Below, piece after piece: positions 1 through 64,000 of a stretch of 64,000 nt of DNA; within the stretch, counting starts at the first letter, position 1, and the number at the start of each line of letters is the position of its first letter. The stretch is from sequence record PZ445488.1; one strand, given 5' to 3'. The translations under genes and the position numbers were made by a program. The DNA is from a phage. A model generated the notes under the pieces. It did no database searches, was not told the DNA's origin, and saw nothing but the letters and a program-made list of their open reading frames with translations.

Positions 1-514
1 AATCGGTAAGAGTCAAAGAATACTTAGGACGAGTCAAGCCAGAATCTTCAACTTTATTGTAACCATTGATAACAATTTTACCATCTTTATTTGTAATAGC
101 AATTGTATCAATCTGAAGACCACGTGAAACTCGAAGCAATTGTTGAAGGTCTTCGGCTTTAATTTCAGTAATCACAGAAGCCACTGGGAATTGAATTGGC
201 TTATTAGGAAAAACAATGGTGCTCTTGTCGGCAGCAGGCCAATAAACTGTGGAACGTGTATCTGCAATTTTAATATTGCCATCAGTGTGCATTGAAATTT
301 CAGCATCATCAGACACTAGACTCAAAATGCTTAAGAAGCTATTCAAATCATAAAGTGCTACGTCAAAATCAATTTCATCAGAGATATTTGCTTCTGCATA
401 AGTGGTGCCATTAACTGCACGAGTCATAATAAATTTACCTTGACTCAGCAGAATACCGGAGTTAATAGAGGCAAAGTTTTTCAGAATAGCGATAGTATCT
501 TTAGACAGTTTCAT
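1..514 (-). CDS. 45: DNA polymerase sliding clamp gp45, N-terminal ~171 aa; C-terminus lies beyond window edge
   Basis: Minus-strand ATG at 514 gives MKLSKDTIAILKNFASINSGILL...; close match to recalled T4 gp45 N-terminus; synteny with rpbA/46/47. Confidence 0.85.
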   Translation of the reverse strand, partial: MKLSKDTIAILKNFASINSGILLSQGKFIMTRAVNGTTYAEANISDEIDFDVALYDLNSFLSILSLVSDDAEISMHTDGNIKIADTRSTVYWPAADKSTIVFPNKPIQFPVASVITEIKAEDLQQLLRVSRGLQIDTIAITNKDGKIVINGYNKVEDSGLTRPKYSLTLTD

Positions 515-556
515 TTTATTTCCTTTCAAGACAATTCAAAGTTTATAACAAATTTA

Positions 557-973
557 TTATGCATCAACCATCTGCTTTTTAATAGCTTCAGGCAGTGATT
601 CAATATATTCTGGAATTTTAGAAGCAACAATTTCGCCAGCTGCAATTAATTGTTCGTCTGCATCAACACAGTAGAAATCTTCCAGACGCTCAGAACCGTC
701 TTTATCAAGAACGATTTTTCCACCGGCTTCAATAGAATCTTTATAGTGCTTACGCATCAGATGAATCCACATATCAGATACATCGTTATCAATAAAACCA
801 TAAATCATAAAACGAGTTTCTTGTGGCAAAGATTGAAGCTTTTTAGCACTTGCGTCATCACAATGCAGGACCCATGCTTTACGAACACGATTATGGTTAT
901 GCGGGTTAGCGTCAGTACGGATAGAAGTAACTTTCAGATCAGCAGCAGTGAAACCTTTAGCAGTAGTAAACAT
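557..973 (-). CDS. rpbA: RNA polymerase-binding protein RpbA-like (assigned by position)
   Basis: 138 aa ORF between gene 45 and gene 46 as in T4; ATG start. Confidence 0.5.
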   Translation of the reverse strand: MFTTAKGFTAADLKVTSIRTDANPHNHNRVRKAWVLHCDDASAKKLQSLPQETRFMIYGFIDNDVSDMWIHLMRKHYKDSIEAGGKIVLDKDGSERLEDFYCVDADEQLIAAGEIVASKIPEYIESLPEAIKKQMVDA

Positions 974-985
974 ATTATTTCTCTC

Positions 986-1186
986 TTATTCGTAGAAGTC
1001 AGTAACTGTCCATGCGGAATTGCGATTAGACATTATTTTATTATACTCATCTTTAAAAGCAGATTTGAGCATTTGTTCAGTAACAATATGTTCTTCACCT
1101 GAAAACGTATTGGTCAAAACATATTTTTTAATTTCAGGGACAACGAGAAGATGTTGTCCGGTTGAATACTCCATGTTGTTCTCCAT
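986..1186 (-). CDS. hypothetical small protein (T4 45.2 position)
   Basis: 66 aa ORF, ATG start, tightly packed between rpbA-like and 46. Confidence 0.45.
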   Translation of the reverse strand: MENNMEYSTGQHLLVVPEIKKYVLTNTFSGEEHIVTEQMLKSAFKDEYNKIMSNRNSAWTVTDFYE

Positions 1187-1228
1187 TTAATTTGATGTGG
1201 TCATTATAACCACATCGTGTTAAAGCGT

Positions 1229-2917
1229 TTATGAAACAGTCATTACCGTAAATCGTCCAACTTTGCTCATCTGAAGATGTTGTCCATAACGTTGAGGGTC
1301 ATGGTCTCGATGAGAGATAATGAACACATTAGTATTTTGTAAACTTCCAAGAATGGTATCTATAGCCTTAACAGCCTCAGAATCGACAGCACCATCAAAA
1401 ACCTCATCAAGAATCAGAGTGTTGATTTTAACGCCAGAGACCTTTTCAGCAATATCTCGCCATGTAAACAACAATGCGATATCGATACGTGCCTTTTCAC
1501 CTTGACTAAATGAAGCATAACTGAACTCTTCACGGCCACGTGATTTTATAGATTCATTGAATTCTTCGTCAATAGAAAACACGTAATCAGCTTCCATGAT
1601 TTTAAGATAGTGGTTAATCTGCTTGTTGAACAGAGGCACATATTTTTTAATGATAGCACCTTTAATACCAGAATCTTTTAACATATCTGTGATAATACCA
1701 CGATGGTATTTTTCAAGAACGATATCCGATTTTGTTTTAATGATTTTATCAAGTTCTTTTTGAAGCAAAGCTATCTCATCGGCGTGGTCGATAAATTCCG
1801 CCGAGGCTTGCTCTATTGCAGCTTTAACTTTCTTAGCTTTATCAATAGTGGCAATCATTGCTTGTTTCTTGGTACGGATATCGGATGCAAGGTCCTGTTT
1901 AGTCTTAACATTAGCTCGATATTCGTCCACTAGGACACTCAGATTATCTCTGTGGCAGGTAAGTTGCTCGAATGAGTGATTACATTCATGAAGCTTATCG
2001 GTAATCTTAGAGACAATAGGGTCACCCTGGTGCAACTGTGATGCGCAAGTAGGACATGTACCGCCATCATGATACATCTTAATAACTTTGTTATATGAGT
2101 CAATTTTAGATTTAATCAAGAATGCTTCTTGTCCGATCTTGTTGAATGCCTCAGTAGGGTCTTCGTCAAGAACGATATTAAGTAGACGCTCGTTAGCTTC
2201 TTCAATTTCTGCTTTTAATGAACGAGCTTCTTTGGCTAGGTCGTCATACATATTCTGTAGACGCGCTACATTATCGCCAGATAATTTCTTTTGACGTTCG
2301 ATATTCTCGTTATAAATCTTAATTTGTTGGATAATACCATCTTTCTTGGCATCGAGAACTTGTCCCTGGGAATTAAGTTCTCGAACTTGAGACTTATTGA
2401 TTTTATCCATTTCAGCTAGTGTTCCAACTTCTAATAAGTCTTCAACAAGCTTTCTGCGAGCAGGGGTGCTAAGAGCCATGAAAGGGGTATACCCTGCCGT
2501 CCCAAGCACAACGATCTGTTTAAAAGACGCGTATGACATTCTGATGCTACGTTCAAATTCTTCTTGGAAGTCACGACTGCTGGCAGATTCATCAAGACGA
2601 ACACCGTCAACGGAGATTTCGAAAATATTAGGCTTTTGGCCTCGTTTAATGAAGTATTTTTTATCATCGAATTCCATCCAAAGCTCAACTAAGAGCTCTT
2701 TCTTGTTCGTGCTATTAATGATTTGTCCTTTCTTAACATCACGAAATGGTTTACCGAAAAGTCCGAAAGTAATGGCTTCTAACATCGTAGATTTACCACC
2801 GCCATTTTTACCAGTGATTAATGTCTTTTGGACTTTATCTAATTGGATATCAATAGGATTCCCACCTACCGACATGATGTTTTGATAACGAACACGATTT
2901 AATTTAAATGATTTCAT
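1229..2917 (-). CDS. 46: recombination endonuclease subunit gp46 (Rad50/SbcC-like ATPase)
   Basis: 562 aa; Walker A GKNGGGKST; long coiled-coil middle; zinc-hook-like CPTC; C-terminal ABC signature region; T4 gp46 size. Confidence 0.92.
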   Translation of the reverse strand: MKSFKLNRVRYQNIMSVGGNPIDIQLDKVQKTLITGKNGGGKSTMLEAITFGLFGKPFRDVKKGQIINSTNKKELLVELWMEFDDKKYFIKRGQKPNIFEISVDGVRLDESASSRDFQEEFERSIRMSYASFKQIVVLGTAGYTPFMALSTPARRKLVEDLLEVGTLAEMDKINKSQVRELNSQGQVLDAKKDGIIQQIKIYNENIERQKKLSGDNVARLQNMYDDLAKEARSLKAEIEEANERLLNIVLDEDPTEAFNKIGQEAFLIKSKIDSYNKVIKMYHDGGTCPTCASQLHQGDPIVSKITDKLHECNHSFEQLTCHRDNLSVLVDEYRANVKTKQDLASDIRTKKQAMIATIDKAKKVKAAIEQASAEFIDHADEIALLQKELDKIIKTKSDIVLEKYHRGIITDMLKDSGIKGAIIKKYVPLFNKQINHYLKIMEADYVFSIDEEFNESIKSRGREEFSYASFSQGEKARIDIALLFTWRDIAEKVSGVKINTLILDEVFDGAVDSEAVKAIDTILGSLQNTNVFIISHRDHDPQRYGQHLQMSKVGRFTVMTVS

Positions 2918-3153
2918 ATGTATTCTCTTCGAATGAAGTCCTCTACATATTTTAACATGTCATCCCTATCAGCAAAATATTCATCTAGTTCTGCATACAT
3001 AACAACACCTGGGGCGTACTCACAGGTAACATACATTGTTCCAAAGAAACGAGGAGTTGATTCCTCGTAATTCTCAGTCCATTCAACTATACCAATATAA
3101 CCGTCACCAACACTAAATTCATGACGATGGATTTCATAATCAGTCTTCGTCAT
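2914..3153 (-). CDS. hypothetical protein
   Basis: ORF between 46 and 47; track start at 3168 is TTG, in-frame ATG at 3153 with GAGGA SD. Confidence 0.45.
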   Translation of the reverse strand: MTKTDYEIHRHEFSVGDGYIGIVEWTENYEESTPRFFGTMYVTCEYAPGVVMYAELDEYFADRDDMLKYVEDFIRREYI

Positions 3154-3397
3154 TATACGCATCCTCAATACACGCTTCAGCCATTTTAAGAATAGAGCCA
3201 GGAGTATCGTTGTCCATTATATTAAAGCTAAATTCAATAGCCCAGTCGGTACAGACATGAACGGCTTTAACTTCATTGCCTTCAACGCGTAATGGCTCAA
3301 TCCAATACTTGATAGTGTTCTCGAATCCATCATCATCTTTAACGTCTATTTCAACTTCAAGCCCGAGCCCAGCATTGTTAAATTCATCTAAAGTCAT
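3140..3397 (-). CDS. hypothetical protein
   Basis: 85 aa ORF, ATG start, stop/start overlap with gene 47. Confidence 0.45.
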   Translation of the reverse strand: MTLDEFNNAGLGLEVEIDVKDDDGFENTIKYWIEPLRVEGNEVKAVHVCTDWAIEFSFNIMDNDTPGSILKMAEACIEDAYNDED

Positions 3398-4413
3398 TGT
3401 GTTGCCTCAATATAAAGTTCGTTGGAATATTTGACCAGCGCTTCTCTGTCTTCGTCTGAGATATCTGGAATCGCGTCAATATATTCTTTAATGATATCTT
3501 GAAGTGATTTAATCTCGATTTCCTGGTCGTCATCAGATTCAACACTGTTATCAACTTTAGAAACCATACGAAGAGAGTGAACTACTTTTTCAAGTTCAGA
3601 TTCAAACTTAGTCAACTCTGAATCAATTTCTGATACTATAACACGTACGGCTAGATTAGTATAATCAGAATAATTAATTTTGCCTTTAAACGGATAAGTG
3701 ATTCGTCGATGCCATGTTGTTTCATTAGGAATAAATTCCATACGTTCAACATCAGTGTCAAATACCCAGAATCCGCGCGGATCGTTCTCATCACCTGCAG
3801 TAAGGGTCCATGGTGTCCCAATATATTTGACGTTAGCAGCTTCAGAGATTGTGTGGAAGTGGCCAGACCAGACTTGTTTATAGGTCTTTAAGAAATCAGG
3901 TTCAAGCCCATGAGACTTCATTCCTTTATAGAAATAAAAACCGTTCAGTTCCCAGTGACCAACACAATACGCAGCAGAAGAAGTCTTGATGTGCTCTAAG
4001 ATTTCACCTGTATTTTCTTCACACATCCACGGAACGATATCGATCAGACATCCGTCAAAATCTACAGTAGTTGGATGTTCGTAAATAGTAAAGTTTTCAA
4101 ATTGAGTTAACAATTCAGAAACAGTGTTAGGTGTTATTGTATTCTTAAACGCCATGTCATGGTTTCCTATCGTGACATGAACGTGAATGCCTGCCTTAGA
4201 AATCATATCAACGATTTCACGATTGAATTCCATTGTACGATGTGTTATTGCTTTACGGACGTCGAACCAATCACCGTACTGAATCCAAGTTTTAATCCCG
4301 TGTTTCTTAGAGTATTCAATTGCTTGACGAATACCATCGCGTTGAATATCTTGAACCCATGGGTCGTCTTGTTTGACTCCAATATGGAAGTCGCCTAAGT
4401 GCAAAATTTTCAT
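3394..4413 (-). CDS. 47: recombination endonuclease subunit gp47 (Mre11/SbcD-like phosphoesterase)
   Basis: 339 aa; N-terminal MKILHLGDFHIG and GNHD calcineurin-like phosphoesterase motifs; T4 gp47 size. Confidence 0.92.
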   Translation of the reverse strand: MKILHLGDFHIGVKQDDPWVQDIQRDGIRQAIEYSKKHGIKTWIQYGDWFDVRKAITHRTMEFNREIVDMISKAGIHVHVTIGNHDMAFKNTITPNTVSELLTQFENFTIYEHPTTVDFDGCLIDIVPWMCEENTGEILEHIKTSSAAYCVGHWELNGFYFYKGMKSHGLEPDFLKTYKQVWSGHFHTISEAANVKYIGTPWTLTAGDENDPRGFWVFDTDVERMEFIPNETTWHRRITYPFKGKINYSDYTNLAVRVIVSEIDSELTKFESELEKVVHSLRMVSKVDNSVESDDDQEIEIKSLQDIIKEYIDAIPDISDEDREALVKYSNELYIEATQ

Positions 4414-4457
4414 ATTATTTCCTCATTAGTTAATTCATTCTATCATCCGTTTATAAA

Positions 4458-4483
4458 GCAAAAAAGGAACTCCGAAGAGTTCC
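4458..4483 (-). terminator. rho-independent terminator-like hairpin (GGAACUC-UUCG-GAGUUCC + U6) on minus strand
   Basis: Perfect 7 bp stem with UUCG loop followed by TTTTTT on the minus strand, immediately after small ORF 4483..4656. Confidence 0.5.
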
Positions 4484-4656
4484 TATCCACATAGTACACC
4501 ATACAGAGGCTCATTTGAACTTTTAAATCGAATGGGCTTGTATGTAATAGTTCCTTCGGCTTTAGCTTTATCATAAGACTCTTTAAAACGTCTCATTCTT
4601 TCTGCTTTGCCTTTACGGATTTTATCGAAATTTTCAGAAGTCGGGATGTTCGTCAT
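4483..4656 (-). CDS. hypothetical small protein (57 aa, below ORF-track cutoff)
   Basis: ATG at 4656, translation MTNIPTSENFDKIRKGKAERMRRF..., stop abuts terminator hairpin. Confidence 0.35.
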   Translation of the reverse strand: MTNIPTSENFDKIRKGKAERMRRFKESYDKAKAEGTITYKPIRFKSSNEPLYGVLCG

Positions 4657-4695
4657 GCATAATCACCTCTCAGAAAATACCTAAATCGATTTCTC

Positions 4696-4902
4696 TCATC
4701 GTTTCCACCATTTCTTAACTTGAAATGAATCAACCCACACGAGTTGTTTTGGGTCTGCCTTTACAATAGGCGGACAAATTTCTGTAATAGAACCGTCGTG
4801 ATATTCCTTTTCAGAAATTTTAACACAAAGAGGACCTCCCAATTTAAGGGTGAACCCTGCATTCAGCTTCAGACGTTTAAACTTTGTTTGAACTAGCGCC
4901 AT
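4696..4902 (-). CDS. hypothetical protein
   Basis: Track start 4917 is TTG; in-frame ATG at 4902 preceded by GAGGA. Confidence 0.35.
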   Translation of the reverse strand: MALVQTKFKRLKLNAGFTLKLGGPLCVKISEKEYHDGSITEICPPIVKADPKQLVWVDSFQVKKWWKR

Positions 4903-5200
4903 TAATGATGTCCTCAATAGCCTGACGAGTAGTAACCCACTGGATTTTAATTAACTTGTCATTATATGGTTGTCGTAGAATATCCCGAGATTTCTTAATA
5001 GCATATTCGTAAGCTTCGAAGTTGTTTTGAATTGCTGCTTCTTGAGCATGAGCATAAAGACGGTTTAGTTCAAAACGATTCTTTTTAAGAATCTTTTCGG
5101 ATTTTTTACGTGCTTCAGCTTCATTTTTCTTTTGGATTTCTTGTAGCATTTTAGCTACTGCATCTTCTGCTTCTTTATTTTCAATAATCTCGGTAGTCAT
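4877..5200 (-). CDS. hypothetical protein
   Basis: 107 aa ORF with ATG start, Lys/Glu-rich. Confidence 0.45.
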   Translation of the reverse strand: MTTEIIENKEAEDAVAKMLQEIQKKNEAEARKKSEKILKKNRFELNRLYAHAQEAAIQNNFEAYEYAIKKSRDILRQPYNDKLIKIQWVTTRQAIEDIINGASSNKV

Positions 5201-5201
5201 A

Positions 5202-5417
5202 TTATCTCATTAAATTAAAATAAAAACGTCCATCCTCTTCAATACAGAACTCATACTCAACCGGAGTCCCATTTATCGAAAATGACACGTCATGTGGGTT
5301 CAAAGGGTCGATGTCAAAATTAATTTTAAATTCACGACCCAACAGTTTTACCAAATAAGGGATTGCTTCGTCAAAAGGTTCTTCTAAGTAGTTAGAGATG
5401 TCAATTGTCATCCTCAT
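5202..5417 (-). CDS. hypothetical protein (start uncertain)
   Basis: ORF immediately downstream of gene 55; internal Met chosen to avoid long overlap with 55. Confidence 0.35.
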
Positions 5418-5958
5418 ATAAAAAATCCAAACTAGGCGAATCGCTAACAACTTCCTTCTTTTCAGCCCCAGGAGCTTTATAAGCGGATTCTTCATAATGC
5501 GTCATTTTATCGTAGATGTCTTGAATAAACGTTTCATCTACCAACGCTACCATATCATCGTCATGACTGTCGTAGACATTATGAACGAAGTAACTATATT
5601 TCTTTGCAACTTCCTTACGTTCTTTTTTGATACGTTGGACAAAAGCATTAAAACAAGCTCGAGTTATGTATGCATGTGGGTTATTGTACTTAGTTTCGTC
5701 GAAATTATGAAGTCCCTTAATAGAGGCTTCAATCCCATCTGCAATCATCTCCTGCTTCCAAGACTGGGTATATCCTGAAAAGTTGAAACGTTTGGACAGG
5801 CCTTCGGCAATAAGCATAATTGCTAAACCGATGGTATCATTCTGACGAATAATTTTGTTTGGGTCTTTATTATTTAAGAGCTCCTTTTTCCACTCGATTA
5901 TAGCGGCGAGAAGCTCTTTATTATTCACATAGTTATTTTTAGGTTTTTGTTCAGTCAT
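5401..5958 (-). CDS. 55: late-transcription sigma factor gp55
   Basis: 185 aa from ATG at 5958 (track start 5976 is TTG): [24 protein letters not shown]...; near-identical to recalled T4 gp55. Confidence 0.92.
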
Positions 5959-5978
5959 AAGTACCTCTTGGCTCAATT

Positions 5979-6016
5979 CATAGGTCTATTATATCATAAT
6001 ATTTAGAGACCTATCT
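5979..6016 (-). promoter_or_regulatory. early-promoter-like element with flanking inverted repeat (PeSL-like) upstream of gene 55
   Basis: ATAGGTCT...AGACCTAT inverted repeat around a TATGATATAAT -10-like element on minus strand. Confidence 0.35.
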
Positions 6017-6030
6017 TAAAGCACGAGATA

Positions 6031-6300
6031 CTATCGGAGCAAACAATAAGCCTGAAACACTTTTTCCATTAAACGTTTGAACTCATGTATATCAATATAA
6101 AGCTCAGTAAGACCGGCATTATAAAGAAAATCTAAAAAGTTCTCATGTGTTTCGTTATAGTCGCCTTCATTTAATTGAGATACATGAGTTTCCCAAAAAC
6201 CAACACCTTTAACGAATGGAAAATACGTGACTTTCATGTATTCGTCAACATAAAATTCGCCCAGCTTTTCTTCAGTTATACTGATTCGAGTTAATTTCAT
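6031..6300 (-). CDS. hypothetical protein
   Basis: 89 aa ORF, ATG start. Confidence 0.45.
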   Translation of the reverse strand: MKLTRISITEEKLGEFYVDEYMKVTYFPFVKGVGFWETHVSQLNEGDYNETHENFLDFLYNAGLTELYIDIHEFKRLMEKVFQAYCLLR

Positions 6301-6524
6301 TCTAGTTCCTTTGCTGCTTCAAGAGCAGCATCAAGCGAATCAAATTGGTCAACGAAATCAATATTCAACGCATCGTCAACCGTAGCATATAGCCACCATT
6401 GTTTAAATTCATATTCTAGAATAAATCCAGGACCTTCGATCTGAGGAAGACCTAGACTATTTGTACCAACTTCGTAACCAGCTAGACGCAGATCATTAAT
6501 CAAAGTTTCTGTTAGTACGCTCAT
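6297..6524 (-). CDS. hypothetical protein
   Basis: 75 aa acidic ORF, ATG start, 4-nt overlaps with neighbours. Confidence 0.45.
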   Translation of the reverse strand: MSVLTETLINDLRLAGYEVGTNSLGLPQIEGPGFILEYEFKQWWLYATVDDALNIDFVDQFDSLDAALEAAKELE

Positions 6525-6853
6525 TTTACCGCCTTAACAATTTTCAAGTCAGCGAATTTTTTCTTACGTTGATTTTTCATACGACGGATAGTTTTTTCAG
6601 AGATTTCATGTTTCTGATAAGCTTTAGATTCAACACCAAATGCAGCAACGTCAAATTCAGAAAGAATATATTGTACTAGAATTTCGCGAATAGAATTACG
6701 TCCAATTTTCTGGTCGTGTTTTTGCATGATTTCATAAAGACGGAATTCCCACGCGTCAAGAACTTGAGGAGTAACAATACCACCTTTTTCTAGAAGACTA
6801 ACAACTTTATCGAAAGCGAAAGAGTTCACTACGTTTTTGATTTTAGTAGACAT
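6521..6853 (-). CDS. hypothetical protein
   Basis: Start moved to ATG 6853 (MSTKIKN...) preceded by GAGGAAA SD. Confidence 0.45.
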   Translation of the reverse strand: MSTKIKNVVNSFAFDKVVSLLEKGGIVTPQVLDAWEFRLYEIMQKHDQKIGRNSIREILVQYILSEFDVAAFGVESKAYQKHEISEKTIRRMKNQRKKKFADLKIVKAVK

Positions 6854-6871
6854 ATTATTTTCCTCTGTTAT

Positions 6872-6916
6872 TTTATTATCCAACGAGAGCATTATACTCT
6901 GCTCTCAAGAGTTTGT
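6872..6916 (-). repeat. 45-nt intergenic cassette, copy A (identical copy at 36283..36327)
   Basis: TTTATTATCCAACGAGAGCATTATACTCTGCTCTCAAGAGTTTGT on plus strand; contains GAGAGC/GCTCTC inverted repeat around GTATAAT (minus sense). Confidence 0.7.
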
Positions 6917-6919
6917 GCG

Positions 6920-7159
6920 TTATTTCGTGATAAGATAATGTAAATAGTTTGCTTGACGAACACTGATATCAACACCCATATCAAAGATACCTTTATAGAA
7001 CGGGTATTTGTTTTCAGTAGAATCTAGACTAAAAGCCTTTCCGCCACAACTAACGGTAATAGCATCAGTTAAAGTGTCATATGCAAACTTAATAGTTGAG
7101 CCGTTCACTACGACTTCAAGACGTTTTTTCGATGTAATAATGTCTAATTCTTGTTCCAT
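6920..7159 (-). CDS. hypothetical protein
   Basis: 79 aa ORF, ATG start. Confidence 0.45.
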   Translation of the reverse strand: MEQELDIITSKKRLEVVVNGSTIKFAYDTLTDAITVSCGGKAFSLDSTENKYPFYKGIFDMGVDISVRQANYLHYLITK

Positions 7160-7219
7160 GATATTTTCCTCATTTTAAGACGATAGGAAGATAACACTTC
7201 TTCCTACCATCGTAAACTA

Positions 7220-7420
7220 TTAACCGAACTTTTTAGCGCCTTTCCAGCCTTCGTACATAATTGCGCAAGTCAATAGCACAGCATGTTGGCATTCTTTGTA
7301 TTTGTAAATCCAGAACCAGCGTAAAAAGTCTTCATCCTCAACACCGTTGAGTTTCATATTGGCAAAGAATTCGGCACGTTCTTCACGAAGTTGCCATGAC
7401 ACAATATTTTCAGGATTCAT
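7220..7420 (-). CDS. hypothetical protein
   Basis: Start at in-frame ATG 7420 (MNPENIVSW...). Confidence 0.4.
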   Translation of the reverse strand: MNPENIVSWQLREERAEFFANMKLNGVEDEDFLRWFWIYKYKECQHAVLLTCAIMYEGWKGAKKFG

Positions 7421-7551
7421 TTTGTGTTCCACGCCCCATTTTCATCGATGAACTTAATCCAGTCATTTACAGACCATTTAGTTGTATCACCCTTTGGATT
7501 AACATTTAAAGTATATAATCCCTGCTTAAAAAGCATTCGTTTGATATTCAT
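7417..7551 (-). CDS. hypothetical small protein (44 aa)
   Basis: ATG 7551 with GAGGAAA SD; longer track ORF would overlap upstream gene by 86 nt. Confidence 0.3.
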   Translation of the reverse strand: MNIKRMLFKQGLYTLNVNPKGDTTKWSVNDWIKFIDENGAWNTK

Positions 7552-7558
7552 AATTTCC

Positions 7559-7852
7559 TCAACTGTAACGATAACATTCGTTAGCTTTACGTTTGGCTTC
7601 AGTATGAGAAGTATTATAATCATACTCTTCTTTACTGTAAACATCTTTTTTCAACTTACGAACCTCTTTGCGGAGTTGTCGATTCATTTCATTCTTGACT
7701 TCAGAATCAACACCTTTCATACGTTTCCATTTATCTGAGCGGAAGATGTTTTCAACCATGTCTTTGTGGCTAACACCGTCAGGAGCTTTACGCTTACCAA
7801 AATAGTCGTAATCGCGAACTTTCAAATCTTTACGACGATATGTTTTACCCAT
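7559..7852 (-). CDS. hypothetical basic protein
   Basis: ATG 7852 with GAGGT SD; Lys/Arg-rich. Confidence 0.4.
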   Translation of the reverse strand: MGKTYRRKDLKVRDYDYFGKRKAPDGVSHKDMVENIFRSDKWKRMKGVDSEVKNEMNRQLRKEVRKLKKDVYSKEEYDYNTSHTEAKRKANECYRYS

Positions 7853-7859
7853 AAGTACC

Positions 7860-8108
7860 TCAGAGGTTGATTGATACGACACGTTTGATAAAATTCACTT
7901 CACTTACTGAAAGGTCTTTGAGACCGATTGATTCTAAACGCTGAGTAAGCGTCAACATCGGGATATAATCCCATTGTGTTTTAGTCGTTTGATAAGTACG
8001 GACGCCATTAGCAATTTCAACATGTAAATCGGAAATGGTAATGAATACCAGTCGCTCGTCATTAACTTTAAGGGTTAGAACAACTTTCTTTGAATCTAAA
8101 CTAATCAT
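7860..8108 (-). CDS. hypothetical protein
   Basis: 82 aa ORF, ATG start overlapping upstream stop. Confidence 0.45.
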   Translation of the reverse strand: MISLDSKKVVLTLKVNDERLVFITISDLHVEIANGVRTYQTTKTQWDYIPMLTLTQRLESIGLKDLSVSEVNFIKRVVSINL

Positions 8109-8287
8109 GGCTTAATTTCCTTCGCAATTGAACAGAAGATACCACGGTCACAAAGCATTTCACCAATTTCTGGATATTTGATTGAACGGTACCAAACATC
8201 CAGGCTTGAAACTCTGGTTATCTGTACTGCATTACCGTTGACAGAATAATACTGGTCAACCTTAATTTCTTTATCTTCAATTGTCAT
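8105..8287 (-). CDS. hypothetical small protein
   Basis: ATG 8287 with GAGGAAAAT SD (MTIEDKEIKV...). Confidence 0.35.
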   Translation of the reverse strand: MTIEDKEIKVDQYYSVNGNAVQITRVSSLDVWYRSIKYPEIGEMLCDRGIFCSIAKEIKP

Positions 8288-8452
8288 TTTATTTTCCTCT
8301 ATAGTAGATGGTTTAATCTTAACACATCTATTGAGGATGTAAACTGTTTTATGAAAATATTTTTGATTTGAGAGGGGCACAAGGAGATAGTGAAGTGAGG
8401 ATTCCAATAGATTATATTAGAAATGGGATAAAGAAGACCAGGCGGCACCTGG

Positions 8453-8776
8453 TCAATCTTCTATGATATCAGAGTCGTATCCTAATGAAATCAAGGACTT
8501 TTTAAACTCTGCAATATTCTTTTGTTTCTTATCATTTAAAAATATGACAGGATAACGAATATTAAGTGAAGTGAATCCTGCACGTTTAGCAAGAGATACG
8601 ATTAAAGGACGATCATATTCAATCTTACCATTATTAGTGAGGACTTTATAAAATGTATAAGGAGCATTGAGCTCCTTTAAAAGTTTTGTAACAGTATAAC
8701 ATCCTGGACAACGACCTACTTCTTCAGGGATGCCATAAATTTCAATCTTGTTCTTTAAGTTCGAGTTTTGTTCCAC
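8453..8776 (-). CDS. glutaredoxin/NrdH-like redoxin (start uncertain, possibly GTG at 8776)
   Basis: CPGC active-site motif after beta-strand IEIYG; C-terminal YPVIFLNDKK glutaredoxin-fold pattern; lies upstream of nrdG/nrdD. Confidence 0.5.
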   Translation of the reverse strand: MEQNSNLKNKIEIYGIPEEVGRCPGCYTVTKLLKELNAPYTFYKVLTNNGKIEYDRPLIVSLAKRAGFTSLNIRYPVIFLNDKKQKNIAEFKKSLISLGYDSDIIED

Positions 8777-9059
8777 GAGAAATAATTCCTTGATAAGCCC
8801 AATAAGGAGGATTAACAGAATCATCACCAGAGTTTTCTTCAGGAAAATAAACCTGGATAACAAATCCAGATGCATCAAATGTAAAATAAACTGTAGGCAG
8901 TTCACCTAACAATTCGACACGAGCATTAATTTCTTCGAGATCTCGTTCGCGTTCAGCCCAAAAACTAGGATTTAGATTACATTCGTAAAAATAATAGTCA
9001 TTACCGAACATATCAAACCCATTCCAACTCTCTACCACGTACCGCTCAAAACTAATCAT
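8742..9059 (-). CDS. hypothetical protein
   Basis: 105 aa ORF, ATG start. Confidence 0.45.
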   Translation of the reverse strand: MISFERYVVESWNGFDMFGNDYYFYECNLNPSFWAERERDLEEINARVELLGELPTVYFTFDASGFVIQVYFPEENSGDDSVNPPYWAYQGIISRGTKLELKEQD

Positions 9060-9061
9060 AA

Positions 9062-9277
9062 TTAAGCCTTTTTATCAAGAACAGAATTCAGTCTGTTAGT
9101 AATTTTATCCAGACGCTCATTGAACTCATTAGAAGATAAGCCCTTTTCTGGAGAAATTAAACTAATCACGAAAAATACACCAGTAAAAGGAATAAGAAAA
9201 ATAGCTCCAACTGCCATAAACAAAAAGAACGTTACAGTTGTAAGAAAATCAGCTAAACCTTTACGAAATTTATACAT
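9062..9277 (-). CDS. hypothetical membrane protein
   Basis: 71 aa, one long hydrophobic segment. Confidence 0.45.
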   Translation of the reverse strand: MYKFRKGLADFLTTVTFFLFMAVGAIFLIPFTGVFFVISLISPEKGLSSNEFNERLDKITNRLNSVLDKKA

Positions 9278-9391
9278 ATTTACCCTTAATTAATTAACCA
9301 AGCATTGATAAGCACTAAACCATATTGCGAATAAAATTCTGGACCAAAATGAAAAATCATATCATTTATAGTATCCATAATGTAATTCAAT

Positions 9392-9862
9392 TTAATCATG
9401 TTTCCACACCCCATCGGTATTTGACCAAAGTCGCTGATTATCTGATCCTCGCCACAGCTTTTTGGTCGGAAGATTTTTCTCATACTTCCCATCAATAATA
9501 ACATCAACATATTTAAGCATTTCTAGCTGTTTAATATCTTCAAACTTATATCCTGTCCACAACCAAATGCTTTTATTGGGATAAAGATTTTTTACTGTTT
9601 GAACAATGTAATGAATAACATCTCGGTTATCAGGATAGAGAGGGTCTCCTCCGGTTATAGTTAATCCTTCTATATAATCATTATTCAAACATTCAATTAA
9701 TTGTTCTAGTGTTTCACCAGTGAATGGAATACCATTTCTAGCGTTCCATGTTGATTTATTATAACACCCTTCGCATTTATGCAAACAACCTGTAACGAAA
9801 AGAACGACCCTACAACCAGGGCCATTCACAAAATCGCAAGGATAAAATCTATCATAATTCAT
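9392..9862 (-). CDS. nrdG: anaerobic ribonucleotide reductase activating protein NrdG (radical SAM)
   Basis: 156 aa; CLHKCEGC radical-SAM cysteine cluster; immediately downstream of nrdD. Confidence 0.9.
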   Translation of the reverse strand: MNYDRFYPCDFVNGPGCRVVLFVTGCLHKCEGCYNKSTWNARNGIPFTGETLEQLIECLNNDYIEGLTITGGDPLYPDNRDVIHYIVQTVKNLYPNKSIWLWTGYKFEDIKQLEMLKYVDVIIDGKYEKNLPTKKLWRGSDNQRLWSNTDGVWKHD

Positions 9863-11676
9863 TGGTGTTTAACCCTATGCATGATTTCTTTATTTTTACC
9901 GAGATTAAATCCGCGTTCGTTCGGATTTCCAAGATAACCGCATGTTCTTCTTATGGTGTTCATCTTTTTAGGATCAGTTTCTCCACAAACTGAACAAACA
10001 AATCCGTTTTCAGTAGGAGTCATTTCATGGGTACTTCCACACGTAAAACATTTATCTACTGGCATATTAACACCAAAATAATCTAAATGTTGTGCAGCAT
10101 AATCCCACACAGCCTCAAGACCTTTTAGGTTATTTTTCATATCAGGAAGTTCAACATAAGAAATGTGACCACCTGTCGCAATGAAATGATATGGCGCTTC
10201 ACGAGAAATCTTTTCAAACGGAGTAATATTTTCTTCTACTGAAACATGGAAACTATTAGTGTACCAGCCTTTATCAGTGACATCCTTTACACTTCCATAT
10301 TTTTCTGTATCAAGTTTACAGAAACGATAACACAAGTTTTCAGCAGGAGTAGAATATAAACTAAAAGCAAATCCAGTTCTTTCAGTCCACTGTTTAAGAT
10401 GAGCATTCATTTTAGTTAAAATTTCTTGTCCAATATCACGACCAACAAGAATATTCAATTCATGAATACCAATATATCCTAAAGACACTGAACTTCTACC
10501 GTTTTTAAATAACTCAATTATATCATCGTCGGGTTTAAGACGAACACCAAATGCACCTTCTTGGTAAAGAATAGGAGCAACAGTAGCTTTAACTCCTTTT
10601 AAGGAACTAATTCTACACATCAAGGCTTCAAAGCACAGATCCATTCGTTCATTAAATAACTCAACAAATTTCTGTTCATTGAACTGTGTTCCAATATAAG
10701 AATCTAACGCGATGCGAGGAAGATTCAGTGTTACAACACCGAGATTATTACGTCCATCAAGAATTTCATTACCAGTCGAATCTTTCCATACACTCAAGAA
10801 ACTACGGCAGCCCATTGGAGAAACAGGAATAGATGAGCCGGTGATAGCTTTATTATTCTTAACAGAAATAATGTCAGGATACATTCTTTTGCTTGCACAC
10901 TCTAGAGCGAGTTGCTTAATATCATAGTTCGGATCGTCTTTATAAAGATTAACACCCTCTTCGACAAACATAACAAGTTTAGGGAAAATAGGAGTTATTC
11001 CATCACGACCAAGACCTTTAATCCGATTTTTCAGAATTGCTTTCTGAATCATTCGTTCGGTCCAATCAGTTCCAGTACCAAATGTAATTGTTACAAAAGG
11101 CGTTTGCCCGTTTGAACTAAAAAGAGTATTTACCTCATACTCATAAGCTTGAAATGCGTCATATACATCTTTTTCTGTTTTAGATTGAGCATAATTCAGA
11201 ATGTCTGGTATTTGCCATTTTTCTGCATCTTCAACATGTTTAGCGTATGTACGTTTAACATAAGGAGAAAGAACTTTATCGACATTCGCAAATGTAGTTC
11301 CGCCGTACTGATGTGAAGCAACTTGTGCAGTAATTTGTGCCATAATTGCAGTAGCAACACCAATCGATTTAGGCGTTTCAATTTGAGCATTGCCCAATTT
11401 AAATCCGTTCTCAAGCATCCCCTTTAAATCGACTAAACAGCAATTGGTAAACGGAAGAGCAGGAGAATAATCAATATCATGCATGTGGATAATTCCACTT
11501 TCATGCGCATTCATAATAAAAGACGGGACCATATTTTTGGCAATGTGCTTAGACACAATACCAGCCATAAGGTCCCGTTGAGTTGGAAAAACACGAGAAT
11601 CTTTATTAGCATTCTCGTTCAAAAGATCTTTATTAGTTTTATAAATTAATCCTTCAATTTCTTTTTCAATTTTCAT
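9859..11676 (-). CDS. nrdD: anaerobic ribonucleoside-triphosphate reductase NrdD (glycyl radical enzyme)
   Basis: 605 aa contiguous ORF; C-terminal zinc-ribbon CFTCG...CSVCG and glycyl-radical motif RTCGYLG; T4 NrdD length; no intron. Confidence 0.95.
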   Translation of the reverse strand: MKIEKEIEGLIYKTNKDLLNENANKDSRVFPTQRDLMAGIVSKHIAKNMVPSFIMNAHESGIIHMHDIDYSPALPFTNCCLVDLKGMLENGFKLGNAQIETPKSIGVATAIMAQITAQVASHQYGGTTFANVDKVLSPYVKRTYAKHVEDAEKWQIPDILNYAQSKTEKDVYDAFQAYEYEVNTLFSSNGQTPFVTITFGTGTDWTERMIQKAILKNRIKGLGRDGITPIFPKLVMFVEEGVNLYKDDPNYDIKQLALECASKRMYPDIISVKNNKAITGSSIPVSPMGCRSFLSVWKDSTGNEILDGRNNLGVVTLNLPRIALDSYIGTQFNEQKFVELFNERMDLCFEALMCRISSLKGVKATVAPILYQEGAFGVRLKPDDDIIELFKNGRSSVSLGYIGIHELNILVGRDIGQEILTKMNAHLKQWTERTGFAFSLYSTPAENLCYRFCKLDTEKYGSVKDVTDKGWYTNSFHVSVEENITPFEKISREAPYHFIATGGHISYVELPDMKNNLKGLEAVWDYAAQHLDYFGVNMPVDKCFTCGSTHEMTPTENGFVCSVCGETDPKKMNTIRRTCGYLGNPNERGFNLGKNKEIMHRVKHQ

Positions 11677-12146
11677 TTTAAACTCTTTCTAAGCTGCTTT
11701 TTGAATGAAGCTATTAATTGTGTTTTAGTATCAGATTCATTATATTCAAATCCTCTTTGAAGCATCTCAGTCATCATTTCCTCTTTACCTAGTCTTGAGA
11801 ACTCTTTAGTTTTGTCTGGAACAAAATTAGGATGGATATTATTATCAGAATAATCTTGTTTCAAATAAGCAAGAAGAGCTTCAAGCCATTCGAGGTAGTC
11901 GACATCACGACCTTTAAGACCAGAACGGTTGAACTTATGCTTCATTTGGCCTTCTGCTGCGTTGCACAGATTACAGAGTAATCCACGAACTCTACCGGCT
12001 TTTGGCCCGTTTAACTCGTGGTCGTGGTCAAGATGGTTACCTTGAACATCAGGGTCTAATTCACGGTGGCAAATAGGACACTTACCGTTCTGTGCATCAT
12101 AAAATTTTTGTTTTTCTTCTTTATATTTTGCGCCTGATAATAACAT
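11673..12146 (-). CDS. 49: endonuclease VII (Holliday junction resolvase) gp49
   Basis: 157 aa; MLLSGAKYKEEKQKFYDAQNGKCPIC...HLDHDHELNGPKAG; near-identical to recalled T4 gp49. Confidence 0.92.
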   Translation of the reverse strand: MLLSGAKYKEEKQKFYDAQNGKCPICHRELDPDVQGNHLDHDHELNGPKAGRVRGLLCNLCNAAEGQMKHKFNRSGLKGRDVDYLEWLEALLAYLKQDYSDNNIHPNFVPDKTKEFSRLGKEEMMTEMLQRGFEYNESDTKTQLIASFKKQLRKSLK

Positions 12147-12152
12147 GATAAA

Positions 12153-12183
12153 CCCTTACCTTAAATAGATAAGGGTATTTATA
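12153..12183 (-). promoter_or_regulatory. late promoter TATAAATA plus RBS-sequestering hairpin upstream of gene 49
   Basis: Minus strand TATAAATA (12183..12176) followed by CCCTTA-loop-TAAGGG hairpin whose 3' arm contains the SD of gene 49. Confidence 0.55.
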
Positions 12184-12185
12184 AT

Positions 12186-12356
12186 TTAGTAAATGTTATA
12201 AAAGTTACGATGAGAACGTTTAGCTTTGCGAAGCTGACGTTTAGTAGGACGAACTGTAAATGGTTGTCCAGAGAAAAAATTCGGATCGGTTTTAATAAGC
12301 AAATACCAATCACGCTTGCCATTTTTTAATAAACGGTACAATAATTTAACTTGCAT
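12186..12356 (-). CDS. hypothetical small protein (56 aa)
   Basis: Track start 12383 is TTG; in-frame ATG at 12356. Confidence 0.3.
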   Translation of the reverse strand: MQVKLLYRLLKNGKRDWYLLIKTDPNFFSGQPFTVRPTKRQLRKAKRSHRNFYNIY

Positions 12357-12484
12357 AATAATCTCTTCCCATTTCCATATCAATTAATTCATTTATTGAA
12401 GGTTCATCATAACATGGTTCTTCGTCGTTGTAAACCGTTTCGACGTCTGGCTCGACAGTCTCCCATCGAGCCGAATACCATGGT

Positions 12485-12841
12485 TTAACCCCGGAGTTTA
12501 TTGAGCTCTTCATAATCAATCCAGGATTCTAGCCCTGATGGCAGGTCACATTCAATGTTCCACAGAAGCTCTTCAATGGCTTGCAGGCGATTATATTCTT
12601 CAACGGTAATGGTAACCATTGGTGCAACCGGTTCTGCCTTTTTAACCATCATGTCGTTCATCAGGACGTAAAGGTCATCACGAACGACAGTGTCGTTCCA
12701 ACCCCATGATTTGGCTTCGTAAGCTAATGATGAAGGGAGCACATTTAAAACTTCAATAATAGTTGGAGCATCAGGACCAAGTTCATTGGCACAAACTTCG
12801 TATACATCTTGGAAATCTTTAAGATTTAATGAATATGTCAT
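12485..12841 (-). CDS. hypothetical protein
   Basis: 118 aa ORF, ATG start. Confidence 0.45.
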   Translation of the reverse strand: MTYSLNLKDFQDVYEVCANELGPDAPTIIEVLNVLPSSLAYEAKSWGWNDTVVRDDLYVLMNDMMVKKAEPVAPMVTITVEEYNRLQAIEELLWNIECDLPSGLESWIDYEELNKLRG

Positions 12842-12859
12842 TTAAAATATTCTCGCAGT

Positions 12860-13156
12860 TTATTGTTCTACCCAGGCACAGGAAACTTCGAAATCAGGAC
12901 CACCGTATTCCCAGTGATATTCACCAACAGGAATCCAGTCACCGTGCTCGTTTTCTTCATAGTCCTCAGCCTCAAGGCCAACGAATCGCCATTGGACACC
13001 GATGATTCGATTACCCATTAATATATGAAATTCACCCCATGGATTATCGATAGCATATTGGATATCGTTCTTAGCACGAGAACACATTTCTTGATATAAC
13101 AAAGCTTCTAATTCGCCCTGATCATAAGGGCCCGGGAAAGTTAAATCAATACTCAT
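12860..13156 (-). CDS. hypothetical protein
   Basis: 98 aa ORF, ATG start. Confidence 0.45.
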   Translation of the reverse strand: MSIDLTFPGPYDQGELEALLYQEMCSRAKNDIQYAIDNPWGEFHILMGNRIIGVQWRFVGLEAEDYEENEHGDWIPVGEYHWEYGGPDFEVSCAWVEQ

Positions 13157-13416
13157 TTAAAATATTCTCGTAGTTGGTCAAATCCACCAATATGACTTCC
13201 ATCAGGAGCAAATACTTGAGGCATAGTCAATCCAACTTGTGATTCACGTCCAAGCTTAACCAGAAGCTCAGCAATTTTCTCATCATCAAAAACACCTTTT
13301 TCTGGCATAACATTAATGAATTCGAATGGCTGTTTCTTAACAGTCAGCAATCGTTTCGCATTATCACAATAAATGCATTTATGAATAGTAGAGTCATACC
13401 CGTACACTTTAAACAT
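13153..13416 (-). CDS. nrdC: thioredoxin/glutaredoxin NrdC
   Basis: 87 aa from ATG 13416: MFKVYGYDSTIHKCIYCDNAKRLL...; near-identical to recalled T4 NrdC; AAAGGA SD. Confidence 0.9.
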   Translation of the reverse strand: MFKVYGYDSTIHKCIYCDNAKRLLTVKKQPFEFINVMPEKGVFDDEKIAELLVKLGRESQVGLTMPQVFAPDGSHIGGFDQLREYFK

Positions 13417-13822
13417 TATTTTTCCTTTCATCGATTAAATATGCAATGCCAAATACAATACATGTAATAAAACCTGTGATACAGATAGAAACCAACAACA
13501 CTGTACCAAAGAACCAAATCAAGTTATTTTTAGTAGTTTGTTTGATATCCATCTCACGAATTTCTATAGCTATCGTATCACCTTTATTCAGAAGCGTATA
13601 AAACGACGGTGATACACGCCTGTCAAAAACTCGTCCTTGCTCATCTTTATAGACTGCAATAAATTCTAATTTAGAATATTTTCCTGTAGATTGGCCTGAG
13701 ATTAATTCCACTACCTCCACAGGAATTACTTTAGTTTCCATGTAAGTATTCTGACTGTTCCAAATGAATGGAATAATGGCAAAAACTAAAGCTGCGATAA
13801 AACAACGAAGGCTATATCTCAT
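13409..13822 (-). CDS. hypothetical membrane protein
   Basis: 137 aa with N- and C-terminal hydrophobic segments. Confidence 0.5.
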   Translation of the reverse strand: MRYSLRCFIAALVFAIIPFIWNSQNTYMETKVIPVEVVELISGQSTGKYSKLEFIAVYKDEQGRVFDRRVSPSFYTLLNKGDTIAIEIREMDIKQTTKNNLIWFFGTVLLVSICITGFITCIVFGIAYLIDERKNNV

Positions 13823-14127
13823 TATAATATTCTCTCAAATTTGTGGAAGCATTTACGGCATTTCAATTTCAAGTTATCAGTGGTCCAGTTAACCAGTTGG
13901 ACTTGGATAGTTCCACATTCCGGGCATGGATGTTTTGCTGCTGATTTGGCAGCATTTTCACGTCGTTCAACCATTTTCATTATTTCGTTCCATGCCGGAG
14001 GAACGAACTCTTCTTCACCGTGGATTTTATCTCGCTGAACAAATTCAATCTTTGAACTATCGTCAATAAACTTAACCAAGCAGTGGTTAGTGTTCATATC
14101 AATATCCTCTAAAAGACGTAGTTTCAT
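13822..14127 (-). CDS. hypothetical zinc-ribbon protein
   Basis: 101 aa; CPECG...CRKC four-cysteine cluster at C-terminus. Confidence 0.5.
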   Translation of the reverse strand: MKLRLLEDIDMNTNHCLVKFIDDSSKIEFVQRDKIHGEEEFVPPAWNEIMKMVERRENAAKSAAKHPCPECGTIQVQLVNWTTDNLKLKCRKCFHKFERIL

Positions 14128-15077
14128 TATAACACCTCAATGGCATTTCGTAAACCATCCGCTTTTGCATTCAGAGCTTTTAATGATTTAGTTTGTTCTG
14201 CAATCTGGGCTTCGACTTCTTTCAGACGTGATTTGAGGTATTCACGTTCTTCGCTCAGGTTATCAACCTTTTCTGCTTTAGGTTCTTTAATAGGCTTAGA
14301 CTTAAACACATTAGGATTCTTCAGCTTAATTCGGGTGCGAGAACTATATAACATTGAACCGTTATCTTCGGATTCGTCGAACGTTTCAACAACATCCATA
14401 GTCTCTAACAATGTAATAAGTTTATAAGACAATGAACGAACGGTTTTGTTATGCTTATTAATTTCTTCAGCTTTCATGGTACCGAGATTACGTGAGTAGT
14501 AATAAGGAACCTGGATATCAATTGATAATGATGCGTTACCATTACCGGTTGGTTTGAATACTGCAGTAACCCAATCTTTAACATGAACTTTATTTGTACG
14601 GCCATCACCGCCAGTGAATAATTTACGAGAATGTTTAAAAAGCATATTCACTTGGTTATTGAATTCACAAGCAAATTTATCAGCAAATTTAGTTTCAGGA
14701 ATGGTAGATAACCAATCAGCCAAATGAGTCTTTTTAACATCATTAACAATAGTGAATTCAACCAAATCGGTTTTAGATGTCACAGATTTAATAAAGCTCG
14801 GCTTCATAAAGTTTTTAATGTTATCGCGAGCTACAGTAGAAGATAATAAACGAGAACGTTTGAACCATTGAAGCAGTGTCCCTAATGAATGAGAATACGC
14901 ATTCTGAGTATCTTTACAGATATGATTTTCTTGACCTGTGTATGTACCAAAATCGCGAAGAATACCACTTACTACATCTCGGTGTGGAACATCAAATCCT
15001 AGTGCACCAACAGCGCGCTTGGCATGAACGTTAGCGATAAGACCGGCAAAGTATTCAATGTAATGTGAACGTGTCAT
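14127..15077 (-). CDS. hypothetical protein with C-terminal coiled coil
   Basis: 316 aa; ATG start; heptad-like C-terminal ~50 aa; preceded by early-promoter repeat. Confidence 0.55.
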   Translation of the reverse strand: MTRSHYIEYFAGLIANVHAKRAVGALGFDVPHRDVVSGILRDFGTYTGQENHICKDTQNAYSHSLGTLLQWFKRSRLLSSTVARDNIKNFMKPSFIKSVTSKTDLVEFTIVNDVKKTHLADWLSTIPETKFADKFACEFNNQVNMLFKHSRKLFTGGDGRTNKVHVKDWVTAVFKPTGNGNASLSIDIQVPYYYSRNLGTMKAEEINKHNKTVRSLSYKLITLLETMDVVETFDESEDNGSMLYSSRTRIKLKNPNVFKSKPIKEPKAEKVDNLSEEREYLKSRLKEVEAQIAEQTKSLKALNAKADGLRNAIEVL

Positions 15078-15106
15078 AATATTTTCCTCTCGTTAAGATA
15101 GATTCA

Positions 15107-15132
15107 TTATACTCCAACCATCCTTGGTTGTA
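15107..15132 (-). promoter_or_regulatory. early-promoter-like repeat (GTTTAC - stem-loop - TATAAT), copy 1
   Basis: Minus sense GTTTACAACCAAGGATGGTTGGAGTATAAT; 26 nt identical to 16127..16152. Confidence 0.5.
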
Positions 15133-15139
15133 AACCGTT

Positions 15140-16099
15140 TTATGATTTTAATGCATTCATTGCATTAAAAAGTTTAGAATACTGCAACTGGAGATTCGTT
15201 ACAACACTTTGAGCATCACGAAGCTTAGCTTGTGCTTTGTCAAGTTCAACGGACAGTTGGTCCATAGTGGCCTTGATTTGATTGTAATGGTAATCTTCGA
15301 CCGGAAGAAGGTCATTAGAAACATTTAGTTTTACTGCAGACAGTTTGCACACATTTGGCAAACCTTTAAACATTGATTTACCCGAAGTAGAATATGAACC
15401 TAGAACTTCAGCATTACCAATTGGGGTTGCAGTAATTGACGCTTCAAATGTTGCATTTTCCTTTTTAAGATTTTGATAGTATTCAGAGTCTTTGTGCCAC
15501 CATGGCGCAGGAACCTTTTTACCAATAGATACACGAGCCTGGATAGCGATATGGCCCTTATTCTTGATAGGGTCGATAATATTAAGCTCACGAGAATAAA
15601 TTGCTTTAATCTGGTGGATATTATCACCTAAAACTTCCAACGCTTGGTGGAATACACGAGCAACGTTATCATTCTTAGGTTTATACGTAAGAGTGAACTC
15701 GTTCTCACTGATAACCATGATTTCCAACTTATCGTAAGTATATTTCAAATGTTTCATGTTAATTGCTTGAGGACGAATACGAGAAGCAATGGCCATCAGA
15801 TTGTTAAGGTTATTCCGGAACTGCTTAGCGAAATATTGTCCTTCACCGCCAATACAAAAATTACGAAGTTTCTGTTTGGCTAATAAACGGCTGAACTCAC
15901 CATTTTTAATGAACTCTTTAACGGGCGTGTTAGTAACACATTCAAATTGAGTAAACATACGAGAAGTAATCCCATAATACGAACAGACTTCCTCAATCTC
16001 TTCAGGAGTTTTTACAGGCATACGGATAGGATTAGGTCCTGGAGTATATGCGTTCGAGGTAAATTCTTTGATAAGTTCTCTACGTGTAATAAAAGCCAT
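15140..16099 (-). CDS. hypothetical protein with C-terminal coiled coil
   Basis: 319 aa; ATG start; C-terminal coiled-coil-like segment. Confidence 0.55.
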   Translation of the reverse strand: MAFITRRELIKEFTSNAYTPGPNPIRMPVKTPEEIEEVCSYYGITSRMFTQFECVTNTPVKEFIKNGEFSRLLAKQKLRNFCIGGEGQYFAKQFRNNLNNLMAIASRIRPQAINMKHLKYTYDKLEIMVISENEFTLTYKPKNDNVARVFHQALEVLGDNIHQIKAIYSRELNIIDPIKNKGHIAIQARVSIGKKVPAPWWHKDSEYYQNLKKENATFEASITATPIGNAEVLGSYSTSGKSMFKGLPNVCKLSAVKLNVSNDLLPVEDYHYNQIKATMDQLSVELDKAQAKLRDAQSVVTNLQLQYSKLFNAMNALKS

Positions 16100-16126
16100 T
16101 TTATATTCCTCATGTTGAAAAATTTA

Positions 16127-16152
16127 TTATACTCCAACCATCCTTGGTTGTA
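16127..16152 (-). promoter_or_regulatory. early-promoter-like repeat, copy 2
   Basis: Identical 26-nt core to 15107..15132 upstream of the next gene. Confidence 0.5.
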
Positions 16153-16154
16153 CA

Positions 16155-17150
16155 TCATTCCTTAAGAAGTTTTACTACTTGAATAAGATTAGCTCGTTCT
16201 GTTTTATTTTTACCATTTAAGCCTGCTAATCGTGAGATTTCATCGTCAGTCTGTTGAATAGTTACATTAAGTTCGTTAATCAAAGCTTCAAAGTATTTGA
16301 TTTGCTCAGCATGTTTTGATTCAAATTTCTGAACCGGAATAACGTCTTGGTTCAGTTCATCAATAAGGTCTTTAAGAGCATCTTCTTGGTTGATATCATA
16401 TTCAACTTCTTTTATTTCTTCAACGAGCTCGTCTTTATATCTAACGTCTTTTAGTCCTGGAGCTGGTCCTGAAATCTCTTCTTTAAGAGTACAAACATAC
16501 CCAATACGGTATCCAATGCCGTCTCGCTTGATATCAACTTCGTCGATAAATCCACAATGTTTAAGACCAGAGCCGATTATGTCAAAATATCCTTGACGTC
16601 GTCCTTCAAACGTTACACGAACTACTAAGACAGTTTTACCACCAACCTTTTGAAGCTCACATTTATAAAAGTCTGTTGAACCTGAATAACGTGGATGAGT
16701 TTTAAAGTTCATCTGACGATCTAGGCCCATTTGTAAACGTGCTGTTACGGCCATAAAACGTGTTTGGTTCTCGTTAAGATGAGCAACAATCCATTTCAAA
16801 GGCATTTTACACTGTTCACGACCGAACAAATCAGTACGTCCTAGATTACGCAGGATATTGTTAGAGTTAATCATCGACAGAACGTTAAGTTTATTCAGCG
16901 CGCTGAAGATTCCATCAGCCATTGATTTTCCATAACCTTTACACGCTTTAATAAGTGCTCGCGGCAGATTAGTATAGATTTCAGACGGCATATGAAAATC
17001 AAATTTACTAGTCAGTAATTGATGAACTTGGATAGCAATTTGCTCATAATTAAGTGCTCTGCGATCGTTATGGTCTTTAAACCACACTTTAATCTGTGAA
17101 GCACATAAACCGTTAATTTCATGTTTTACCGCATCAGATGTAATACTCAT
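16155..17150 (-). CDS. hypothetical protein with C-terminal coiled coil
   Basis: 331 aa; ATG start; C-terminal coiled-coil-like segment. Confidence 0.55.
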   Translation of the reverse strand: MSITSDAVKHEINGLCASQIKVWFKDHNDRRALNYEQIAIQVHQLLTSKFDFHMPSEIYTNLPRALIKACKGYGKSMADGIFSALNKLNVLSMINSNNILRNLGRTDLFGREQCKMPLKWIVAHLNENQTRFMAVTARLQMGLDRQMNFKTHPRYSGSTDFYKCELQKVGGKTVLVVRVTFEGRRQGYFDIIGSGLKHCGFIDEVDIKRDGIGYRIGYVCTLKEEISGPAPGLKDVRYKDELVEEIKEVEYDINQEDALKDLIDELNQDVIPVQKFESKHAEQIKYFEALINELNVTIQQTDDEISRLAGLNGKNKTERANLIQVVKLLKE

Positions 17151-17212
17151 AACTATTTCCTCAGATTGAATTGGAACTCAAAACCATTATAACCCGTCCT
17201 TGGGTAAAGCGT

Positions 17213-17740
17213 TTATGCGTGAACCGTCTTTAAACGTTCTTCAAATTTCCGAAGAGTACTAATACGTTCTGCTTTCTGTTTTGTATAGTTTGCAATACGT
17301 TCTGAAGTGAGAGCGTATCGTTCGTTTACTGTTTCTTTCATGAAGTCAGGGATTTCACGAGAAGCTTTAATTTCATCAAACTTGTCGAGTACTGCCTGGT
17401 CTTCAGCGATTAAATTTTCATACATCTCGATATCTTTCTTGATAAACTCGATATCTTCCTGAGTTACTTTGGATAAACGAGATGCTTTATCCTTTTTGTA
17501 CTGCTCGTTAGTTTCACGAGACCAGAATAATGTACGTTTTTTGTTAGTGTTTTTGTAGACTTCCACAATTCCAACTGAATCGATGATAACAATCCAATTC
17601 CAGCGAGATTTGAAAATCTGACCTCCATCCACGGTAATCTCGTTACCATAAGCAACGTCATTAAAGAACTTGCTCTGTGCTTCAGATTTAAATTTACCGT
17701 CGTTATAATTTACCAGGTTGAAAATATCTTTAGCGTTCAT
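17213..17740 (-). CDS. hypothetical protein
   Basis: 175 aa ORF, ATG start. Confidence 0.5.
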   Translation of the reverse strand: MNAKDIFNLVNYNDGKFKSEAQSKFFNDVAYGNEITVDGGQIFKSRWNWIVIIDSVGIVEVYKNTNKKRTLFWSRETNEQYKKDKASRLSKVTQEDIEFIKKDIEMYENLIAEDQAVLDKFDEIKASREIPDFMKETVNERYALTSERIANYTKQKAERISTLRKFEERLKTVHA

Positions 17741-17758
17741 GTTTTACCTCCAGTAGTT

Positions 17759-17796
17759 GATAGGTCTATAATAACATAACCATAGACCTTGTAAAC
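17759..17796 (-). promoter_or_regulatory. PeSL-like early promoter with stem-loop
   Basis: Minus sense GTTTAC...TATTATAGACCTATC with TAGGTCTAT/ATAGACCT inverted repeat. Confidence 0.5.
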
Positions 17797-17798
17797 AA

Positions 17799-18086
17799 CT
17801 AAAAGAAACTTTTTTCGGTATTTTTTCCACTGAACCAAACAGACTTCGGGATTTTTTGTAATTTTTCAGATTTAAGTTTCTCTTCCTGTTCTTTCTTATA
17901 TACACTCTTGTCGTACTGGAGCATCTCTATGGCATTCTTTTGCAAATGATCTAAGGTAATTAAGGCTTTAGTTTTTCCTTTCAAGGAAGAGTCCTGGCGA
18001 ACTTCCTCGCTATATTGCATCGTAGAACTAACCATACGATGTGCATAGAGTTCGACTGCGGCTTTAATTTTTTGCATAAAATCCAT
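17799..18086 (-). CDS. hypothetical protein
   Basis: 95 aa ORF, ATG start. Confidence 0.45.
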   Translation of the reverse strand: MDFMQKIKAAVELYAHRMVSSTMQYSEEVRQDSSLKGKTKALITLDHLQKNAIEMLQYDKSVYKKEQEEKLKSEKLQKIPKSVWFSGKNTEKSFF

Positions 18087-18223
18087 AACATATCCTCTTT
18101 GATTTGTACATCATTATTTTAAATATTTCTATGCCCTCAGTAGGTTCCTGGTGTCCTTCTTTGAGGTAAGCCATATGATTATTCATCTTTATGGCTTTTG
18201 TTACCTCAGGACTTCCTGTAAGC

Positions 18224-19225
18224 TTATTTCAGTAAAGTTACTTCAGAGATTTCCTCCCAACCATCTTTATCAGTTGAAATAAAATCTGCTACATAAAGAG
18301 CCGTACGTAATGATACATTGCGAAGACGAGATACGTTAGCCTTCATCCAGGACAATGCTTTGTACGTTTCAGCATCAGTCAAGCCACGTTTCTGCATCAT
18401 GTCAGTAGATAATATTACATCTTCAACTCGAACCATAATCTCTTCATTAGAGTGTACTCCAAGGTCCAAATACACTGAACGAGATACTAAAGCTTGAAGG
18501 TGTGGAGCAAGTTTCGAACCGCGTTCTAACTCTTTATCAATATCAACGTTTGTAATGAAAACGATAGTACCTTCAAACTCAAATTCTTTATCGATACCCT
18601 TATCCTCGAGATAAGATGACGCAGTGCTCCAACAAACTTTGCGTTTATCTCCGGTATCTAATGCTGCTTTAAGAAGGTTCAGGATGTCCATATCTGAGAA
18701 TACGTCAACGTCATCGATTAAGAGAACGCTGTCTTCATCACGGTTGAGCCAAAGTTGTTCGTAAAGGCCAATACCGGAGATTTTACCATTAATGCTTTTG
18801 TATTTGATGAAACCATTATCATTAGCATTATTAAGTGCTTTATCCAGAGAATACGTCTTACCAATACCAGCTGCACCTGAAATAATGAGTGAACGAATTT
18901 TGCCATCAATAATGCCATTCGTCATCATGTTCATTACTTTAAAGCGTTTGTTGATACGAGTTTTCATATCTTCAGTGCTTTCAACAACTGCAACTGGTGA
19001 CGTCTCAACTCCTTCCATTACGATGTCTGATTTGAAGACCCATACTCCACGTTCAGAACCATCAATCATAACGAAAATTTTACCGTCACCTAAGTGGGAA
19101 CATTCAGGATTAAGCTTTGCCGGGAACCATGTCTTTGTGGCAACATAAGAACCAGAGATTTCGTTATTACGATAGATACCTTTTTTGATTTGAACGTTGA
19201 ACATTTTATTCTCCAATTTACTCAT
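18224..19225 (-). CDS. P-loop NTPase (Walker A/B) of unknown function
   Basis: 333 aa; Walker A GAAGIGKT, Walker B-like LLIDDVD. Confidence 0.6.
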   Translation of the reverse strand: MSKLENKMFNVQIKKGIYRNNEISGSYVATKTWFPAKLNPECSHLGDGKIFVMIDGSERGVWVFKSDIVMEGVETSPVAVVESTEDMKTRINKRFKVMNMMTNGIIDGKIRSLIISGAAGIGKTYSLDKALNNANDNGFIKYKSINGKISGIGLYEQLWLNRDEDSVLLIDDVDVFSDMDILNLLKAALDTGDKRKVCWSTASSYLEDKGIDKEFEFEGTIVFITNVDIDKELERGSKLAPHLQALVSRSVYLDLGVHSNEEIMVRVEDVILSTDMMQKRGLTDAETYKALSWMKANVSRLRNVSLRTALYVADFISTDKDGWEEISEVTLLK

Positions 19226-19233
19226 TTCGTTTC

Positions 19234-19271
19234 GATAGGTCTATAGTATCATATCCTAAAAGCATGTACAC
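19234..19271 (-). promoter_or_regulatory. PeSL-like early promoter with stem-loop
   Basis: GATAGGTCTATAGTATCATATCC...GTACA motif upstream of ATPase gene. Confidence 0.45.
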
Positions 19272-19300
19272 TACTTTTTAAAAATATTTTAACCCCCTAA

Positions 19301-19318
19301 GGGGACCCGAAGGTCCCC
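19301..19318 (-). terminator. GGGGACC-UUCG-GGUCCCC hairpin at 3' end of late gene
   Basis: Perfect 7 bp GC stem with UUCG loop 5 nt after stop of 19323..19589; near-identical hairpin at 37209..37224. Confidence 0.45.
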
Positions 19319-19322
19319 ACAT

Positions 19323-19589
19323 TTACTTATCACACTTAGCAACATAATTAGGCATATCACAGAATACAGAGCGAGTAACTACTCGTCCCTTTGACCATGC
19401 TTCAGTTGCTTGTCCGGCCGTGCTATTAATATAGCTTGATTTAATGTTCTCAATACCCTGAGAATGTGATGCATTTACCGAACCGTTAGAAGGCGCAGGA
19501 GCCGGTGGTAACCAGTCTCCTGCGCCCGTGGTAGCACCAACAGAGAATGCCATCATTACTGCGAATAAACCAATTACTAATTTTTTCAT
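19323..19589 (-). CDS. small secreted protein (signal peptide), late-promoter driven
   Basis: 88 aa; N-terminal MKKLVIGLFAVMMAFSVGA signal-like segment; TATAAATA 29 nt upstream. Confidence 0.55.
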   Translation of the reverse strand: MKKLVIGLFAVMMAFSVGATTGAGDWLPPAPAPSNGSVNASHSQGIENIKSSYINSTAGQATEAWSKGRVVTRSVFCDMPNYVAKCDK

Positions 19590-19616
19590 ATTTACCTCAA
19601 GTTAATGGTTATTTAT

Positions 19617-20606
19617 CTATTTATAGTAAGAATTATGATTTTCGAGATAGACTTGCTCAAGGAAATCATCCCAGAAACTCATATCTACTTTTTGTTGCAT
19701 ACCATTCTTGGCAGCTTGTTCTGACGCATGTTCAACTTGGTCAACGATATCTTCTAGGAATTCTTGTACAGTTTTAAACGTATGTTTACCAAGCTTAACA
19801 TCGAGAATAAATGGAGCATCTTGAAGTGGGTAAACCAGGTCGCCGGTTTTGTAAATTTCCAATAATTGAAGTCCACCACGACATGCATGACTCAATGCTT
19901 TCCAGTCAATACCTTCGTTAGCTTCTGCCTTACGAGCACGTTCACCATAGTTCTCTTCCAGTTTAACCAGGATGGCATTGAACTCTTTATTGGTTAACGT
20001 GTCTTGGAATTTACGGTCTAACAGATTATAGAATGTTTGCTTACCTGTTTTCTCGTTTTCGGTTTCAACCCACGAAGCAAATTCACCTACAGGCAGAACA
20101 TTCTTCATATGTGATAAACGAATTACTGCACCATTATCAAAGTATTGTCCCCATTCATTAGAACGTTTAAGGGCTTGACGAAGAACAGCCAGTCGAGAAC
20201 CCTTGACACCGTATTTAGAAGCTTGCTTACGGACATACCCTAAATAAGATTTCATGTTAGTGGTATAGAAACGAGACCTGTTATCTTGAATATACTTCCA
20301 TACATCAGGCAAATCAGATTTAACTACTAGACTTGGTGGAGTGTGAAGCATATCTAATGCGACGGTTTCACCATCCGCAGCTAGTTTAAAGAAATATTTG
20401 AGACTATACAACTCATGGTCTACGTCGTCTTTTGTGTTCTTAGAAGATGTGTTATTCGTGTTCTTGCTCATGTGTTCTTTAACGTTACCGGTCAAGATAT
20501 CACGAGCATGAGGGACATAAATTTCTTTAAAATCGACGTCAGATTCAGGAGTAGACGTTCCATAAAGGTGGCTACCAAAGTAGCTTTTCATAATTGTTTT
20601 CATCAT
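19617..20606 (-). CDS. Pol-beta-superfamily nucleotidyltransferase-domain protein
   Basis: 329 aa; N-terminal YFGSHLYGTSTPESDVDF matches the minimal nucleotidyltransferase signature GS-x(10)-D-x-D. Confidence 0.6.
   Translation of the reverse strand: MMKTIMKSYFGSHLYGTSTPESDVDFKEIYVPHARDILTGNVKEHMSKNTNNTSSKNTKDDVDHELYSLKYFFKLAADGETVALDMLHTPPSLVVKSDLPDVWKYIQDNRSRFYTTNMKSYLGYVRKQASKYGVKGSRLAVLRQALKRSNEWGQYFDNGAVIRLSHMKNVLPVGEFASWVETENEKTGKQTFYNLLDRKFQDTLTNKEFNAILVKLEENYGERARKAEANEGIDWKALSHACRGGLQLLEIYKTGDLVYPLQDAPFILDVKLGKHTFKTVQEFLEDIVDQVEHASEQAAKNGMQQKVDMSFWDDFLEQVYLENHNSYYK
19618..19625 (-). promoter_or_regulatory. T4-type late promoter TATAAATA
   Basis: Exact TATAAATA on minus strand upstream of 19323..19589. 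Confidence 0.5.
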
Positions 20607-21076
20607 TTAGCCTTATATTCAAGAGTAGGACAGACTTTTTCTTTACGAGCTTTAAGGTATTCACCTATTAATGATTTCTTACGTTCAATAGGCTCAAGTC
20701 CATTTTTAATTCGTTCTTGGTTTTGCGCAATGAGCTCAATTTCTTTATAATATTTTCTGTCGTTATATTTGTCTAACAACCAAGACGGACCAATTACCAA
20801 CCCGGTAGCAATAAAAGCCATGACTGCTACAATTAAAATGCCTACACCAATTGAGGCTGGAACTAATGTCCATAGACTGCTAAAAACAAAGAATTTAGTT
20901 AAAATTTCCTGGCCAATGATTGTGACTGCTGCTAAAATCGCAAATCCAATAATTGAAACAGCCAATACCGGGATTAACGTTTTCCAAAAATAAGCACATA
21001 ATGTTTTCGGACGATTCCACGTACTATTGAACGCGGCATAAATTTTAAAGTGCCAAGAGTTTTCATTGATAATCAT
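20603..21076 (-). CDS. hypothetical multi-pass membrane protein
   Basis: 157 aa with several hydrophobic helices; 4-nt overlap with nucleotidyltransferase gene. Confidence 0.5.
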   Translation of the reverse strand: MIINENSWHFKIYAAFNSTWNRPKTLCAYFWKTLIPVLAVSIIGFAILAAVTIIGQEILTKFFVFSSLWTLVPASIGVGILIVAVMAFIATGLVIGPSWLLDKYNDRKYYKEIELIAQNQERIKNGLEPIERKKSLIGEYLKARKEKVCPTLEYKAK

Positions 21077-21085
21077 AATAATTCC

Positions 21086-21616
21086 TTATTTCAAAGTCGG
21101 GATAATAGAATCGAGATAAGCTTTAAGAGCAACTGCTTCATCTTTGTCTAATGTAACGATATGTTGACGAAGGTCATCAATTTGGCGAATAACTACGACA
21201 TCACCGTCTTCATAAGAAGGATTAACGCCTAGGACCGTTGTATAGTCAGGGCGGTCCTGATTTGTAATAAAAGCATTACGGCATTTAGCCCATTGAAGTT
21301 TGGCTTTTTTGACTGTTTCAGATTCCATGAATTCTTTCACCTTAGTGACAAATGTTTTCCAATTATTAATAGAAAAACATTTGTCTTCAGTTTCGATATT
21401 AACCCCACTATAAAGTCCGTGATAAAAACGAACTTGAAGGTCTTCATCAATGTTAATTACAGATGCATGGCCGGGTGGATTGAGTTTCAAAATCTTGTCC
21501 AGTTCCATAGGAAGAATAGTAACAGCATCATCTTCTTGTGTCAGAACGTAAGCATAACCACGTTTTTCGATACATAAATCACCAAACAACTCGGTTGTTT
21601 CAATTACAATTTTCAT
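21086..21616 (-). CDS. hypothetical protein
   Basis: Start at ATG 21616 (MKIVIETTEL...); first gene of a tight three-gene unit. Confidence 0.5.
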   Translation of the reverse strand: MKIVIETTELFGDLCIEKRGYAYVLTQEDDAVTILPMELDKILKLNPPGHASVINIDEDLQVRFYHGLYSGVNIETEDKCFSINNWKTFVTKVKEFMESETVKKAKLQWAKCRNAFITNQDRPDYTTVLGVNPSYEDGDVVVIRQIDDLRQHIVTLDKDEAVALKAYLDSIIPTLK

Positions 21617-21617
21617 A

Positions 21618-21797
21618 TTATTCACCAATTAAAGTTTCAACAAAATTCACCAAAGCATTCTGGCACGCATCAACCTGATTTTCATAAAAGTCTCCGTTAT
21701 CATTTACCGCGTGATAAGCTACATCATTCAAATCTGAATCGGCTTCACGTAGGTCACGGATAAGGCCCATCAATTTATTAGCTTGTTCACGGGTCAT
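21618..21797 (-). CDS. hypothetical small protein (59 aa, below ORF-track cutoff)
   Basis: ATG 21797, MTREQANKLMGLIRDLREADSDLNDVAYHAVN..., stop overlaps next start. Confidence 0.3.
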   Translation of the reverse strand: MTREQANKLMGLIRDLREADSDLNDVAYHAVNDNGDFYENQVDACQNALVNFVETLIGE

Positions 21798-21923
21798 TTT
21801 ACCATACTCGTTTCAATAAGATTCACTATGCCGTTTACCATGTTATAAGTAAACATCGGATAATTGTATTGTACTACAACATAAGCGATAAGCAAAAGTT
21901 TCATTTTGTTCTCCGTTCATTTT

Positions 21924-21962
21924 GGTAGGACTACTATAACATAATCCTACCAAGATGTAAAC
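21924..21962 (-). promoter_or_regulatory. PeSL-like early promoter with stem-loop
   Basis: GTAGGACTACTATAACATAATCCTAC...GTAAAC on plus (GTTTAC -35 on minus). Confidence 0.45.
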
Positions 21963-22195
21963 TACCGATTGTGTTTTAAATGTTGATAAAGTTCTTCAAC
22001 TTGTTTTGGGTCCAAAACAATTAGATCATTTTCTTGACGAAGATAAATCCATCCCTTATCCCCAGGGCCATTTTTACAAAACATCACCACCATATCATCA
22101 TCTTCAGCGCTTTCAGGTAAAAGTTCAAGTACACCGTCTTCAGATTTTCCAGTATAATCGTAAAGCATAATGTCCTCACATAATCTCGTTAACAT
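21962..22195 (-). CDS. hypothetical protein
   Basis: 77 aa acidic ORF, ATG start. Confidence 0.4.
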   Translation of the reverse strand: MLTRLCEDIMLYDYTGKSEDGVLELLPESAEDDDMVVMFCKNGPGDKGWIYLRQENDLIVLDPKQVEELYQHLKHNR

Positions 22196-22355
22196 ACATT
22201 TGCAATTCGGTGTGGGCGTCGGCCATCTTTTTCATAGCTCTGTTAATGTCGATGTCTCCATCTTCGCAACCATGAGCATTTTCCCAATCGGATACAGAAT
22301 TAGCATACTCTTCAATCAAAAACATCAACTTAGAAATCTTTTCTTTACGTGTCAT
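22176..22355 (-). CDS. hypothetical protein
   Basis: Start moved to ATG 22355 (MTRKEKISKL...) downstream of PeSL-like promoter. Confidence 0.4.
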   Translation of the reverse strand: MTRKEKISKLMFLIEEYANSVSDWENAHGCEDGDIDINRAMKKMADAHTELQMYVNEIM

Positions 22356-22359
22356 AACG

Positions 22360-22411
22360 TTCTCCTCTAGTAAGTAAGGACTACTATAACACAACCTGAG
22401 GAGAAGTAAAC
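22360..22411 (-). promoter_or_regulatory. PeSL-like early promoter with stem-loop
   Basis: TCTCCTC...GAGGAGA inverted repeat around TATAAC, GTTTAC on minus. Confidence 0.45.
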
Positions 22412-22456
22412 TGATAGATGCCAAAAAGCCCCAACCATAAGGAAGGGGCTAGTAAA

Positions 22457-22759
22457 TTAGATAGATGTAGGCTCTAATTTTATTTTCATGAACTCAGCAA
22501 ATTGTCTGGCAGTTTTTATGCCTTGTTCATGACATTCAAATGCATCATCACAGGGGCTATTTTTGTAATGCTTTGCCATATACTTATAGAATTTTTCAGA
22601 ATTCTCGACATTTTGAATTTCAAACAAAGTATATACGTTTTTAATCCCTGATTCCATAAAGTTATCAAAATATGGGTCAATATGTGCAGTACCAACGATA
22701 GGAGTTGTTGCTGCAAAAAACCCCAGCATCGCTATGACAGCTATCGCTCTTAAGGCCAT
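22457..22759 (-). CDS. rI: lysis inhibition regulator rI-like membrane protein
   Basis: 100 aa; N-terminal signal-anchor; similar to recalled T4 rI (MALKATALFAMLG...DPHFDKFMESGI...). Confidence 0.75.
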   Translation of the reverse strand: MALRAIAVIAMLGFFAATTPIVGTAHIDPYFDNFMESGIKNVYTLFEIQNVENSEKFYKYMAKHYKNSPCDDAFECHEQGIKTARQFAEFMKIKLEPTSI

Positions 22760-22771
22760 ATAGGCCTCCTG

Positions 22772-22984
22772 TTAATTTTGGCCAGTATTTATTTTTCGCC
22801 TTTGGACGGCCTTAACATCTGCGAGGTATTTTTCCAGCTTGCGCTTGCGTGTATAATCAGCTTTAGAACCGGTTTGACGGATATCCTCGTTTAAATGAGA
22901 AATAGAATGTCCTAATTCTCTTCGGATTTCGTCCAATTGGGTTACAGTAAGATTACGAAGTTGTCTTTCGTTTAATTGCTGCAT
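22772..22984 (-). CDS. hypothetical protein
   Basis: 70 aa basic ORF between rI and tk. Confidence 0.45.
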
Positions 22985-23011
22985 ATATACCTCTTGGTTA
23001 GATATTAGTAT

Positions 23012-23593
23012 TTATAACAACCCTGTCAAATCATTCCAATGCTTCCGGCATAATGACACGTATCTATCGGTATCACCAATTTCAATTTGACTGCCATCTG
23101 TAATTGGAAGTCCGTCTTCCGTGACTCTAGCTACCATTGTGGCCTTTTTACCGCAATGACAGACACCTTTAAGTTCAACAAGCTTATCGGCAATAGCCAT
23201 TAATGCTTGAGAACCTTCAAATAGATTACCTTTAAAATCTGTTCGTAGTCCATATGCCATTACTGGCACATTGTATACGTCAACAATACGACTAAGTTGA
23301 TACACCTTTTCAGTAGTTAAGAACTGAGCTTCGTCAACAAATACACAGTGAATATCCTTTTGTGCTGCAGCCCATTTATAGAATTCAAAGATATCCATGT
23401 CTTTTGTAATTATATTGGCATCCTGACGAATACCAATACGAGAGACTATTTCACCTTTTGAATCACGAGTATCAATAGCCGGTTTAAGAACTAATACACC
23501 CATGCCACGTTCTTTATAGTTATGTGCGGCAGTAAGTAATGAAGCAGACTTACCAGCGTTCATAGCGGCATAGGTAAAAATTAAACTAGCCAT
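23012..23593 (-). CDS. tk: thymidine kinase
   Basis: 193 aa; P-loop NAGKSASL, conserved TK motifs, C-terminal zinc ribbon CHCGKKA...LCRKH. Confidence 0.95.
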   Translation of the reverse strand: MASLIFTYAAMNAGKSASLLTAAHNYKERGMGVLVLKPAIDTRDSKGEIVSRIGIRQDANIITKDMDIFEFYKWAAAQKDIHCVFVDEAQFLTTEKVYQLSRIVDVYNVPVMAYGLRTDFKGNLFEGSQALMAIADKLVELKGVCHCGKKATMVARVTEDGLPITDGSQIEIGDTDRYVSLCRKHWNDLTGLL

Positions 23594-23783
23594 AAGAGTC
23601 CTTAGTTAAATTTTCTAAATATGTTTCTAAATCATTTTCAGCTTTATTGATAGATTTTACTAATTCGTAATATGTTTCGGCATCTCCATATTCAGAAGAT
23701 ATTTCAAAAGACAAATCCTTTTCTAAACTAATAATTTCACCAACTAAAAATAATATTTCGTTCTTTTGTTCGCGAGTAATCAT
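23586..23783 (-). CDS. hypothetical protein
   Basis: 65 aa acidic ORF, ATG start. Confidence 0.4.
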   Translation of the reverse strand: MITREQKNEILFLVGEIISLEKDLSFEISSEYGDAETYYELVKSINKAENDLETYLENLTKDSYG

Positions 23784-23971
23784 AAGGAATTTATATAATT
23801 AATAAGTTCTTGTTCTTTATTATCGAATTCTTTAGAAAGTTCTTCGTACTCGTTTTCACTAAAAGGACCGCATTCATTACAAACTTTTTCCAATTCACTA
23901 TTTTTATCCATAACTTCGTGGATAAGAGAAAAGAGTTTGTCTTTTTGTTCTTTACTTAAACTCATAACCAT
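23780..23971 (-). CDS. hypothetical protein
   Basis: 63 aa ORF, ATG start. Confidence 0.4.
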   Translation of the reverse strand: MVMSLSKEQKDKLFSLIHEVMDKNSELEKVCNECGPFSENEYEELSKEFDNKEQELINYINSL

Positions 23972-24174
23972 GTCACCTTTAAGCAGTATTCTTCTACATG
24001 CTGTTTACGACCTTTCTTATCAATAAAGGTATATTCAACGAATGTTCCGATGTAGTCTTTATCTACATCATGTGGACTATTAATTGGACATTTGGTACGA
24101 CAAATGCGTTCCCATTGACGAATAATTACTGCCTTATTCTTTGGGTCATATGGATGCGGATAATGTATATTCAT
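23962..24174 (-). CDS. hypothetical protein
   Basis: Track start is TTG; in-frame ATG at 24174. Confidence 0.4.
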   Translation of the reverse strand: MNIHYPHPYDPKNKAVIIRQWERICRTKCPINSPHDVDKDYIGTFVEYTFIDKKGRKQHVEEYCLKVTWL

Positions 24175-24638
24175 AATAATGGTTCCCAATCAACAATCAC
24201 AATTTCTAGTTTAGTGGAATACGTATCTAAAATCTCTTCGATGACATCCCAGTTTCCACCACCTATACCTGCACCAATTCTTGGCATATAAATTACAGGC
24301 TTTGCTATCTTATTCTTTCCGAATTTATTTAATTCTATTATACAATTCATTAAAGCAGAGTACTCAAAATTAGGTCCCGGCTCAAACTGCGTATAAAGAT
24401 TAAAGCAATAAGCTTTATGGGTCTTGAAATATTTTTCATAAACCGAATAGGAACCGAGTTTAGTCTCATCGCCGAATTCGGTTTGGAGCTTATCGGCTTC
24501 TAAAATCTTTGGAAAGGCCTTCGCTAATTGCCCGGCTACTCCTGCGCCCATTGTATGGAAACAGTTACAACCATGAGCAACATTTTTACCTTCAGAAAAC
24601 AGGGCGACAATATCGCCCTTGATATAGTTTTTAATCAC
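24171..24638 (-). CDS. TARG1/OARD1-like macrodomain protein (putative ADP-ribosyl hydrolase); apparent GTG start
   Basis: 155 aa; YIKGDIVALFSEGKNVAHGCNCFHTMGAGVAG and MPRIGAGIGGGNWDVIEEIL align with TARG1 motifs (KGDLF...AHC...MGAGIA; MPRIGCG...W..V..IEE). Confidence 0.7.
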   Translation of the reverse strand: MIKNYIKGDIVALFSEGKNVAHGCNCFHTMGAGVAGQLAKAFPKILEADKLQTEFGDETKLGSYSVYEKYFKTHKAYCFNLYTQFEPGPNFEYSALMNCIIELNKFGKNKIAKPVIYMPRIGAGIGGGNWDVIEEILDTYSTKLEIVIVDWEPLL

Positions 24639-24978
24639 TTGCTACAAGTCCTCTAGTATAAGAGTCAACTAGACGGTCCACCATAGAATTGCATGCTGCC
24701 TTATCTTTAGGTTCCGCCACCGAGCATTCTAATATTTGCCATTTTTTATAGTATCTTTTAATTAAGGTAGATGCCTTGAACCTACTAGACGCCCCATCTT
24801 TTTCTCCGTCTTTATACGCATATAACAATTTTTGTGAAAAATCTACTTTACACTCTTGACTTTTACCACAATAATCAGACGCCGTTCTGTTTGTATACTC
24901 CGTTACATCAGTATATGTAGTATTAGCAAGAGCGTTAAATGAAACCAAGCTAACTATTAAAGCCAACATTTTGGTCAT
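24631..24978 (-). CDS. small secreted protein; positional counterpart of T4 vs
   Basis: 115 aa (same length as T4 Vs by memory); N-terminal signal-like segment; position between macrodomain gene and vs.1-like gene. Confidence 0.4.
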   Translation of the reverse strand: MTKMLALIVSLVSFNALANTTYTDVTEYTNRTASDYCGKSQECKVDFSQKLLYAYKDGEKDGASSRFKASTLIKRYYKKWQILECSVAEPKDKAACNSMVDRLVDSYTRGLVASD

Positions 24979-25517
24979 TCTTTTATTTCCAGTAGTTTAT
25001 TTGATTTAAGGTAATTAGCCTTTTCTAGGACTTCAGAAGCATATTTACTTCCAGCACTTGTCTTCCATCCCGCATTATATGAGGATATAGCTTTTCTTAT
25101 ATCCCCGTTATGTATATTTAACCAATAAGAAAATTCGATATAAGCCCATCTTGCTGAATTAGACCGCTTAGATAGCATTTTCTTAATTTGGGCATCAGTC
25201 ATATTATAACCAAGCTGGTTAATTCTTGCCCTCATTGTTGGTAGATAGTTTTGGAACATTCCATACGCATGGTGACCTTTCTTATCTTTAAGATTAATAC
25301 CTGCGGATGATTCTTGCCATAGTATTGCGGCCATTATGTATCCAAGTCCTTTCTTATGCATATTTTCATGCGTTTTAAATTTTCCGTCCTTAGAAAACTG
25401 TTCCCCAAACTGATAAGCATAATTCAAGTTATCGAGTTGGACATTACTAAAAGTATGCTCGGAGCTATGTGCTGATAACGAAAGAGCAAATAGACCAGCG
25501 AGTAGTGCTTTTCTCAT
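24975..25517 (-). CDS. lytic transglycosylase (SLT-domain)-like protein with signal peptide (T4 vs.1 position)
   Basis: 180 aa; signal peptide; WQESS...GMFQ motif typical of soluble lytic transglycosylase catalytic region. Confidence 0.6.
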   Translation of the reverse strand: MRKALLAGLFALSLSAHSSEHTFSNVQLDNLNYAYQFGEQFSKDGKFKTHENMHKKGLGYIMAAILWQESSAGINLKDKKGHHAYGMFQNYLPTMRARINQLGYNMTDAQIKKMLSKRSNSARWAYIEFSYWLNIHNGDIRKAISSYNAGWKTSAGSKYASEVLEKANYLKSNKLLEIKE

Positions 25518-25525
25518 GTTTACCT

Positions 25526-25984
25526 CTAGATTTTAATCACTGCTTTAGAAGCTTTTCCTGGTAGTCGTTTACTGTTAATAATAGCCATTCTGCATTGAAG
25601 AGTCTTCATTTTGAATGCTGGATTTTCGCGACAGACTGTAAGTCCTAACCAAAGATTTCCATCAGTTATTTCTAAACGGCCTGGGCGATATTCGACACCT
25701 TCGACAAAATCTTCATCAACATCTGGACGTGCCGGCATTGATAAAAATTCTGCAACTTCTTTAACATGATTTTTTACTTTATGAAATAATTCAAAAACGT
25801 AATTCTCATCTATTTCTCTCTGGATGGCACGATCTAAGAGATGTTGAGAATACTTGATATGAAAGCCTGGTAGTCCAAGAGACTTTGCAGCATCTTTTAT
25901 ACCGGCATTTATTTTGCGGAACTCCGTTTCAAAGATTCGACGGAGTTTATTACGGCGGATAAAAACTTCCGAATTGATAGACAT
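25526..25984 (-). CDS. regB: site-specific endoribonuclease RegB
   Basis: 152 aa; MSINSEVFIRRNKLRRIFETEFRKIN...; highly similar to recalled T4 RegB. Confidence 0.9.
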   Translation of the reverse strand: MSINSEVFIRRNKLRRIFETEFRKINAGIKDAAKSLGLPGFHIKYSQHLLDRAIQREIDENYVFELFHKVKNHVKEVAEFLSMPARPDVDEDFVEGVEYRPGRLEITDGNLWLGLTVCRENPAFKMKTLQCRMAIINSKRLPGKASKAVIKI

Positions 25985-25991
25985 TTTGATT

Positions 25992-26041
25992 TCTCCTCTA
26001 GTTGACAGGTCTATAGTAACACAACTAGAGGAGAAGTAAAC
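25992..26041 (-). promoter_or_regulatory. PeSL-like early promoter with stem-loop upstream of regB
   Basis: 13-nt inverted repeat TCTCCTCTAGTTG/CAACTAGAGGAGA flanking TATAGT; GTTTAC on minus. Confidence 0.5.
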
Positions 26042-26045
26042 TACT

Positions 26046-26261
26046 TTATTGATAAAACGGAGTTAAAGCCCAAGATTCTTTAGATACCATATCGGTGAAA
26101 TGTCTCATCTCTTCGATTTGGCGACGACGCTGGTCAGCATAATCTTCTTCACCTTCTTCCTTACAATCTTCAAGGTCTTCTTCAAGATACTTTAAGTATT
26201 CACTACAAATTTTGTTGACCTTTTCTTGAAAGTCCAATAACCCAGTAATAGTAGAAGCCAT
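26046..26261 (-). CDS. hypothetical acidic protein
   Basis: 71 aa ORF, ATG start. Confidence 0.45.
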   Translation of the reverse strand: MASTITGLLDFQEKVNKICSEYLKYLEEDLEDCKEEGEEDYADQRRRQIEEMRHFTDMVSKESWALTPFYQ

Positions 26262-26527
26262 TAGTATTTTTCCTCAGGTCGAAATACTGCACGACACGCC
26301 CACATGCTGGCTTCTTTTAGATGTTGCTTAGCATACTTAAGAGCCTGTACTGCATCCATATCTTCTTTGGTTTGTTGCTCTGTTTCATTTTCTTTCAAGA
26401 TATAGGCTTCTTCAATCAGAGCATCAAACAACAATCCAAGACGGACTTCTGCATCTTTAATAGCGTTCACTTTACCGATTTTATCATCGGTATGCGGCTT
26501 GTAGCCTTTGATGTCTTCAATCGACAT
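26261..26527 (-). CDS. hypothetical protein; positional candidate for T4 vs.4 (Acb2 anti-CBASS sponge)
   Basis: 88 aa from ATG 26527 with GAGGAA SD; helical, acidic; position after regB matches T4 vs.3/vs.4 order from memory; no sequence confirmation. Confidence 0.35.
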   Translation of the reverse strand: MSIEDIKGYKPHTDDKIGKVNAIKDAEVRLGLLFDALIEEAYILKENETEQQTKEDMDAVQALKYAKQHLKEASMWACRAVFRPEEKY

Positions 26528-26741
26528 AAGGAATTTCCTCATCGGTGGCAAGGTCATATTCGACCAATTGGATAGGCTCATTAATACCATATCCACGTAC
26601 AATGATATCAGTTGTCGGATAGTTTCCAGTAATATCACCCATTCTAAATGCTTCAGTGAATGATTGCTCGCCAGAGCAACTAAACCAGGCGGCAAAACAT
26701 TTTAAAACATCTTCAGACCCTTCTATAATCAATTTAGCCAT
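26517..26741 (-). CDS. hypothetical protein
   Basis: 74 aa ORF, ATG start. Confidence 0.4.
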   Translation of the reverse strand: MAKLIIEGSEDVLKCFAAWFSCSGEQSFTEAFRMGDITGNYPTTDIIVRGYGINEPIQLVEYDLATDEEIPYVD

Positions 26742-27103
26742 TATAGGCTCTCAGTAAAGGTACGAGCGATAACGTCGCGCTGCTGTTCCGGAGTCAGAGA
26801 GTTAAAGCGAACTGCATAACCGGATACACGGATGGTCAGCTGAGGATATTTTTCCGGATGCTTAACTGCATCTTCCAGAGTTTCGCGACGCAGAACGTTA
26901 ACGTTCAGGTGTTGACCACCTTCAATTTTAACTTTAGGTTGATGTTCAATTTCAATTTCACGGGCATTCAAACCGTAGAAAATTTCCGGGTCTACAATAG
27001 CGTCTTCTTTAAAAGTCTTAGAGACAATAATCCGGGCTTGAGTACCGTCTTCAAAATAAATAGTGCCTTTGTGTGTGCCTTCAAGAATTTGATATGCTTT
27101 CAT
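26741..27103 (-). CDS. autonomous glycyl-radical cofactor (GrcA/YfiD-like; T4 Y06I-like)
   Basis: 120 aa; C-terminal glycyl-radical motif [27 protein letters not shown]. Confidence 0.8.
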
Positions 27104-27109
27104 ATAACC

Positions 27110-27418
27110 TCAATTAGAAAATAAATTTATCCAAGTTTTTTCTTTAATCAAAAATGGGTCAGAATTAAACGCCATTAAACTTTGAGTGATTAATCCCTTA
27201 AACGGCCCATCAATAAATTCCATTTTGAAATGCGGAATACTAGTCATCAACCGTGCATTAGGAGCAGTACAAAGAACCTGCTGCCCTGCGAACGGACCTT
27301 TAGTCAAACGATATCGTTTAGGTTTAAAATGGTAAATCTCGTAATTTTCTACAAGAGCCCTTTTATTGCATACTGGGCTGTTATAACAATACTCAAAAAC
27401 TTCAATAGTGGTCATCAT
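27110..27418 (-). CDS. hypothetical protein
   Basis: Track start is TTG; in-frame ATGs at 27418/27415. Confidence 0.35.
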   Translation of the reverse strand: MMTTIEVFEYCYNSPVCNKRALVENYEIYHFKPKRYRLTKGPFAGQQVLCTAPNARLMTSIPHFKMEFIDGPFKGLITQSLMAFNSDPFLIKEKTWINLFSN

Positions 27419-27954
27419 TGCATTCCAATCACAAAAAATTGAGGACGAGCAATACCGCCGATGCAATATTTGCTTTTGCAACAGTGTTGGACTGTTTTAA
27501 TATGGACATTGTAAATCTTATCCATATCAGGAGCTTTAATAGGCTCGTCAATTATGTACAGAATACGAGAAAGCGTTAATCCACGGAATTTAGAACCTTC
27601 ATTGCCAATAAAACTACGGACAGAATCAGTAAATAAACGGAATCGAATATCATCGCTAGAATAACGAGAAAATTCTTTTTTAATGTTGCCAGCAGAAATT
27701 TTAGCATAGGCTGAAGTATTAGAAAGAACAATAACTGTTCCACCGTCATACAGCCAATTAACAGCAAAATTAGTTACTGCAGTCGATTTACCTGATTGTC
27801 GGCCGCCGTCTAAACGAAGTGTACAGTACTGCTTGAGTACGTCTTCAAACGGTGGGATATAACCGTTCTTACAAATTTCTTCTACTCTAGCATCAGAATG
27901 GTGTGTAAAAGCATTCATCAGGGATAGATAAGGTCCAGTTAAAAATGTTCTCAT
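27415..27954 (-). CDS. hypothetical P-loop protein
   Basis: 179 aa; GGRQSGKST Walker A-like motif. Confidence 0.5.
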   Translation of the reverse strand: MRTFLTGPYLSLMNAFTHHSDARVEEICKNGYIPPFEDVLKQYCTLRLDGGRQSGKSTAVTNFAVNWLYDGGTVIVLSNTSAYAKISAGNIKKEFSRYSSDDIRFRLFTDSVRSFIGNEGSKFRGLTLSRILYIIDEPIKAPDMDKIYNVHIKTVQHCCKSKYCIGGIARPQFFVIGMQ

Positions 27955-28126
27955 TTAGTTTCTCTTAAGGTTGGGGCCATTCCGTGGCACATGTTAGGTC
28001 CTTCGACTCGCTATGTAAACCCATTACCGCATTGCGCTCGACCTTATTACAGGTTGGAAAAGGTACATCACTTAGAGGACTCGACGTTCATAAGGAGAGG
28101 TTGCGTTTCCCTTTATTAGACAAGAA

Positions 28127-28456
28127 TTATACTCTAGGCTTTTGAGCTTGTTTGGTATTGGATTCCCATGCGGCTTTGGTAATTTTGTTAGCGGCATAGC
28201 CAAAGGCATTAGATAGAACACCTTTAGAGTTGAATACATCCAATCCAATAAGTACACCTGCTGTGTTAAATTTAGGAGCAAAGTATGCATTAGTTTTAGA
28301 AAGAGCTTTTTTCAATTCAGGGTCTTGAACCAAGCCATCAAAAACGCCTTTACTATTTACTTTATATGTTACTTTGGGATTTTTACCTTCTTCGATAGCA
28401 GCTTTCTGTTCAGCAGATAATGTAACTTCAGTGATAAATTCTTGATACATTTTCAT
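28127..28456 (-). CDS. internal-protein-like protein with capsid-targeting N-terminus
   Basis: 109 aa; N-terminus MKMYQEFITEV resembles T4 internal protein CTS MKTYQEFIAE. Confidence 0.55.
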   Translation of the reverse strand: MKMYQEFITEVTLSAEQKAAIEEGKNPKVTYKVNSKGVFDGLVQDPELKKALSKTNAYFAPKFNTAGVLIGLDVFNSKGVLSNAFGYAANKITKAAWESNTKQAQKPRV

Positions 28457-28462
28457 TTTTCC

Positions 28463-28876
28463 TTAGTAAATTGATTTACCATAGTATTTGTACCAAGTCA
28501 GTCGTTGAGCAATTTTTTCATCTAAGCGTGCTTGACTTATCGCAATGGACGCTTCGGAAGGGACATAATTATTACGAAATTCGGCAGGGATGTCGGAAAT
28601 ATCCTGGACTGTCGTGTCCTTGATTTTGAAACCACGTTTCAAGCATTCAGCGATTAGCTCGATTTGTCGTAAACGTAAAAATTCAAGTTTGTCGTAAAAG
28701 AATGTTACGTGACCTGTGCCTAAGATAAATGTTGGAGAGATTTTAAAATCCTTTACACGTTTACCGTTTTGAACATGTTTACGGACTGCACCAAATACGC
28801 GTGGTAATTCACGATACTCAGCCATAAGATGTTGGTCGGTCAGTTCAGAAACAAGTGTTAAATTGATACGGGTCAT
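28463..28876 (-). CDS. denV: endonuclease V (pyrimidine dimer DNA glycosylase) DenV
   Basis: 137 aa from ATG 28876: [35 protein letters not shown]...; near-identical to recalled T4 endonuclease V. Confidence 0.92.
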
Positions 28877-28894
28877 AATTTCCTCCAAGTAGTT

Positions 28895-28933
28895 GATGAA
28901 TGTATAGTATCAAAGTCCTTGGAGGAAGTAAAC
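28895..28933 (-). promoter_or_regulatory. PeSL-like early promoter with stem-loop upstream of denV
   Basis: 9-nt inverted repeat TCCTCCAAG/CTTGGAGGA flanking TATAGTAT; GTTTAC on minus. Confidence 0.5.
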
Positions 28934-28934
28934 A

Positions 28935-29216
28935 CTATTTTTCTGAAGCGCCTGAAATATATTTTTCAAGACGTTGTTTCATTAACGAGCCGTTCTTAGC
29001 GATTTCTTCCGGTTTATCGCACATACGCAACAGTGCTTCAAGCTTAGCGATATCGCTGGTACGTTCAAATTTGCGAGTATCTATCTTACTGGCAAGTTCA
29101 GAAATACGTGCTAATAGACTTTCGGCTTCAACCAAAGCTGCACCTAGCTTAGTTGCAAATGTGTCAGTAGCTTCGTTAAGAATAGATTCTGATAAAAATT
29201 CACTATATGTTTTCAT
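28935..29216 (-). CDS. internal-protein-like protein with capsid-targeting N-terminus
   Basis: Start at ATG 29216 ([16 protein letters not shown]...), ATGA overlap with lysozyme stop. Confidence 0.5.
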
Positions 29217-29701
29217 ATATACGCTTTCCAAGTTCCTGTTTTAAATGTTGAGATTACGCGTTTCGCGCGATTAGGTGTCTGACGATACCATTTAGATTGG
29301 GCTAGATTTACTGCCGCTTCATCCCAACGTTTCTGTTGAAGCATACGAAGAGAATTAGTAAAACCAGCAACGCCTGCTACACCCATTTGGAAGACCATAT
29401 TGACCAATGCACATCGACGAACTGCATCTAAAGAATCATATACCGGTTTAAGTTTAGCATTACCCAAGATTCCGCGAACGGCTTTATCGACGTCTTCATT
29501 AAATAGCTTTTCAGCCTCATCAAGGGTAATTGTACCGTTGCATTTACGACCGATCATTCTGTCAAGTTCAGCTTTAGCTACGGCTAAAGACGGGTTCTTT
29601 GTTACTAAATGGCCTATGCCAATCGTCCAAAAGCCTTCAGTGTCTTTGTATAAAGTCAGTCTAAGACCTTCGTCATTACGAAGCATTTCAAATATATTCA
29701 T
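29213..29701 (-). CDS. e: endolysin (T4 lysozyme, gene e)
   Basis: 162 aa; [32 protein letters not shown]...; near-identical to T4 lysozyme including catalytic E11/D20/T26 context. Confidence 0.95.
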
Positions 29702-29729
29702 AATACCTCCTACGTTTATAGGAGGTATT
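29702..29729 (-). promoter_or_regulatory. 11-bp hairpin sequestering the Shine-Dalgarno of gene e
   Basis: AATACCTCCTA-loop-TAGGAGGTATT immediately 5' of the e start codon; SD AGGAGG lies in the 3' arm. Confidence 0.5.
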
Positions 29730-29735
29730 TATTAC

Positions 29736-30194
29736 TTATAGGAGGGTAGTGAGCACCTTATATAATGATTTGCCCATCACATATTCCCATTGAGAAGGTT
29801 TAATTAAAGCGAATGCATCAAATTCAGGAATCTGTCGTCCGTCTGGGAATGTATGATAGGAATTACAAACACTGTTTCTGAATTGCTCGTGCTCTACAGG
29901 GATGGTATATAGGAACAGATGAATATTCTTATTGTCTGAGTAATGATGTTCACCTAGGTCTTTCAGGAAGGCAGGGTCATATTGTGTAAACCCAGTTTCT
30001 TCTTCGCATTCACGAATAGCGGCTTCAATAGGAGATTCGCCAGGTTCGACACGGCCTTTAGGAATATCCCAGCGATGAGCTAATGCACCTTTAGGACGAG
30101 AACCAGTTACACGCCCCATGAATAATTCTTTATCTTCGGTAAGGAAAATAATACCGGCTGATAGCTCTTTCACTTTATTTTTCTTACTCATCAT
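29736..30194 (-). CDS. nudE: Nudix hydrolase NudE
   Basis: 152 aa; Nudix box GRVEPGESPIEAAIRECEEETG; position downstream of e as in T4. Confidence 0.85.
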   Translation of the reverse strand: MMSKKNKVKELSAGIIFLTEDKELFMGRVTGSRPKGALAHRWDIPKGRVEPGESPIEAAIRECEEETGFTQYDPAFLKDLGEHHYSDNKNIHLFLYTIPVEHEQFRNSVCNSYHTFPDGRQIPEFDAFALIKPSQWEYVMGKSLYKVLTTLL

Positions 30195-30435
30195 CTCGGT
30201 CCCATGATTTGGCCATTAATTCGGACATAAATTCTTCAATGCGCGTTTCTTTAGATGGACTTTCACTATTAGAGACCACAAGTTTGTAATCTGCAATAGG
30301 ACAGAACATATCAAGGTCCGTATTAAGGTCGTCTTTGATTTTTTCTTCTGACACATCTTTATCGTATGTGTACAGATAACTATCACATGATTCTGATTTA
30401 ATGTAAATTGCTATACTCATCTCAAATTCCTGCAT
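30184..30435 (-). CDS. hypothetical acidic protein
   Basis: 83 aa ORF, ATG start. Confidence 0.45.
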   Translation of the reverse strand: MQEFEMSIAIYIKSESCDSYLYTYDKDVSEEKIKDDLNTDLDMFCPIADYKLVVSNSESPSKETRIEEFMSELMAKSWDRDDE

Positions 30436-30908
30436 TCGGTAATAAAACGTTCAACTTCATTATTCTTGGCTTTTATCTTGTCTTTATGTTCTTGTAAACC
30501 ACTTTTAATAAGATTAATAATGATGGCGGCGGTACCGCCGCCAATGATGCCACCAACAACACTTACGATACTAGATGCTAATAAGATAGCAATAATATCA
30601 ACAAAACCGAAAGAACTCACCTTAGTACTGAAAAACCATACCGACGGTACAAATATAATCCATCCTGTTATCCATTGGCACTTATTGAAAAACTTTTCAA
30701 GCTCAGCTTGAGTTGTTCGTATTACTTCATCGATAGGTTGATATCCATTAATGTATCTGTTCACGATAATACCTGCTGGCTGGTCGATTTTAAATTCTTG
30801 GCAAATACGTTTCACTAAGTAGGATGGACATCCTGTCCAATCCACTGAATAGTACGAAATACCTTCGTTGCCATCGTCTATATTAGACCAATATGTTTTG
30901 TTAATCAT
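30417..30908 (-). CDS. hypothetical membrane protein, C-terminal E-x-F-I-x-E-C-R motif family
   Basis: 163 aa; hydrophobic core; ends ...VERFITECRNLR. Confidence 0.5.
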   Translation of the reverse strand: MINKTYWSNIDDGNEGISYYSVDWTGCPSYLVKRICQEFKIDQPAGIIVNRYINGYQPIDEVIRTTQAELEKFFNKCQWITGWIIFVPSVWFFSTKVSSFGFVDIIAILLASSIVSVVGGIIGGGTAAIIINLIKSGLQEHKDKIKAKNNEVERFITECRNLR

Positions 30909-31594
30909 TACCAGCCTTCCATAGGGAATTCCAGATAAACTTGAGCATTGACACGAATTTCATTGGTAATCTTTTTAACTCGGTCTGTATTACGAGATAC
31001 ACGTCCGAACCAACGCCATCCGTTACTAGTTGCACGAGAACCAGTGTGCCATGTTTGCCAATCAAACTGAAGAAGAGTACGATCTGGAGCTTCCCATTTC
31101 TCTAGTTCGCCTTTTTCGATTTTTTCGAGGACTTCTTTGTGCCACTGGCGATAGATAAGTTCGCCATCAGGAATCTGACTGAACTCTGCAGTTCCTGTTG
31201 CAAAATGAGTAGGACACACATCAGCGTTAACAAGACCAAGAATATGTTCAGACAAATAGCGAGGATTGTCATAGTCAGGTTGTCCTGCAGTAATAAAATG
31301 TTGACCAACCGGAATATCCGGGCGTGGTACGTCATCATGGTGATAACCAGGAATAGCAGGATACCAACCAGGCATCAGCATATGGACTCGTGAATCAAAT
31401 ACTACATCTGAGTCTTTCCAATCGTCAGGGAGATTTTGGATAAAGCTACGAGTAATTGGACCGCCGTTATCAAAAGCAAAATTCAAATCGCAATTAAAGA
31501 ACATAGGCTCGTTTTTAATCTGGTCATTTTTAATCGCATGAGCAAAACCACCTACTGCACGAGCTTGACTATTAAACACTTTAGAACTATTCAT
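30908..31594 (-). CDS. hypothetical protein
   Basis: 228 aa; Trp/His-rich; no confident domain assignment. Confidence 0.5.
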   Translation of the reverse strand: MNSSKVFNSQARAVGGFAHAIKNDQIKNEPMFFNCDLNFAFDNGGPITRSFIQNLPDDWKDSDVVFDSRVHMLMPGWYPAIPGYHHDDVPRPDIPVGQHFITAGQPDYDNPRYLSEHILGLVNADVCPTHFATGTAEFSQIPDGELIYRQWHKEVLEKIEKGELEKWEAPDRTLLQFDWQTWHTGSRATSNGWRWFGRVSRNTDRVKKITNEIRVNAQVYLEFPMEGW

Positions 31595-31595
31595 A

Positions 31596-31901
31596 TTATT
31601 TTCCTCGACATTCTTTAATGAAATTTTCTAGATTGGTAGATTCAATAGCTTTTTTACGAGCTTCTGCGTGTTCTTCTTCAGACAATTTACATTTATAATT
31701 GACCCAGACGTTATGGTCGAAACTAGTCGTGGCATATAATAACAATGCTCCAACGAATAGCAAAAACGGCGATAAGAATACAAAACCAGGAACACCATCC
31801 ATACTGTAAGCCTTTTGTAATACTGCAACAGAAAGAGCTGCGTAAAAAAGTGATACAAATATTGTTAAAAGACCAATTCGGTTGGTTTCGCCTAATTTCA
31901 T
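31596..31901 (-). CDS. hypothetical membrane protein, C-terminal E-x-F-I-x-E-C-R motif family
   Basis: 101 aa; two hydrophobic helices; ends ...LENFIKECRGK. Confidence 0.5.
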   Translation of the reverse strand: MKLGETNRIGLLTIFVSLFYAALSVAVLQKAYSMDGVPGFVFLSPFLLFVGALLLYATTSFDHNVWVNYKCKLSEEEHAEARKKAIESTNLENFIKECRGK

Positions 31902-31922
31902 AATATTCTCCTCATGTTTTAA

Positions 31923-31958
31923 TAGGACTACTATAACATAGTCCTATCAGTTTGTACA
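31923..31958 (-). promoter_or_regulatory. PeSL-like early promoter with stem-loop
   Basis: TAGGACTACTATAACATAGTCCTA inverted repeat around -10-like element. Confidence 0.45.
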
Positions 31959-31959
31959 C

Positions 31960-32160
31960 TTATTTTGACATTTCTTCGATGTCACGACGATACCCATCAC
32001 GAACTTCACGAAGAGCTTCAAGGCCACACATAGGCTCGATACCAGTAATGTGAACTTGATTAATCTGATACTCTACATCTTCTAACTGAGCGAAAACATA
32101 ACGACGTTCTGCTGCACAACCAGGTTTAGCTTTACCGAAACGTTTATTCAAAGTAGTCAT
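31960..32160 (-). CDS. hypothetical protein
   Basis: Track start is GTG; in-frame ATG at 32160 with GGAG SD. Confidence 0.4.
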   Translation of the reverse strand: MTTLNKRFGKAKPGCAAERRYVFAQLEDVEYQINQVHITGIEPMCGLEALREVRDGYRRDIEEMSK

Positions 32161-32189
32161 TTTTATATCTCCATTCACTCATTTGTTTT

Positions 32190-32228
32190 GATAGGTCTAT
32201 AGTATCAACAACTACAGACCTTGTAAAC
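32190..32228 (-). promoter_or_regulatory. PeSL-like early promoter with stem-loop
   Basis: GATAGGTCTATAGTATCAACAACTACAGACCTTGTAAAC on plus. Confidence 0.5.
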
Positions 32229-32240
32229 TGTTTTGTGAAA

Positions 32241-33197
32241 TTATTTGAAAGGTTTTACCATATGAAAGTTTTGTTTGAAACGCTTGACGTAATCGTCGTG
32301 TCCTAAGCTTTGGTACATACTTACTACTTTGCTATAATTTTCCCAAGCGAACTCACGGAACCATCCTGATGTGATTGATGTACAGACCTTTTCAAGGGCC
32401 ATCATAAAACTATCACGTGGATGGATTTCAAAGTTATTAGGAATCTGAGAACGTTCTAACGCTAGTACACATGATTCTTCGTATACGCCGGCCAATTTGA
32501 CCATTTCTGGTAATGATTCGAACTTCTCGCGTGAGGTCATGACTTCAGAACCATCTTTCATATAAAATGTATACGCTGGACGGTCTGTTAGTGCAATGGC
32601 TTCATGAATAGTATCATGGTCATATGTATAGATGTCATCTTTAAAGAACGCACTTTTAGAAGTGTCAAGAACTGGGTGAGCATAATTCAAGGTTTCTTTC
32701 TGGCGTTTCAGCATAATTTCAGTAAGTTCATCGTTCAGTGTAACACCTTTACCACGAAGATACTGAATATGGTTCATAGTCTTTAAAAAGAATGGATTAT
32801 TTTTCTTGAAACGATGAGACATCTTAATTGCAAGACATATCTCAGGAGTTGCCCAGTAAAACCCGTTCAAACGGTCTTTAGTCAAATTTTTCTTGGCGTA
32901 TTTTAAAAGGTCATAAGAAGACGTGAAATCTTCAGGAGTGAGTTCACCGACTAGTTCGCGAACGTTAGTGATAGCCGGAACGATGTATGCTTCAAAATGA
33001 GTTTCGCGTCCATTATGGAAGCATTTGAAAACTTGGACATCAGGGTTATCTTGGTGAACATATACACCCATCATTTGATTTTTGAATGCATTCCAAGAAC
33101 CTTGGTCCGCAATAAAGTCCCAATCACTATTTTTAATAGCGCTAGAATCAATAAGACCGTGATAGTGAAGTGCACGAGAACCAATAACTAACATCAT
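32241..33197 (-). CDS. hypothetical protein with weak nucleotidyltransferase-like N-terminal motif
   Basis: 318 aa; IGSRALHYHG...SDWDF loosely fits GS...DxD pattern; low confidence in the domain. Confidence 0.5.
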   Translation of the reverse strand: MMLVIGSRALHYHGLIDSSAIKNSDWDFIADQGSWNAFKNQMMGVYVHQDNPDVQVFKCFHNGRETHFEAYIVPAITNVRELVGELTPEDFTSSYDLLKYAKKNLTKDRLNGFYWATPEICLAIKMSHRFKKNNPFFLKTMNHIQYLRGKGVTLNDELTEIMLKRQKETLNYAHPVLDTSKSAFFKDDIYTYDHDTIHEAIALTDRPAYTFYMKDGSEVMTSREKFESLPEMVKLAGVYEESCVLALERSQIPNNFEIHPRDSFMMALEKVCTSITSGWFREFAWENYSKVVSMYQSLGHDDYVKRFKQNFHMVKPFK

Positions 33198-33225
33198 AAT
33201 ATTTTCCTCGGATTAATTCATTAAC

Positions 33226-33477
33226 TTAAATTTCGCGACATGCGATATTATATTCATCCCAGAGGTCGTCATGTGAAGCCTCTACCAATGGAACGATTGT
33301 GCCGTTTATGTCTTCATTATAAGGGCAAATTGTACAGTGCGCATCTTCGAATCGGATGTCTTTGTGTTCAGATTTTTTATAACGCATATCGAATATCTTT
33401 GCAAACTTTTCACGAGTAATAGTTTTAGCAACTACTTCGGTTCCGATACTTTCGTAATAAATCATTGTGGACTCCAT
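33226..33477 (-). CDS. hypothetical protein
   Basis: 83 aa ORF, ATG start. Confidence 0.45.
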   Translation of the reverse strand: MESTMIYYESIGTEVVAKTITREKFAKIFDMRYKKSEHKDIRFEDAHCTICPYNEDINGTIVPLVEASHDDLWDEYNIACREI

Positions 33478-33484
33478 TTGTTTT

Positions 33485-33523
33485 GATAGGACTACTATAA
33501 CATAGCCCTATCTTGTTGTAAAC
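33485..33523 (-). promoter_or_regulatory. PeSL-like early promoter with stem-loop
   Basis: GATAGGACTACTATAACATAGCCCTATC...GTAAAC on plus. Confidence 0.5.
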
Positions 33524-33527
33524 TGTT

Positions 33528-33725
33528 TTAGCAAGAATAACTAGATGATACCCAGCCTTGAACAGTGATACTATTGTGGGATAATGAGATCGCGTCCTGG
33601 AGATTCAGACCTGCGTTATCTTCAATCCACAATGTAACTTCTTCACGCTCTTCGGTTGCAATCTGGAACAGGTTTTCCAGGGCAGCTACTGCCGTACGTA
33701 CAGCACAATCTAATTCACGAGACAT
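33528..33725 (-). CDS. small protein, C-terminal GWVSSSxxC family, paralog 1
   Basis: 65 aa ending ...VQGWVSSSYSC. Confidence 0.5.
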   Translation of the reverse strand: MSRELDCAVRTAVAALENLFQIATEEREEVTLWIEDNAGLNLQDAISLSHNSITVQGWVSSSYSC

Positions 33726-33734
33726 ATGATTTCC

Positions 33735-34007
33735 TTAACAAGTGTGAGAAGATGCAACCCAACCACCATCTTCAAGGCTCAGGTTGTAGTCGTATTGGTA
33801 AACGTCAGCCCATTCAGCCTGGCCGTTTTTTGTACAACGTTCAAGATCGGCTTTAAGATGTCCGGGTGAATGATAGGTTCCACCCATGCCATAAGCTGGA
33901 TACAAGTTGAATGTTGTGTTTTGTTTATCAGCAATTTCTTTGGCAGCCTCAATAGCTGCATAGATTTTTGCTACAGCTTCAGCCAGTTCGGTTTGTTCTT
34001 TAGACAT
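33735..34007 (-). CDS. small protein, C-terminal GWVSSSxxC family, paralog 2
   Basis: 90 aa ending ...DGGWVASSHTC; shares YxxGxGxTY motif with paralog 3. Confidence 0.5.
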   Translation of the reverse strand: MSKEQTELAEAVAKIYAAIEAAKEIADKQNTTFNLYPAYGMGGTYHSPGHLKADLERCTKNGQAEWADVYQYDYNLSLEDGGWVASSHTC

Positions 34008-34016
34008 AATGATTCC

Positions 34017-34322
34017 TTAGCACAACGCAGAAGACGAAACCCAAGCACCTTCAGTAATAACGTATCCATTACCTTCACGCTTAACATCGCCGCCATTATT
34101 TTCAATTTCATCTTTCATCCACTGGGATACGATTTCACCCTTAGGATAATAAGTACGACCGCTACCATAATCACCTACAGAAAATGATACGGCATATTGG
34201 TCTGCGATCTTTGTTGCTTCTTCTTCGATACGTTCAGCTTGATTCAGAAGTTTATAAATTGCATCTGAAGCGGATTTGGCATCATTAAACTCTGGTACTT
34301 TAATTTCAATAATCTTACTCAT
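34017..34322 (-). CDS. small protein, C-terminal GWVSSSxxC family, paralog 3
   Basis: 101 aa ending ...EGAWVSSSALC. Confidence 0.5.
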   Translation of the reverse strand: MSKIIEIKVPEFNDAKSASDAIYKLLNQAERIEEEATKIADQYAVSFSVGDYGSGRTYYPKGEIVSQWMKDEIENNGGDVKREGNGYVITEGAWVSSSALC

Positions 34323-34678
34323 TTTCTACATTCCTTAATAAAGTTTTCGATTGTTTCATTTTCACGTCTAGCTAGGAGTTCATTATAACTAATCATTTGA
34401 GAAGCGTAAACCTTTTTATTTTTCTTGTTGTGGTTTATAAAATCGTAGTAAAAATAGACTACAGTAAAAAATGATGCGATGGATGCAAAGGCTTGGGTAT
34501 ACCGTAAGTCCTGCCATTGGTCTGTGAATCCACCAGTGTTCCCTATAAATCCTAACACAACGCCGTCAATAAGAAATCCAACTAATCCAAAGGCAAATCC
34601 CATGCCAATACTCATAATAAAAATTAGAATGTTCTCACCAAGAGAAGGCCATACGGTTAAGAGTTGAGGCTTTTGCAT
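34319..34678 (-). CDS. hypothetical membrane protein, C-terminal E-x-F-I-x-E-C-R motif family
   Basis: 119 aa; hydrophobic; ends ...IENFIKECRK. Confidence 0.5.
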   Translation of the reverse strand: MQKPQLLTVWPSLGENILIFIMSIGMGFAFGLVGFLIDGVVLGFIGNTGGFTDQWQDLRYTQAFASIASFFTVVYFYYDFINHNKKNKKVYASQMISYNELLARRENETIENFIKECRK

Positions 34679-35052
34679 CTTATTTCCTTAACGAATTCCA
34701 TAGCTTCTTCATATTCATACTTTTTAACAGCTTCATCATACTGAGCTTGGGCTTTTGCGCACTGAACTTTCCATTCTCTTAATCGGGCTCTGTGATGACG
34801 TCCTTGGTACCAATATCCCATCCAGTTAATAGGCATTAATAAAAACGGTACAATAAGTGGTGCGACGAACATTAATGAAAATGCTGCATCGGACGATATA
34901 ACTTCACTAGAATCTAAAACGGCTCCTATAATCATAAAGATTAAAAATGCTAAAGCTAAAATAGGGCCAAATAGTACTTCATTTGGGATTAATTTACGCT
35001 TGTATTCATACGCCCAGGGCTTACTTGGCATGTACAGGGTTGGCTTTGACAT
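34657..35052 (-). CDS. hypothetical membrane protein (start uncertain)
   Basis: Start placed at ATG 35052 inside the C-terminal codons of the upstream gene; ends ...EFVKEIRCKSLNS. Confidence 0.4.
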   Translation of the reverse strand: MSKPTLYMPSKPWAYEYKRKLIPNEVLFGPILALAFLIFMIIGAVLDSSEVISSDAAFSLMFVAPLIVPFLLMPINWMGYWYQGRHHRARLREWKVQCAKAQAQYDEAVKKYEYEEAMEFVKEIRCKSLNS

Positions 35053-35617
35053 ATTCTCTACATTCCATAATAAATTGCTCAAGGATTAAATTGTTAGTGA
35101 AATTAGGACTAACAACCATAGTTTCATAAAGCGCATCAATAGAACTTAAAGCATCAACTCTTTTAAGCAAAGGCTTGCCTTCATACATAGTTTCAGAATC
35201 GACGATTAACGTAAAGTAGTATTTTTTATTATCGACTAGAACTTCTGTATCGATATAAAACATATTAGACCTCAGAAGCTTATCTCTAAAACCATAATAA
35301 TCTTCAGAGCGTTCGCTGATATATTCCCATTCAGTGTTTAAACAACAAACAGACCACGTAGGAGCAACGAAATCAGTGAATCTAATATCATGGTCTGCAA
35401 CTAGTTTAGCAATAGCTCCGATATCATTAATCATGATACCTGGGGCTAATAAAGATTTTCGGTTATTTGCATATTCAGTTGTCTCATAAGAAGACGACCA
35501 GTACCATTTACGTCCAGTTGCAACATATCGTAATGAATCAACTAAAGACGTAGGTGGATTTACCTTATTTCGGAACTCTTCGAACATTGAGTCAATATCA
35601 TTATTTTGGTTTCGCAT
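35021..35617 (-). CDS. hypothetical protein, C-terminal E-x-F-I-x-E-C-R motif
   Basis: Start at ATG 35617 with AAGGAG SD; ends ...LEQFIMECREYVKANPVHAK. Confidence 0.5.
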   Translation of the reverse strand: MRNQNNDIDSMFEEFRNKVNPPTSLVDSLRYVATGRKWYWSSSYETTEYANNRKSLLAPGIMINDIGAIAKLVADHDIRFTDFVAPTWSVCCLNTEWEYISERSEDYYGFRDKLLRSNMFYIDTEVLVDNKKYYFTLIVDSETMYEGKPLLKRVDALSSIDALYETMVVSPNFTNNLILEQFIMECREYVKANPVHAK

Positions 35618-35640
35618 GTTAACTCCTTTATTATCCAAAA

Positions 35641-35658
35641 GGAGGACCGGAGTCCTCC
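35641..35658 (-). terminator. GGAGGAC-UCCG-GUCCUCC hairpin followed by U-rich tract (minus sense)
   Basis: Perfect 7 bp stem between genes 35667..36260 and 35021..35617, followed by UUUUGG. Confidence 0.45.
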
Positions 35659-35666
35659 GTATTATT

Positions 35667-36260
35667 TTATTTCAAAGAGTTAATATATTCTTGTACATCA
35701 GCAGAAGTGGTTTCGACACCGGTTGGAGTGCCATTGAACGTTTCAACACGAGTCAGAGTGTCTTCGATATCAACCTTGGTCAGTGCAGCGATTTCAATTA
35801 CATCATCAGCCGTAGAGATACCAAGGGCATTAGCTGCTCGAGTTTCACGAATGTATTCGAGTTTGATTGCCAGGTTCTGACGAGCATCGTCAAGTTCAAC
35901 CACCTTACGAGCAATTTCAATTCGCATAGCGGCATACCCGTCAGCTTTTGTATTAAGTTGTTCGGCAGTTCGACGATACAGAAGACCAAGCTTAGCATGC
36001 ATAGTAACATCTTGTCCTTCAGCCAGGAGCTTACGAATTTCACGTTCCTTAGAAGCGGCTTGCTTGTTCTTTTCATTAACAAGTTCGCGAATACGTTTTT
36101 CTTCGTTAATAGATTTAACAGAAGCCGTTTTTAGTTCTTTGATTTGGGTAATCAACTTATCTGCAGCTGCGTTATACTGTTCTTCGACAGTCAGATTTTT
36201 AGCCATAACAGTACCCAGTTTAGTGCGGATGAATTCAACAAGTTTCTTCAGTGTGTTCAT
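35667..36260 (-). CDS. hypothetical coiled-coil protein
   Basis: Start at ATG 36260 ([10 protein letters not shown]...); track start is TTG. Confidence 0.5.
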
Positions 36261-36282
36261 ATTATTACCTTTCAATTGGTGG

Positions 36283-36327
36283 TTTATTATCCAACGAGAG
36301 CATTATACTCTGCTCTCAAGAGTTTGT
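36283..36327 (-). repeat. 45-nt intergenic cassette, copy B (identical to 6872..6916)
   Basis: Exact 45-nt identity with copy A, same position relative to downstream start codon. Confidence 0.7.
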
Positions 36328-36330
36328 AAA

Positions 36331-36558
36331 TTATTTTTTAATCAAATTAACATAAAACTTGGCGTCTTCCGGGTGCATTCCTTCGCAGTATTCTTCAACC
36401 ATGAACTTCTTAACAGCTTCATAAGGACCACTCAGATTAAGCTCAGTTGTCCAGAACTTGGAATCTTGTACTGAATCGATACGAACTTCAGGGTGACGGT
36501 TGCGAATAACTTCTTCTGTGTATTCATAATCAACGACATCAATACTAACTTTAGCCAT
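36331..36558 (-). CDS. hypothetical protein
   Basis: 75 aa ORF, ATG start. Confidence 0.45.
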   Translation of the reverse strand: MAKVSIDVVDYEYTEEVIRNRHPEVRIDSVQDSKFWTTELNLSGPYEAVKKFMVEEYCEGMHPEDAKFYVNLIKK

Positions 36559-36588
36559 TTTGTTTCTCCTCTTGATTTGATAGGTCTA

Positions 36589-36620
36589 TAGTAACACCGT
36601 CCATGGTGTTTGTACATCAT
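36589..36620 (-). promoter_or_regulatory. PeSL-like early promoter element
   Basis: GATAGGTCTATAGTAACACC...TGTACA motif on plus. Confidence 0.4.
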
Positions 36621-37120
36621 TTATTTTTAATTTTGCAAATTTTTCCAGCTTCGATACATGCAGCATAGATGATGCTCTGGGCAATTTTATTGCTAGTAGA
36701 CCTTGCAATCACACTAAGAACAATTTCTTTTTCTTCACCACCACAACCCCAGGACCTTTGCTCATGAGTACCTTTAACTACGGCTGAAACTTCAACAGAA
36801 CGTCCGCCATCAGAAGTTTTAACATCTACAACCCAATCGCCATCTTTCTCTTCAACCTGTGGTTTATCCCAAGAAATACTAATATATGATTCACTGTCAA
36901 TAGAAGTCGCCGGGTTTTTCTTTACTGTAAGGCCTTCACTTTCCAGCCATTCAATAGTATTTGCGCATAAATCAGAAGAACACCTCATCGGAAACCGGCA
37001 AGATTTTTCACCTTTAGCTGCAGTGTTATACATCTTTTCTAAAATACGCTTTTGCACGTTTTTAAAAATAGTTTCAGCAGATTCTTCAGATTTTTTATTC
37101 AGTTCAGTGTAAAGACTCAT
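36617..37120 (-). CDS. hypothetical protein
   Basis: Start at ATG 37120 (MSLYTELNKK...) with GAGGAAAAT SD; longer track ORF would overlap upstream gene and hairpin. Confidence 0.5.
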   Translation of the reverse strand: MSLYTELNKKSEESAETIFKNVQKRILEKMYNTAAKGEKSCRFPMRCSSDLCANTIEWLESEGLTVKKNPATSIDSESYISISWDKPQVEEKDGDWVVDVKTSDGGRSVEVSAVVKGTHEQRSWGCGGEEKEIVLSVIARSTSNKIAQSIIYAACIEAGKICKIKNK

Positions 37121-37138
37121 AATATTTTCCTCTGTGGT

Positions 37139-37177
37139 TGATAAATCTATAGTATCACATCTAGGGAAGAAGTAAAC
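37139..37177 (-). promoter_or_regulatory. PeSL-like early promoter
   Basis: GTTTAC...TACTATAGA on minus sense upstream of 36617..37120. Confidence 0.45.
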
Positions 37178-37208
37178 AACTTTTTCAGTAAGTTGTAGAC
37201 CCCCTAAT

Positions 37209-37224
37209 GGGGACCGAAGTCCCC
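37209..37224 (-). terminator. GGGGAC-UUCG-GUCCCC hairpin at 3' end of late gene
   Basis: 6 bp GC stem with UUCG loop, 6 nt after stop of 37230..37856; near-identical to 19301..19318. Confidence 0.45.
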
Positions 37225-37229
37225 ATTCT

Positions 37230-37856
37230 TTACTTACGAGTTTTTGCATACTGAGCAGCGTCAGCAGCCAAACGACCTGCTTGTCGAAGTTTTTCTTTAA
37301 TCTCATCATGAAGTGGTTGAGTATACTTCAAACCTTCGATAGTCAAATAAAGACGATAAAGGTCTGGGGTATCAAGGTTGTTGATATGTTGGCCATTACG
37401 AAGACTATTGAATTCACGAACGAGTGAAGATGTATCAGATTCAATATCACGAACAAGCGAAGATAGTTGTTTATATTTTTTTTCCAGGCTAGAAGTATCA
37501 AACTTAAGAGCAGGAGCTTTAGGAGTTGCTTTTACTTCCGGCTTAGGCTCAGGTTTTGCTACTGCTTTAGGGGTCGCAGGTTTAGGAGTGGTAGGAGCAG
37601 GTTTTACTTTAGGCGAACCAGATTTAGCAGAAACACCACCACTAACAATATCTTTGAATGCTTTAGAAGCTCTGTAATATTCTTTTTGGCTGGAAGTGTC
37701 GATACCGTACATGGCTTGAACGTTTTTGAAAAACTCTGTACTAGTTTTTGTACCAGAAATAGCATCGTAAGCAGCTTGCCATTTCTCTTTTGTCATACGT
37801 ACACCGGCTTCGGTGATTACTTCCGTTTCGGCTAAAAATTCATTAAAAGTATACAT
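37230..37856 (-). CDS. internal-protein-like protein (CTS-like N-terminus, Pro/Lys-rich linker), late-promoter driven
   Basis: 208 aa; N-terminus MYTFNEFLAETEVITEAG; PKPATPKAVAKPEPKPEVKATPKAP low-complexity linker; TATAAATA upstream. Confidence 0.55.
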   Translation of the reverse strand: MYTFNEFLAETEVITEAGVRMTKEKWQAAYDAISGTKTSTEFFKNVQAMYGIDTSSQKEYYRASKAFKDIVSGGVSAKSGSPKVKPAPTTPKPATPKAVAKPEPKPEVKATPKAPALKFDTSSLEKKYKQLSSLVRDIESDTSSLVREFNSLRNGQHINNLDTPDLYRLYLTIEGLKYTQPLHDEIKEKLRQAGRLAADAAQYAKTRK

Positions 37857-37891
37857 TGATGGTCCTTAGAAAGTAGGTTTATTGTTTACTA

Positions 37892-37899
37892 TATTTATA
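37892..37899 (-). promoter_or_regulatory. T4-type late promoter TATAAATA
   Basis: Exact TATAAATA on minus strand ~36 nt upstream of ATG 37856. Confidence 0.5.
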
Positions 37900-37900
37900 C

Positions 37901-37928
37901 AAAAAAGCCCCAACCTTTCGGAAGGGGC
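37901..37928 (-). terminator. rho-independent terminator (GC hairpin + U6) at distal end of tRNA region
   Basis: GCCCC..CCTT-TCGG-AAGG..GGGGC hairpin followed by TTTTTT on minus strand. Confidence 0.55.
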
Positions 37929-37971
37929 TATATACCTTGTCGGGGTTTCCACCTACTAGGTAAGTGTTTGT

Positions 37972-38063
37972 ACGAAACGCCGGGATTCGAACCCGGTTAT
38001 TAAGCAGTTGACGCTACTCAATATTTTTAAAAGGCCATATCTCTACCATATCCGAACGTCCCG
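37972..38063 (-). ncRNA. tRNA-like element: canonical T-arm and acceptor 3' strand but no convincing cloverleaf (tRNA remnant or stable RNA)
   Basis: Minus sense CCGGG-TTCGAAT-CCCGG followed by CGTTTCG-T; possible 5' partner CGGGACG 85 nt upstream gives 92 nt; D and anticodon arms not convincing. Confidence 0.3.
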
Positions 38064-38231
38064 TCAAAAACGCTACTCGGCTTACGGCAAAGATATTTCC
38101 TCGAATCGATAATTCTGTGCGCCGTTTCTGCTGTGATGTAAGGGGATATTAACGAATCATAAAGATTTATTAAGACCAGTCCTTACTCAGGGAACATCAG
38201 TCCGACGACTTGCCGGTAGCGACCCGGCTTC

Positions 38232-38576
38232 TTATTTTGGCATATCATCAATTTGCTCTCGACGCCGATGCCATAGATTAATCGCTTCATAAACACATTC
38301 AGCATTTGGTATATGGCGACAATAGTATAGTGATTCGCGTTTCTGGAACCGATGTTGCAATGGGATTTCGTTTAAAAGGTCTTTACGGTCAAAGTATTCA
38401 AAACTAGTTAACCCGGAACGGTTTTTAAGAAACTTCCAATGGCCAAATTCATTTTGGAAATAAACGTAATCAGCGTGTTGATATAATGAATTAATCAACC
38501 GGTCGGAAATAACTGTATCCTGTTCGTTAAAATAAAACGTTAAATCATGAACTACCAGATAAATATTACCTTTCAT
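38232..38576 (-). CDS. hypothetical protein in tRNA region
   Basis: Start at ATG 38576 (MKGNIYLVVHDL...) with GAGGAAA SD; avoids overlap with tRNA-Arg. Confidence 0.45.
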   Translation of the reverse strand: MKGNIYLVVHDLTFYFNEQDTVISDRLINSLYQHADYVYFQNEFGHWKFLKNRSGLTSFEYFDRKDLLNEIPLQHRFQKRESLYYCRHIPNAECVYEAINLWHRRREQIDDMPK

Positions 38577-38594
38577 ATTTTCCTCACTTGAAGT

Positions 38595-38671
<77 letters not shown>

Positions 38672-38674
38672 AAT

Positions 38675-38749
38675 TGGTGACCCTGGCTGGTTTCGATCCA
38701 GCTACCTATCAGTTATGAGCTGACAGCTCTCCCATTGAGCTACAGGGCC
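38675..38749 (-). tRNA. tRNA with CAU anticodon (Ile2-type as in T4, or Met), CCA encoded
   Basis: Minus strand GGCCCTG-TA-GCTCAATGGGAGAGC-T-GTCAG-CTCATAA-CTGAT-..-GCTGG-ATCGAAA-CCAGC-CAGGGTC-A-CCA; manual cloverleaf. Confidence 0.75.
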
Positions 38750-38828
38750 TTAATAACTTTCTATTATGAAAGGCACTTTAGAGCACCTTTGGTAATAGAG
38801 GGTATGAATTAATAATAACACATAATTC

Positions 38829-39344
38829 TTAAAGCAAATCAATCATTTTAACAGTTGGCAAAACAATTTCTTCTTCAATATAAGCAAATTCGACACGTTC
38901 AACTACACGCAAGAAATCGTAATCATAGTATTCAGAAGCATAGCCAAGAATATCAATAAGTCCTTGAGATATCTCATCGCCTTTCACAAAGAACAGGTCG
39001 AATACGCGGGCTTCGTCTTCTTCAGATTTATCACCAAGGTCTACTTCGATGCCAAAGACCTTTTTAATAAATTCCGGTTGGAGTTGGTCTGAGAACAGTC
39101 CTTCAACCAGATATTCGTAGATAATAAGCGAGCAACGACCGAATGGTGTATTACCGCAATAACGTTCGGCTTTGGTGCTAGAATGACGGCTCTTAAATTT
39201 CTTCAAGAGATATTTAAACTGTTGGAGCTCATGCTCTTCCACTTCAAACAATGTTTTGGTTTTATAGTTGTCACCATCACTTTCATAGGTAGTGACATCA
39301 ATTACGTAGCCCTTAGGAATTGTACTGCCTAATCGAATATTCAT
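38829..39344 (-). CDS. hypothetical protein
   Basis: 171 aa ORF, ATG start. Confidence 0.5.
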   Translation of the reverse strand: MNIRLGSTIPKGYVIDVTTYESDGDNYKTKTLFEVEEHELQQFKYLLKKFKSRHSSTKAERYCGNTPFGRCSLIIYEYLVEGLFSDQLQPEFIKKVFGIEVDLGDKSEEDEARVFDLFFVKGDEISQGLIDILGYASEYYDYDFLRVVERVEFAYIEEEIVLPTVKMIDLL

Positions 39345-39348
39345 TTAA

Positions 39349-39639
39349 TCACCGTACCATATTAATGTAATTATATTCAATGCAACGTAATTTCAAAGGA
39401 TTCTTGAAAATATCATATTCAAGAGGGCCTTTTTCTGTTTCAATAAAGAAATCAAAGTTAACTGTGTTAAATTTATCATCTTCACAGAGTAATTTAACCT
39501 GTGAAGACGAACGGTCAATGTAAACCTTTTCAACTTCAAAATATGTTAAAATGCCATAATCATCGACTAGTGCTTTAGCTGCACGTTGATCGCTTTCGTA
39601 TCCATTCTCGACAGATTTTACTTTAGCATAAAGAATCAT
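39349..39639 (-). CDS. hypothetical protein
   Basis: 96 aa ORF, ATG start. Confidence 0.45.
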   Translation of the reverse strand: MILYAKVKSVENGYESDQRAAKALVDDYGILTYFEVEKVYIDRSSSQVKLLCEDDKFNTVNFDFFIETEKGPLEYDIFKNPLKLRCIEYNYINMVR

Positions 39640-39998
39640 GAGTGTTCCACCACTTCAAAGGTATGAGCATCAACAATATGATACCAGTCAAAATTTTCTT
39701 CTGCGTTTTTATAAATTTCGCGAAGAGCTTCAACAGTTTTTCCTGTAGCAACAAGGTCGTCAATACCACCAAGAGGATAACAGTCATAACCAGCAAACAG
39801 AAGGAAATTAATAGTTTCTGTAGGTTCTGGATGCAAAACACCATTATCATCTACCACTTCAAAGAAAGTGTAAGAAGGAGTACAAGTTTTAATCCAGGCC
39901 CATGCTTGAGCTGCTGAATCAAACGGATTACGGAATAAACGACAATCCGGGTCTTTAGAAGGATTTGCTTCAAAATCCGCATATATGTGATATTTCAT
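39636..39998 (-). CDS. hypothetical protein
   Basis: Track start is TTG; in-frame ATG at 39998 with AAGGTGAG SD. Confidence 0.45.
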   Translation of the reverse strand: MKYHIYADFEANPSKDPDCRLFRNPFDSAAQAWAWIKTCTPSYTFFEVVDDNGVLHPEPTETINFLLFAGYDCYPLGGIDDLVATGKTVEALREIYKNAEENFDWYHIVDAHTFEVVEHS

Positions 39999-39999
39999 T

Positions 40000-40206
40000 T
40001 TACTCACCTTTTGCAATTTTATCCATAACGATAGCGATTAAGCCGATTAGAAATGCTACTACCAATGAGATAGAGTTTTCAGTTGTTGTCAGTAGTCCAC
40101 AAATGAATCCTACAAACATCGAAAAACTAAAAGCCATTGAAGCAATTACTACAGCAACATTACGAATCAGTTCAGCGCGTTTCATTTTATTTCTCCATTT
40201 ACTCAT
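40000..40206 (-). CDS. hypothetical membrane protein
   Basis: 68 aa, two hydrophobic helices. Confidence 0.45.
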   Translation of the reverse strand: MSKWRNKMKRAELIRNVAVVIASMAFSFSMFVGFICGLLTTTENSISLVVAFLIGLIAIVMDKIAKGE

Positions 40207-40213
40207 TTGATTT

Positions 40214-40249
40214 GATAGGACTACTATAACATAGTCCTATCATGTAAAC
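40214..40249 (-). promoter_or_regulatory. PeSL-like early promoter with stem-loop
   Basis: GATAGGACTACTATAACATAGTCCTATC + GTAAAC (plus); same core as 40542..40580. Confidence 0.5.
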
Positions 40250-40251
40250 TA

Positions 40252-40515
40252 TTAAATACCAGCTTCGCGTTTAACATAATCGACGTAAGCTTGGATAGCT
40301 TTCTTGCTGGTAATTTTTACCTGGCCTCGTCCGTTGCCTTCTTTAGAGTTTTTCTTAACAACTACATTACCATCTTTAACACCCCATACATGGACATAAG
40401 TACCGATGTTTCGGTCGTAGAACATTGCATGGTCGTTGTTGTAAGAGAATGATTCGTAGTTCTCTGACAGAGTAGAAGATTGAGATTCAGCGATAAATTC
40501 TTTATAGGTTTTCAT
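40252..40515 (-). CDS. internal-protein-like protein with capsid-targeting N-terminus (ipI position)
   Basis: 87 aa; N-terminus MKTYKEFIAES matches T4 IP CTS. Confidence 0.6.
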   Translation of the reverse strand: MKTYKEFIAESQSSTLSENYESFSYNNDHAMFYDRNIGTYVHVWGVKDGNVVVKKNSKEGNGRGQVKITSKKAIQAYVDYVKREAGI

Positions 40516-40541
40516 TTGTTTTTCCGTTTGGTTGTTGATTT

Positions 40542-40580
40542 GATAGGACTACTATAACATAGTCCTATCAGCATGTAAAC
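40542..40580 (-). promoter_or_regulatory. PeSL-like early promoter with stem-loop
   Basis: GATAGGACTACTATAACATAGTCCTATC...GTAAAC; minus sense GTTTAC-N17-TATAGT. Confidence 0.5.
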
Positions 40581-40583
40581 TAC

Positions 40584-40871
40584 TTACAGAAGAGTTTTTG
40601 CAATAATTTTAAGCTGAGCTACAGAAATATGCTTAGCTTTAAACAGTGCGGTCTCTTCGGCCGGAGAGATAACAACAGTAGCGCCATCTTTCTTAGCAGA
40701 CCATCCGTCCCCTAAGTAAACAGTACCTTTTACTTCTTCACCATCAACCAGACTAATCATCGGTTTACCCTCACGTCCTTTATTTGCTTTAATAACTTCG
40801 GAAGTAAGGGTTGCTTCGGTCAGAGTAGAAACGTTAGCAACAGGTGATATAAATTCTTTATAGGTTTTCAT
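40584..40871 (-). CDS. internal-protein-like protein with capsid-targeting N-terminus
   Basis: 95 aa; N-terminus MKTYKEFISPV. Confidence 0.55.
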   Translation of the reverse strand: MKTYKEFISPVANVSTLTEATLTSEVIKANKGREGKPMISLVDGEEVKGTVYLGDGWSAKKDGATVVISPAEETALFKAKHISVAQLKIIAKTLL

Positions 40872-40906
40872 TTTATTTCCTTGAGGTTGTTTATTTGATA
40901 GGATGA

Positions 40907-40935
40907 TAGTATCACACCATCATCCTTATGTAAAC
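40907..40935 (-). promoter_or_regulatory. PeSL-like early promoter with stem-loop
   Basis: GATAGGATGATAGTATCACACCATCATCC...GTAAAC. Confidence 0.45.
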
Positions 40936-40948
40936 TGTTTTGTGAAAA

Positions 40949-41634
<686 letters not shown>

Positions 41635-41638
41635 TTTA

Positions 41639-42373
41639 TTACCTTAAGATTGTTTCAATTTTAGAATAAAGCTCTTCTAAAGAGCCGTCGTTTGTAATAA
41701 CTAAATCGCCTTCTTCAATAGGCAACCCAGCTTCTGTAATATGTTTATCGGTGGATTCCGTACCAGAGCGAACCACATGAATAACTGTAGCACCCATCGC
41801 TCTAGCGGTTTCCATTTCATGGACTTGGCGTGTATCGGTTACAACATAGTAATCGAAATCACTTCCAATATAATCCATATAATTTAATGCAAAAAGTTTA
41901 ACCCAATACATACGGTCAAATAAATTAACGACAACATCCGTACCGAGGGCTTGCATAAGACGGCGGATTGACCATGTGTCGTTGATATTATTTATAGCTT
42001 CACGCAGGGCTTCATATGGTTTAATATCTAGATATGAATATCCACCTTCTAACGATGATAATACTTTAACATTATTAATTGGTAAATATTGACTTTGTAA
42101 ATAAATTAGCGCTTCTTCCAATAATTCAATAACATCCAACTTATTGAGATTTAATGGTGTTTCACGGTCATATCCAACACCTTCAAAGTATTCGTATTTC
42201 AACTCGGTGAATACGTTGGGGTTTTCAGCATGTTTACGCTCCCAGGCTATTGCTAGAGCGTCTTTAATTGGATATGCCAATTGGTATTTTACGGATTTAA
42301 AGTTTGAATTGATGTAATCAGCAGTAGTGTCTTTACCACTACGTTTGATGCCACTTAAAAAGATTAGCTCCAT
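41639..42373 (-). CDS. 1: deoxynucleoside monophosphate kinase gp1
   Basis: 244 aa; P-loop SGIKRSGKDT; T4 gp1-like. Confidence 0.85.
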   Translation of the reverse strand: MELIFLSGIKRSGKDTTADYINSNFKSVKYQLAYPIKDALAIAWERKHAENPNVFTELKYEYFEGVGYDRETPLNLNKLDVIELLEEALIYLQSQYLPINNVKVLSSLEGGYSYLDIKPYEALREAINNINDTWSIRRLMQALGTDVVVNLFDRMYWVKLFALNYMDYIGSDFDYYVVTDTRQVHEMETARAMGATVIHVVRSGTESTDKHITEAGLPIEEGDLVITNDGSLEELYSKIETILR

Positions 42374-42426
42374 AGGTTTTCCTCATATAATTTATGAATG
42401 ATTATAACATACAGAGCTAGAAGCGA

Positions 42427-43011
42427 TTAACGCAAAGAAGGGTGTCTAGAAATGGATTTAGATTCGACCGCTTGACGTGGTTGTTGAGATACAATGACTT
42501 CGCCGTCTTTTTCTATCGTCATATACGCGAAGTGAATAGTTGCTACGCACGTAACGGCAGGGTCAGAATCTTCAGTGTAACTAAATTCAATTTCGCTCAG
42601 ATCGGAAATCCATGGTTTATAGAAATTCGCAGTCAAAACTACTTCGGTCTTATTGTTGTTTAAAATGTGCAAAGTAACAAACTCAGGACCATCGGCATGT
42701 GCCGTATTATGTCCGGTTATATAGTTATTAGTGCTGAGCATCCATTTATACATGTTCATCCAGGACGTCATGTCTTCATCAACTATAAATCGTACAATAA
42801 AAGGGTCATATTCAAATGTAGTGCCTGCACGCATTGCACGCCCTAGCCCCATTGTGCCTGTCACAGTTTCAACAACAGGAATTCTCACACCTGGCAGTGG
42901 AGCCGTTTGGGCATTGAGCACAAAACCTGAAGTTCGTGTACTATCCGGGATATCCACAACAAAGTTTGTTATATTTGTTTGGTTAAAAATCTGTCTCGCT
43001 GGACGAGTCAT
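42427..43011 (-). CDS. 3: tail completion/sheath stabiliser protein gp3
   Basis: Start at ATG 43011 (track start is GTG); position between 1 and 2 as in T4. Confidence 0.7.
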   Translation of the reverse strand: MTRPARQIFNQTNITNFVVDIPDSTRTSGFVLNAQTAPLPGVRIPVVETVTGTMGLGRAMRAGTTFEYDPFIVRFIVDEDMTSWMNMYKWMLSTNNYITGHNTAHADGPEFVTLHILNNNKTEVVLTANFYKPWISDLSEIEFSYTEDSDPAVTCVATIHFAYMTIEKDGEVIVSQQPRQAVESKSISRHPSLR

Positions 43012-43113
43012 AAGCACCTCAAAAACGCTTTAATAAAAATGCAGTATAATGGTTTTAGGTCTCTTCCATTAATCCGGTTCAACAGAATATCAGAAGAACG
43101 GAAGAGAATAGAA

Positions 43114-43935
43114 TTAAGATTTCCAAACAGTATTCGCAGAGAAACGTTTTCCTTTTGACATAAACTGCTGAGTAGGTAACATGATTATGTTAGCCCAGTC
43201 TTTAGGAGCGATTTCTGTTATTGTTCCTCTAATGTGGCCTGGCAGGTATGCTTTAATCATTTTGTCAGCACCTTGAAATCCTTTCACCTTGCTCCAGTCT
43301 ATCTTCAACTTTGTGTTATTAGTAATAGTAGTTGTGCTAGCATATTGCTTCAGCAATTCTTCAAGAAACTGTTGTCGTGCTTTAGGTGGGATATAGTGCA
43401 AGTTTAACCCATACATCAAATTATGTTTACCTAATCCTAAATAAATAATCAAAGGATATCTGTCCCAATACGGCAGAGTATCTTTATGTTTAGCATCATA
43501 CACGTAAGTATAAATTTTGCCTGGCGTAGGCTTGACTACTTTATGACCTTTTACACTTTTCTTAATTGTTTCAACAAACCACTTAGATGATTTGTTGTTT
43601 ACTGCTGCGCCTTCATTTCTAATCTTTTCTCGTATTGAACTGCGAAACGAGTTTATCATCAGAAGTTGACGTTCTTGCTTATTAAGTTTATTTTTAGGTT
43701 TAGATTCAAGCGTTTCAATTTTCTGTGCAGTCTTAATAGATGATGCATATCTAGACATTGCAGATGTAAACGACGAGTATTTTATTCCTTTTGATTCTGC
43801 AAATGCTTTTGCAGTGATTCCTTTCTCTTTAGCTTTCTTGTATTCTAATCCTATCTCAATCCATTTTCTTTCATTCATAGACTGAGCAATCTTAGGGGCT
43901 TGTACGCCTTCAGATATAATTTGGAATATGCTCAT
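43114..43935 (-). CDS. 2: DNA end protector protein gp2
   Basis: 273 aa; T4 gp2 size and position. Confidence 0.8.
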
Positions 43936-43937
43936 AA

Positions 43938-44387
43938 TTACCCCTTGTATCCGAGTTTCCTAAGTCCGTCTTCGGTTAGAACTCGAAATTTTATATTTCT
44001 CTTTTCAGCAACAGCTGAAGCAGCTTTCCATTTGTCACAGTTCACAGACCAGGTGTATATTTCATTCATATAACGTTTCTTTGCTGCGGTAGTAAGATTT
44101 GCAGGCTTAATAGGTGGTTGAGTTTCTTTCTTTGGTTTTATTTCTACAAAGAACTCTTGACCTGATGCATCTTTCATCCATATATCCATAAAGTATCGAC
44201 GTTTTTTACCTTCTGCGTTACAGAAATATGGAATTACTGCCGTTTCGCTGCCCCATGCAATAATTTCTGGATTTTTATCTAACCATTCGAAAAAGAATTT
44301 TTCCCAGTTTGAACGGTACGTTATTTTGGTATGGTCTCCACGGTATTTTTTTAAATTTTTTGGGACCCATTTACCAGAGTAGGCCAT
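43938..44387 (-). CDS. 4: head completion protein gp4
   Basis: 149 aa; [18 protein letters not shown]... matches recalled T4 gp4 N-terminus. Confidence 0.85.
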
Positions 44388-44398
44388 GTTGTCCTCCT

Positions 44399-44406
44399 TA
44401 TAAATA
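44399..44406 (+). promoter_or_regulatory. T4-type late promoter TATAAATA for gene 53 / baseplate operon
   Basis: Exact TATAAATA on plus strand in the 4/53 divergent intergenic region. Confidence 0.5.
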
Positions 44407-44413
44407 GTATTAT

Positions 44414-44421
44414 TATTTATA
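44414..44421 (-). promoter_or_regulatory. T4-type late promoter TATAAATA for gene 4
   Basis: Exact TATAAATA on minus strand ~27 nt upstream of gp4 ATG. Confidence 0.5.
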
Positions 44422-44448
44422 CCAATTTAATATTGGAAGGAGACTATT

Positions 44449-45024
44449 TTGTTATTTACATTCTTCGACCCAATAGGATATAGTGCTAAAACAGTTGATA
44501 AGAATGCACCTACTATTCCTATGACAGACATATTTCGTAACTATAAAGAGTACTTTAAACGTGTTGCTGCCAATTATAGATTACGTTCTTATTACATTAA
44601 AGGCTCTCCACGTCCTGAAGAACTAGCAAACATAATTTATGGCAACCCTCAATTATACTGGGTCCTTTTGATGTGTAATGATAACTATGATCCGTATTAT
44701 GGTTGGATTACATCTCAGGAAGCAGCGTATCAAGCGTCTATTCAGAAATATGCAAATGCTGGTGGAGACCAAATTCTTTACCATATTAACGAGAACCGTG
44801 AGAAATTTTACAATTTAGTTTCATATCCAGACGAGCCTTTAGTGTGGTATGATAAAGGTGATGAAGCTCGTAAGTATCCGCAATATAAAGGACCTTTAGC
44901 TGCAGTAGATACTTATGAAGCGGCAATATTAGATAATGAAAAACTTCGTAAAATAAAAATTGTTGCAAAAGAAGATATAAACTCGTTTATTACTGATTTG
45001 ATTCGTGAGATGGAGATTGCATAA
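44449..45024 (+). CDS. 53: baseplate wedge protein gp53 (apparent TTG start)
   Basis: 191 aa; MLFTFFDPIGYSAKTVDKNAPTIPMTDIFRNY...; GGAAGGAG SD 7 nt upstream of TTG. Confidence 0.8.
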   Translation: MLFTFFDPIGYSAKTVDKNAPTIPMTDIFRNYKEYFKRVAANYRLRSYYIKGSPRPEELANIIYGNPQLYWVLLMCNDNYDPYYGWITSQEAAYQASIQKYANAGGDQILYHINENREKFYNLVSYPDEPLVWYDKGDEARKYPQYKGPLAAVDTYEAAILDNEKLRKIKIVAKEDINSFITDLIREMEIA

Positions 45025-46760
45025 TGGAAATGATTAGCAGTAGCCTTAATTGGTTCGTGGGTGTTGTTGAGGACAGAATGGACCCATTAAAACAAGGGCG
45101 AGTTCGAGTTCGAGTCGTTGGTCTTCATCCAGCACAGAGAGCACAAGGTGATGTACAAGGTATTCCTACAGAAAAACTTCCGTGGATGACTGTTATTCAA
45201 CCTATTACGTCTGCATCAATTTCAGGTATTGGTGGTTCTGTTACAGGTCCTGTTGAAGGAACTCGAGTATATGGTCATTTCTTAGACAAATGGAAAACAA
45301 ACGGGATTGTACTTGGTACATACGGCGGAATCGTACGTGAAAAGCCTAATAGACTTGAAGGTTTTTCAGACCCGACTGGCCAATATCCGCGACGTTTAGG
45401 TAATGATACGAACGTATTAAACCAAGGTGGTGAAGCTGGTTATTATTCAAACTCTAACGTAATTCAAGATAACAACTTGGATTATGGTATAAACCCAGAT
45501 GATACAGATTTAGCAAATATTCCAGAAGATGATGACCCTAATTTTACAATAACAGAAATGTTACGTCGTGACGAAGGACTTCGTGATAAAGTGTATTGGG
45601 ACCATCTAGGGTATCCTACAGTAGGTATTGGACACCTTATCGTAATGGAAAAGACCCGAGATATGTCTCGAATTAATAAATTGTTATCTGATCAAGTAGG
45701 GCGTGAAGTAACAGGAAATCCCGGGACTATTACATTAGAAGAAGCAACAGCGTTATTTGAGAAAGACCTTGCTAAGATGCAGAAAGATATTCGTTCTAAT
45801 TCTAAAGTAGGTCCTGTTTATGCCAAAATGAATAGGTCTCGCCAAATGGCATTAGAAAACATGTGCTTCCAAATGGGTGTTGGCGGTGTAGCAAAATTCA
45901 ATACTATGCTTAAAGCAATGGCCGCAGGCGATTGGAAAACTGCATACAAATCTGGGCGTGATTCGTTATGGTTCCAACAGACTAAAGGACGTGCTTCACG
46001 CGTAACAACAATTATTTTAACTGGTAACATGGAATCATACGGTGTTCCTGTTAAAACACCACCTTCGCCTGGTGTTGGTGCCGATTTAGTTACTAGAAAT
46101 ACAGATCCAGAAGATCCGGCTAGTCCTCCTGTTCCATTAGATTCACGTATCCTTTTTAAAGAACCGGAATCAAGTTATCGTGGTGAATACCCGTATGTTC
46201 ATGCTATGGAAACAGAAAGCGGACATATCCAAGAGTTTGACGACACTCCAGGTAATGAACGTTATCGCTTAGTTCATCCAACAGGGTCATATGAGGAAGT
46301 TTCTCCATCCGGTCGTCGTACTCGTAAAACTGTAGAAGACCTTTTTGACATCACTAATGGCGATGGGAACTTCTTGATTTCTGGTGATAAACTTGTTAAC
46401 GTTGGTGCTAATGAAATATATTATAACATGGCAGACCGCCTCCATCAAATAGATGGCAGCGACACAATCTTTATTCGTGGTAACCAAACTAAAACTGTTG
46501 AAGGCGATGGAACTCTTTACGTTAAGGGCAATATCAAAATAGTTGTTGACGGAAATGCAGATATTCTTGTTAAAGGTGATGCTAAAACTCAGGTTGAAGG
46601 GAATCATGATTACACCGTCAACGGAAACGTTAAATGGACTGTTAATGGTAATGTTGATATGACTGTTGCCGGGAATTGGGCAGAAACAATGTCTACAATG
46701 AGCTCAGTAGCTTCAGGACAATACACAATTGATGGTAGCCGTGTGGATGTCGGGTTATAA
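45024..46760 (+). CDS. 5: baseplate hub subunit and tail lysozyme gp5
   Basis: 578 aa; N-terminal OB domain, central T4-lysozyme-like domain (GIGHLIV...), C-terminal VxGxxxxxx beta-helix repeats. Confidence 0.93.
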   Translation: MEMISSSLNWFVGVVEDRMDPLKQGRVRVRVVGLHPAQRAQGDVQGIPTEKLPWMTVIQPITSASISGIGGSVTGPVEGTRVYGHFLDKWKTNGIVLGTYGGIVREKPNRLEGFSDPTGQYPRRLGNDTNVLNQGGEAGYYSNSNVIQDNNLDYGINPDDTDLANIPEDDDPNFTITEMLRRDEGLRDKVYWDHLGYPTVGIGHLIVMEKTRDMSRINKLLSDQVGREVTGNPGTITLEEATALFEKDLAKMQKDIRSNSKVGPVYAKMNRSRQMALENMCFQMGVGGVAKFNTMLKAMAAGDWKTAYKSGRDSLWFQQTKGRASRVTTIILTGNMESYGVPVKTPPSPGVGADLVTRNTDPEDPASPPVPLDSRILFKEPESSYRGEYPYVHAMETESGHIQEFDDTPGNERYRLVHPTGSYEEVSPSGRRTRKTVEDLFDITNGDGNFLISGDKLVNVGANEIYYNMADRLHQIDGSDTIFIRGNQTKTVEGDGTLYVKGNIKIVVDGNADILVKGDAKTQVEGNHDYTVNGNVKWTVNGNVDMTVAGNWAETMSTMSSVASGQYTIDGSRVDVGL

Positions 46761-46778
46761 ATAATTCAGAGGTAAATT

Positions 46779-47240
46779 ATGAAGAAATCCAAAACCATAC
46801 AATTCCGTTACATTTATAAATCAACAGTAACCAACCCAAAGGGGTTGGTTCGAATATATATAGGAAAGCATGAATCCAGATATTTTAATCTAGAGGATGA
46901 TAATTACGTAGGAAGCGGGGATTATATACAAAAGATTAAAAACAAACCAGGCTATGCTATAGATTTCGAAATTATCGAATTCGTTTCAACACTCGATGTT
47001 TTAAATGAAAGAGAAAAATTTTGGATATCTGAATATAGAAAAACAGGCCAGTGTGTTAATATAAAAGACGGTGGAGATGGATTTTCTTCAAACGATTTAA
47101 AACGAATGTGGTCTAATCCTGAGTATCGAGAAACTCAACTTAAAGCTTTGGCAAAAGGAAAATCTACAAAAGAATTTTCAGAAAAATTTCAAAAATTAAT
47201 AAACTTAGATGTTCGGAATCTGAATATCGAAAGAAAATGA
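46779..47240 (+). CDS. GIY-YIG homing endonuclease, catalytic N-terminal part (frame 1 of split gene)
   Basis: RYIYKSTVTNPKGLVRIYIGKHES...YVGSG...EREKFWISEY = GIY-YIG motifs; C-terminus begins NUMOD-like repeats. Confidence 0.65.
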   Translation: MKKSKTIQFRYIYKSTVTNPKGLVRIYIGKHESRYFNLEDDNYVGSGDYIQKIKNKPGYAIDFEIIEFVSTLDVLNEREKFWISEYRKTGQCVNIKDGGDGFSSNDLKRMWSNPEYRETQLKALAKGKSTKEFSEKFQKLINLDVRNLNIERK

Positions 47241-47641
47241 GTAATGCGATGAAAACTGCTTTTGAAAATGATCCCACATTAAAAATTCGTATTTCTAATA
47301 CTGTCAAATCTTTATGGAAATCCGATGAATATAGAAACAAATTAATTAATCATCCAGGAAAAATAGAAGGAACGAAAAAATCCTGGAATAATCCTTTAAT
47401 AAGAAAATCAAGATTAGATACTAGAAATAAAAAACTAAGATCAGTTGAACCTTGGATTAGTATTGAAAAAGTCAAAAAACTTTGGGAGGATTTGGGAAAA
47501 CCTCATCCGCAGAAATATAAATGGTTTAGAGAAAAAGCAATTGAACATAATCTACCGGATGTAAGTTATAACGCAATTTTAAAAGCATTGAAAAAATGTG
47601 ATTATAAATTTACACCATTGGAGAATTCAATAATTGGCTAA
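47237..47641 (+). CDS. homing endonuclease C-terminal DNA-binding part (frame 2 of split gene)
   Basis: Repeated W-x-[SN]-x-E-Y-R-x-K-L-like modules; reading frame is open upstream of its ATG back to 47144. Confidence 0.5.
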   Translation: MSNAMKTAFENDPTLKIRISNTVKSLWKSDEYRNKLINHPGKIEGTKKSWNNPLIRKSRLDTRNKKLRSVEPWISIEKVKKLWEDLGKPHPQKYKWFREKAIEHNLPDVSYNAILKALKKCDYKFTPLENSIIG

Positions 47642-47675
47642 TATACTTCCTTTAAATACCGACTTAGGAGAAGAC

Positions 47676-48149
47676 ATGGAAGGGGCGTCTATTGACGTCC
47701 TTTTTACTCCACAGTTAGAAACAACCGAAACTTTAGTGTCAATAAATATAACAGATTATGAACCGACACAAGGCATTACGGTGGACGGTAATCGTTTATA
47801 TGGAACATATGAAAGTGTGTTTAGCTTTTCTTCTGATGCATTGAAATACCGATTAAATGATGATTTTGAAACCGCATCTTCATGGGATGATTTACCAAAA
47901 GATGAGTCAACACAGTTATATTTGTGGAGAGCTCCTCAGAATCTTCGTAAAGTGTTTAGTTATACGGTTGAAATGATTTATAACCACCAAGAAGAAAGTT
48001 CATCAGGCGGTTCTAGAAGTGACTCTGGTACAGAACCTCCACCGGCTCCAGTACAAAAAACTCTTACTAAGGTTTATACAAAAACTATAGTAGGAAATTG
48101 GAGCAAATGGGCTCATCAATTACGAAACTATGTTTATGTGAGGCCGTGA
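47676..48149 (+). CDS. hypothetical protein
   Basis: Track start is TTG; ATG at 47676 with AGGAG SD ([10 protein letters not shown]...). Confidence 0.5.
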
Positions 48150-48151
48150 AA

Positions 48152-48445
48152 ATGTCTGGTTTAAGTTACGACAAGTGCGTTACAACAGGTCATGAAGCAT
48201 GGCCTCCTACTGTAATAAATGCTTCCCAATCTAAAGTGTTCACCGGCGGTATTCCTGTTCTTGTGGCAGGAGACCAAATAACACCTCATACAGAAATTAA
48301 AAAACCATACGAGACTCATGGAGGTGTTACTGAACCTCGTACATCTAAAGTATACATCACCGGTAAAAAGGCCGTTCAAATGGCTGATCCAATTTCATGC
48401 GGTGATACTGTTTCTCAGGCCTCGTCAAAAGTCTTTATAAAATAG
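48152..48445 (+). CDS. 5.4: PAAR-repeat spike tip protein gp5.4
   Basis: 97 aa from ATG 48152: [21 protein letters not shown]...; near-identical to recalled T4 gp5.4. Confidence 0.85.
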
Positions 48446-48453
48446 GAATTAAA

Positions 48454-50424
48454 ATGGCAAACACTCCTGTAAATTATCAATTAGCCAGAACAGCGAATGC
48501 TATTCCCGAGATTTTTATCGGTGGTACATTTGCCGAAATCAAACAAAACATTATCGAATGGCTCAATGGGCAGAATGAATTTCTTGATTATGATTTTGAA
48601 GGTTCACGCTTAAATGTATTGTGCGACCTTTTAGCATATAATACTCTTTATATCCAACAGTTCAGTAATAGTGCAGTGTATGAAAGTTTTATGCGTACTG
48701 CAAACTTGCGTAGTTCTGTTGTACAAGCGGCTCAAGATAACGGATATCTGCCTTCATCTAAATCAGCAGCACAAACAGAAATTATGCTCACATGTACGGA
48801 TGCATTAAATAGAAACTATATCACTATTCCACGTGGTACTCGTTTCCTGGCGTATGCTAAAGGTACTTCTGTAAATCCATATAACTTTGTTTCCACCGAA
48901 GACGTCATTGTAGTTAAAGACAAAAATAATCAATATTTCCCACGTCTTAGGTTAGCTCAGGGACGTATTGTTCGCACTGAATTAACATTTGATAAATTAA
49001 AACCTATCATTATTCGTGATAAGAACATTGACCGTAATTTGGTTAAATTGTATGTTGACGGAGCAGAATGGATTAACTGGACTCGCAAATCGATGGTTCA
49101 TGCTGGTTCTACTTCAACCATTTATTATATGCGAGAAACTGTTGACGGGAACACTGAATTTTATTTTGGTGAAGGTGAAATCTCTATTAACACATCAGAA
49201 GGTGCTTTAACATCCAACTACATTGGTGGCCTTAAACCTGTCCAGGGTTCTAAAATCGTAATTGAATATATTTCTACTAATGGTGCTGAAGCAAATGGTG
49301 CAGTAGGATTCTCTTATGCTGATACATTAGCTAATATCACAGTTATTGGAATTAATGAAAACCCAAGTAATAACCCTGACTTCGTTGGTGCGGATGGTGG
49401 TGGCGACCCTGAAGATATTGAACGTATCCGTGAATTAGGTACAATTAAACGTGAAACTCAACAACGATGTGTGACTGCAACCGATTACGACACATTCGTC
49501 TCTGAACGATTTGGTTCTATTATTCAAGCGGTTCAGACATTTACGGATTCATCTAAGCCTGGGTACGCATTTATTGCTGCTAAACCTAAGTCTGGGTTAT
49601 ATTTGACTTCCGTCCAACGAGACGATATTAAAAATTATCTTAATGAGTATAACTTAGGGACGATAACTCCTGTTGTTATTTCTCCTGATTATTTGTTTAT
49701 TAAAATGAATATTCGCGTTACGTATGCATTGAACAAATTACAAGAATCTGAACAATGGTTAGAAGGCCAAATTATTAATAAAATCGACCGGTATTATATT
49801 GAAGACGTGGAAATTTTTAACTCGTCATTCGCAAAATCTAAAATGCTAACATATGTCGATGACGCAGATATTTCTATCATTGGTTCGTCTGCGACTATTC
49901 AAATGGTTCGCGAGGTACAGAACTTCTACAAAACACCTGAAATAGGTATTAAATACAATAACCAGATTAAAGATAGAACATTAGAATCTAACGTGTTTTC
50001 ATTTGATAGTTTACGCGTTGACCCTGAAACAGAAGCTACTATTAAATACGACGTTCGCATTGTAGGTTCAGATAGAAATGACCGTGGCATTGGACAAGTT
50101 ATCATTGGTCCGTTTGCAGATGGCGACGTTATAGAAAACGCTTATATTCAACCATATACTGGTGACGATTTTAATAAACTTCATGTTACGGACGGAAGAA
50201 ACAAATATTACTCTATAGGTGAAGTAAATTATCCGGCTGATTCAATTTATTGGAATATAGCTAAAATTGATTTAACTTCTGATAGGTTTGAAGTTCAAAC
50301 TATTGAACTCTATTCAGACCCAGCTGATGATGTTATCTTTACTAAAGACGGGTCATTAATTGTATTTGAAAATGACTTACGTCCACAATATTTAACCATA
50401 GATTTGGAGCCTATTTCACAATGA
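48454..50424 (+). CDS. 6: baseplate wedge protein gp6
   Basis: 656 aa; MANTPVNYQLARTANAIPEIF...; T4 gp6 size and order. Confidence 0.9.
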   Translation: MANTPVNYQLARTANAIPEIFIGGTFAEIKQNIIEWLNGQNEFLDYDFEGSRLNVLCDLLAYNTLYIQQFSNSAVYESFMRTANLRSSVVQAAQDNGYLPSSKSAAQTEIMLTCTDALNRNYITIPRGTRFLAYAKGTSVNPYNFVSTEDVIVVKDKNNQYFPRLRLAQGRIVRTELTFDKLKPIIIRDKNIDRNLVKLYVDGAEWINWTRKSMVHAGSTSTIYYMRETVDGNTEFYFGEGEISINTSEGALTSNYIGGLKPVQGSKIVIEYISTNGAEANGAVGFSYADTLANITVIGINENPSNNPDFVGADGGGDPEDIERIRELGTIKRETQQRCVTATDYDTFVSERFGSIIQAVQTFTDSSKPGYAFIAAKPKSGLYLTSVQRDDIKNYLNEYNLGTITPVVISPDYLFIKMNIRVTYALNKLQESEQWLEGQIINKIDRYYIEDVEIFNSSFAKSKMLTYVDDADISIIGSSATIQMVREVQNFYKTPEIGIKYNNQIKDRTLESNVFSFDSLRVDPETEATIKYDVRIVGSDRNDRGIGQVIIGPFADGDVIENAYIQPYTGDDFNKLHVTDGRNKYYSIGEVNYPADSIYWNIAKIDLTSDRFEVQTIELYSDPADDVIFTKDGSLIVFENDLRPQYLTIDLEPISQ

Positions 50425-53400
50425 CAGTAAAAGCGCCAGCAGTCACGAGTCTCAGATTATCTAAATTGTCCGCAAACCAAGTTCAAATTCGCTGGGATGA
50501 GGTTGGCGCTAATTTCTACTATTTTGTGGAAATAGCTGAGACCAAAACAGCTAACGGGGAAGTAATTCCACGTAATAGCTATAGATGGACTAATTTAGGA
50601 TATACCGCTGATAACAATTTCTTTGAGTCTGGTTTAAATTCATTAACAACATATATGATGCGTGTGGCTACAGCAGCGGAGGGATTTGAGCAGTCTGATT
50701 GGAGATATACCGAAGAGTTTGAAACATTTGAAATAAACGCTTATACATTCCAACATATGATTGAAATGCAATTAGCTAATGAGTTTATTTCTGAAAAATT
50801 TACAAAAAATAATACAAACTACGTTGATTTTAATAATGACACGATCATGGCAGCACTGATGAGCGAGTCGTTCCAATTTAGTCCTGCATACACCGATGTG
50901 TCATCGATTAGAAATTTTATAATTGGCGAAAATCAGTATCATGAAATCCAGGGGCATATCCAAGATGTATGTAAAGATATAAATCGAGTATATCTAATGG
51001 AATCTGAAGGAATTCTTTACCTTTTTGAAAGATTCCAACCTATTGTAAAAGTGTCTAATGATAAAGGCCAAACATGGAAAGCGGTTAAATTGCTTAATGA
51101 CCGTGTAGGATATCCACTTTCACGAACTGTATATTACCAATCAGAATATACGACGTATTTGCTCGGCTATGATAAGATTTTTTACGGGCGTAAATCATCC
51201 GATATTCGTTGGTCTGCTGATGATGTTCGTTTCAGTTCACAAGATGTAACATTTGCTAAAATCGGGGATCGATTAAATTTAGGTTTTGATGTAGAGATTT
51301 TCGGTACATACGCGTCATTACCAGGAAACGTATCACGTATTGCAGAAGCTATTACTTGTAATGATGACTATGTTTATATTGCGGCCAGAGATAAAGTTCG
51401 CTTCGTTAAAACCAGTAACGCTCCTATTGATTCAGATCCATTATCTCCGACCTATTCCGAACGGTTGTTTGAACCTGAGACGTTTACAATAACAGGCAAC
51501 CCTAAAGCAGTTTGTTATAAAATGGATTCTGTTGGTGGAAGAATATTCGCTCTTATTATTGGTGAAGTCGAAAACGTTAATGACGACCCAAGAACAAAGC
51601 CTATTTTAGATTCCGTTGATAAAGGTGTATACGTTTTAGACCATGACGCTGGAACATTTAAAAGGATATTTGGTAATACCGAAGAAGAACGCCGTCGTAT
51701 AGAACCGGCTTTCACCAATATGTCTACTGACGGTGTTGAGCTTTATATCTCTTCTAGTAATTTTAAATTTTTGGAATCTGATATTGTTGACGACCCAGAA
51801 ACGCAATCTAAGTATGGACTTTTAGGAGCAGTTAAGTACGAATATCCTAGAGAATGGCTCGCAGATAAACATTACCATATGATGATTTTCGCATCAAACG
51901 AAGAAAGTAATTGGGAAACTTTTTCACCAACTCCTATGCAGTATTATGCAGAACCTTTCTTTAGTTATTCTAGAAAATCAGGCACACGTTCTTGGATTAA
52001 TAACTCTGATAGAGCGGTAGTGATTTATTCTGATTTGCTTTACACAAAGGTAGTGGAAAGCCACCCTAGCACTTCACCTGATCGTAAAGTTCATGAATAC
52101 TGGAATGATGGCGATTGTAAGATTGTTATGCCGAATATAGAATTCACTGGATTTAAAAAATACGCATCTGGTATGTTGTTTTATAAATCATCAGGTGAAA
52201 TAATTTCATATTACGATTTTAGTTATCGTGTTAGAGATAACGTTTCTATAATTTGGAAGCCCACTAATGTATTTTTGACCTCCTCATTACAAAACCAAGA
52301 AAAAGAAACTTCTTGGGTTCCTGTTGAAGAGACAGGTCTAGCTGACCCGGATTTACGCCCATTACTCACTACAATGATGCCAGAGTCTTATCTGTTGGAT
52401 AATACAAACTTTGAAGCATTTTGTGAAGCGTATATTCAATATCTTTCTGATGGATACGGGACTCATTATAATAACTTATTGAATTTGATTAAAAATAAAT
52501 ACCCACGAGAAGAACACGCATGGGAATATCTTTGGTCCGAAATTTATAAACGGAACATTTATTTGAATGCTGAGAAACGTGATTTAGTTTCTAGGTTCTT
52601 TGAGTCCAGAAGTTATGATTTTTATTCTACTAAAGGAACTGAAGCGTCGTATAAGTTTTTGTTTAAAGTTCTTTATAACGAAGACGTTGAAGTGGAAATT
52701 GAGTCATCTGCTGGAACAGAGTACGATATCATAATTCAATCTGATTCTATAAGTGAAGATTTGGTTGGACAAACTATATACACCGCTACAGGTAGATGTA
52801 ATGTTACATATTTAGAAAGAAGCTATTCTAAAGGTAAATTACAATGGACTGTGACTATTCATAACCTTTTAGGTAGGCTTTTAGTCGGTCAAGAAGTAAA
52901 AGCCGAAAGACTAGCAGATTTTGAAGGTGAAATAGTTCGCGGTATTAAAGGTAAAGAACTTGCCCAAAACACTATCGATTATTTTAATCGTGGTAGAGCT
53001 TATTACGTCATGAAAATAAAGTCAAATCTTCCGTCCTCTCGTTGGAAATCTGACGTACTACGTTTTGTACATCCGGTAGGATTTGGATTTATTGCAATAA
53101 CCTTATTAACAATGTTTATTAATACAGGATTAACGCTTAAACATGTTGAAACTATTATTAATAAATATAAAAATTATAAGTGGGATTCCGGACTGCCTAC
53201 GGAATATGCAGACCGCGTCGCTCGTTTAGACCCTCAAGGTAATGTAGAATTCAATCCTGTTACAGGTGAAGTAATTTATGATGCTGGGCCTTATGCCGGT
53301 ATCGAATACCCTTTACCTGCAAATTATAACGAAGAAAATGATAACTCTATTTTCCAAGGACAATTACCGTCCGAACGACGCAAGCCAATGAGCCCATTAT

Positions 53401-53519
53401 TTGACGCATCAGGTACAACGTTCTCTAGATTTAGAGAGCTTGTTAATGAAAGATTGTTAGATAACGTGGGAAATCCTAGAGACCCGATTAATCCACCACA
53501 GGTTAAATTAGATGAATGA
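50421..53519 (+). CDS. 7: baseplate wedge protein gp7
   Basis: 1032 aa; MTVKAPAVTSLRLSKLSANQVQIRW...; same length as T4 gp7. Confidence 0.92.
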   Translation: MTVKAPAVTSLRLSKLSANQVQIRWDEVGANFYYFVEIAETKTANGEVIPRNSYRWTNLGYTADNNFFESGLNSLTTYMMRVATAAEGFEQSDWRYTEEFETFEINAYTFQHMIEMQLANEFISEKFTKNNTNYVDFNNDTIMAALMSESFQFSPAYTDVSSIRNFIIGENQYHEIQGHIQDVCKDINRVYLMESEGILYLFERFQPIVKVSNDKGQTWKAVKLLNDRVGYPLSRTVYYQSEYTTYLLGYDKIFYGRKSSDIRWSADDVRFSSQDVTFAKIGDRLNLGFDVEIFGTYASLPGNVSRIAEAITCNDDYVYIAARDKVRFVKTSNAPIDSDPLSPTYSERLFEPETFTITGNPKAVCYKMDSVGGRIFALIIGEVENVNDDPRTKPILDSVDKGVYVLDHDAGTFKRIFGNTEEERRRIEPAFTNMSTDGVELYISSSNFKFLESDIVDDPETQSKYGLLGAVKYEYPREWLADKHYHMMIFASNEESNWETFSPTPMQYYAEPFFSYSRKSGTRSWINNSDRAVVIYSDLLYTKVVESHPSTSPDRKVHEYWNDGDCKIVMPNIEFTGFKKYASGMLFYKSSGEIISYYDFSYRVRDNVSIIWKPTNVFLTSSLQNQEKETSWVPVEETGLADPDLRPLLTTMMPESYLLDNTNFEAFCEAYIQYLSDGYGTHYNNLLNLIKNKYPREEHAWEYLWSEIYKRNIYLNAEKRDLVSRFFESRSYDFYSTKGTEASYKFLFKVLYNEDVEVEIESSAGTEYDIIIQSDSISEDLVGQTIYTATGRCNVTYLERSYSKGKLQWTVTIHNLLGRLLVGQEVKAERLADFEGEIVRGIKGKELAQNTIDYFNRGRAYYVMKIKSNLPSSRWKSDVLRFVHPVGFGFIAITLLTMFINTGLTLKHVETIINKYKNYKWDSGLPTEYADRVARLDPQGNVEFNPVTGEVIYDAGPYAGIEYPLPANYNEENDNSIFQGQLPSERRKPMSPLFDASGTTFSRFRELVNERLLDNVGNPRDPINPPQVKLDE

Positions 53520-54516
53520 TTCAAGTGTTGTCTATCGTTCGATAGTTACTTCAAAATTTAGAACTGAAAAAATGTTGAATTTCTACAATTCAATAGGTGA
53601 TGGTGATAATAAAAACACCATCTTTATAACGTTTGGTCGGTCTGAACCATGGGCTGCTAATGAAAATGAGGTGGGCTTCGCCCCGCCGTATCCAACAGAC
53701 TCGGTTTTAGGCGTAACAGATATGTGGACTAACATGATGGGTTTAGTTAAAGTTATCCCATCTATGTTAGACTCGGTTATTCCTAGACGTGACTGGGGAG
53801 ATATTCGTTATCCAGACCCTTATACATTCAAAATAAATGATATAGTCGTATGTAATACAGCCCCTTATAATGCTACTGAAGTCGGTGCCGGGTGGTTAGT
53901 ATATCGTTGCGTAGATGTTCCTGATGTTGGGATGTGTTCTATTGAGTCTCTCGACAACAAAGAAGAATGTCTTAAATTAGGTGGTAAATGGACTCCGTCT
54001 GTTAGGTCTTTAACCCCTCCTGAAGGCCGTGGAGATGCTGAAGGGATTATCGAAGTTGGTGATGGATATATATGGGAGTATCTTTATGAGATTCCACCTG
54101 ATGTGTCTATAAACCGATGTACTAATGAATATATAGTCGTTCCATGGCCGGAAGAAGTTAAAGAAGACCCTGCTCGTTGGGGATACGAAAACAATCTAAC
54201 CTGGCAACAAGATGATTTTGGCCTTGTGTATAGAGTTAAAGCAAACATAATTCGTTTTAAAGCCTATTTAGACTCAGTTTATTTCCCTAATGCAGCACTG
54301 CCTGGTAATAAAGGATTTAGACAAATTTCTATTATCACAAACCCATTGGAAGCTAAACTCCGTCCTAATGACCCTAATATAAAAGCTGAAAAGGATTATT
54401 ATGACCCCAGAGATTTACAGCGTCATTCTGGTGAAATGATTTATATGGAAAACCGTCCACCTATTATTATGGCAATGGACCAAACCGAAGAGATCAATAT
54501 TTTGTTTATGTTCTAA
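53512..54516 (+). CDS. 8: baseplate wedge protein gp8
   Basis: 334 aa; same length and position as T4 gp8. Confidence 0.9.
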   Translation: MNDSSVVYRSIVTSKFRTEKMLNFYNSIGDGDNKNTIFITFGRSEPWAANENEVGFAPPYPTDSVLGVTDMWTNMMGLVKVIPSMLDSVIPRRDWGDIRYPDPYTFKINDIVVCNTAPYNATEVGAGWLVYRCVDVPDVGMCSIESLDNKEECLKLGGKWTPSVRSLTPPEGRGDAEGIIEVGDGYIWEYLYEIPPDVSINRCTNEYIVVPWPEEVKEDPARWGYENNLTWQQDDFGLVYRVKANIIRFKAYLDSVYFPNAALPGNKGFRQISIITNPLEAKLRPNDPNIKAEKDYYDPRDLQRHSGEMIYMENRPPIIMAMDQTEEINILFMF

Positions 54517-54520
54517 TTTA

Positions 54521-54538
54521 GGGAGACTTCGGTCTCCC
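54521..54538 (+). terminator. GGGAGAC-UUCG-GUCUCCC hairpin + U-rich tail between genes 8 and 9
   Basis: Perfect 7 bp stem, UUCG loop, followed by TTTCGTG then late promoter. Confidence 0.45.
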
Positions 54539-54545
54539 TTTCGTG

Positions 54546-54553
54546 TATAAATA
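54546..54553 (+). promoter_or_regulatory. T4-type late promoter TATAAATA upstream of gene 9
   Basis: Exact TATAAATA 26 nt upstream of gp9 ATG. Confidence 0.55.
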
Positions 54554-54578
54554 GTATAAACTATTAAGGATTAGCCAC

Positions 54579-55442
54579 ATGTATATTCAAACTCCAAAAC
54601 AATTGATTGACGTTGGCGAAATTGGTAACGCTTCTACAGGCGATATCCTTTTTGACGGCGGTGTTAAAATAAACAATGATATAAATGCTATTTACAATGC
54701 GTTTGGTGACCAACGAAAAATGGCAACTGCTAATGGGACAGGACCAAATGGACAAATAATCCATGCCACTGGATACTATCAAAAAGGAGGCCCTACTGAT
54801 TATTTCACCCCTGTTCCAGTAGGAAGTAGACACGACATAGATGCTTCTACCGGTGGTGTTATTGTTACTGTTGCTAGAGGTGAACTCGGCGATTCCGTGG
54901 AATTTATAAATTCAAACGGGTCAATTTCTGTAAACAACCCATTAAGTATCCAAGCATTAGATTCTATTAAAGGTGTTGCAGGTAATTTAGTTATAACTAC
55001 ACCTTATACTAAAGTTACTCTTCGTTGTATTTCTTCTGGTGCAGGCGGTTCAATATGGGATTATTCTACAGAAAGTATGTTTAGTCATACCGAAATTCCT
55101 GTAGACGGGACATGGAATATTATTTCAGACTATGTCAATATTCCTCTATTTTATAAAACCGAATATAATGCTGCTAAACTTTTGGTTACATGCCAATCTG
55201 CCAACGGCAGAAAAATTAAATCATGTGAAATAAATATTCTAATAGATACAATTAATTCAAGAGTTATTTCAACCGAATACGCAGTGATGCGCGTTGGTAA
55301 TGATAACGAAGAAGACGAAATTGCTAATATTAGTTTTTCGATAATTAACAATTTTGCCACTATGACAGTTTCTTCACATATAAATGGTCTTCGAGTGGCA
55401 GCTAAAGTTATTTCAACTCAGAAAATTAGGGTCGCTCAATAA
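54579..55442 (+). CDS. 9: baseplate wedge / long tail fibre connector gp9
   Basis: 287 aa; MYIQTPKQLIDVGEIGNASTGDILFDGG...; T4 gp9-like. Confidence 0.9.
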   Translation: MYIQTPKQLIDVGEIGNASTGDILFDGGVKINNDINAIYNAFGDQRKMATANGTGPNGQIIHATGYYQKGGPTDYFTPVPVGSRHDIDASTGGVIVTVARGELGDSVEFINSNGSISVNNPLSIQALDSIKGVAGNLVITTPYTKVTLRCISSGAGGSIWDYSTESMFSHTEIPVDGTWNIISDYVNIPLFYKTEYNAAKLLVTCQSANGRKIKSCEINILIDTINSRVISTEYAVMRVGNDNEEDEIANISFSIINNFATMTVSSHINGLRVAAKVISTQKIRVAQ

Positions 55443-57256
55443 TGAAACAAAATATTAAAATTGGGAACGTCGTTGATGACGGACAAGGCGATTACCTTCG
55501 TCGTGGTGGTGCAAAAATTAATGAAAACTTTGATGAGTTGTATTATGAATTAGGCGATGGCGAAGTTCCATATTCCGCTGGTGCCTGGAAAACATACCAT
55601 TCTTCAGATGGACTTAATTTAGCTGCTGAATGGGGTAAATCATACGCAATTGATACTTCAACAGGGCGTGTTTCTATAAATTTACCTAAAGGAACAGTGG
55701 AAGATTATAATAAAGTAATTAGAGCCCGTGATGTATTCGCCACATGGAATATTAACCCTGTAACATTAATTGCTGCCAGCGGTGATACTATTAAAGGTTC
55801 TTCTAGCCCAGTAGAAATCAATGTGCAGTTTTCAGACTTAGAATTAGTTTACTGTTCTCCTGGGCGCTGGGAATACGTTAAAAATAAACAAATAGACAAA
55901 ATTACTAGTTCTGATATTAGTAGTGTAGCTCGTAAAGAATTTTTAGTCGAAGTTCAAGGTCAAACTGATTTTCTTGATGTATTTGGGTCTGTTTCTTATA
56001 ATGTGAATAATATCCGTGTAAAACATCGTGGTAACGAATTATACTACGGTGACGTGTTCAGTGACAATAGTGACTTTGGTTCTCCAGGAGCTAATCCTGG
56101 TGAAATCGTTGCATTAGATGGTAAAAACATCCGTTTAAGACAACCATGTAATATCGGCGACACCGTACAAATTGAAACCTTTTTAGATGGGATTACACAA
56201 TTACGTAGTTCTTATTCTCGCCGCCAAATACGTATTTTAGATTCGAAATTAACAACCCGTCCTTCCTTAGAAGGAAGTGTATATGTCGCGGATTTGTCAA
56301 CTTTGAAATCTATTCCTTTTTCGGCATTTGGAGTTAATCCTTCAGAACCGGTCAATACCAATTCTTTAGAAGTTCGTTTTAACGGTATTCTTCAAGAATT
56401 AGCTGGTACTGTTGGTTTACCTATGTTCAGATGTGAAGGTGCTGATGCAGAAACTTCTACCGAGTGTTCAGCTTTAGGTGGGACTTGGGTTACATCTAAC
56501 ACCGATTATTCTATTGAATATGATGATAACGATGCAACTATTGCACGTGCTTTAGTCTTTGACCGTAAGTTTGAAGACCAAGACATTATTGATATTACAT
56601 GGTTTAATAACGATTTAGGCACTTTATTAAGTATCGATGACATTTTAGATACAACTGATGAAAGGTATGTCGCACAAGGTGCAACCGTAAATGTGACCGG
56701 CGATGTGGCTTTGACCGATTTCAATAATATCGGATGGCCTAATGTAGAATCTGTTCCGGCATATAGCAGGGAATTCTCATCTATTGCAAATATTTTTAAC
56801 ACTATTTACCCTGTCGGTACTATTTACGAAAATGCAGTGAACCCTAATAACCCAGCCACGTATTTAGGATTTGGTTCTTGGAAATTATGGGGACAAGGAA
56901 AAGTATTAGTTGGATGGAACGACGATATTAGCGATCCTAATTTTGCATTAAATAATAACGACCTTGATTCTAGCGGGAATCCTACACATACCGCCGGTGG
57001 AACAGTCGGAACAACGTCTAACACACTAACTAATTCTGATTTACCTCCTACTCAAACTGACGAGAAAGTTCTTATTTCCGATGAGAACGGTACAATTATT
57101 ATTGGTGGCTGTCAATACGACCCTGATGCAGAAGGTCCTATATACACCAAATACCGTGAAGGCCACGTCACAACGAATAGTACACACGTACCGCCTCAAG
57201 CCGTAAATAATATTCAACCGTCAATTACCGTATACCGTTGGGTAAGGATTGCATAA
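55442..57256 (+). CDS. 10: baseplate wedge subunit and tail pin gp10
   Basis: 604 aa; T4 gp10 size and order. Confidence 0.9.
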
Positions 57257-57915
57257 TGACCATACTTAATACTAAAGCGGGAGTAATATCCCGCGAAGCA
57301 GATTTTTTAGGATTTAGAAAAAATCCTACTCAAATTGATATTTTAAACAACCAAGGCGTAGGTTCTGTAACTATTTCTCAATTGGCAAAAGGATTCTACG
57401 ATGATAACGTAGAATCTGCAATAAACGATGTTCATAATATTGCTAGAGCAGATGTAGGAACAGTTACAATTAACACCTCAGGTGTATCTCCTGAAGGAAC
57501 TTCACAGGTAGATTATTGGTCCTTTAGTGGAAGTGTAACTGACCCTAGTTTGCCCGATGGAAGCCCTGTTATTGTAAAAGTTTACGGGCTTCCTGTTAAT
57601 GCTACTGTAGGTATGACAGCCGACGAATTTGTTGTACAATTACGTACTACTCTCCGGAATGCGATTTCCGACCAATTGGCTATTGCAGAGTATAAAGATG
57701 ACCCTACTGTTGGGACTAAATTACAAATAACATATTTAGATAACCAAAGACACGTACTCCCAACGTATTCCGCTTATGGTATCACGGTTTCTCAAGAAAT
57801 AGTGTCTCAGGCTAAGTCCGGATACGGCACTTGGAATTTACTAGGTGCGCAAACCCTTACTCTTGACAACCATACTTCACCTACAACCTTTTATTATTTT
57901 GTGAGAACCGCATGA
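57256..57915 (+). CDS. 11: baseplate wedge subunit and tail pin gp11
   Basis: 219 aa from ATG 57256 (TAATG overlap with gp10 stop): [20 protein letters not shown]... Confidence 0.9.
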
Positions 57916-59462
57916 GTAACAATACATATCAACACGTTTCGAACGAATCTGTATATGTTGAATTTGACCCTACTGGGTCAAATTTTGATAGTTCAATAAC
58001 CAATGTCCAGACGGCCTTAGCCTCAATTAGCGCATATGGTGTTAAAGGTGTTCCGGACGCAAGCGAAGCAGAAAAAGGTGTAATTCAATTAGCGACAGAA
58101 CAAGAAGTTCTTGATGGATTTAATAGTACTAAAGCCGTTACACCCGCCACATTAAATGCAAGACTTCAGTATCCGAACGCGTCAGAAACACAATACGGTG
58201 TAACTAAATACGCAACACAAGAGGAAGCCATTGCCGGCACTTTAGACACTGTTTCTATTACTCCGCTTAAATTAAACCAAACTATTGATAACACGTTCTC
58301 TACTCGTTATTCAACAGAAACAACTAACGGTGTTATTAAAATTGCAACTCAAACCGCTGCACTTGCCGGGTCCGATGACACCACAGCAATGACTCCGCTT
58401 AAAACGCAGCAATTAGCAATAAAATTAATTTCTCAAATAGCTCCTAATAACGACCCGGCTTCAGAATCTATTACCGGTGTTGTGCGTTTAGCTACTGTGG
58501 CTCAAACACGTCAAGGAACTCTTCGCGAAGGATATGCAATTTCCCCGTATACCTTTATGAATTCTGTTGCAACACAAGAATATAAAGGTGTTATACGTCT
58601 AGGAACACAAGCGGAAATTAATAGTAATTTGGGAGATGTTGCTGTAACAGGTGAAACGCTAAATGGTAGAGGAGCTACCGGTTCTATGCGTGGAGTCGTA
58701 AAATTAACGACGCAGGCCGGTGTTGCACCCGAAGGCGATAGTTCTGGAGCATTAGCATGGAACGCAGATGTAATTAATACACGCGGTGGGCAAACTATTA
58801 ATGGTTCTTTAAATTTAGACCATCTCACAGCAAATGGAATTTGGTCACGTGGTGGAATGTGGAAAAACGGTGACCAGCCGGTTGCAACAGAGCGATACGC
58901 ATCTGAACGTGTTCCTGTTGGAACAATTCAAATGTTCGCAGGTGATAGCGCTCCTCCAGGTTGGGTTTTATGTCATGGCGGGACCATTTCTGGGAACCAA
59001 TTTCCGGACTATCGAAATGTGGTTGGAACGAGATTTGGCGGTGATTGGAATAATCCTGGAATTCCAGACATGCGCGGTCTTTTTGTTAGAGGAGCTGGTA
59101 CAGGCAGCCATATTTTAAATAATCGCGGTCAAGACGGCTATGGAAAGGATAGATTAGGTGTAGGATGTGACGGCATGCATGTTGGCGGTGTCCAAGCACA
59201 ACAAATGTCATATCATAAACATGCCGGTGGATGGGGCGAATATAGTCGGCATGAGGCACCGTTCGGAGCATCTGTATATCAAGGTTATTTGGGTACTAGA
59301 AAATACTCTGATTGGGATAACGCATCATATTTCACAAATGACGGCTTCGAATTAGGTGGTCACCGCGACGCAACAGGCACTCTTAACCGTGAAGGACTTA
59401 TCGGATATGAGACTCGTCCATGGAATATATCTTTAAATTATATTATTAAAGTCCATTACTAA
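57912..59462 (+). CDS. 12: short tail fibre protein gp12
   Basis: 516 aa; [22 protein letters not shown]...; T4 gp12-like. Confidence 0.92.
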
Positions 59463-59471
59463 GGGTAAAAA

Positions 59472-60914
59472 ATGATCGAATTAAAAAGTCTACCATATGT
59501 TGATGGCCCTCCTGATGAGGGTCAAAAACGTTTAAACTGGATTAAAAATTCAGAAGAAATAACTGGCGCTGATACGTTATACGGTTCCGAAGGAGTAATG
59601 AACCGTCCAATAACAGAAGTTCAACGAAATGTAGAAACAATTAACGATAACGTTAAGACTATCGCAGAATCTTTAGATACCGCTAATGCCGATATTGTCA
59701 CAATTAAAAGTATCTTGGATGTTTCTGGTGACGTAGATGCTTTAGCACAAATTGGACATAACACTGATGATATTGAAGTATTAAAACACACTGTAAATTC
59801 ACACAGTGTTGATATTTTAAACACTGAAGAAAAACTAGATGATACTATTGCTAATATCGGAGTAGTTAATCCAGAAACAGATTCAGTGTATCGTACTGTG
59901 CGTAACGACCTTCTTTGGATTAAAACCGAATTAGGGCAATATACTGGTCAAGATATTAATGGTGTCCCGACCGAAGGTAATGAAAGCACCGGGATGAAAC
60001 GACGTATTATTACTAACAGCTCAGTGTTGGTTGACCAAGGCGTTCGTTTAACCGAGTTAGAAAATAAATTTGCCGATTCTGATGTTGGGGCTCTGACAAC
60101 CGAAGTTGAAAACCTCCGTCAAGAAATAGGTCCTAGACCATCGTTAACAGTACCGGTTTACACTCGTTTATCTGGTATTGATTCATCCATTTCTATCCAA
60201 ACTAGAGATATTGCAGCGTTAAAAGATTTTGTTGGATATCCTAATTCAACCGCTATTAAAACTCAAGTCGAGGCCAATCGTCTTTCTATATCAACAATAA
60301 ATTCAGACATTAACTCGCCTGGCGGTATTAAACCACGTTTGACAACGTTAGAAACTACTATAGGCTCTCCAGATTTACCGACTACTCTTCAGGGTAAGAT
60401 CAAATTAAATACCGATTCCATTTCAGGTATTAACACAGTTTTAGGTGTTGATTCTTCTAGTGGTTTACGTTTTAACGTAGCATGGCTTAATCAGGTGGTT
60501 GGCGTTGATTCAAATGGTGGACAACCTGAACCGGCTGGTTCACTTTTATATAGGACTCGTATTCTTGAAACTGGTGTTACTGACCTAGGCAATAACATTC
60601 AAAACGTTCAAACCGAATTGGGAACTAATTCGTCCGGTATTAAAGGACAAGTGACTAGTTTAAATAAACTTATAAGCGGCACTAACCCAAACGGTCAAAC
60701 CATAGAAGAACGTGGTATATTGCCAACAGTTAAAAACCATGACACGACAATTACGGATTTAACTACGCGTGTTACCACTTTAGAAACAGACCTTGCTGCA
60801 GCAGAAGCAGAAATTCAAGCCCTTAAAGAGGCTGGATATATCGAAGATGCTCCTTCAGACGGTAAATTCTATGTTCGTAAAGATGGTGCTTGGGTTGAAC
60901 TTCCTACAGCTTAA
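59472..60914 (+). CDS. wac: fibritin (whisker antigen control, wac)
   Basis: 480 aa; coiled-coil repeats; C-terminal foldon GYIEDAPSDGKFYVRKDGAWVELP. Confidence 0.92.
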   Translation: MIELKSLPYVDGPPDEGQKRLNWIKNSEEITGADTLYGSEGVMNRPITEVQRNVETINDNVKTIAESLDTANADIVTIKSILDVSGDVDALAQIGHNTDDIEVLKHTVNSHSVDILNTEEKLDDTIANIGVVNPETDSVYRTVRNDLLWIKTELGQYTGQDINGVPTEGNESTGMKRRIITNSSVLVDQGVRLTELENKFADSDVGALTTEVENLRQEIGPRPSLTVPVYTRLSGIDSSISIQTRDIAALKDFVGYPNSTAIKTQVEANRLSISTINSDINSPGGIKPRLTTLETTIGSPDLPTTLQGKIKLNTDSISGINTVLGVDSSSGLRFNVAWLNQVVGVDSNGGQPEPAGSLLYRTRILETGVTDLGNNIQNVQTELGTNSSGIKGQVTSLNKLISGTNPNGQTIEERGILPTVKNHDTTITDLTTRVTTLETDLAAAEAEIQALKEAGYIEDAPSDGKFYVRKDGAWVELPTA

Positions 60915-60920
60915 TGAAAA

Positions 60921-60934
60921 GGGCCTTCGGGCCC
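60921..60934 (+). other. GGGCC-UUCG-GGCCC hairpin between wac and gene 13
   Basis: Perfect 5 bp GC stem with UUCG loop in a 32-nt intergenic spacer. Confidence 0.4.
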
Positions 60935-60946
60935 TAAAGGATTTAT

Positions 60947-61873
60947 ATGTCAGGTTATAATGCACAAAACCCTAAAGAATTAAAGGATGTAATATTACGT
61001 CGTTTAGGCGCTCCTATTGTAAATGTTGAATTAACTACAGACCAAATTTATGACTGTATTTCACGGGCATTAGAACTTTATGGCGAATACCATTTTGACG
61101 GGTTGAATAAAGGTTTCCACGTATTTTTTGTTGACGACGAAGAAAAATATCGTCATGGTGTGTTTGATATGCGTGGTTCTAACGTATTTGCCGTAACAAG
61201 AATTATAAGAACAAACGTTGGCTCTATTACTTCAATGGACGGTAATGCAACTTATCCTTGGTTCACTGATTTCCTTTTAGGAATGGCCGGTGTTTCTGGC
61301 GGTATGGGTAGTAATTGTGGTAAATTCTACGGTCCGAACGCTTTTGGTGCCGACCTCGGATATTATTCTCAATTAGTATCTTATATGGGTATGCTTCAAG
61401 ATATGATTGCTCCTCTTCCGGATTTTTGGTTTAACTCTGCAAACGAGCAATTAAAAGTAATGGGTAACTTTAGACAGAAAGATGTCATTATCGTTGAATC
61501 GTATGTTCGCTCTTATATCGAGACCCATAAGATGGTAGGAAATACAGTAGGGTACGGACAGGTCGGTCCTCGTGATTCATGGTCTATTTCTGAACGTTAT
61601 GATAATCCAGACCATAATTTGGTCGGACGTCGAGTTGGTGAAGATCCTGCAACTAAACAAGGCGCATATAACAACCGCTGGGTTAAAGATTATGCAACTG
61701 CATTAGCTAAAGAGCTTAATGGACAAATTCTTGCTAAACATCAAGGTATGATGTTACCTGGTGGTGTCACTGTTGATGGTGTTCGATTAATTGAAGAAGC
61801 TCGTTTAGAGAAAGAAGCTTTACGAGAAGAGTTATATTTACTGGACCCTCCTGCAGGTATTTTGGTAGGTTAA
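60947..61873 (+). CDS. 13: neck protein gp13
   Basis: 308 aa; T4 gp13 size and order. Confidence 0.88.
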
Positions 61874-61874
61874 T

Positions 61875-62639
61875 ATGGCAACTTATGATAAAAATCTTTT
61901 CGCCAAGCTGGAAAATCGTGGTGGCTATTCTAAAACTAATGAAACTGAGATTTTAAACAAATACGTGAACTTCAACAAATACGAAAATAGTCAAACCCTA
62001 GCTGATGTTTTAGTGGCAGAAAGCATACAGATGCGCGGTATTGAATGTTTTTATGTTCCACGTGAATATGTTGCCGTGGACCTTATCTTTGGTGAGGACC
62101 TTAAAAATAAATTTACTAAAGCATGGAAATTTGCTGCATATCTGAACTCTTTTGAAGGTTATGAAGGAGCGAAATCGTTCTTCAGCAACTTCGGAATGCA
62201 AGTTCAAGACGAAGTTACATTATCTATTAACCCGGGTCTTTTCAAACACCAGGTCAACAATCAGGAGCCCAAGGAAGGTGATTTAATATACTTCCCAATG
62301 GACAACAGTTTGTTTGAGATTAACTGGGTTGAACCATATGACCCATTCTATCAAGTAGGTAAAAATGCGATTCGTAAAATTACTGCAGGCAAGTTTATTT
62401 ACTCTGGTGAAGAAATCAATCCGGTGCTTCAGAAAAATGAAGGTATCAATATACCTGAATTTAGTGACTTGGAACTTAATCCTGTTAGAAATCTTGACGG
62501 TATCCATGACATTAATATCGATGAATATTCTGAAGTTGAGCAAATCAATTCAGAGGCAAGTGAATACGTTGAACCATACGTAGTAGTTAACAACCGTGGT
62601 AGACAAAATTCACCGTTTGACGATTGGTTTATGAATTAA
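61875..62639 (+). CDS. 14: neck protein gp14
   Basis: 254 aa; T4 gp14 size and order. Confidence 0.88.
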
Positions 62640-62661
62640 TAAATAGATAAGATAAAGCAAA

Positions 62662-62679
62662 CACCGGTCGAAAGGCCGG
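62662..62679 (+). other. ACCGGUC-GAAA-GGCCGGU hairpin immediately upstream of gene 15 RBS
   Basis: 7 bp stem (one G-U) with GAAA loop, 2 nt before TAGGAG SD. Confidence 0.35.
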
Positions 62680-62691
62680 TTAGGAGAAATG

Positions 62692-63513
62692 ATGTTTGGC
62701 TATTTTTACAACTCGTCGTTCAGGCGATATATCACAATGATGGGCGATTTGTTTTCAAATATCCAAGTTAACCGTCAATTGTCTACAGGCAATAAATTAA
62801 TTAGAGTTCCTATTACGTATGCATCTAAAGAGCACTTTATGATGAAACTTAATAAATGGACCTCTATAAACTCACAAGAAGATGTGGCTAAAGTCGAAAC
62901 TATTCTACCACGTATAAATCTCCAAATGGTAGATTTCGTTTATAACCCAACGTTTAAAACGAATATATTGAATAACTCTCTTTTGAGTAAATCGTCTAAG
63001 GATATTGTAGACCAATACAACCCATCACCAATTAAAATGATTTTTGAACTGAGCATTTTTACTCGTTACGAAGATGATATGTTCCAAATCGTTGAGCAAA
63101 TTATTCCATATTTTCAGCCGCATTTTAATACGACTATGATTGAGCAATATGGGCAGGATATTCCATTTGAAAGGGATATTAAAGTCGTATGGATGGCAGC
63201 AGCAATGGATGAACAAATAGACGGCGATAATTTATCCCGTCGACGTTTAGAGTGGTCATTAACATTTGAAGTAAATGGATGGATGTATCCTCCGGTAGGC
63301 GCAGCTGAAGGCCTTATTAAAACGACTTATCTTGATTTTCATGCTAATGAACGAGACCTTCAAACAGCCGCCAGCGTTTTTGAATCAGTTGATACAGAAA
63401 TTAAACCGAGAGACGTTGAAGCACAAGATTGGAATGGTGAAGTTGAACAAACTTATACTCATGATATTCCAATCCCGACTCCACCAACCCCTCCTGGTCC
63501 TAGAAAACAATAA
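62692..63513 (+). CDS. 15: tail sheath stabiliser / tail terminator gp15
   Basis: 273 aa from second ATG (MFGYFYNSSFRRY...) with TAGGAG SD; matches recalled T4 gp15. Confidence 0.9.
   Translation: MFGYFYNSSFRRYITMMGDLFSNIQVNRQLSTGNKLIRVPITYASKEHFMMKLNKWTSINSQEDVAKVETILPRINLQMVDFVYNPTFKTNILNNSLLSKSSKDIVDQYNPSPIKMIFELSIFTRYEDDMFQIVEQIIPYFQPHFNTTMIEQYGQDIPFERDIKVVWMAAAMDEQIDGDNLSRRRLEWSLTFEVNGWMYPPVGAAEGLIKTTYLDFHANERDLQTAASVFESVDTEIKPRDVEAQDWNGEVEQTYTHDIPIPTPPTPPGPRKQ

Positions 63514-64000
<487 letters not shown>

Follow-up and report, generated by a model that had tools for sequence, protein, structure and literature searches.

A repeated 45-nt intergenic sequence of an RB69-like coliphage as an early-promoter cassette with a hairpin around the -10 element and a candidate RegB site

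Introduction

The 45-nt sequence that occurs twice in the DNA of an RB69-like T4-type coliphage (CEV1, genus Mosigvirus) belongs to a known class of regulatory cassettes of T4-type phages, the promoter-early stem-loop (PeSL) cassettes (Arbiol et al. 2010, PMC2839356; Comeau et al. 2014, PMC4122927), and is unremarkable within it. Very probably it is an early-promoter/PeSL cassette and shares ancestry with PmotB, the T4 motB promoter. The fuller description, a composite cassette in which an early promoter, a hairpin around the -10 element and a RegB site are combined as in the T4 motB promoter/leader, of which it would be a paralogue or orthologue, is likely. Across the family, the hairpin has clearly been selected to pair on the sense strand, and this selection most likely acts in read-through RNA. 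Here, we describe the two copies, their promoters, the conservation of the hairpin and the putative RegB/S1 site, and we compare the cassette with related systems.

Location and copies of the repeat

The window, that is, the whole stretch of DNA analysed, comprises 64,000 nt of record PZ445488.1. The 45-mer occurs exactly (0 mismatches) at 6872-6916 and 36283-36327 on the plus strand, with no third site on that strand, and a 45-mer match arose in 0 of 100 dinucleotide-preserving shuffles of the window; the identical pair reported by the initial annotation is thus confirmed. Similarity reaches beyond the 45-mer over 78 nt at 82% identity (6859-6936 versus 36270-36347; repeat family D8).

Both copies are intergenic, and the genes at both loci lie on the minus strand (Table 1). 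At copy 1, the stop codon TAA (6922-6920) of an RB69ORF075c-like ORF is followed by the cassette and then by the ATG at 6853 of gene 55.2 (DUF7570), 18 nt past the 45-mer. At copy 2, the stop codon TAA (36333-36331) of frd.3 is followed by the cassette and by the ATG at 36260 of an e.6-like gene, 22 nt past the 45-mer. The placement first described, directly after a stop codon and about 20 nt before a minus-strand start, therefore holds, as does the statement that the two downstream genes (55.2 and e.6-like) are unrelated; the genes upstream are unrelated too. T4 has an 84% match, which is the motB promoter, and RB69 and ATK47 have orthologues. In all, the family numbers roughly 1,200 members in 717 phage records. 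Pattern scans of IMG/VR for the cassette gave only 9-10 loci, mostly near-identical.

Table 1. Features of the two cassette copies and of associated genes in the window
Feature	Position	Strand	Basis or remark
Copy 1 hairpin, GAGAGCA-gagtataa-TGCTCTC	6885..6906	-	5' arm in spacer (-22..-16), 3' arm in discriminator (-7..-1)
Copy 1 -35 position, CGCACA	6914..6919	-	Degenerate, 3/6 to TTGACA; only ACA inside the 45-mer
Copy 1 -10 hexamer, TATAAT, in hairpin loop	6891..6896	-	Sequence
Copy 1 predicted transcription start, G	6884	-	7 nt past the -10; from standard sigma70 geometry
Copy 1 RegB/S1-type site, GGAUAAUAAAA	6871..6881	-	One mismatch (tolerated U4) to consensus GGAGAAUAAAA
Gene 55.2 orthologue (DUF7570), downstream of copy 1	6521..6853	-	PF24454, E = 1.8e-39; RB69 annotation
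Copy 2 hairpin, GAGAGCA-gagtataa-TGCTCTC, around the -10	36296..36317	-	Sequence, covariation, folding
Copy 2 -35 hexamer, TTTACA, directly past frd.3 stop codon	36325..36330	-	Promoter match; ATK47 annotation
Copy 2 -10 hexamer, TATAAT, in hairpin loop	36302-36307	-	Sequence
Copy 2 predicted transcription start, G	36295	-	From promoter geometry
Copy 2 RegB-like site, GGAUAAUAAAC	36282..36292	-	C at position 11, weaker match
e.6-like gene (similar to T4 AAD42574), downstream of copy 2	35667..36260	-	Similarity
frd.3, upstream of copy 2	36331..36558	-	PF05798, E = 1.3e-38
regB, endoribonuclease predicted to cut the cassette GGAU in trans	25526..25984	-	PF10715 REGB_T4, E = 4e-69

Early promoter

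Read on the minus strand, copy 2 contains TTTACA-17-TATAAT, an early promoter with 11 of 12 consensus matches (ATTTAC-18-TATAAT in T4-early numbering). Copy 1 is a weak match: its -10 hexamer is perfect and its spacing right, with three of six positions agreeing in the -35 element, where RB69 has GTATAC, and the promoter scanner did not call it. As judged from these elements, the promoter is probably strong in copy 2 and, because its -35 hexamer is degenerate, probably weak in copy 1. The initial annotation had considered the -35 spacing unfit for a sigma70 or T4 early promoter. This was mistaken, since the true -35 straddles the 5' edge of the repeat; TTGAGA, which lies within the repeat, was rejected as a -35 element, its spacer being 6 nt. 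A minus-strand ATG with a Shine-Dalgarno (SD) sequence lies 40-45 nt downstream in both copies, and the region before the promoter is rich in A/T (aaaaaataa in copy 2). The window holds about 29 minus-strand promoters of similar construction.

The cassette orthologue of ATK47 is annotated as a host-type promoter, and the counterpart of the T4 motB promoter in phage Lutter as 'promoter'. The early promoters Pe:42515, Pe:72069 and Pe:165022, predicted in RB69 by Nolan et al. (2006), coincide with all three RB69 copies of the cassette. In T4 itself, primer extension at 3 min revealed the motB promoter (Durand et al. 2006, Fig. 5 legend, PMC1702504). A middle promoter, also suggested at first, did not survive inspection: a MotA-dependent promoter should carry (a/t)(a/t)(a/t)TGCTTtA at -30, 11-13 nt before the -10, and the region from -35 to -25, TTTACAAACTC, is without TGCTT.

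Hairpin around the -10 element

The GAGAGC/GCTCTC hairpin with TATAAT in its loop, noted by the initial annotation, is present in both copies. It consists of a 7-bp stem and an 8-nt loop, and folding predicts a free energy of -10.2 kcal/mol and a stem probability of about 1.0 in the read-through RNA. The hairpin would form only in read-through RNA because transcripts started at the promoter begin just 3' of the stem. An alternative helix, ACUCU/AGAGU, which pairs the spacer with the loop, shows one compensated change in Marfaviruses and is broken in RB69 and ZX14. At the gathering score, Rfam reports only two tRNAs in the whole window, and no family covers the cassettes.

Conservation was assessed over 16 distinct sequences from seven groups, namely Mosig-, Tequatro-, Dhaka-, Gapriver-, Kanagawa- and Marfavirus together with metagenomic contigs. 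All 96 of the 96 stem cells are paired, a count that overstates the number of independent events since the sequences are related by descent. Five of the six stem pairs have changed on both sides, and the covariation score is 0.706 against 0.287 ± 0.043 for shuffled controls (reached in 0 of 500); slid controls pair in 45-56% of cells. The six stem cells that depart from Watson-Crick pairing are all G·U on the sense strand. The complete pairing, the compensation and the direction of every exception together indicate that the hairpin has been selected.

The same polarity appears in other promoter hairpins, in which G·T mismatches outnumber A·C mismatches by five to none. Among 58 promoters of p000v, the sense strand folds at -6.29 kcal/mol versus -4.79 for the antisense strand (p = 3.6e-5; z of -1.81 versus -1.23), a modest gap, with both strands folding better than shuffles. 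The wobble bias tells the strand and not RNA from DNA, as G·T pairs are tolerated in single-stranded DNA hairpins too. Of 29 window promoters, 13 have a perfect inverted repeat of 6 bp or more around the -10, where exchange of spacers among the promoters gives an expectation of 3.05 (13 reached in 0 of 5000 permutations). This permutation and the covariation rule out a dyad that arises merely from a palindromic promoter consensus.

A protein-binding role for the dyad was also weighed, in which it would serve as the operator of a dimeric DNA-binding protein, for example an early-promoter shut-off factor. Palindromes around the -10 occupy classic operator positions, the copies within one genome are identical, and the mechanism of T4 early-promoter shut-off is not understood (PMC3014915, PMC2988021). 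However, at least 11 stem sequences keep complementarity and not identity, which is the signature of a structure rather than of base-specific recognition by a protein, and other early promoters of the same genome bear quite different stems. The operator was rejected on this account, and we regard it, together with the middle promoter discussed above, as very improbable.

The original PeSL proposal is that the stem-loop terminates or attenuates upstream transcription and so insulates the small early genes. In its favour, one RB49 PeSL stem-loop is reported to lower lacZ expression to a degree similar to that of rrnB T1 (Arbiol et al. 2010, PMC2839356); the hairpin here stands at a gene boundary and would form only in read-through RNA, and its sense-strand bias fits a role in RNA. 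Nevertheless, the G+C-rich stem followed by a U run that marks a rho-independent terminator is missing: the stem has only 7 bp, an 8-nt loop and about -10 kcal/mol, no U tract follows it (GCUCUC-GUUGGAUAAUAAA), and a scan for intrinsic terminators found 0 sites at both loci. Genuine terminators of the window look different, with GCCCC...GGGGC and then a T run (repeat family D18; ATK47 terminator), and T4 delayed-early expression relies on read-through of such regions (PMC2988021). An intrinsic terminator was rejected on the stem and scan results, and termination or attenuation in general appears unlikely.

Putative RegB/S1 cleavage site

The 3' third of the cassette is a RegB/S1-type site, GGAUAAUAAA(A), which starts at about +4 and consists of GGA(U/G) and an A-rich tract over about +4..+14. 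The initial annotation had offered an RNA-processing site as one option, and this part of the repeat is indeed homologous to T4 sites that are cleaved experimentally. The RegB consensus GGAGAAUAAAA comprises GGA, then G or rarely U, and a 7-nt A-rich tail that lacks C and has A at positions 6, 8 and 11 (PMC1702504). RegB cleaves GGAU only if a strict A-rich tail is present, and in T4 does so solely at ORF 55.2 and motB.2, whereas it cuts the GGAG of the motB leader, GGAGUAUAAAA, with efficiency both in vivo and in vitro (PMC1702504). Fig. 3A of this paper shows 26 T4 sites that RegB cleaves.

Position 4 is U in both copies. The site of copy 1 has the A-rich tail and, lying upstream of the 55.2 orthologue, is identical at 12 of 12 positions to the RegB-cleaved T4 '55.2' GGAU site; that of copy 2 departs from the consensus tail at position 11, where the phiE142 counterpart regains A11 through an extra A. 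The copy at ndd has C at position 7, which is absent from the cleaved T4 RNAs of Durand et al. (PMC1702504). The C residues in the copy 2 and ndd sites imply that some copies may go uncut. Both sites lie in the intergenic leader of a predicted early transcript, and the regB gene is within the window.

GGA follows the stem by 2-3 nt in 16 of 16 family members, and the T4 RegB sites of motB, motB.2 and 55.2 all directly follow or overlap a hairpin. Folding, the predictions of which are weak here, leaves the A-rich tail unpaired and gives GG a pairing probability of 0.6-0.96 in both transcript forms. RegB sites of RB69 are said to have been described by Piesiniene and co-workers in 2004, a GGAU site reportedly being among those shown to be cut. 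The RegB of RB69-type phages has diverged from that of T4 (PMC3014915). By analogy with the T4 sites, GGAU is likely to be a functional RegB site, with copy 1 the likelier case. Our literature search turned up no data set that maps transcript ends across the genome of a T4-type coliphage.

Probable recombination and cassette shuffling

In one genome, L009, two cassettes at the frd.3/e.6 junction enclose an extra 82-aa ORF, the breakpoint lying in the shared ACAAAC, a single example. The 55.2 copy of RB69 differs at four core positions from its other two copies, and in CEV1 and p000v the 55.2 copy is identical to the e.6 copy, which makes gene conversion between cassette copies probable. A 211-bp difference in Shf125875 was rejected as a cassette event; it is an extra RB69ORF145c-like gene further upstream, away from the cassette. 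The cassette-bounded indel and the apparent gene conversion fit the published PeSL class, and the recombination cassette proposed by the initial annotation is in keeping with them.

The same events raise the question of whether the inverted repeat works as DNA, either as an extruded hairpin or cruciform that aids or regulates promoter opening or as a target of structure-specific recombination proteins or nucleases, which would make the cassette a hot spot of recombination as in the PeSL shuffling and mini-circle model. The -10 in the loop is suggestive of promoter melting, genes for endonuclease VII and gp46/47 are present in the phage, and for RB49/phi1 mini-circles have been shown whose crossovers fall within PeSLs, in one case in the loop. 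Yet the imperfect pairs are all sense G·T, so that the other arm of a cruciform would carry A·C mismatches, and extrusion is inefficient for a 7-bp stem that closes an 8-nt loop. The open complex leaves the 5' arm (-22..-16) double-stranded. Recombination needs sequence identity rather than a dyad, and alone would not select compensatory changes; moreover, the T4 55.2 site keeps a hairpin and GGAU without any promoter. A DNA-level role is quite unlikely for these reasons, and we lean towards a hairpin that acts as RNA.

Proposed working of the cassette

In the composite arrangement, a sigma70 early promoter would combine a -35 element, (G/A)TTTAC(A), abutting the upstream stop codon, a 17-18-nt spacer and the -10 TATAAT, with the stem arms at about -22..-16 and -7..-1 and the -10 in the loop. 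During early infection, host RNA polymerase would start at the cassette and also read through from upstream, as is established for T4 early regions. RegB/S1 would then cut the leader between GG and AU, as has been shown for the T4 homologues. The downstream message would be left with a 5'-OH end, which in the published T4 pathway leads to phosphorylation by PNK and decay by RNase G/E. The same cut in read-through RNA would leave the upstream cistron ending with a stable hairpin 2-5 nt from the new 3' end, and a 3'-terminal hairpin would be expected to slow RNase II, RNase R and PNPase. For T4 motB, JS98 and teqskov, folding predicts a helix that reaches across GGAG and could hide the site in read-through RNA only; such occlusion is not convincing in the CEV1 copies. 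The identity of the copies may stem from T4-type recombination, through gene conversion and the shuffling of short cassettes.

That the hairpin specifically protects the 3' ends of upstream cistrons can be put forward only tentatively. It is rather doubtful that hairpin and RegB site form one conserved RNA 'punctuation' module, by which transcripts are cut differently according to whether the site is hidden or exposed, the upstream cistron capped and the downstream one primed for decay; in such a module, read-through and promoter-started transcripts would differ in structure because the promoter lies inside the hairpin. If it were true, one 45-nt segment would be selected at once as a promoter in DNA and, in RNA, as a signal for processing and stability, and the stem covariation across at least seven phage groups would be explained.

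In annotations, short repeats of this kind are best entered as early-promoter/PeSL cassettes that carry a RegB site and not as mysterious repeats or mobile elements. The cassette also links the literature on PeSL shuffling cassettes with that on RegB-mediated inactivation of early mRNA, which are unconnected in the parts of the literature searched. If confirmed by the mapping of transcript ends, it would offer a simple, testable model of how overlapping early transcripts, read-through and gene-proximal, come to separate fates. T4 motB is a ready test bed because it lies in a dispensable region and has served for RegB-site mutagenesis before.

Comparison with known systems

The PeSLs of the two papers (PMC2839356, PMC4122927) are those of RB49/phi1, PST/T4 and nt-1/KVP40, and RB69-like Mosigviruses are not among them. 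The likeness is extensive. PeSLs have a sigma70-like early promoter, and the PST/T4 consensus TTTACW-N17-TAYWAT fits the 45-mer cassette; their stem-loop is able to overlap the -10, and promoter, stem-loop and SD/ATG fill the intergenic space from the upstream stop codon, as they do here. They are repeated many times among small non-essential early ORFs (hyperplastic regions), the present subtype having 3-4 copies per Mosigvirus genome, and ORF indels have breakpoints inside the cassettes, of which L009 is the one example here. There are distinguishable differences as well. The RB49 stems pair a G run with a C run rather than GAGAGC with GCTCTC, and the stem-loop is called a terminator there, whereas the 45-mer cassette has no U tract. 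RegB is mentioned in neither paper (0 occurrences in Comeau et al. 2014, PMC4122927), and the passages searched contained no analysis of covariation or strand bias.

The T4 motB promoter/leader (Sanson & Uzan; Durand et al. 2006, PMC1702504) is 84% identical over 45 nt and shares the frame (G)TTTACAAACTCTT-stem-AGAGTATAAT-stem-N2-3-GGA(G/U)-A-rich, with the -10 in the loop and the RegB site 2-3 nt past the stem. It differs in its stem, GGGACC/GGTCCC, which is two compensated pairs away, in having GGAG instead of GGAU, and in the helix predicted to extend over GGAG; moreover, T4 has one copy, while Mosigviruses have 3-4, upstream of 55.2, e.6, ndd and one other gene. The T4 55.2 RegB site lies at the same junction upstream of 55.2, with the same 12 nt, GGAUAAUAAAAU, and a hairpin 2 nt before it. 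In T4, however, this hairpin is an unrelated UUCG-tetraloop stem within the 3' end of gene 55.3 without a promoter, and Mosigviruses add the RB69ORF075c-like ORF and the promoter cassette at the junction.

T4 genes e, soc, 49 and I-TevI carry promoter-within-hairpin translational switches, in which the promoters are late and the SD sequence is sequestered. The 45-mer cassette resembles them in that a promoter inside an inverted repeat gives a hairpin in read-through transcripts and none in promoter-started ones. It differs from them since its 3' arm ends before +1 and the SD lies outside. A switch-like design with the SD in the 3' arm is found at the regB promoter (26041), at the window promoters at 28933 and 22411, and at T4 motB.2.

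The duplicated cassette and its promoter

The 45-mer TTTATTATCCAACGAGAGCATTATACTCTGCTCTCAAGAGTTTGT (plus strand; gene-sense form ACAAACTCTTGAGAGCAGAGTATAATGCTCTCGTTGGATAATAAA) occurs exactly at two loci of the window, where the genes lie on the minus strand, and only there. None of 100 dinucleotide-preserving shuffles contains a match, and the exact intergenic duplicate reported in the initial annotation is fully confirmed; the likeness between the copies stretches to 78 nt at 82% identity. The window matches fragments of Escherichia phage CEV1 at 100% identity, and many RB69-like phages (genus Mosigvirus, Tevenvirinae) at 95-98%. In RB69 naming, copy 1 is flanked by RB69ORF075c and gene 55.2, and copy 2 by frd.3 and e.6. 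The 45-mer matches 717 phage records, with up to four copies per Mosigvirus genome: in p000v the copies precede an unnamed gene at 13293, e.6, 55.2 and ndd, and RB69 has three copies (42497, 72051 and 165004). T4, T2, T6 and their relatives have a single ~84% match, which is the early promoter upstream of motB. Upstream of frd.3/e.6 there are two adjoining tRNA genes, an arrangement shared with RB69-like phages, in which rnaC is also close.

Features of the window (L017 is RB69)
Feature	Coordinates	Strand	Description
Cassette copy 1	6872-6916	minus	between TAA 6922-6920 of a 79-aa ORF and ATG 6853 of a DUF7570 protein
Copy 1, -35	6914-6920		degenerate ACGCAC in CEV1 and p000v; good GTATAC in RB69 (L017 42498-42503)
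Copy 1, predicted start G	6884
Copy 1, RegB-type site	6881-6871	minus	GGAUAAUAAAA; one tolerated mismatch to consensus
Cassette copy 2	36283-36327	minus	between frd.3 stop 36333-36331 and ATG 36260 of an e.6-like gene
Copy 2, predicted start G	36295
regB gene	25526-25984		PF10715, E = 4e-69
regB early promoter	25982-26041	minus	-35 26041-26036; -10 TACTAT 26018-26013; arms TTCTCCTCTAGTTG (26035-26022) and CAACTAGAGGAGAA (26004-25991)
Promoter at 28933	28874-28933	minus	TTCCTCCAAG/CTTGGAGGAA, 10 bp
Promoter at 22411	22340-22411	minus	TTCTCCTC.../...GAGGAGAA, 8 bp
Second cassette subtype	40539-40586, 31918-31965, 33482-33529, 21921-21968, 40211-40258		at least five copies
Terminator-like pair	22418-22451, 37897-37930	minus	gene sense AGCCCC...GGGGCTTTTT; 85% similar
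tRNA genes	38598-38749	minus	Rfam RF00005, 71 and 59 bits

The -35 hexamer spans the 5' edge of the 45-mer, and copy 2 reads TTTACA-17-TATAAT (11/12 consensus; T4-early form ATTTAC-18-TATAAT), so the earlier statement that the -35 spacing does not fit a sigma70 or T4 early promoter is wrong. Copy 1 shares the -10 and the spacing; its -35, however, is CGCACA (3/6), and the promoter scanner did not call it. The ATK47 orthologue of copy 2 is annotated there as a host-type promoter, and Nolan et al. (2006) list predicted early promoters, Pe:42515, Pe:72069 and Pe:165022, at the positions of the three RB69 copies. The cassette has the sequence features that define a T4-type early promoter, and is very probably an early promoter of the promoter-early stem-loop (PeSL) type. 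It lacks a MotA box and is therefore not a middle promoter, one of the options that the initial annotation had raised. At neither locus does it conform to the definition of an intrinsic terminator, and no Rfam family covers it.

A hairpin around the -10 element

GAGAGC(A) and (T)GCTCTC form the two arms, at about -22..-16 and -7..-1, which places the -10 inside the loop. T4 and CEV1 are identical from the -35 through the loop, and the stem shifts from GGGACC/GGTCCC to GAGAGC/GCTCTC, amounting to two compensated pairs. In an alignment of 16 distinct cassette sequences, standard pairs occupy 96/96 stem cells and both partners vary in five of the six pairs. Covariation scores 0.706, compared with 0.287 +/- 0.043 for shuffles (0/500 reach it), and pairing falls to 45-56% when the 3' partner is slid by 1-3 columns. 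Judged from this covariation, the hairpin is real and selected.

Stem variants in the cassette family (L-numbers denote related phage or metagenomic sequences)
Arms	Source	Pairing
GAGAGC/GCTCTC	CEV1 (both copies), ATK47, 3/4 p000v copies, 2/3 RB69 copies	6/6
GAGAGA/TCTCTC	RB69 55.2 copy	6/6
AGGAGC/GCTCCT	p000v copy at 13293	6/6
GGGACC/GGTCCC	T4 motB	6/6
GGGGTC/GACCCC	L014 (metagenomic)	6/6
GAGGAC/GTCCTC	Marfa, AmPh_EK29, ZX14	6/6
GGGAGT/ACTCCC	teqskov	6/6
GGGACC/GGTCCT	L011, L012, L013, L016	one G·T
GGGAGC/GTTCCC	L014, P896	one G·T
GGGAGC/GCTCCT	JS98	one G·T
GGGATC/GGTCCT	L015	two G·T

The design is general in the window phage: in 13/29 candidate minus-strand early promoters, the -10 is enclosed by a perfect inverted repeat 6 bp or longer. 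A palindromic consensus does not account for the dyad, because exchanging spacers among promoters leaves a mean of 3.05 with such a repeat and 0/5000 permutations reach 13. A second near-identical promoter cassette subtype, built as GTTTAC...TGATAGGACTA-tgttatag-TAGTCCTATCA, has a 9-11 bp stem round a TATAGT -10, with sense-strand G·T wobbles in some copies.

All imperfect pairs in the 45-mer family (6 cells) are G·U on the gene-sense strand, and internal mismatches in the other promoter hairpins of p000v and RB69 comprise five G·T and no A·C. Across 58 p000v promoters, the segment from spacer to start folds at -6.29 kcal/mol in the sense and -4.79 kcal/mol in the antisense orientation (paired Wilcoxon p = 3.6e-5; z -1.81 vs -1.23). 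Since the predicted start lies directly 3' of the stem, an RNA hairpin is possible only in read-through transcripts from upstream promoters, in which the stem is predicted to form with a probability of ~1.0 (dG -10.2 kcal/mol). The strand bias and the predicted folding favour an RNA role, and we lean towards a hairpin acting at the RNA level; the structure may instead be a hairpin in single-stranded DNA of the sense strand.

A RegB-type site next to the hairpin

The phage endoribonuclease RegB, with S1, recognizes an 11-nt target, GGAGAAUAAAA, and cleaves GGAU only if a strict A-rich tail is present: 30 GGAU sequences were tested in T4, and cleavage occurred only at ORF 55.2 and motB.2 (Durand et al., 2006; PMC1702504). 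In the same study, the T4 motB leader, with GGAG followed by UAUAAAA, was cleaved efficiently both in vivo and in vitro; this GGAG is the very one carried by the cassette's T4 homologue. GGA(G/U) follows the stem by 2-3 nt in 16/16 family members. Copy 1 conforms to the sequence definition of a RegB/S1 site and ranks second among the consensus matches on the window's coding strand; the site in copy 2, GGAUAAUAAAC, is a weaker match. Twelve nucleotides, GGAUAAUAAAAU, are identical between copy 1, upstream of the 55.2 orthologue, and the T4 55.3/55.2 junction. From these matches the GGAU is probably a functional RegB site, likelier in copy 1.

At the 55.2 junction, Mosigviruses have an extra ORF and a promoter cassette, whereas T4 has neither, its 55.3/55.2 intergenic space being 13 nt. 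T4 gene 55.3 carries, within its 3' end (NC_000866 40000-43500, minus strand, locus 811-836), a UUCG-tetraloop hairpin, AAGGGC-UUCG-GCCUUU, which is unrelated to the cassette stem and ends 2 nt before the RegB-cleaved sequence upstream of 55.2. The T4 dexA/motB.2 junction (NC_000866 5500-8500, minus strand, locus 2640-2760) has an early promoter, GTTTAC-18-TACTAT, whose -10 falls within the loop of a ~17-bp hairpin; this hairpin's 3' arm runs into and ends in the RegB-cleaved site (given as GAGGAUAAUAAAAUG and as GGAUAAUAAAA), which doubles as the motB.2 Shine-Dalgarno (SD) sequence. CEV1 and p000v have a degenerate -35 at copy 1 and RB69 a good one, but all three preserve the hairpin and GGAU site, which suggests that the RNA elements may outweigh the promoter in importance at this junction.

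After a RegB cut, the upstream fragment is degraded by RNase II, RNase R and PNPase, and PNK phosphorylates the 5'-OH of the downstream fragment, which RNase G/E then cleaves; secondary structure readily inhibits RegB (PMC3014915). We infer that the hairpin would be an RNA boundary element beside the cut. It could protect the new 3' end of the upstream cistron, a specific role that we put forward only tentatively, and in some relatives it could mask the RegB site in read-through RNA. Folding predictions for such RNA of T4 motB, JS98 and teqskov have the conserved spacer ACUCU lengthen the helix over GGAG/GGAU; those for the CEV1 copies gave no convincing extension over GGAU.

The regB promoter itself lies inside a 14-bp inverted repeat whose 3' arm includes the regB SD, GGAG. 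Read-through RNA would conceal the SD and the RegB autoregulatory site, and promoter-started RNA would expose them. The promoters at 28933 and 22411 have the same promoter-inside-hairpin design, with spacers complementary to the downstream SD in the 3' arm. The terminator-like pair probably marks true ends of early transcription units.

Probable exchange between cassettes and relation to known elements

Four core positions set the 55.2 copy of RB69 apart from its e.6 and ndd copies, with one stem pair compensated. In CEV1 and p000v, the 55.2 and e.6 copies are identical over all 45 nt, and the flanks of the 55.2 copy are still orthologous to the RB69 55.2 locus (88.7% over 1.2 kb). From this comparison, the most plausible explanation for the identity of the two copies is gene conversion between cassettes. 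A metagenomic Mosigvirus contig (L009; IMGVR_UViG_3300030021_000002, 13960-14330) has between frd.3 and e.6 an extra 82-aa ORF (14040-14287), absent from the window and bracketed by two promoter cassettes; the breakpoint lies inside the cassettes, in a shared ACAAAC. The initial annotation is partly supported: apart from its -35 statement, it rightly offered an RNA processing site, the 3' third being of RegB/S1 type, and a recombination cassette.

Much of this was already on record. Promoters were predicted at the RB69 orthologues in 2006, the homologue in T4 has been studied in depth as a promoter and as a substrate of RegB, and cassettes of this class have been described in print. In the literature searched, we did not find the RegB site described as a constant cassette part, nor the strong stem covariation across genera or the sense-strand bias of the stem. 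The T4 transcription review (PMC2988021) does not mention dyads in early promoters, and neither of the two PeSL papers (PMC2839356, PMC4122927) mentions RegB. The cassette is a well-supported element of a type that is in essence known, to which one testable refinement of mechanism is added. According to Arbiol et al. (2010; PMC2839356), a PeSL joins a stem-loop to a sigma70-like early promoter with an AT-rich region upstream; the stem-loop mostly lies in the interval from -35 to -10 or overlaps the -10. PeSLs occur in hyperplastic regions and mediate the shuffling of ORFs and the formation of mini-circles. Comeau et al. (2014; PMC4122927) extend them to the T-even pair PST/T4 with the consensus TTTACW-N17-TAYWAT. 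The apparent gene conversion and the cassette-bounded ORF indel both fit the PeSL model, and by its sequence the cassette falls within the PeSL class.

Follow-up and report, generated by a model that had tools for sequence, protein, structure and literature searches.

The nrdC.3/nrdC.5/nrdC.6 segment of the T-even phage CEV1: predicted self-promoted accessory genes, a recombining cassette and candidate counter-defence factors

Promoter-early stem-loops (PeSLs), and the indels associated with them, have been described by Arbiol et al. 2010 (PMC2839356) and Comeau et al. 2014 (PMC4122927). These units are intergenic, belong to hyperplastic regions, and combine an early sigma-70-like promoter with a stem-loop, a Shine-Dalgarno sequence and a start codon. 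They occur in tandem around accessory ORFs, the breakpoints of indels between close relatives fall within them, and the series also includes a variant with a MotA box (PmSL). Genes that act against bacterial immunity are likewise known from T-even phages. T4 nrdC.5 restores infection against the Dsr1 sirtuin defence (Srikant et al. 2022, PMC9391042), while nrdC.1 and gp49.2, which neighbor it in T-even phages, are anti-Septu and anti-OLD genes, respectively.

Here, we analyze a locus within a 64,000-nucleotide stretch of phage DNA (record PZ445488.1; hereafter the window) that matches Escherichia phage CEV1 at 100% and other Mosigviruses at 97-98%. CEV1 is an RB69-like Mosigvirus, a T-even phage of the T4-like coliphage type, and we identify positions 14127-17150 as the nrdC.3/nrdC.5/nrdC.6 segment of its nrdC-mobD hyperplastic region. 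The locus shares each of the PeSL features listed above, and departs from them in the position and form of its stem-loop. We favor, with some confidence, an account in which the segment consists of self-promoted accessory genes, gene B recombines as a PeSL cassette, and the encoded proteins are putative counter-defence factors.

Table 1. Features of the segment, with positions in the window
Feature	Position	Strand	Details
Gene A, NrdC.3 orthologue	14127..15077	-	316 aa; Pfam PF26897, phrog_1435; N-domain and C-terminal heptad helix at about 267-316
Gene B, RB69-type NrdC.5	15140..16099	-	319 aa; Pfam DUF7235 (PF23882)
Gene C, NrdC.6 orthologue	16155..17150	-	331 aa; Pfam PF26899, phrog_2257; heptad region 273-309
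Repeat copy 1, promoter/hairpin unit upstream of A	15097..15139	-	-35 TTTACA 15134-15129; -10 TATAAT 15111-15106
Copy 1 hairpin	15130-15115	-	CAACC-AAGGAT-GGTTG, then GGAG 15115-15112
Repeat copy 2, promoter/hairpin unit upstream of B	16117..16159	-	-35 TGTACA 16154-16149; -10 TATAAT 16131-16126
Copy 2 hairpin	16150-16135	-	then GGAG
Middle-promoter-type unit upstream of C	17186..17211	-	MotA-box-like GCTTTA 17210-17205; -10 TATAAT 17191-17186
Gene C unit hairpin	17205-17192	-	ACCC-AAGGAC-GGGT
Cassette boundaries of gene B			copy 1 right-hand, copy 2 left-hand

Gene families and their relationships

A preliminary description of this DNA had pointed to three consecutive genes for proteins of about 320 residues, and all three ORFs are present on the minus strand (Table 1). 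Comparison with the T4 nrdC.x run, which that description had proposed, assigns them as orthologues of RB69/T4 nrdC.3, nrdC.5 and nrdC.6 in conserved order, and synteny of the segment is likewise kept against WG01 and VR20. CEV1 lacks nrdC.4, but the order from nrdC.3 to nrdC.6 is otherwise that of T4. Gene A is 57% identical to T4 NrdC.3 and matches phrog_1435 at E 3.6e-102, and PF26897 is found on all of its homologues. Gene C is 98% identical to RB69 NrdC.6 and about 30-33% identical to NrdC.6 of Tequatroviruses (E 1.6e-127 against phrog_2257); it retains the coiled-coil tail, which the frameshifted reference T4 nrdC.6 no longer has.

Gene B is a distant homologue of T4 NrdC.5, as judged from full-length matches of both proteins to DUF7235: gene B covers profile positions 1-307 (E 1.1e-121; 406 bits, gathering cut-off 30) and T4 NrdC.5 scores 420 bits (E 5.3e-126), while BLASTP aligns the two directly at 24% identity (E 2e-12). 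They also agree in size, in position within the array relative to nrdC.6, and in a C-terminal helix motif, ..SKL.NA.NAL. Apart from the low identity, gene B differs from its T4 counterpart in being an indel cassette with its own predicted promoter, whereas T4 nrdC.5 directly follows nrdC.6.

These genes are non-essential accessory genes. Phage ACG-C40 has lost nrdC.4 altogether, together with most of both nrdC.5 and nrdC.3, and thus the nrdC array is dispensable in nature. The NrdC.3, NrdC.5 and NrdC.6 families appear to have an extremely narrow distribution. A whole-library phmmer search with gene B against 1.84 billion representatives returned only 4 matches, so that no deeper profile could be built; PDB sequence searches with the three profiles gave no match, nor did NCBIfam and PADLOC searches, and genes A and C have no characterised relative. 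The preliminary description had allowed that the three might prove to be clear orthologues of well-characterised T4 genes. Clear orthologues they are, but of poorly characterised genes, among which only T4 nrdC.5 has a phenotype, the anti-Dsr1 activity.

The C-terminal coiled coils reported earlier are borne out by two approaches. An ad hoc heptad a/d score exceeds its threshold, the shuffle mean plus 2 sd, only at residues 267-316 of A, 267-319 of B and 273-309 of C, and AlphaFold2 predicts a single long terminal helix in A (275-315) and B (267-318); Pfam coiled-coil matches are weak and all fall under the cut-off. Both AlphaFold2 models are of low confidence (mean pLDDT 52 for A from a 29-sequence alignment, and 40 for B from 18 sequences), and therefore give no support at the level of the fold. 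The homologues available for the gene B alignment were too similar to one another. Foldseek places the A model with a NrdC.3 homologue in BFVD and otherwise only weakly (E about 1e-3, TM about 0.2) with 320-370 aa proteins of Serratia phages PS2 and CBH8 and with E5EYP0/E5EYP1, and finds no match in the PDB; we treat these model-based results as uninformative.

Whether the shared architecture reflects common descent has a different answer for different pairs. NrdC.3 and NrdC.4 are firmly linked as paralogous families by profile comparison (hhalign probability 98%, E 1.4e-13). A merged NrdC.3+4 profile aligns with the NrdC.5 N-domain, tail trimmed, at 83% probability (E 8.7e-6), and in a control with 50 ORFs of the window gene B is the top non-self match of that profile, which makes A and T4 NrdC.4 probable remote paralogues of B. 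Gene C reaches only 6% against the merged profile (E 0.006), the upper limit of the NrdC.6 comparisons, does not rise above background among the 50 ORFs, and is not significantly linked to A or B by profile comparison. The suggestion that all three genes are paralogous thus holds as a probable relationship for A and B, and finds no detectable homology for C, which appears to have only its architecture in common with them. It remains a credible, if less favored, reading that A, B and C do not form one paralogous family at all, and that their size and tails are convergent or tail-shuffled, with C especially unrelated. Pfam holds three separate families, no pairwise BLAST similarity is detected among the three proteins, shallow hhalign profiles of the families detect the coiled coil alone, and the values for C speak the same way. 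The NrdC.3/NrdC.4 and tail-trimmed NrdC.5 alignments and the ranking of B in the control weigh against it, as do the similar order of secondary-structure elements in the low-confidence A and B models and the fact that even the weak alignments of C, which are co-linear, land on the same two motifs, SRLLS...L.NF and NQ..L....ARL.

A candidate role against host defences

By analogy with T4 nrdC.5 and its neighbors, the A, B and C proteins probably counter bacterial defences. They would be diversifying counter-defence, or host-range, factors in which binding to a host immune protein would fall to a variable N-domain and oligomerisation to the conserved C-terminal coiled coil. At only 24% identity to T4 NrdC.5, the anti-Dsr1 activity may not be conserved in B itself. 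It is somewhat unlikely that the proteins are instead accessories of host takeover or housekeeping, such as regulators or scaffolds acting on host physiology, and that the effect of T4 NrdC.5 on Dsr1 is lineage-specific or indirect. Such a role would fit proteins with no domain of known activity and no solved relative, as it would the distance of B from T4 NrdC.5, whose mechanism is not described (PMC9391042). It sits less well with the full-length membership of B and T4 NrdC.5 in one Pfam family, with a region that holds three different shown T-even anti-defence genes, with the extremely narrow distribution of the families, and with patchy presence and steep divergence (24-57%) beside a well conserved neighbor, NrdC.8, at 83% identity.

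Promoter units and the gene B cassette

The units upstream of A and B lie in the stop-to-start intervals between nrdC.x genes (15078-15139 and 16100-16154) and form a 43-nt repeat of 86% identity. Within it is an identical core at 15106-15132 and 16126-16152, which matches twice in the 64 kb where 0.00 matches are expected. The preliminary description had reported two identical promoters built on a 26-nt element reading GTTTAC-N18-TATAAT. The identity is real, and the core is one base longer, at 27 nt. The TATAAT is present, and by standard hexamers the spacing is N17. GTTTAC is found only in the copy upstream of A, the other copy reading ATGTAC; the identical core covers the -35 only in part, and because the two -35 hexamers differ, calling the promoters identical overstated the case. 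Copy 1 matches the sigma-70 consensus at 11 of 12 positions, the best match in 10 kb, and its TTTACA-N17-TATAAT fits the T4/PST consensus TTTACW-N17-TAYWAT; copy 2 matches at 10 of 12, with TGTACA placing its -35 off consensus. We predict both to be sigma-70 early-type promoters. The -35 of copy 2 abuts the stop codon of gene C.

Elements of this kind had been described before two of the genes only, but a related unit also precedes the third. It carries CCAAGGACGG at 17194-17203 within GCTTTA-N13-TATAAT. MotA-dependent middle promoters, and PmSLs, are recognized by a ..TGCTTtA box 12 +/- 1 bp upstream of an excellent -10, and the unit conforms to this pattern as cGCTTTA-N13-TATAAT, with C replacing T before GCTT. 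The T4 middle promoter PnrdC.7 has its start mapped to 53325 (Hinton 2010 review, PMC2988021, Table 1), and the T4 counterpart of the unit, GCTTTA-TACCAAGGATGG-TATAAT, ends at T4 53332. On these grounds the gene C unit is the sequence orthologue of PnrdC.7: both directly follow the nrdC.8 stop and share the GCTTTA box, a CCAAGGAYGG hairpin and TATAAT, and they differ in spacer length (12 nt in T4, 13 nt in CEV1). The nrdC.7 homologue of CEV1 sits elsewhere, at 13409-13822, so the CEV1 unit is predicted to drive nrdC.6 directly. Directly behind the stop codon upstream of each of the three genes lies a compact promoter-like unit; a GAGGAA Shine-Dalgarno sequence comes next, and the gene starts within a few tens of bases of the unit. 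The earlier view of a modular, independently promoted array stands as a prediction for every gene.

Direct repeats of the 27-nt core, 1020 bp apart, flank gene B; about 132 records contain the gene and about 20 Mosigvirus genomes lack it. When a synthetic B-less junction was used as a query, 20 natural Mosigvirus genomes matched it as one contiguous alignment with 100% coverage at 97-98.7% identity, and phage G2469 carries a hybrid junction with its crossover within the core. These genomes bear out the cassette recombination proposed earlier, and directly support a history in which Mosigviruses have gained or lost gene B, as a self-promoted cassette, through homologous recombination between the repeats by the PeSL mechanism. 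An excised mini-circle, if formed, would measure 1020 bp. It is improbable that the repeats owe their identity just to purifying selection on their function as strong early promoters and have no role in gene gain or loss. Both copies do match the sigma-70/T4 early consensus well, and the conservation of the CCAAGGAYGG core motif across four genera means that this motif is constrained in any case. Yet this reading has to contend with the 20 B-less genomes and the hybrid junction, and with stems whose sequences vary by genus while pairing is retained; moreover, two equivalent units in T4 differ from each other, and promoter function thus does not demand identity.

The hairpin in the promoter spacer

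All three units place a hairpin with an AAGGAY loop between the upstream promoter element and the -10, and the three exact CCAAGGAYGG sites in the 64 kb each lie upstream of A, B or C. The CAACC/GGTTG stem noticed earlier in the spacer does fold, to a 6-bp hairpin with an AGGA loop at -6.9 kcal/mol. Folds of single copies are weak (z -1.4 to -1.7), and 31% of spacers form a stem of at least 5 bp once shuffled. What argues for the hairpin is therefore covariation, assessed in 13 sequences. There, 91% of cells are paired, compensatory changes occur in 4 of 6 pairs, and the covariation score is 0.641 against 0.147 when shuffled (0/500) and at most 0.135 in slid controls. Both the hairpin-in-promoter architecture and CCAAGGAYGG are common to four phage genera. 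A reading from the frequency of spacer stems, seen at 5 of 9 sites against the 31% expected, is unsupported. In an IMG/VR scan for CCAAGGAYGG-N(0-8)-TATAAT most of the 120 matches are chance, and T-even loci were recovered only where a contig had 2-3.

The stem-loop is where CEV1 and described PeSLs part. In PeSLs it is a terminator or attenuator just upstream of the promoter (-35), whereas in CEV1 it lies within the spacer and is short (5-6 bp, with an AGGA/AAGGAY loop), not terminator-like, with a conserved loop and a stem that covaries across four genera. The absence of a U-tract leaves a role as an intrinsic terminator unsupported, and a terminator scan did not pick up this hairpin of 5-6 bp with no U-run. 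Most likely it would serve, in a PeSL-like manner, as an attenuator or 3' stabiliser within RNA that reads through from the gene upstream. An even less probable idea than selection on promoter identity is that RegB endoribonuclease processes read-through early mRNA at a site made up of the hairpin and the trailing GGAG. In its favor, GGA is exposed in the loop with the fourth base paired, and GGAG followed by UAUAAU(G/A)AA resembles GG*AGRAYARAA. Against it, GGAGUAUAAUGAA has U at position 5, where the RegB/S1 consensus has a purine, and the middle-type units have no GGAG. The loop motif is GGAU, and published work that tested all 30 intergenic GGAU motifs of T4 found cleavage only at those of 55.2 and motB.2, as well as resistance of structured GGAG sites.

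A more far-reaching proposal, which we consider unlikely, joins the hairpin to the proteins. The AAGGAY hairpin would be no by-product but a dedicated RNA, ssDNA or cruciform signal, for example a recombination or processing mark, that accompanies the NrdC.3/4/5/6-type genes and marks them across T-even genera as self-promoted modules open to exchange, and the coiled-coil proteins would be one diversifying family, each member disabling a different bacterial immune system, possibly via a shared coiled-coil partner or hetero-oligomers.

Overall, the CEV1 array is an instance of the already known PeSL kind rather than something new, and it offers a clean natural example from the RB69/Mosigvirus lineage, in which gene B occupies its site in about 132 genomes and the exact empty site is seen in about 20. 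The covarying hairpin between the promoter elements of the segment, which is shared with a mapped T4 middle promoter, poses a small question in T-even gene regulation. Its three genes are also candidates for counter-defence, with one belonging to the anti-Dsr1 family; they bear on host-range prediction and would matter for phage-therapy cocktails built on CEV1-like phages.

The three genes and their kinship

Escherichia phage CEV1 is a 100% match to the window, with other RB69-like Mosigviruses reaching 97-98%, and the genes of the region lie on the minus strand throughout. The three ORFs of the preliminary description are present, and, judged by annotated relatives and by synteny with T4, A is nrdC.3, B an RB69-type nrdC.5 and C nrdC.6, all of them T-even ORFs already known. 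Identity is 57% between A and T4 NrdC.3, ~30% between C and T4-type NrdC.6, and 24% (E 2e-12) between B and T4 NrdC.5, with DUF7235 (Pfam) covering the full length of both B (E 1e-121) and T4 NrdC.5 (E 5e-126); the Pfam labels of A and C are precomputed. PHROGs places the three in separate families of unknown function, a phmmer search with B against 1.84 billion representatives returned four matches, and by such searches the families are very narrow. The array comprises nrdC.3,.4,.5 and.6 in T4,.4,.5 and.6 in Dhakavirus and Gaprivervirus, and.3,.5 and.6 in Mosigvirus. Many GenBank genomes (e.g. ATK47, L001; records H5, H8, H9, H15) call every nrdC.x gene 'thioredoxin'; a thioredoxin domain is absent from A, B and C, and the label has been inherited from the annotation of nrdC itself.

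Features of the CEV1 nrdC.x array, and outer stems of the spacer hairpin in T4-type phages
Feature	Position	Strand	Length	Description
A	14127-15077	minus	316 aa	ORF; nrdC.3; PF26897
B	15140-16099	minus	319 aa	ORF; RB69-type nrdC.5; DUF7235
C	16155-17150	minus	331 aa	ORF; nrdC.6; PF26899
Unit before A	15097-15139 (repeat copy)	minus		TTTACA-N17-TATAAT
Unit before B	16117-16159 (repeat copy)	minus		TGTACA-N17-TATAAT
Unit before C	directly after nrdC.8 stop			cGCTTTA-N13-TATAAT containing CCAAGGAYGG
Outer stem, Mosigvirus				CAACC/GGTTG
Outer stem, Dhakavirus				CATCC/GGATG
Outer stem, Gaprivervirus				CTTCC/GGAGG
Outer stems, T4				AGCC/GGCT and CCACA/TGTGG

Our own heptad score exceeds its cut-off (shuffle mean plus 2 sd) solely at residues 267-316 of A, 267-319 of B and 273-309 of C, and AlphaFold2 ends both A and B in a single long helix, which bears out the C-terminal coiled coils described earlier. 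Both models are of poor quality, with a mean pLDDT of 52 for A and 40 for B. Secondary-structure elements follow a similar order in the two: N-terminal helices, a three-strand meander, a helix, strands, a linker and the long terminal helix. BLAST of A, B and C against one another detected no similarity, and in shallow family profiles the coiled coil alone aligns. With broader alignments from four genera and the last 70 residues trimmed off, NrdC.3 and NrdC.4 match at 98% probability (E 1.4e-13), and by this comparison are clearly homologous. Over 184 columns, the merged NrdC.3+4 profile and the NrdC.5 N-domain align with 83% probability (E 8.7e-6), NrdC.6 reaching at most 6% in the same comparisons. 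When, as a control, every window ORF of 150 aa or more (50 in all) was compared with this profile, B ranked first among the non-self matches and C did not rise above background. The paralogy raised for all three genes is retained as probable for A and B, and is no more than possible for C. Fold searches gave nothing informative, and searches by sequence found no solved structural relative of A, B or C.

Promoter units and the mobility of B

Each gene is preceded by a putative promoter-plus-hairpin unit, early-type before A and B and middle-type before C. The early-type units form a 43-nt repeat (86% identity) with an identical 27-nt core (15106-15132 / 16126-16152), and a 25-nt core pattern has two sites in the 64 kb where none is expected, so the repeat first noticed in the sequence is real. 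The GTTTAC promoter read in both copies is correct for the copy before A alone. The -35 extends beyond the core, where the coding-strand copies diverge (TTTACA versus TGTACA); of the sigma-70 matches in 10 kb, the promoter before A scores highest. CCAAGGAYGG has exactly three sites in the window, one 5' of each gene. The T4 counterpart of C's unit is GCTTTA-TACCAAGGATGG-TATAAT, whose -10 runs to T4 53332; for the T4 middle promoter PnrdC.7 the published start is 53325 (PMC2988021). The early-type layout also precedes nrdC.4 or nrdC.3 in T4, WG01, VR20 and several IMG/VR contigs.

The early-type units are direct repeats 1020 bp apart that flank B. A synthetic B-less junction (window 14780-15132 joined to 16153-16500) is contiguous in 20 Mosigvirus genomes at 100% coverage and 97-98.7% identity, including G2469, p000v, G2285, WFK, F2 and the AV and FL/JM series; B is present in ~132 records. 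In G2469, nrdC.3 comes straight after nrdC.6, and the junction, which is the CEV1 C|B unit on the left and the B|A unit on the right, switches within the identical core. From these junctions, B is gained or lost by recombination between its flanking units, as the cassette hypothesis had proposed, and this is the indel signature of the promoter-early stem-loop cassettes (PeSLs) of T4-type phages.

Other promoter-like elements occur nearby. TTTACG-N17-TATAAT (14126-14154, minus), within the 3' end of A, has a -10 overlapping the A stop and the next gene's start (TAATG) with no leader; it has probably arisen by chance or acts for a gene lying farther on. A second repeat family (17759-17815 / 19234-19290; 57 nt, 70% identity) sits in promoter regions 5' of nrdC.8 and nrdC.10 homologues, its first copy containing a AGGTCTAT...ATAGACCT stem that overlaps the -10.

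A 137-aa membrane protein (13409-13822, minus), homologous to T4 NrdC.7 (40% identity, E 5e-26), adjoins nrdC rather than following nrdC.8, and is thus relocated relative to T4; beside it lies a 101-aa CxxC...CxxC NrdC.2 homologue (13822-14127, minus; 50% identity). The T4 nrdC.6 CDS of NC_000866 (275 aa; L003 3990-4894, ~51989-52893) is frameshifted relative to C and to ACG-C40 NrdC.6 (295 aa): residues 27-294 of C align to T4 DNA in one frame and 295-330 (58% identity) in another, placing the coiled-coil tail within DNA annotated as nrdC.6/nrdC.5 intergenic. Coiled-coil-coding remnants alone are kept in ACG-C40 (L127 4305-4715; NrdC.3 residues 245-316), Salmonella phage Manna (H265; NrdC.4 251-333) and phage Pinarejo (H105; NrdC.6 286-330). 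Such recurrent deletions and shuffles sparing the C-terminal part suggest that breakpoints or domain swaps fall where the N-domain meets the coiled coil.

The spacer hairpin

The loop of the hairpin and its inner CC/GG pairs do not vary, while the outer stem differs with pairing kept. Across 13 sequences, 12 of them picked by gene position and not by pairing, 91% of hairpin cells are paired and four of six stem pairs show double changes; the covariation score is 0.641, versus 0.147 in shuffles (0/500) and at most 0.135 with the partner column slid. Each copy folds weakly into the expected hairpin (-6 to -9 kcal/mol, z -1.3 to -2.2). No U-tract follows it, so it is not terminator-like. By analogy with the proposal for PeSL stem-loops, our default reading is that it would act as a 3' stabiliser or attenuator in read-through RNA; a DNA-level role in recombination is conceivable. 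A RegB site formed by the hairpin and the following GGAG is unlikely: GGA is exposed in the loop and GGAG with an A-rich run lies just 3' of the stem, but in published T4 data all 30 intergenic GGAU motifs were tested and cut solely at 55.2 and motB.2, and structured GGAG sites resist cleavage.

A further early-type promoter (36588-36616, minus) has a related spacer hairpin, TGTACA-AACACC ATGGAC GGTGT-TACTAT, and two early-like promoters (28932 and 40934, both minus) carry AAGGA in the spacer with no clear stem. In a Gaprivervirus-like IMG/VR contig (L096 ~1270-1290, minus), a MotA box, AGGA-loop hairpin and -10 with a different stem (GCTTTG-TATCA AGGA TGATA-TAAT) lie at an unrelated site, so this architecture extends beyond the nrdC.x array.

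The CEV1 units resemble PeSLs and their MotA-box variant, PmSLs, in where they lie, in the type of promoter, in having a Shine-Dalgarno and in being associated with indels, but their stem-loop sits within the spacer and does not resemble a terminator. PeSL-like elements were reported by Comeau et al. (PMC4122927) at ~47-51 kb of PST, which belongs to the same hyperplastic region; the genes treated here are not named there. Our additions are modest: population-level evidence for B as a cassette, and a covarying spacer hairpin common to the CEV1 units and a mapped T4 middle promoter.

A possible role in counter-defence

Direct functional evidence comes solely from relatives. Supplied in trans, T4 nrdC.5 lets a deletion mutant grow again on cells with the ECOR17 Dsr1 sirtuin defence (PMC9391042); Septu is inhibited by T4 nrdC.1 (preprint) and OLD by T6 gp49.2, and together these results mark the 49-nrdC-mobD interval as an anti-defence island. 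Natural phages can do without the array: in ACG-C40, nrdC.4 is gone entirely, as is most of nrdC.5 and of nrdC.3. The A, B and C proteins diverge far faster (24-57%) than adjacent NrdC.8 (83%). At the coiled-coil end, ~15 of the final 24 residues in the alignment of B with T4 NrdC.5 are conserved, much above the rest of the protein, which may point to the tail as a functional module common to both. Given their anti-defence relatives and neighbours, dispensability and fast divergence, we infer that A, B and C are probably counter-defence factors, in which the N-domain would bind the target and the coiled coil would oligomerise.

Follow-up and report, generated by a model that had tools for sequence, protein, structure and literature searches.

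Probable early-promoter cassettes with predicted stem-forming spacers at the gene boundaries of an RB69/JS09-like phage

What are the short conserved elements that recur between the early genes of this phage, and do they mark the places at which small genes are exchanged? The window, the whole 64,000-nucleotide stretch analysed (PZ445488.1), is that of an RB69/JS09-like Mosigvirus (100% identity to a fragment of phage CEV1, ~95–97% to Mosigvirus genomes) with the gene order nrdC - tk - regB - denV - e - tRNA - ipI - 57B. The first-pass annotation had described a minus-strand intergenic family of 14 sites with a weak copy at 5979, and likened it to the promoter-early stem-loop (PeSL) elements of T4-type phages. 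An nhmmer profile trained on 13 cassettes, with site 40249 outside the training set, returned exactly that list: 14 strong matches (E 5e-13 to 3e-7) on the minus strand only, spanning 17754-40948 and recovering 40249, with weaker matches at 8344 (E = 1.5e-4) and 5979 (E = 0.04). Motif searches of the window likewise put the motif far above chance. GTTTAC-N15-19-TATAGT was matched five times, always on the minus strand, against 0.05 expected, and TAGWCCTATC with at most one mismatch 19 times against 5.4 expected. All 14 cassettes are intergenic, with the upstream stop codon on one side and a Shine-Dalgarno sequence (SD) and ATG on the other, and all lie within the nrdC-tk and e-tRNA-ipI early regions; none of the 14 strong profile matches falls among the late genes of the window (42-64 kb). 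The flanked ORFs gave no Pfam match. We consider it likely that this RB69/JS09-like T-even phage uses the elements as strong early promoters of the sigma70 type, each packaged with the signals of the downstream gene and serving as portable homology for gene shuffling. The sites are listed below; the number of each is the position at which its -35 element begins.

17741..17810 (-): cassette 17796, nrdC.8 homolog downstream; -35 GTTTAC 17796-17791, -10 TATTAT
17762-17789 (-): hairpin of cassette 17796, arms AGGTCTAT/ATAGACCT around the -10, z -3.7
19226..19318 (-): cassette 19271, nrdC.10 downstream; -35 GTGTAC, -10 TACTAT; stem around the -10 absent (z -0.7)
19301-19318 (-): UUCG hairpin GGGGACCTTCGGGTCCCC before promoter 19271
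21905..21976 (-): cassette 21962; -10 TATAGT
21922-21953 (-): 13-bp hairpin of cassette 21962, TTGGTAGGA.../...TCCTACCAA around the -10, z -7.1
22356..22451 (-): cassette 22411; spacer TTCTCCTC complementary to SD GAGGAGAA, a weak long-range stem (8 bp, z -1.45, not significant on energy)
~22418-22451 (-): intrinsic terminator before cassette 22411, AGCCCC..GGGGCT+T5
25985..26055 (-): regB promoter cassette, -35 at 26041
25991-26035 (-): predicted 14-bp regB stem, spacer TTCTCCTCTAGTTG with CAACTAGAGGAGAA (holds the regB SD), z -5.2
28877..28947 (-): denV promoter cassette, -35 at 28933
28880-28927 (-): predicted 10-bp denV stem, TTCCTCCAAG with CTTGGAGGAA (holds the denV SD), z -5.9
31902..31973 (-): cassette 31959, bounding the mobile module of the 66-aa ORF on its downstream side; -35 GTGTAC, -10 TATAGT
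31920-31949 (-): hairpin of cassette 31959, GATAGGACTA/TAGTCCTAT around the -10, z -5.6
31963..32160 (-): 66-aa ORFan with a cassette on each side
32161..32250 (-): cassette 32228, upstream boundary of the mobile module; upstream flank TTTCACAAAACA
32193-32221 (-): hairpin of cassette 32228, AGGTCTGTAG/CTATAGACCT, z -5.0
33478..33537 (-): cassette 33523
33485-33512 (-): hairpin of cassette 33523, GATAGGGCTA/TAGTCCTATC, one G.U pair, z -6.5
36287..36331 (-): early promoter ATTTAC-N18-TATAAT; same-register hairpin around the -10 with arms of unrelated sequence, GAGAGCA/TGCTCTC, z -3.6
36559..36630 (-): cassette 36616, frd.3 homolog downstream; -35 ATGTAC, -10 TACTAT; small intra-spacer hairpin only (ACACC..GGTGT), conserved TAGACCTATC block kept
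37121..37224 (-): cassette 37177; stem around the -10 absent (z +0.9)
37209-37224 (-): UUCG hairpin GGGGACTTCGGTCCCC before cassette 37177
40207..40258 (-): cassette 40249, tRNA.4 downstream; GTTTAC, spacer 15 nt
40213-40242 (-): perfect 11-12 bp hairpin of cassette 40249, z -6.6
40516..40594 (-): cassette 40580, internal-protein gene downstream
40541-40570 (-): hairpin of cassette 40580, TGATAGGACTA/TAGTCCTATCA, z -6.8
40872..40949 (-): cassette 40935, ipI downstream
40900-40926 (-): hairpin of cassette 40935, distinct arms AGGATGAT/ATCATCCT, z -4.5
7173..7217 (-): early promoter beyond the range first reported; 13-bp hairpin GATGGTAGGAAGA/TCTTCCTATCGTC around the -10, z -6.6
5979..6040 (-): weak or degenerate copy, arms GATAGGTCT...AGACCTAT around TATAAT, no GTTTAC -35

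At the sequence level, 12 of the 14 sites have the promoter form GTTTAC/GTGTAC, 17-18 nt, TGnTA(T/C)(A/T)(A/G)T, the exceptions being 40249 and 36616. The GTTTAC spacing of about 17 nt originally assigned to the family holds at most sites, but not at 40249 with its 15 nt, and the -35 itself reads ATGTAC at 36616 and GTGTAC at 19271 and 31959. The -10 sequence 'TATAAC' given in the first-pass annotation is the plus-strand reading of GTTATA; the actual -10 is TATAGT, TACTAT or TATTAT, preceded by TGn. The 22 nt upstream are modestly enriched in A+T (55-91%, mean ~73%, against 62.6% for the window) and often A-rich, as in the flank of 32228, and the SD is GGAG in 11 of the 14 cassettes. The spacings between sites (449, 3025, 889, 1926 and 285 nt) match those of the predicted early promoters of RB69 (Nolan 2006, PMC1524935), to which the sites seem orthologous. 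The consensus, together with orthology to T4 and RB69, suggests that the cassettes act as promoters.

Each cassette may be described as a compact intergenic unit that would combine an early promoter with the regulatory signals of the downstream gene. It opens with the upstream stop codon, set against an A/T-rich flank, and continues with the -35 GTTTAC, a 17-18 nt spacer, TGn and the -10; a conserved AG(A/T)CCTATCAA block at the discriminator/start position, a leader rich in A, the SD and the ATG complete it. The block is kept at sites without a complementary 5' arm, and its function is thus independent of the hairpin. The spacer would be the sole freely evolvable part of the unit, and appears to have taken on the role of 5' arm in an RNA helix. 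Since transcripts from the cassette's own promoter start downstream of the spacer, such a helix could form only in read-through transcripts arriving from upstream.

The inverted repeat around the -10, first taken as common to the family, is significant at eight of the 14 sites (17796, 21962, 31959, 32228, 33523, 40249, 40580 and 40935; z -3.7 to -7.1) but not at the six others, and in place of a single stem-loop anatomy we find three structural types. Class A is the 9-13 bp hairpin around the -10, whose loop consists of TGn and the first half of the -10. In class B, the spacer pairs over a longer range with the SD, at 26041 (regB), 28933 (denV) and, weakly, 22411. The third type, a GC-rich hairpin upstream of the -35, occurs at 19271, 37177 and 22411. 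Neither class A nor class B pairing is seen at 19271, 37177 and 36616. Perfect pairing over 7 bp or more surrounds the -10 at 12 of 22 strong promoters. Hairpins of other sequence also surround the -10 at early promoters outside the original list (7217, 7642, 8344 and 36331).

Stems of classes A and B exceed their frequency in shuffled spacers about tenfold, whether the window, Mosigvirus or other T4-like groups are considered. At 33 of 190 unique promoters, against 0.5 expected, a stem of 6 bp or more occurs in one exact register, with arms that vary by lineage, and stem covariation spans several T4-like genera. For class B, 82% of cells are paired compared with 66% in shuffles (0 of 500 shuffles as high), with a covariation score of 0.405 against 0.137 (0.05-0.15 in slid registers); stems formed with a spacer's own arm average 10 bp and cross-paired ones 5.9 bp. 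The same anatomy is seen in T4, with class A at ipI, trna.4, e.8 and ipII and class B at denV and regB.

A dyad lying over the -10, in the manner of classic operators, could instead be bound by a phage DNA-binding protein such as a repressor of early transcription. GATAGG...CCTATC half-sites are common to many arms, and sites that lack the 5' arm still conserve the CCTATCAA block. However, unrelated arms stay complementary in the same register, both in the window (GGATGAT/ATCATCC, GAGAGCA/TGCTCTC, TAGGAAGA/TCTTCCTA) and in other genera, where they diverge again (GATGAGGTA, TGAGGGCTA, GGGAACA). A sequence-specific protein would not tolerate such variation, and G.U-type mismatches are tolerated as well, so that we give an operator very little credence.

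The palindrome might also act as DNA. If it extruded from supercoiled or single-stranded phage DNA into a cruciform or hairpin, it could modulate promoter opening, contribute to early-promoter shut-off or offer a target for endonuclease VII. The loop would expose TGn and T-12/A-11, the 3' arm is the region melted in the open complex, and the shut-off of T4 early promoters is still unexplained in reviews. The internal mismatches of the stems argue for RNA: G.T outnumbers A.C by 13 to 3 (p = 0.02, in related and non-independent sequences), and a G.T mismatch can pair only in RNA of the sense strand, whereas in a cruciform it would weaken both arms. Moreover, class B stems, with loops of 17-28 nt, pair with the SD, which is sensible only in RNA, and cruciforms form poorly from stems of 9-13 bp with loops of 6-8 nt. 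We regard extrusion in DNA as quite improbable.

If the helices form in RNA, as we favour, the two classes would have different roles. In class A, the spacer is predicted to pair with positions -7 to +5, placing a hairpin of 9-13 bp about 10 nt past the upstream stop codon, where it could serve the upstream message as a 3'-end barrier, attenuator or stabiliser. This is the weakest step of the proposal, as an 11-bp AU-rich stem without a U-tract would have to fill the role. None of the class A hairpins is followed by a U-run; their tails are A-rich (AAAACAAAT) and a terminator scan makes no call, so they are not canonical terminators. As rho-independent terminators (GC-rich stem with U-tract) they were rejected on account of these tails; such a description fits only the hairpin upstream of 22411 and, in part, that upstream of 19271. 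In class B, the spacer would act as an anti-SD for the downstream gene (regB, denV and weakly 22411), leaving read-through transcripts translationally silent, and transcripts from the gene's own early promoter alone would be translated. These RNA-level roles are deduced from the predicted pairing.

A broader reading, which we put forward tentatively and think rather less probable than its opposite, is that selection acts on the spacers of T-even early sigma70 promoters as RNA elements, not only in Mosigvirus but also in Tequatrovirus (T4 among them), Dhakavirus, Karamvirus and others. At about one third of promoters the spacer may pair with the discriminator/+1 region in one fixed register, and at about one fifth, those of regB and denV included, it may serve as an anti-Shine-Dalgarno sequence for the gene that follows. 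Were this so, translation of certain early genes would hinge on the promoter from which the transcript originated; expression would be limited to the immediate-early burst, and GGAG would be hidden from RegB on read-through RNA.

Do the cassettes also mark sites of gene exchange? As near-repeats of 35-60 bp at gene boundaries, they offer portable homology, through which the small genes they bound could be lost, exchanged or carried to other loci and genera, as in the PeSL mechanism. Rearrangement breakpoints occur at 11 of 13 cassette junctions and at 16 of the 41 junctions without a cassette (Fisher p = 0.009). Individual cases include 21962 (three relatives), the regB cassette at 26041 (six relatives), 36581/36596 at cassette 36616, 37132/37183 at cassette 37177, 40196-40251 at cassette 40249 and 40585 at cassette 40580; internal-protein genes are exchanged among cassettes 40249, 40580 and 40935. 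Phage mogra and L007 lack the 66-aa ORFan through an exact cassette-to-cassette deletion (31959..32222), which leaves one hybrid cassette. Tequatrovirus Ozark carries the same ORFan elsewhere, in the interval from nrdC.11 to nrdC.10, within a 357-bp cassette-ORF-cassette module that is 94.4% identical, whereas its flanks are 74-84% identical; a cassette stands at each edge and the homology stops inside the cassettes. Relatives are not strictly syntenic around the sites, and the view that these are recombination-prone accessory blocks is borne out by the enrichment, the exact ORF loss and the Ozark module. An endonuclease VII target at the palindromes would also explain recombination at the cassettes, and breakpoints do coincide with them, but in the hybrid cassette of mogra the crossover maps to the -35 or just past it, outside the stem.

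The cassettes might nonetheless be ordinary conserved early promoters with no special part in recombination, the surviving indels simply ending at gene boundaries and BLAST alignments stopping or restarting wherever intergenic sequence is conserved. Gene junctions, whatever their kind, hold 40 of the 55 breakpoint clusters. The -35 adjoins the upstream stop codon, which makes a -35 breakpoint also a gene-end breakpoint, the outcome expected if intact genes are selected for, and conserved cassettes readily let an alignment run on through them. Many breakpoints lie elsewhere (23601/23961, 28426, 30184/34662 and 38.6-39.4 kb), several of them recurrent, often at a homing-endonuclease insertion, at the leader codons of internal-protein genes, at terminators or at junctions where stop and start overlap; the cassettes are thus one contributor among other conserved short elements, not the sole one. 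Against a mere by-product stand the more frequent breakage of cassette junctions, the single hybrid cassette, the homology ending within both Ozark cassettes, and the inverse-PCR demonstration of recombination between PeSLs in RB49/phi1 (PMC2839356). We therefore consider this explanation unlikely. That cassettes mark where related phages swap small genes is supported by the genome comparisons, and the crossovers would probably fall inside the cassette itself.

PeSLs were defined by Arbiol 2010 (PMC2839356) and Comeau 2014 (PMC4122927), with the stem-loop in five positional subclasses. The sites described here show every sequence-level feature of that definition, in line with the PeSL-like identity first proposed for them: an early promoter, an A/T-rich flank, a stem-loop, a stop-to-SD/ATG position and location in small-ORFan/indel regions. 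They share with the RB49/phi1 elements (PMC2839356) a strong sigma70-type early promoter preceded by A/T-rich sequence, a stem-loop that overlaps the -10 or lies between it and the -35, and an upstream stop codon and downstream SD/ATG as bounds; both kinds of element crowd among the small ORFans of hyperplastic regions and are found where close relatives differ by insertions, deletions and replacements. However, the -35 is the T4-type GTTTAC here and TTGACA there, and the stems are A/U-rich (GATAGGACUA...) without a U-tract, whereas those of RB49/phi1 are polyG/polyC. The register is fixed here, with a loop of TGn and the first half of the -10, and some sites pair with the SD, which is undescribed for RB49.

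The PST/T4 and nt-1/KVP40 elements (PMC4122927) share with our sites the T-even promoter consensus TTTACW-N17-TAYWAT, the same internal-protein and ORFan loci, and degraded 'half' elements, comparable to 40249, 5979 and 36616. Their stem-loop lies just upstream of the promoter, an arrangement found here only at 19271, 37177 and 22411; at most of our sites, and at the T4 ipI, ipII and trna.4 promoters, the stem surrounds the -10. For the RB69 promoters, Nolan 2006 (PMC1524935) noted a preference for C at -3 to -1, matched here by the CCT of AGTCCT. That paper links them neither to a stem-loop or SD pairing nor to gene shuffling, and 'hairpin', 'palindrom' and 'inverted repeat' are absent from its text.

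The closest parallel to class B is the T4 gate of genes e, soc, 49 and I-TevI, in which a promoter lies inside an inhibitory hairpin (PMC3014915). As there, the predicted regB and denV helices (14 and 10 bp, covarying across genera) hold the SD, and the 5' arm, which is the spacer (-29 to -16), lies upstream of the proximal promoter's own starts; the proposed logic is also common to both, distal transcripts being silent and proximal ones translated. Whereas the T4 gate uses a late promoter (TATAAATA) that delays expression, the regB and denV promoters are of the early sigma70 type, and we rejected their membership in the late-promoter set. They would represent a variant of the mechanism in which an early promoter's own spacer is the 5' arm, and which would restrict translation to the immediate-early burst. 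In the T4 reviews and PeSL papers searched, we found no mention of an early-promoter gate or of a fixed-register hairpin. The cassettes themselves belong to the known PeSL class, and the spacer predicted to sequester the SD is their most novel aspect.

The 14 strong sites named in the first-pass annotation were recovered exactly by an nhmmer profile trained on 13 of the cassettes, which gave 14 strong matches between 17754 and 40948 (E 5e-13 to 3e-7), including the one at 40249, which lay outside the training set. The site at 5979, already described as weaker, was a weak match, as was 8344. All 14 lie on the minus strand and between genes, with a stop codon on the upstream side and a Shine-Dalgarno sequence (SD) and ATG on the downstream side. 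Their consensus runs from an A/T-rich flank through GTTTAC, 17–18 nt of spacer and TG(T/A)TA(T/C)(A/T)(A/G)T to the block AG(A/T)CCTATCAA, an A-rich leader, the SD (GGAG at 11/14 sites) and ATG. The proposed GTTTAC with its spacing of about 17 nt describes the family, except that the spacer at 40249 is 15 nt and the -35 at 36616 is ATGTAC; 'TATAAC', offered as an alternative -10, is the other strand of GTTATA.

GTTTAC-N15-19-TATAGT occurs five times in the window against 0.05 expected, on the minus strand every time, and the downstream block TAGWCCTATC 19 times against 5.4. Among the promoter scans, only this specific GTTTAC-based motif is informative. A loose scan, which tolerated one -35 mismatch and as many as two in the -10, stayed at chance level (58 against 41 +/- 6), and a generic TTGACA/TATAAT scan was uninformative (69 against 64). 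Inter-site distances, including about 449, 3026, 888, 1920 and 285 nt, match the spacings of early promoters predicted for RB69 (Nolan et al. 2006, PMC1524935), and thus the sites, as promoters, were already catalogued in the type phage. The same study described a preference for C at -3 to -1; secondary structure at the RB69 promoters is not reported there.

Across 30–42 kb the window matches a fragment of Escherichia phage CEV1 at 100% identity and many Mosigvirus (RB69/JS09-like) genomes at ~95–97%. Under gene names taken over from annotated JS09, the minus strand encodes nrdC.5-nrdC.11, mobD.1, rI, tk, vs, regB, vs.3-vs.8, internal-protein genes, denV, e, nudE, a run of RB69-type ORFans, e.3-e.6, frd.3, two tRNAs, tRNA.2-4, ipI, 57B, 57A, 1, 3, 2 and 4; baseplate genes follow on the plus strand from ~44.4 kb. 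A Pfam search of the cassette-flanked ORFs gave no match, and an Rfam search matched only the two tRNAs, tRNA-Arg and tRNA-Met. In phage Mizar (L002 23187-24062, against window 38598-38674) these two genes are separated by an additional tRNA-Asn and by an ORF resembling homing endonucleases (NUMOD3/DUF559). Baseplate genes 5.1, 5.4, 6, 7, 8, 9 and 10 (47629-57860) are only 81.5% identical to JS09, against ~96% elsewhere in the window, which points to a mosaic replacement of the wedge module. Between genes 5 and 5.1 (46762-47629), the window has two additional plus-strand ORFs (46779-47240 and 47237-47641) that JS09 lacks, with neither a Pfam match nor a flanking promoter cassette.

Folds that began at the spacer and ended at +20 or the ATG gave three arrangements: the spacer pairs around the -10 (class A), pairs with the downstream SD (class B), or does neither. 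The sites, named by the first base of the -35, are as follows.

17796, minus strand: class A
19271, minus strand: no -10 or SD stem
21962, minus strand: class A
22411, minus strand: class B, weak
26041, minus strand: class B, regB
28933, minus strand: class B, denV
31959, minus strand: class A
32228, minus strand: class A
33523, minus strand: class A
36616, minus strand: small hairpin within the spacer only
37177, minus strand: no -10 or SD stem
40249, minus strand: class A
40580, minus strand: class A
40935, minus strand: class A

The inverted repeats ascribed to the whole family thus enclose the -10 at the eight class A sites, and the remainder pair with the SD or lack such a stem. In class A the spacer pairs with the discriminator and start region in a 9–13 bp hairpin (-13 to -18 kcal/mol, z -3.7 to -7.1), whose loop is TGn plus the first four -10 bases. 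The arms vary (GATAGGACTA/TAGTCCTATC, AGGTCTAT/ATAGACCT, AGGATGAT/ATCATCCT), and unrelated arms enclose the -10 of early promoters that do not belong to the family: GAGAGCA/TGCTCTC at 36331, in the same register, and GATGGTAGGAAGA/TCTTCCTATCGTC at 7217. In class B the first 8–14 spacer nt (TTCTCCTCTAGTTG, TTCCTCCAAG) are complementary to the SD region of the next gene, with z of -5.2 and -5.9 for regB and denV and only -1.45 for 22411. The 3' block AG(A/T)CCTATCAA is retained even at sites without a matching 5' arm. It is thus a promoter element by itself, and it is the spacer that adapts.

At 19271 and 37177 (z about 0), the cassette is preceded by a GC-rich UUCG hairpin, GGGGAC(C)TTCGG(G)TCCCC, which lies past the stop codon of the preceding gene (19301-19318 and 37209-37224, minus strand). 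The hairpin is followed by TTAGGGGG, with which an alternative overlapping stem can form. A similar hairpin on the plus strand (54522-54537) precedes a late-promoter-like TATAAATA. Directly upstream of 22411 lies a full intrinsic terminator (AGCCCC..GGGGCT plus T-run, minus strand), present in two copies that are 85% identical (22418-22451 and 37897-37930).

Several lines of evidence suggest that the pairing is selected. Of the 22 strong early promoters of the window, 12 have a -10 spanned by a perfect stem of 7 bp or more (spacer-shuffle p each ~0.05 or lower). Across five GenBank Mosigvirus relatives and 54 IMG/VR loci around the lysozyme gene e, from several T4-like genera, class A and class B stems were each about ten times as frequent as in spacer shuffles in almost all groups that had more than a few promoters, the groups including JS98 (L014), VR20 (L026) and CC31-like (Karamvirus) phages (L015-L022). 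At least six contiguous Watson-Crick pairs in one exact register were found in 33 of 190 unique promoters, against 0.5 expected, with arms that vary by lineage (GATGAGGTA, TGAGGGCTA, GGGAACA, AGAGGACA and others). We rejected a reading of the repeats as protein operators, since it is the pairing that is conserved and not the arm sequences.

For class B, RNAalifold found no structure in the regions upstream of regB and denV when these were aligned with MAFFT, because indels shift the arms out of register, and a core-anchored gapless alignment was used instead. Among 31 unique arm pairs anchored on CTCC/GGAG only, pairing reached 82% against 66% in shuffles (0/500 reach it), with a covariation score of 0.405 against 0.137 and of 0.05–0.15 in slid registers; both sides change in 9/13 pairs. 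The helix upstream of denV occurs among phages as TTCCTCCAAG/CTTGGAGGAA, TTCTCCTGTAG/CTACAGGAGA, ATCTCCGTTTG/CAAACGGAGAT and ATATCCTCCC/GGGAGGATAT. Both classes also occur in T4, with class A hairpins at the promoters of ipI, trna.4, e.8 and ipII, and class B helices at denV and regB. The T4 omics study consulted lists neither start sites nor terminators.

Class B is meaningful only in RNA. Class A internal mismatches comprise 13 G.T and three A.C (p = 0.02), a signature of sense-strand RNA pairing that is only indicative because the sequences are related. Since a transcript from the cassette's own promoter starts inside or after the 3' arm, the helices would form only in read-through transcripts from upstream. 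On such RNA, the SD of a class B gene would be locked in a 10–14 bp helix, and RNA from the gene's own early promoter, without the 5' arm, would be translated. At regB, the helix would be a third control layer beside the known ones, rapid early-promoter shut-off and self-cleavage of regB's GGAG. In some T4-like phages (L012, L024, L028, L021, L019) the denV anti-SD lies 3' of the -10, as in GATGTCCTCC...GGAGGACATC, so that the SD would be sequestered even in the own-promoter transcript and the gene would be regulated by another logic.

Class A would place a stable hairpin ~10 nt past the upstream stop codon. A canonical intrinsic terminator was rejected at the sequence level, as the hairpins have no 3' U-tract and their tails are AAAACAAAT-like. 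Most plausibly, the class A hairpin would act as a 3' barrier, attenuator or stabiliser, for example shielding the upstream message once the downstream A-rich leader or GGAG has been cut by RegB or RNase E. The two family sites that lack any promoter-embedded stem, 19271 and 37177, each come with a GC hairpin upstream, a pattern consistent with a function at the 3' end of the preceding message, albeit in small numbers. Together, this suggests that the stem-loop is more than a terminator and that it would tie the translation of regB and denV to the choice of promoter.

The cassettes had also been taken to mark recombination-prone accessory regions, and the comparison of flanking genes agrees. 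Collinear BLAST chains of window 16–42.5 kb gave 57 distinct breakpoint clusters against 11 relatives, a sample limited by the four Mosigvirus loci in IMG/VR. Twelve clusters fell inside cassettes, against ~2 expected under uniform positions, and nine lay at most 6 nt from the first base of a -35. Since the -35 abuts the upstream stop codon, a per-junction test is fairer: a breakpoint occurred at 11/13 cassette junctions and 16/41 others (odds ratio 8.6, p = 0.009).

Nor is synteny strict. Phage mogra and L007 both lack the ORF at 31963-32160 together with one cassette, and a single hybrid cassette remains, with the upstream flank of 32228 and the stem and leader of 31959; RB69 promoter spacing likewise implies absence of this ORF. 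This 66-aa ORF is 97–100% identical in many Tequatrovirus phages. In phage Ozark the entire cassette-ORF-cassette unit (357 bp, 94.4% identity) sits between the nrdC.11 and nrdC.10 homologs, flanks that are only 74–84% identical, and the corresponding slot in the window holds cassette 19271 and a different ORF. There is also a hint of relocation for the frd.3 homolog (36331-36558), which lies between two promoters in the window and, according to annotation notes, near frd in T4.

Internal-protein genes at 40.2–40.9 kb were exchanged between cassettes 40249, 40580 and 40935, and the inner boundaries lie just past the conserved codons for MKTYKEFI, the leader by which T-even internal proteins are targeted to the capsid. 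ORFs 28127-28456, 40252-40515 and 40584-40871 share these 5' codons (28412-28458, 40471-40517, 40827-40873), and the replacement breakpoints 28426, 40486 and 40849 fall immediately past them. It was at this locus that such shuffling was first noted (Repoila 1994, as cited in a later paper).

Recurrent breakpoints away from cassettes (23601/23961, 28057/28426, 30184/34662, 38.6–39.4 kb) sit at overlapping stop/start junctions, the repeated terminator (37897-37930, marking the recurrent breakpoint 37887-37934), the internal-protein leader, or a homing-endonuclease insertion between tRNAs. In the tk.2 region, 23601-23961 is a 358-nt segment without a BLAST-alignable counterpart in seven of the relatives compared, where ~381 nt stand instead (562 nt in two more distant relatives); neither end has a cassette, and the window holds the minority allele. 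The 4.5-kb RB69-type ORFan block at 30184-34662, replaced by 0.3–0.8 kb in the more distant L008-L011, contains five early promoters, four of them family cassettes, and both its boundaries are gene junctions without cassettes.

The elements share every sequence-level feature of the promoter-early stem-loops (PeSLs) to which they had been likened (Arbiol 2010, PMC2839356; Comeau 2014, PMC4122927). Their stem position is nearer to that in RB49/phi1, where the stem overlaps the -10, than to PST/T4 PeSLs as described, with a stem just upstream of the promoter; the window stems are A/U-rich, whereas those of RB49/phi1 carry G/C tracts. Our literature search found no description of PeSLs in RB69-type phages. 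The window elements are a known kind of element, correctly identified, in a lineage for which it had not been made explicit. The PeSL picture, in which regulatory cassettes provide the portable homology through which small accessory genes are swapped, is thereby extended to the RB69/Mosigvirus lineage; one cassette-bounded gene, present at different loci in two genera, is a clean example. Many small accessory genes have anti-defence or host-range functions, and phages of this lineage find wide use in therapy and biocontrol.

The features that merit experimental work are the putative SD-sequestering spacer and the fixed-register hairpin, both apparently conserved across T-even genera. The reviews and PeSL papers searched yielded no description of SD sequestration at T4 early promoters; older subscription papers (e.g. 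Liebig and Rueger 1989) may contain one. The structures behind the proposed coupling of translation to promoter choice at regB and denV exist in T4 as well. Class B would follow the same logic as the gates of T4 e, soc, 49 and I-TevI (PMC3014915), but here the promoter is an early one and the sequestering arm is the promoter's own spacer.
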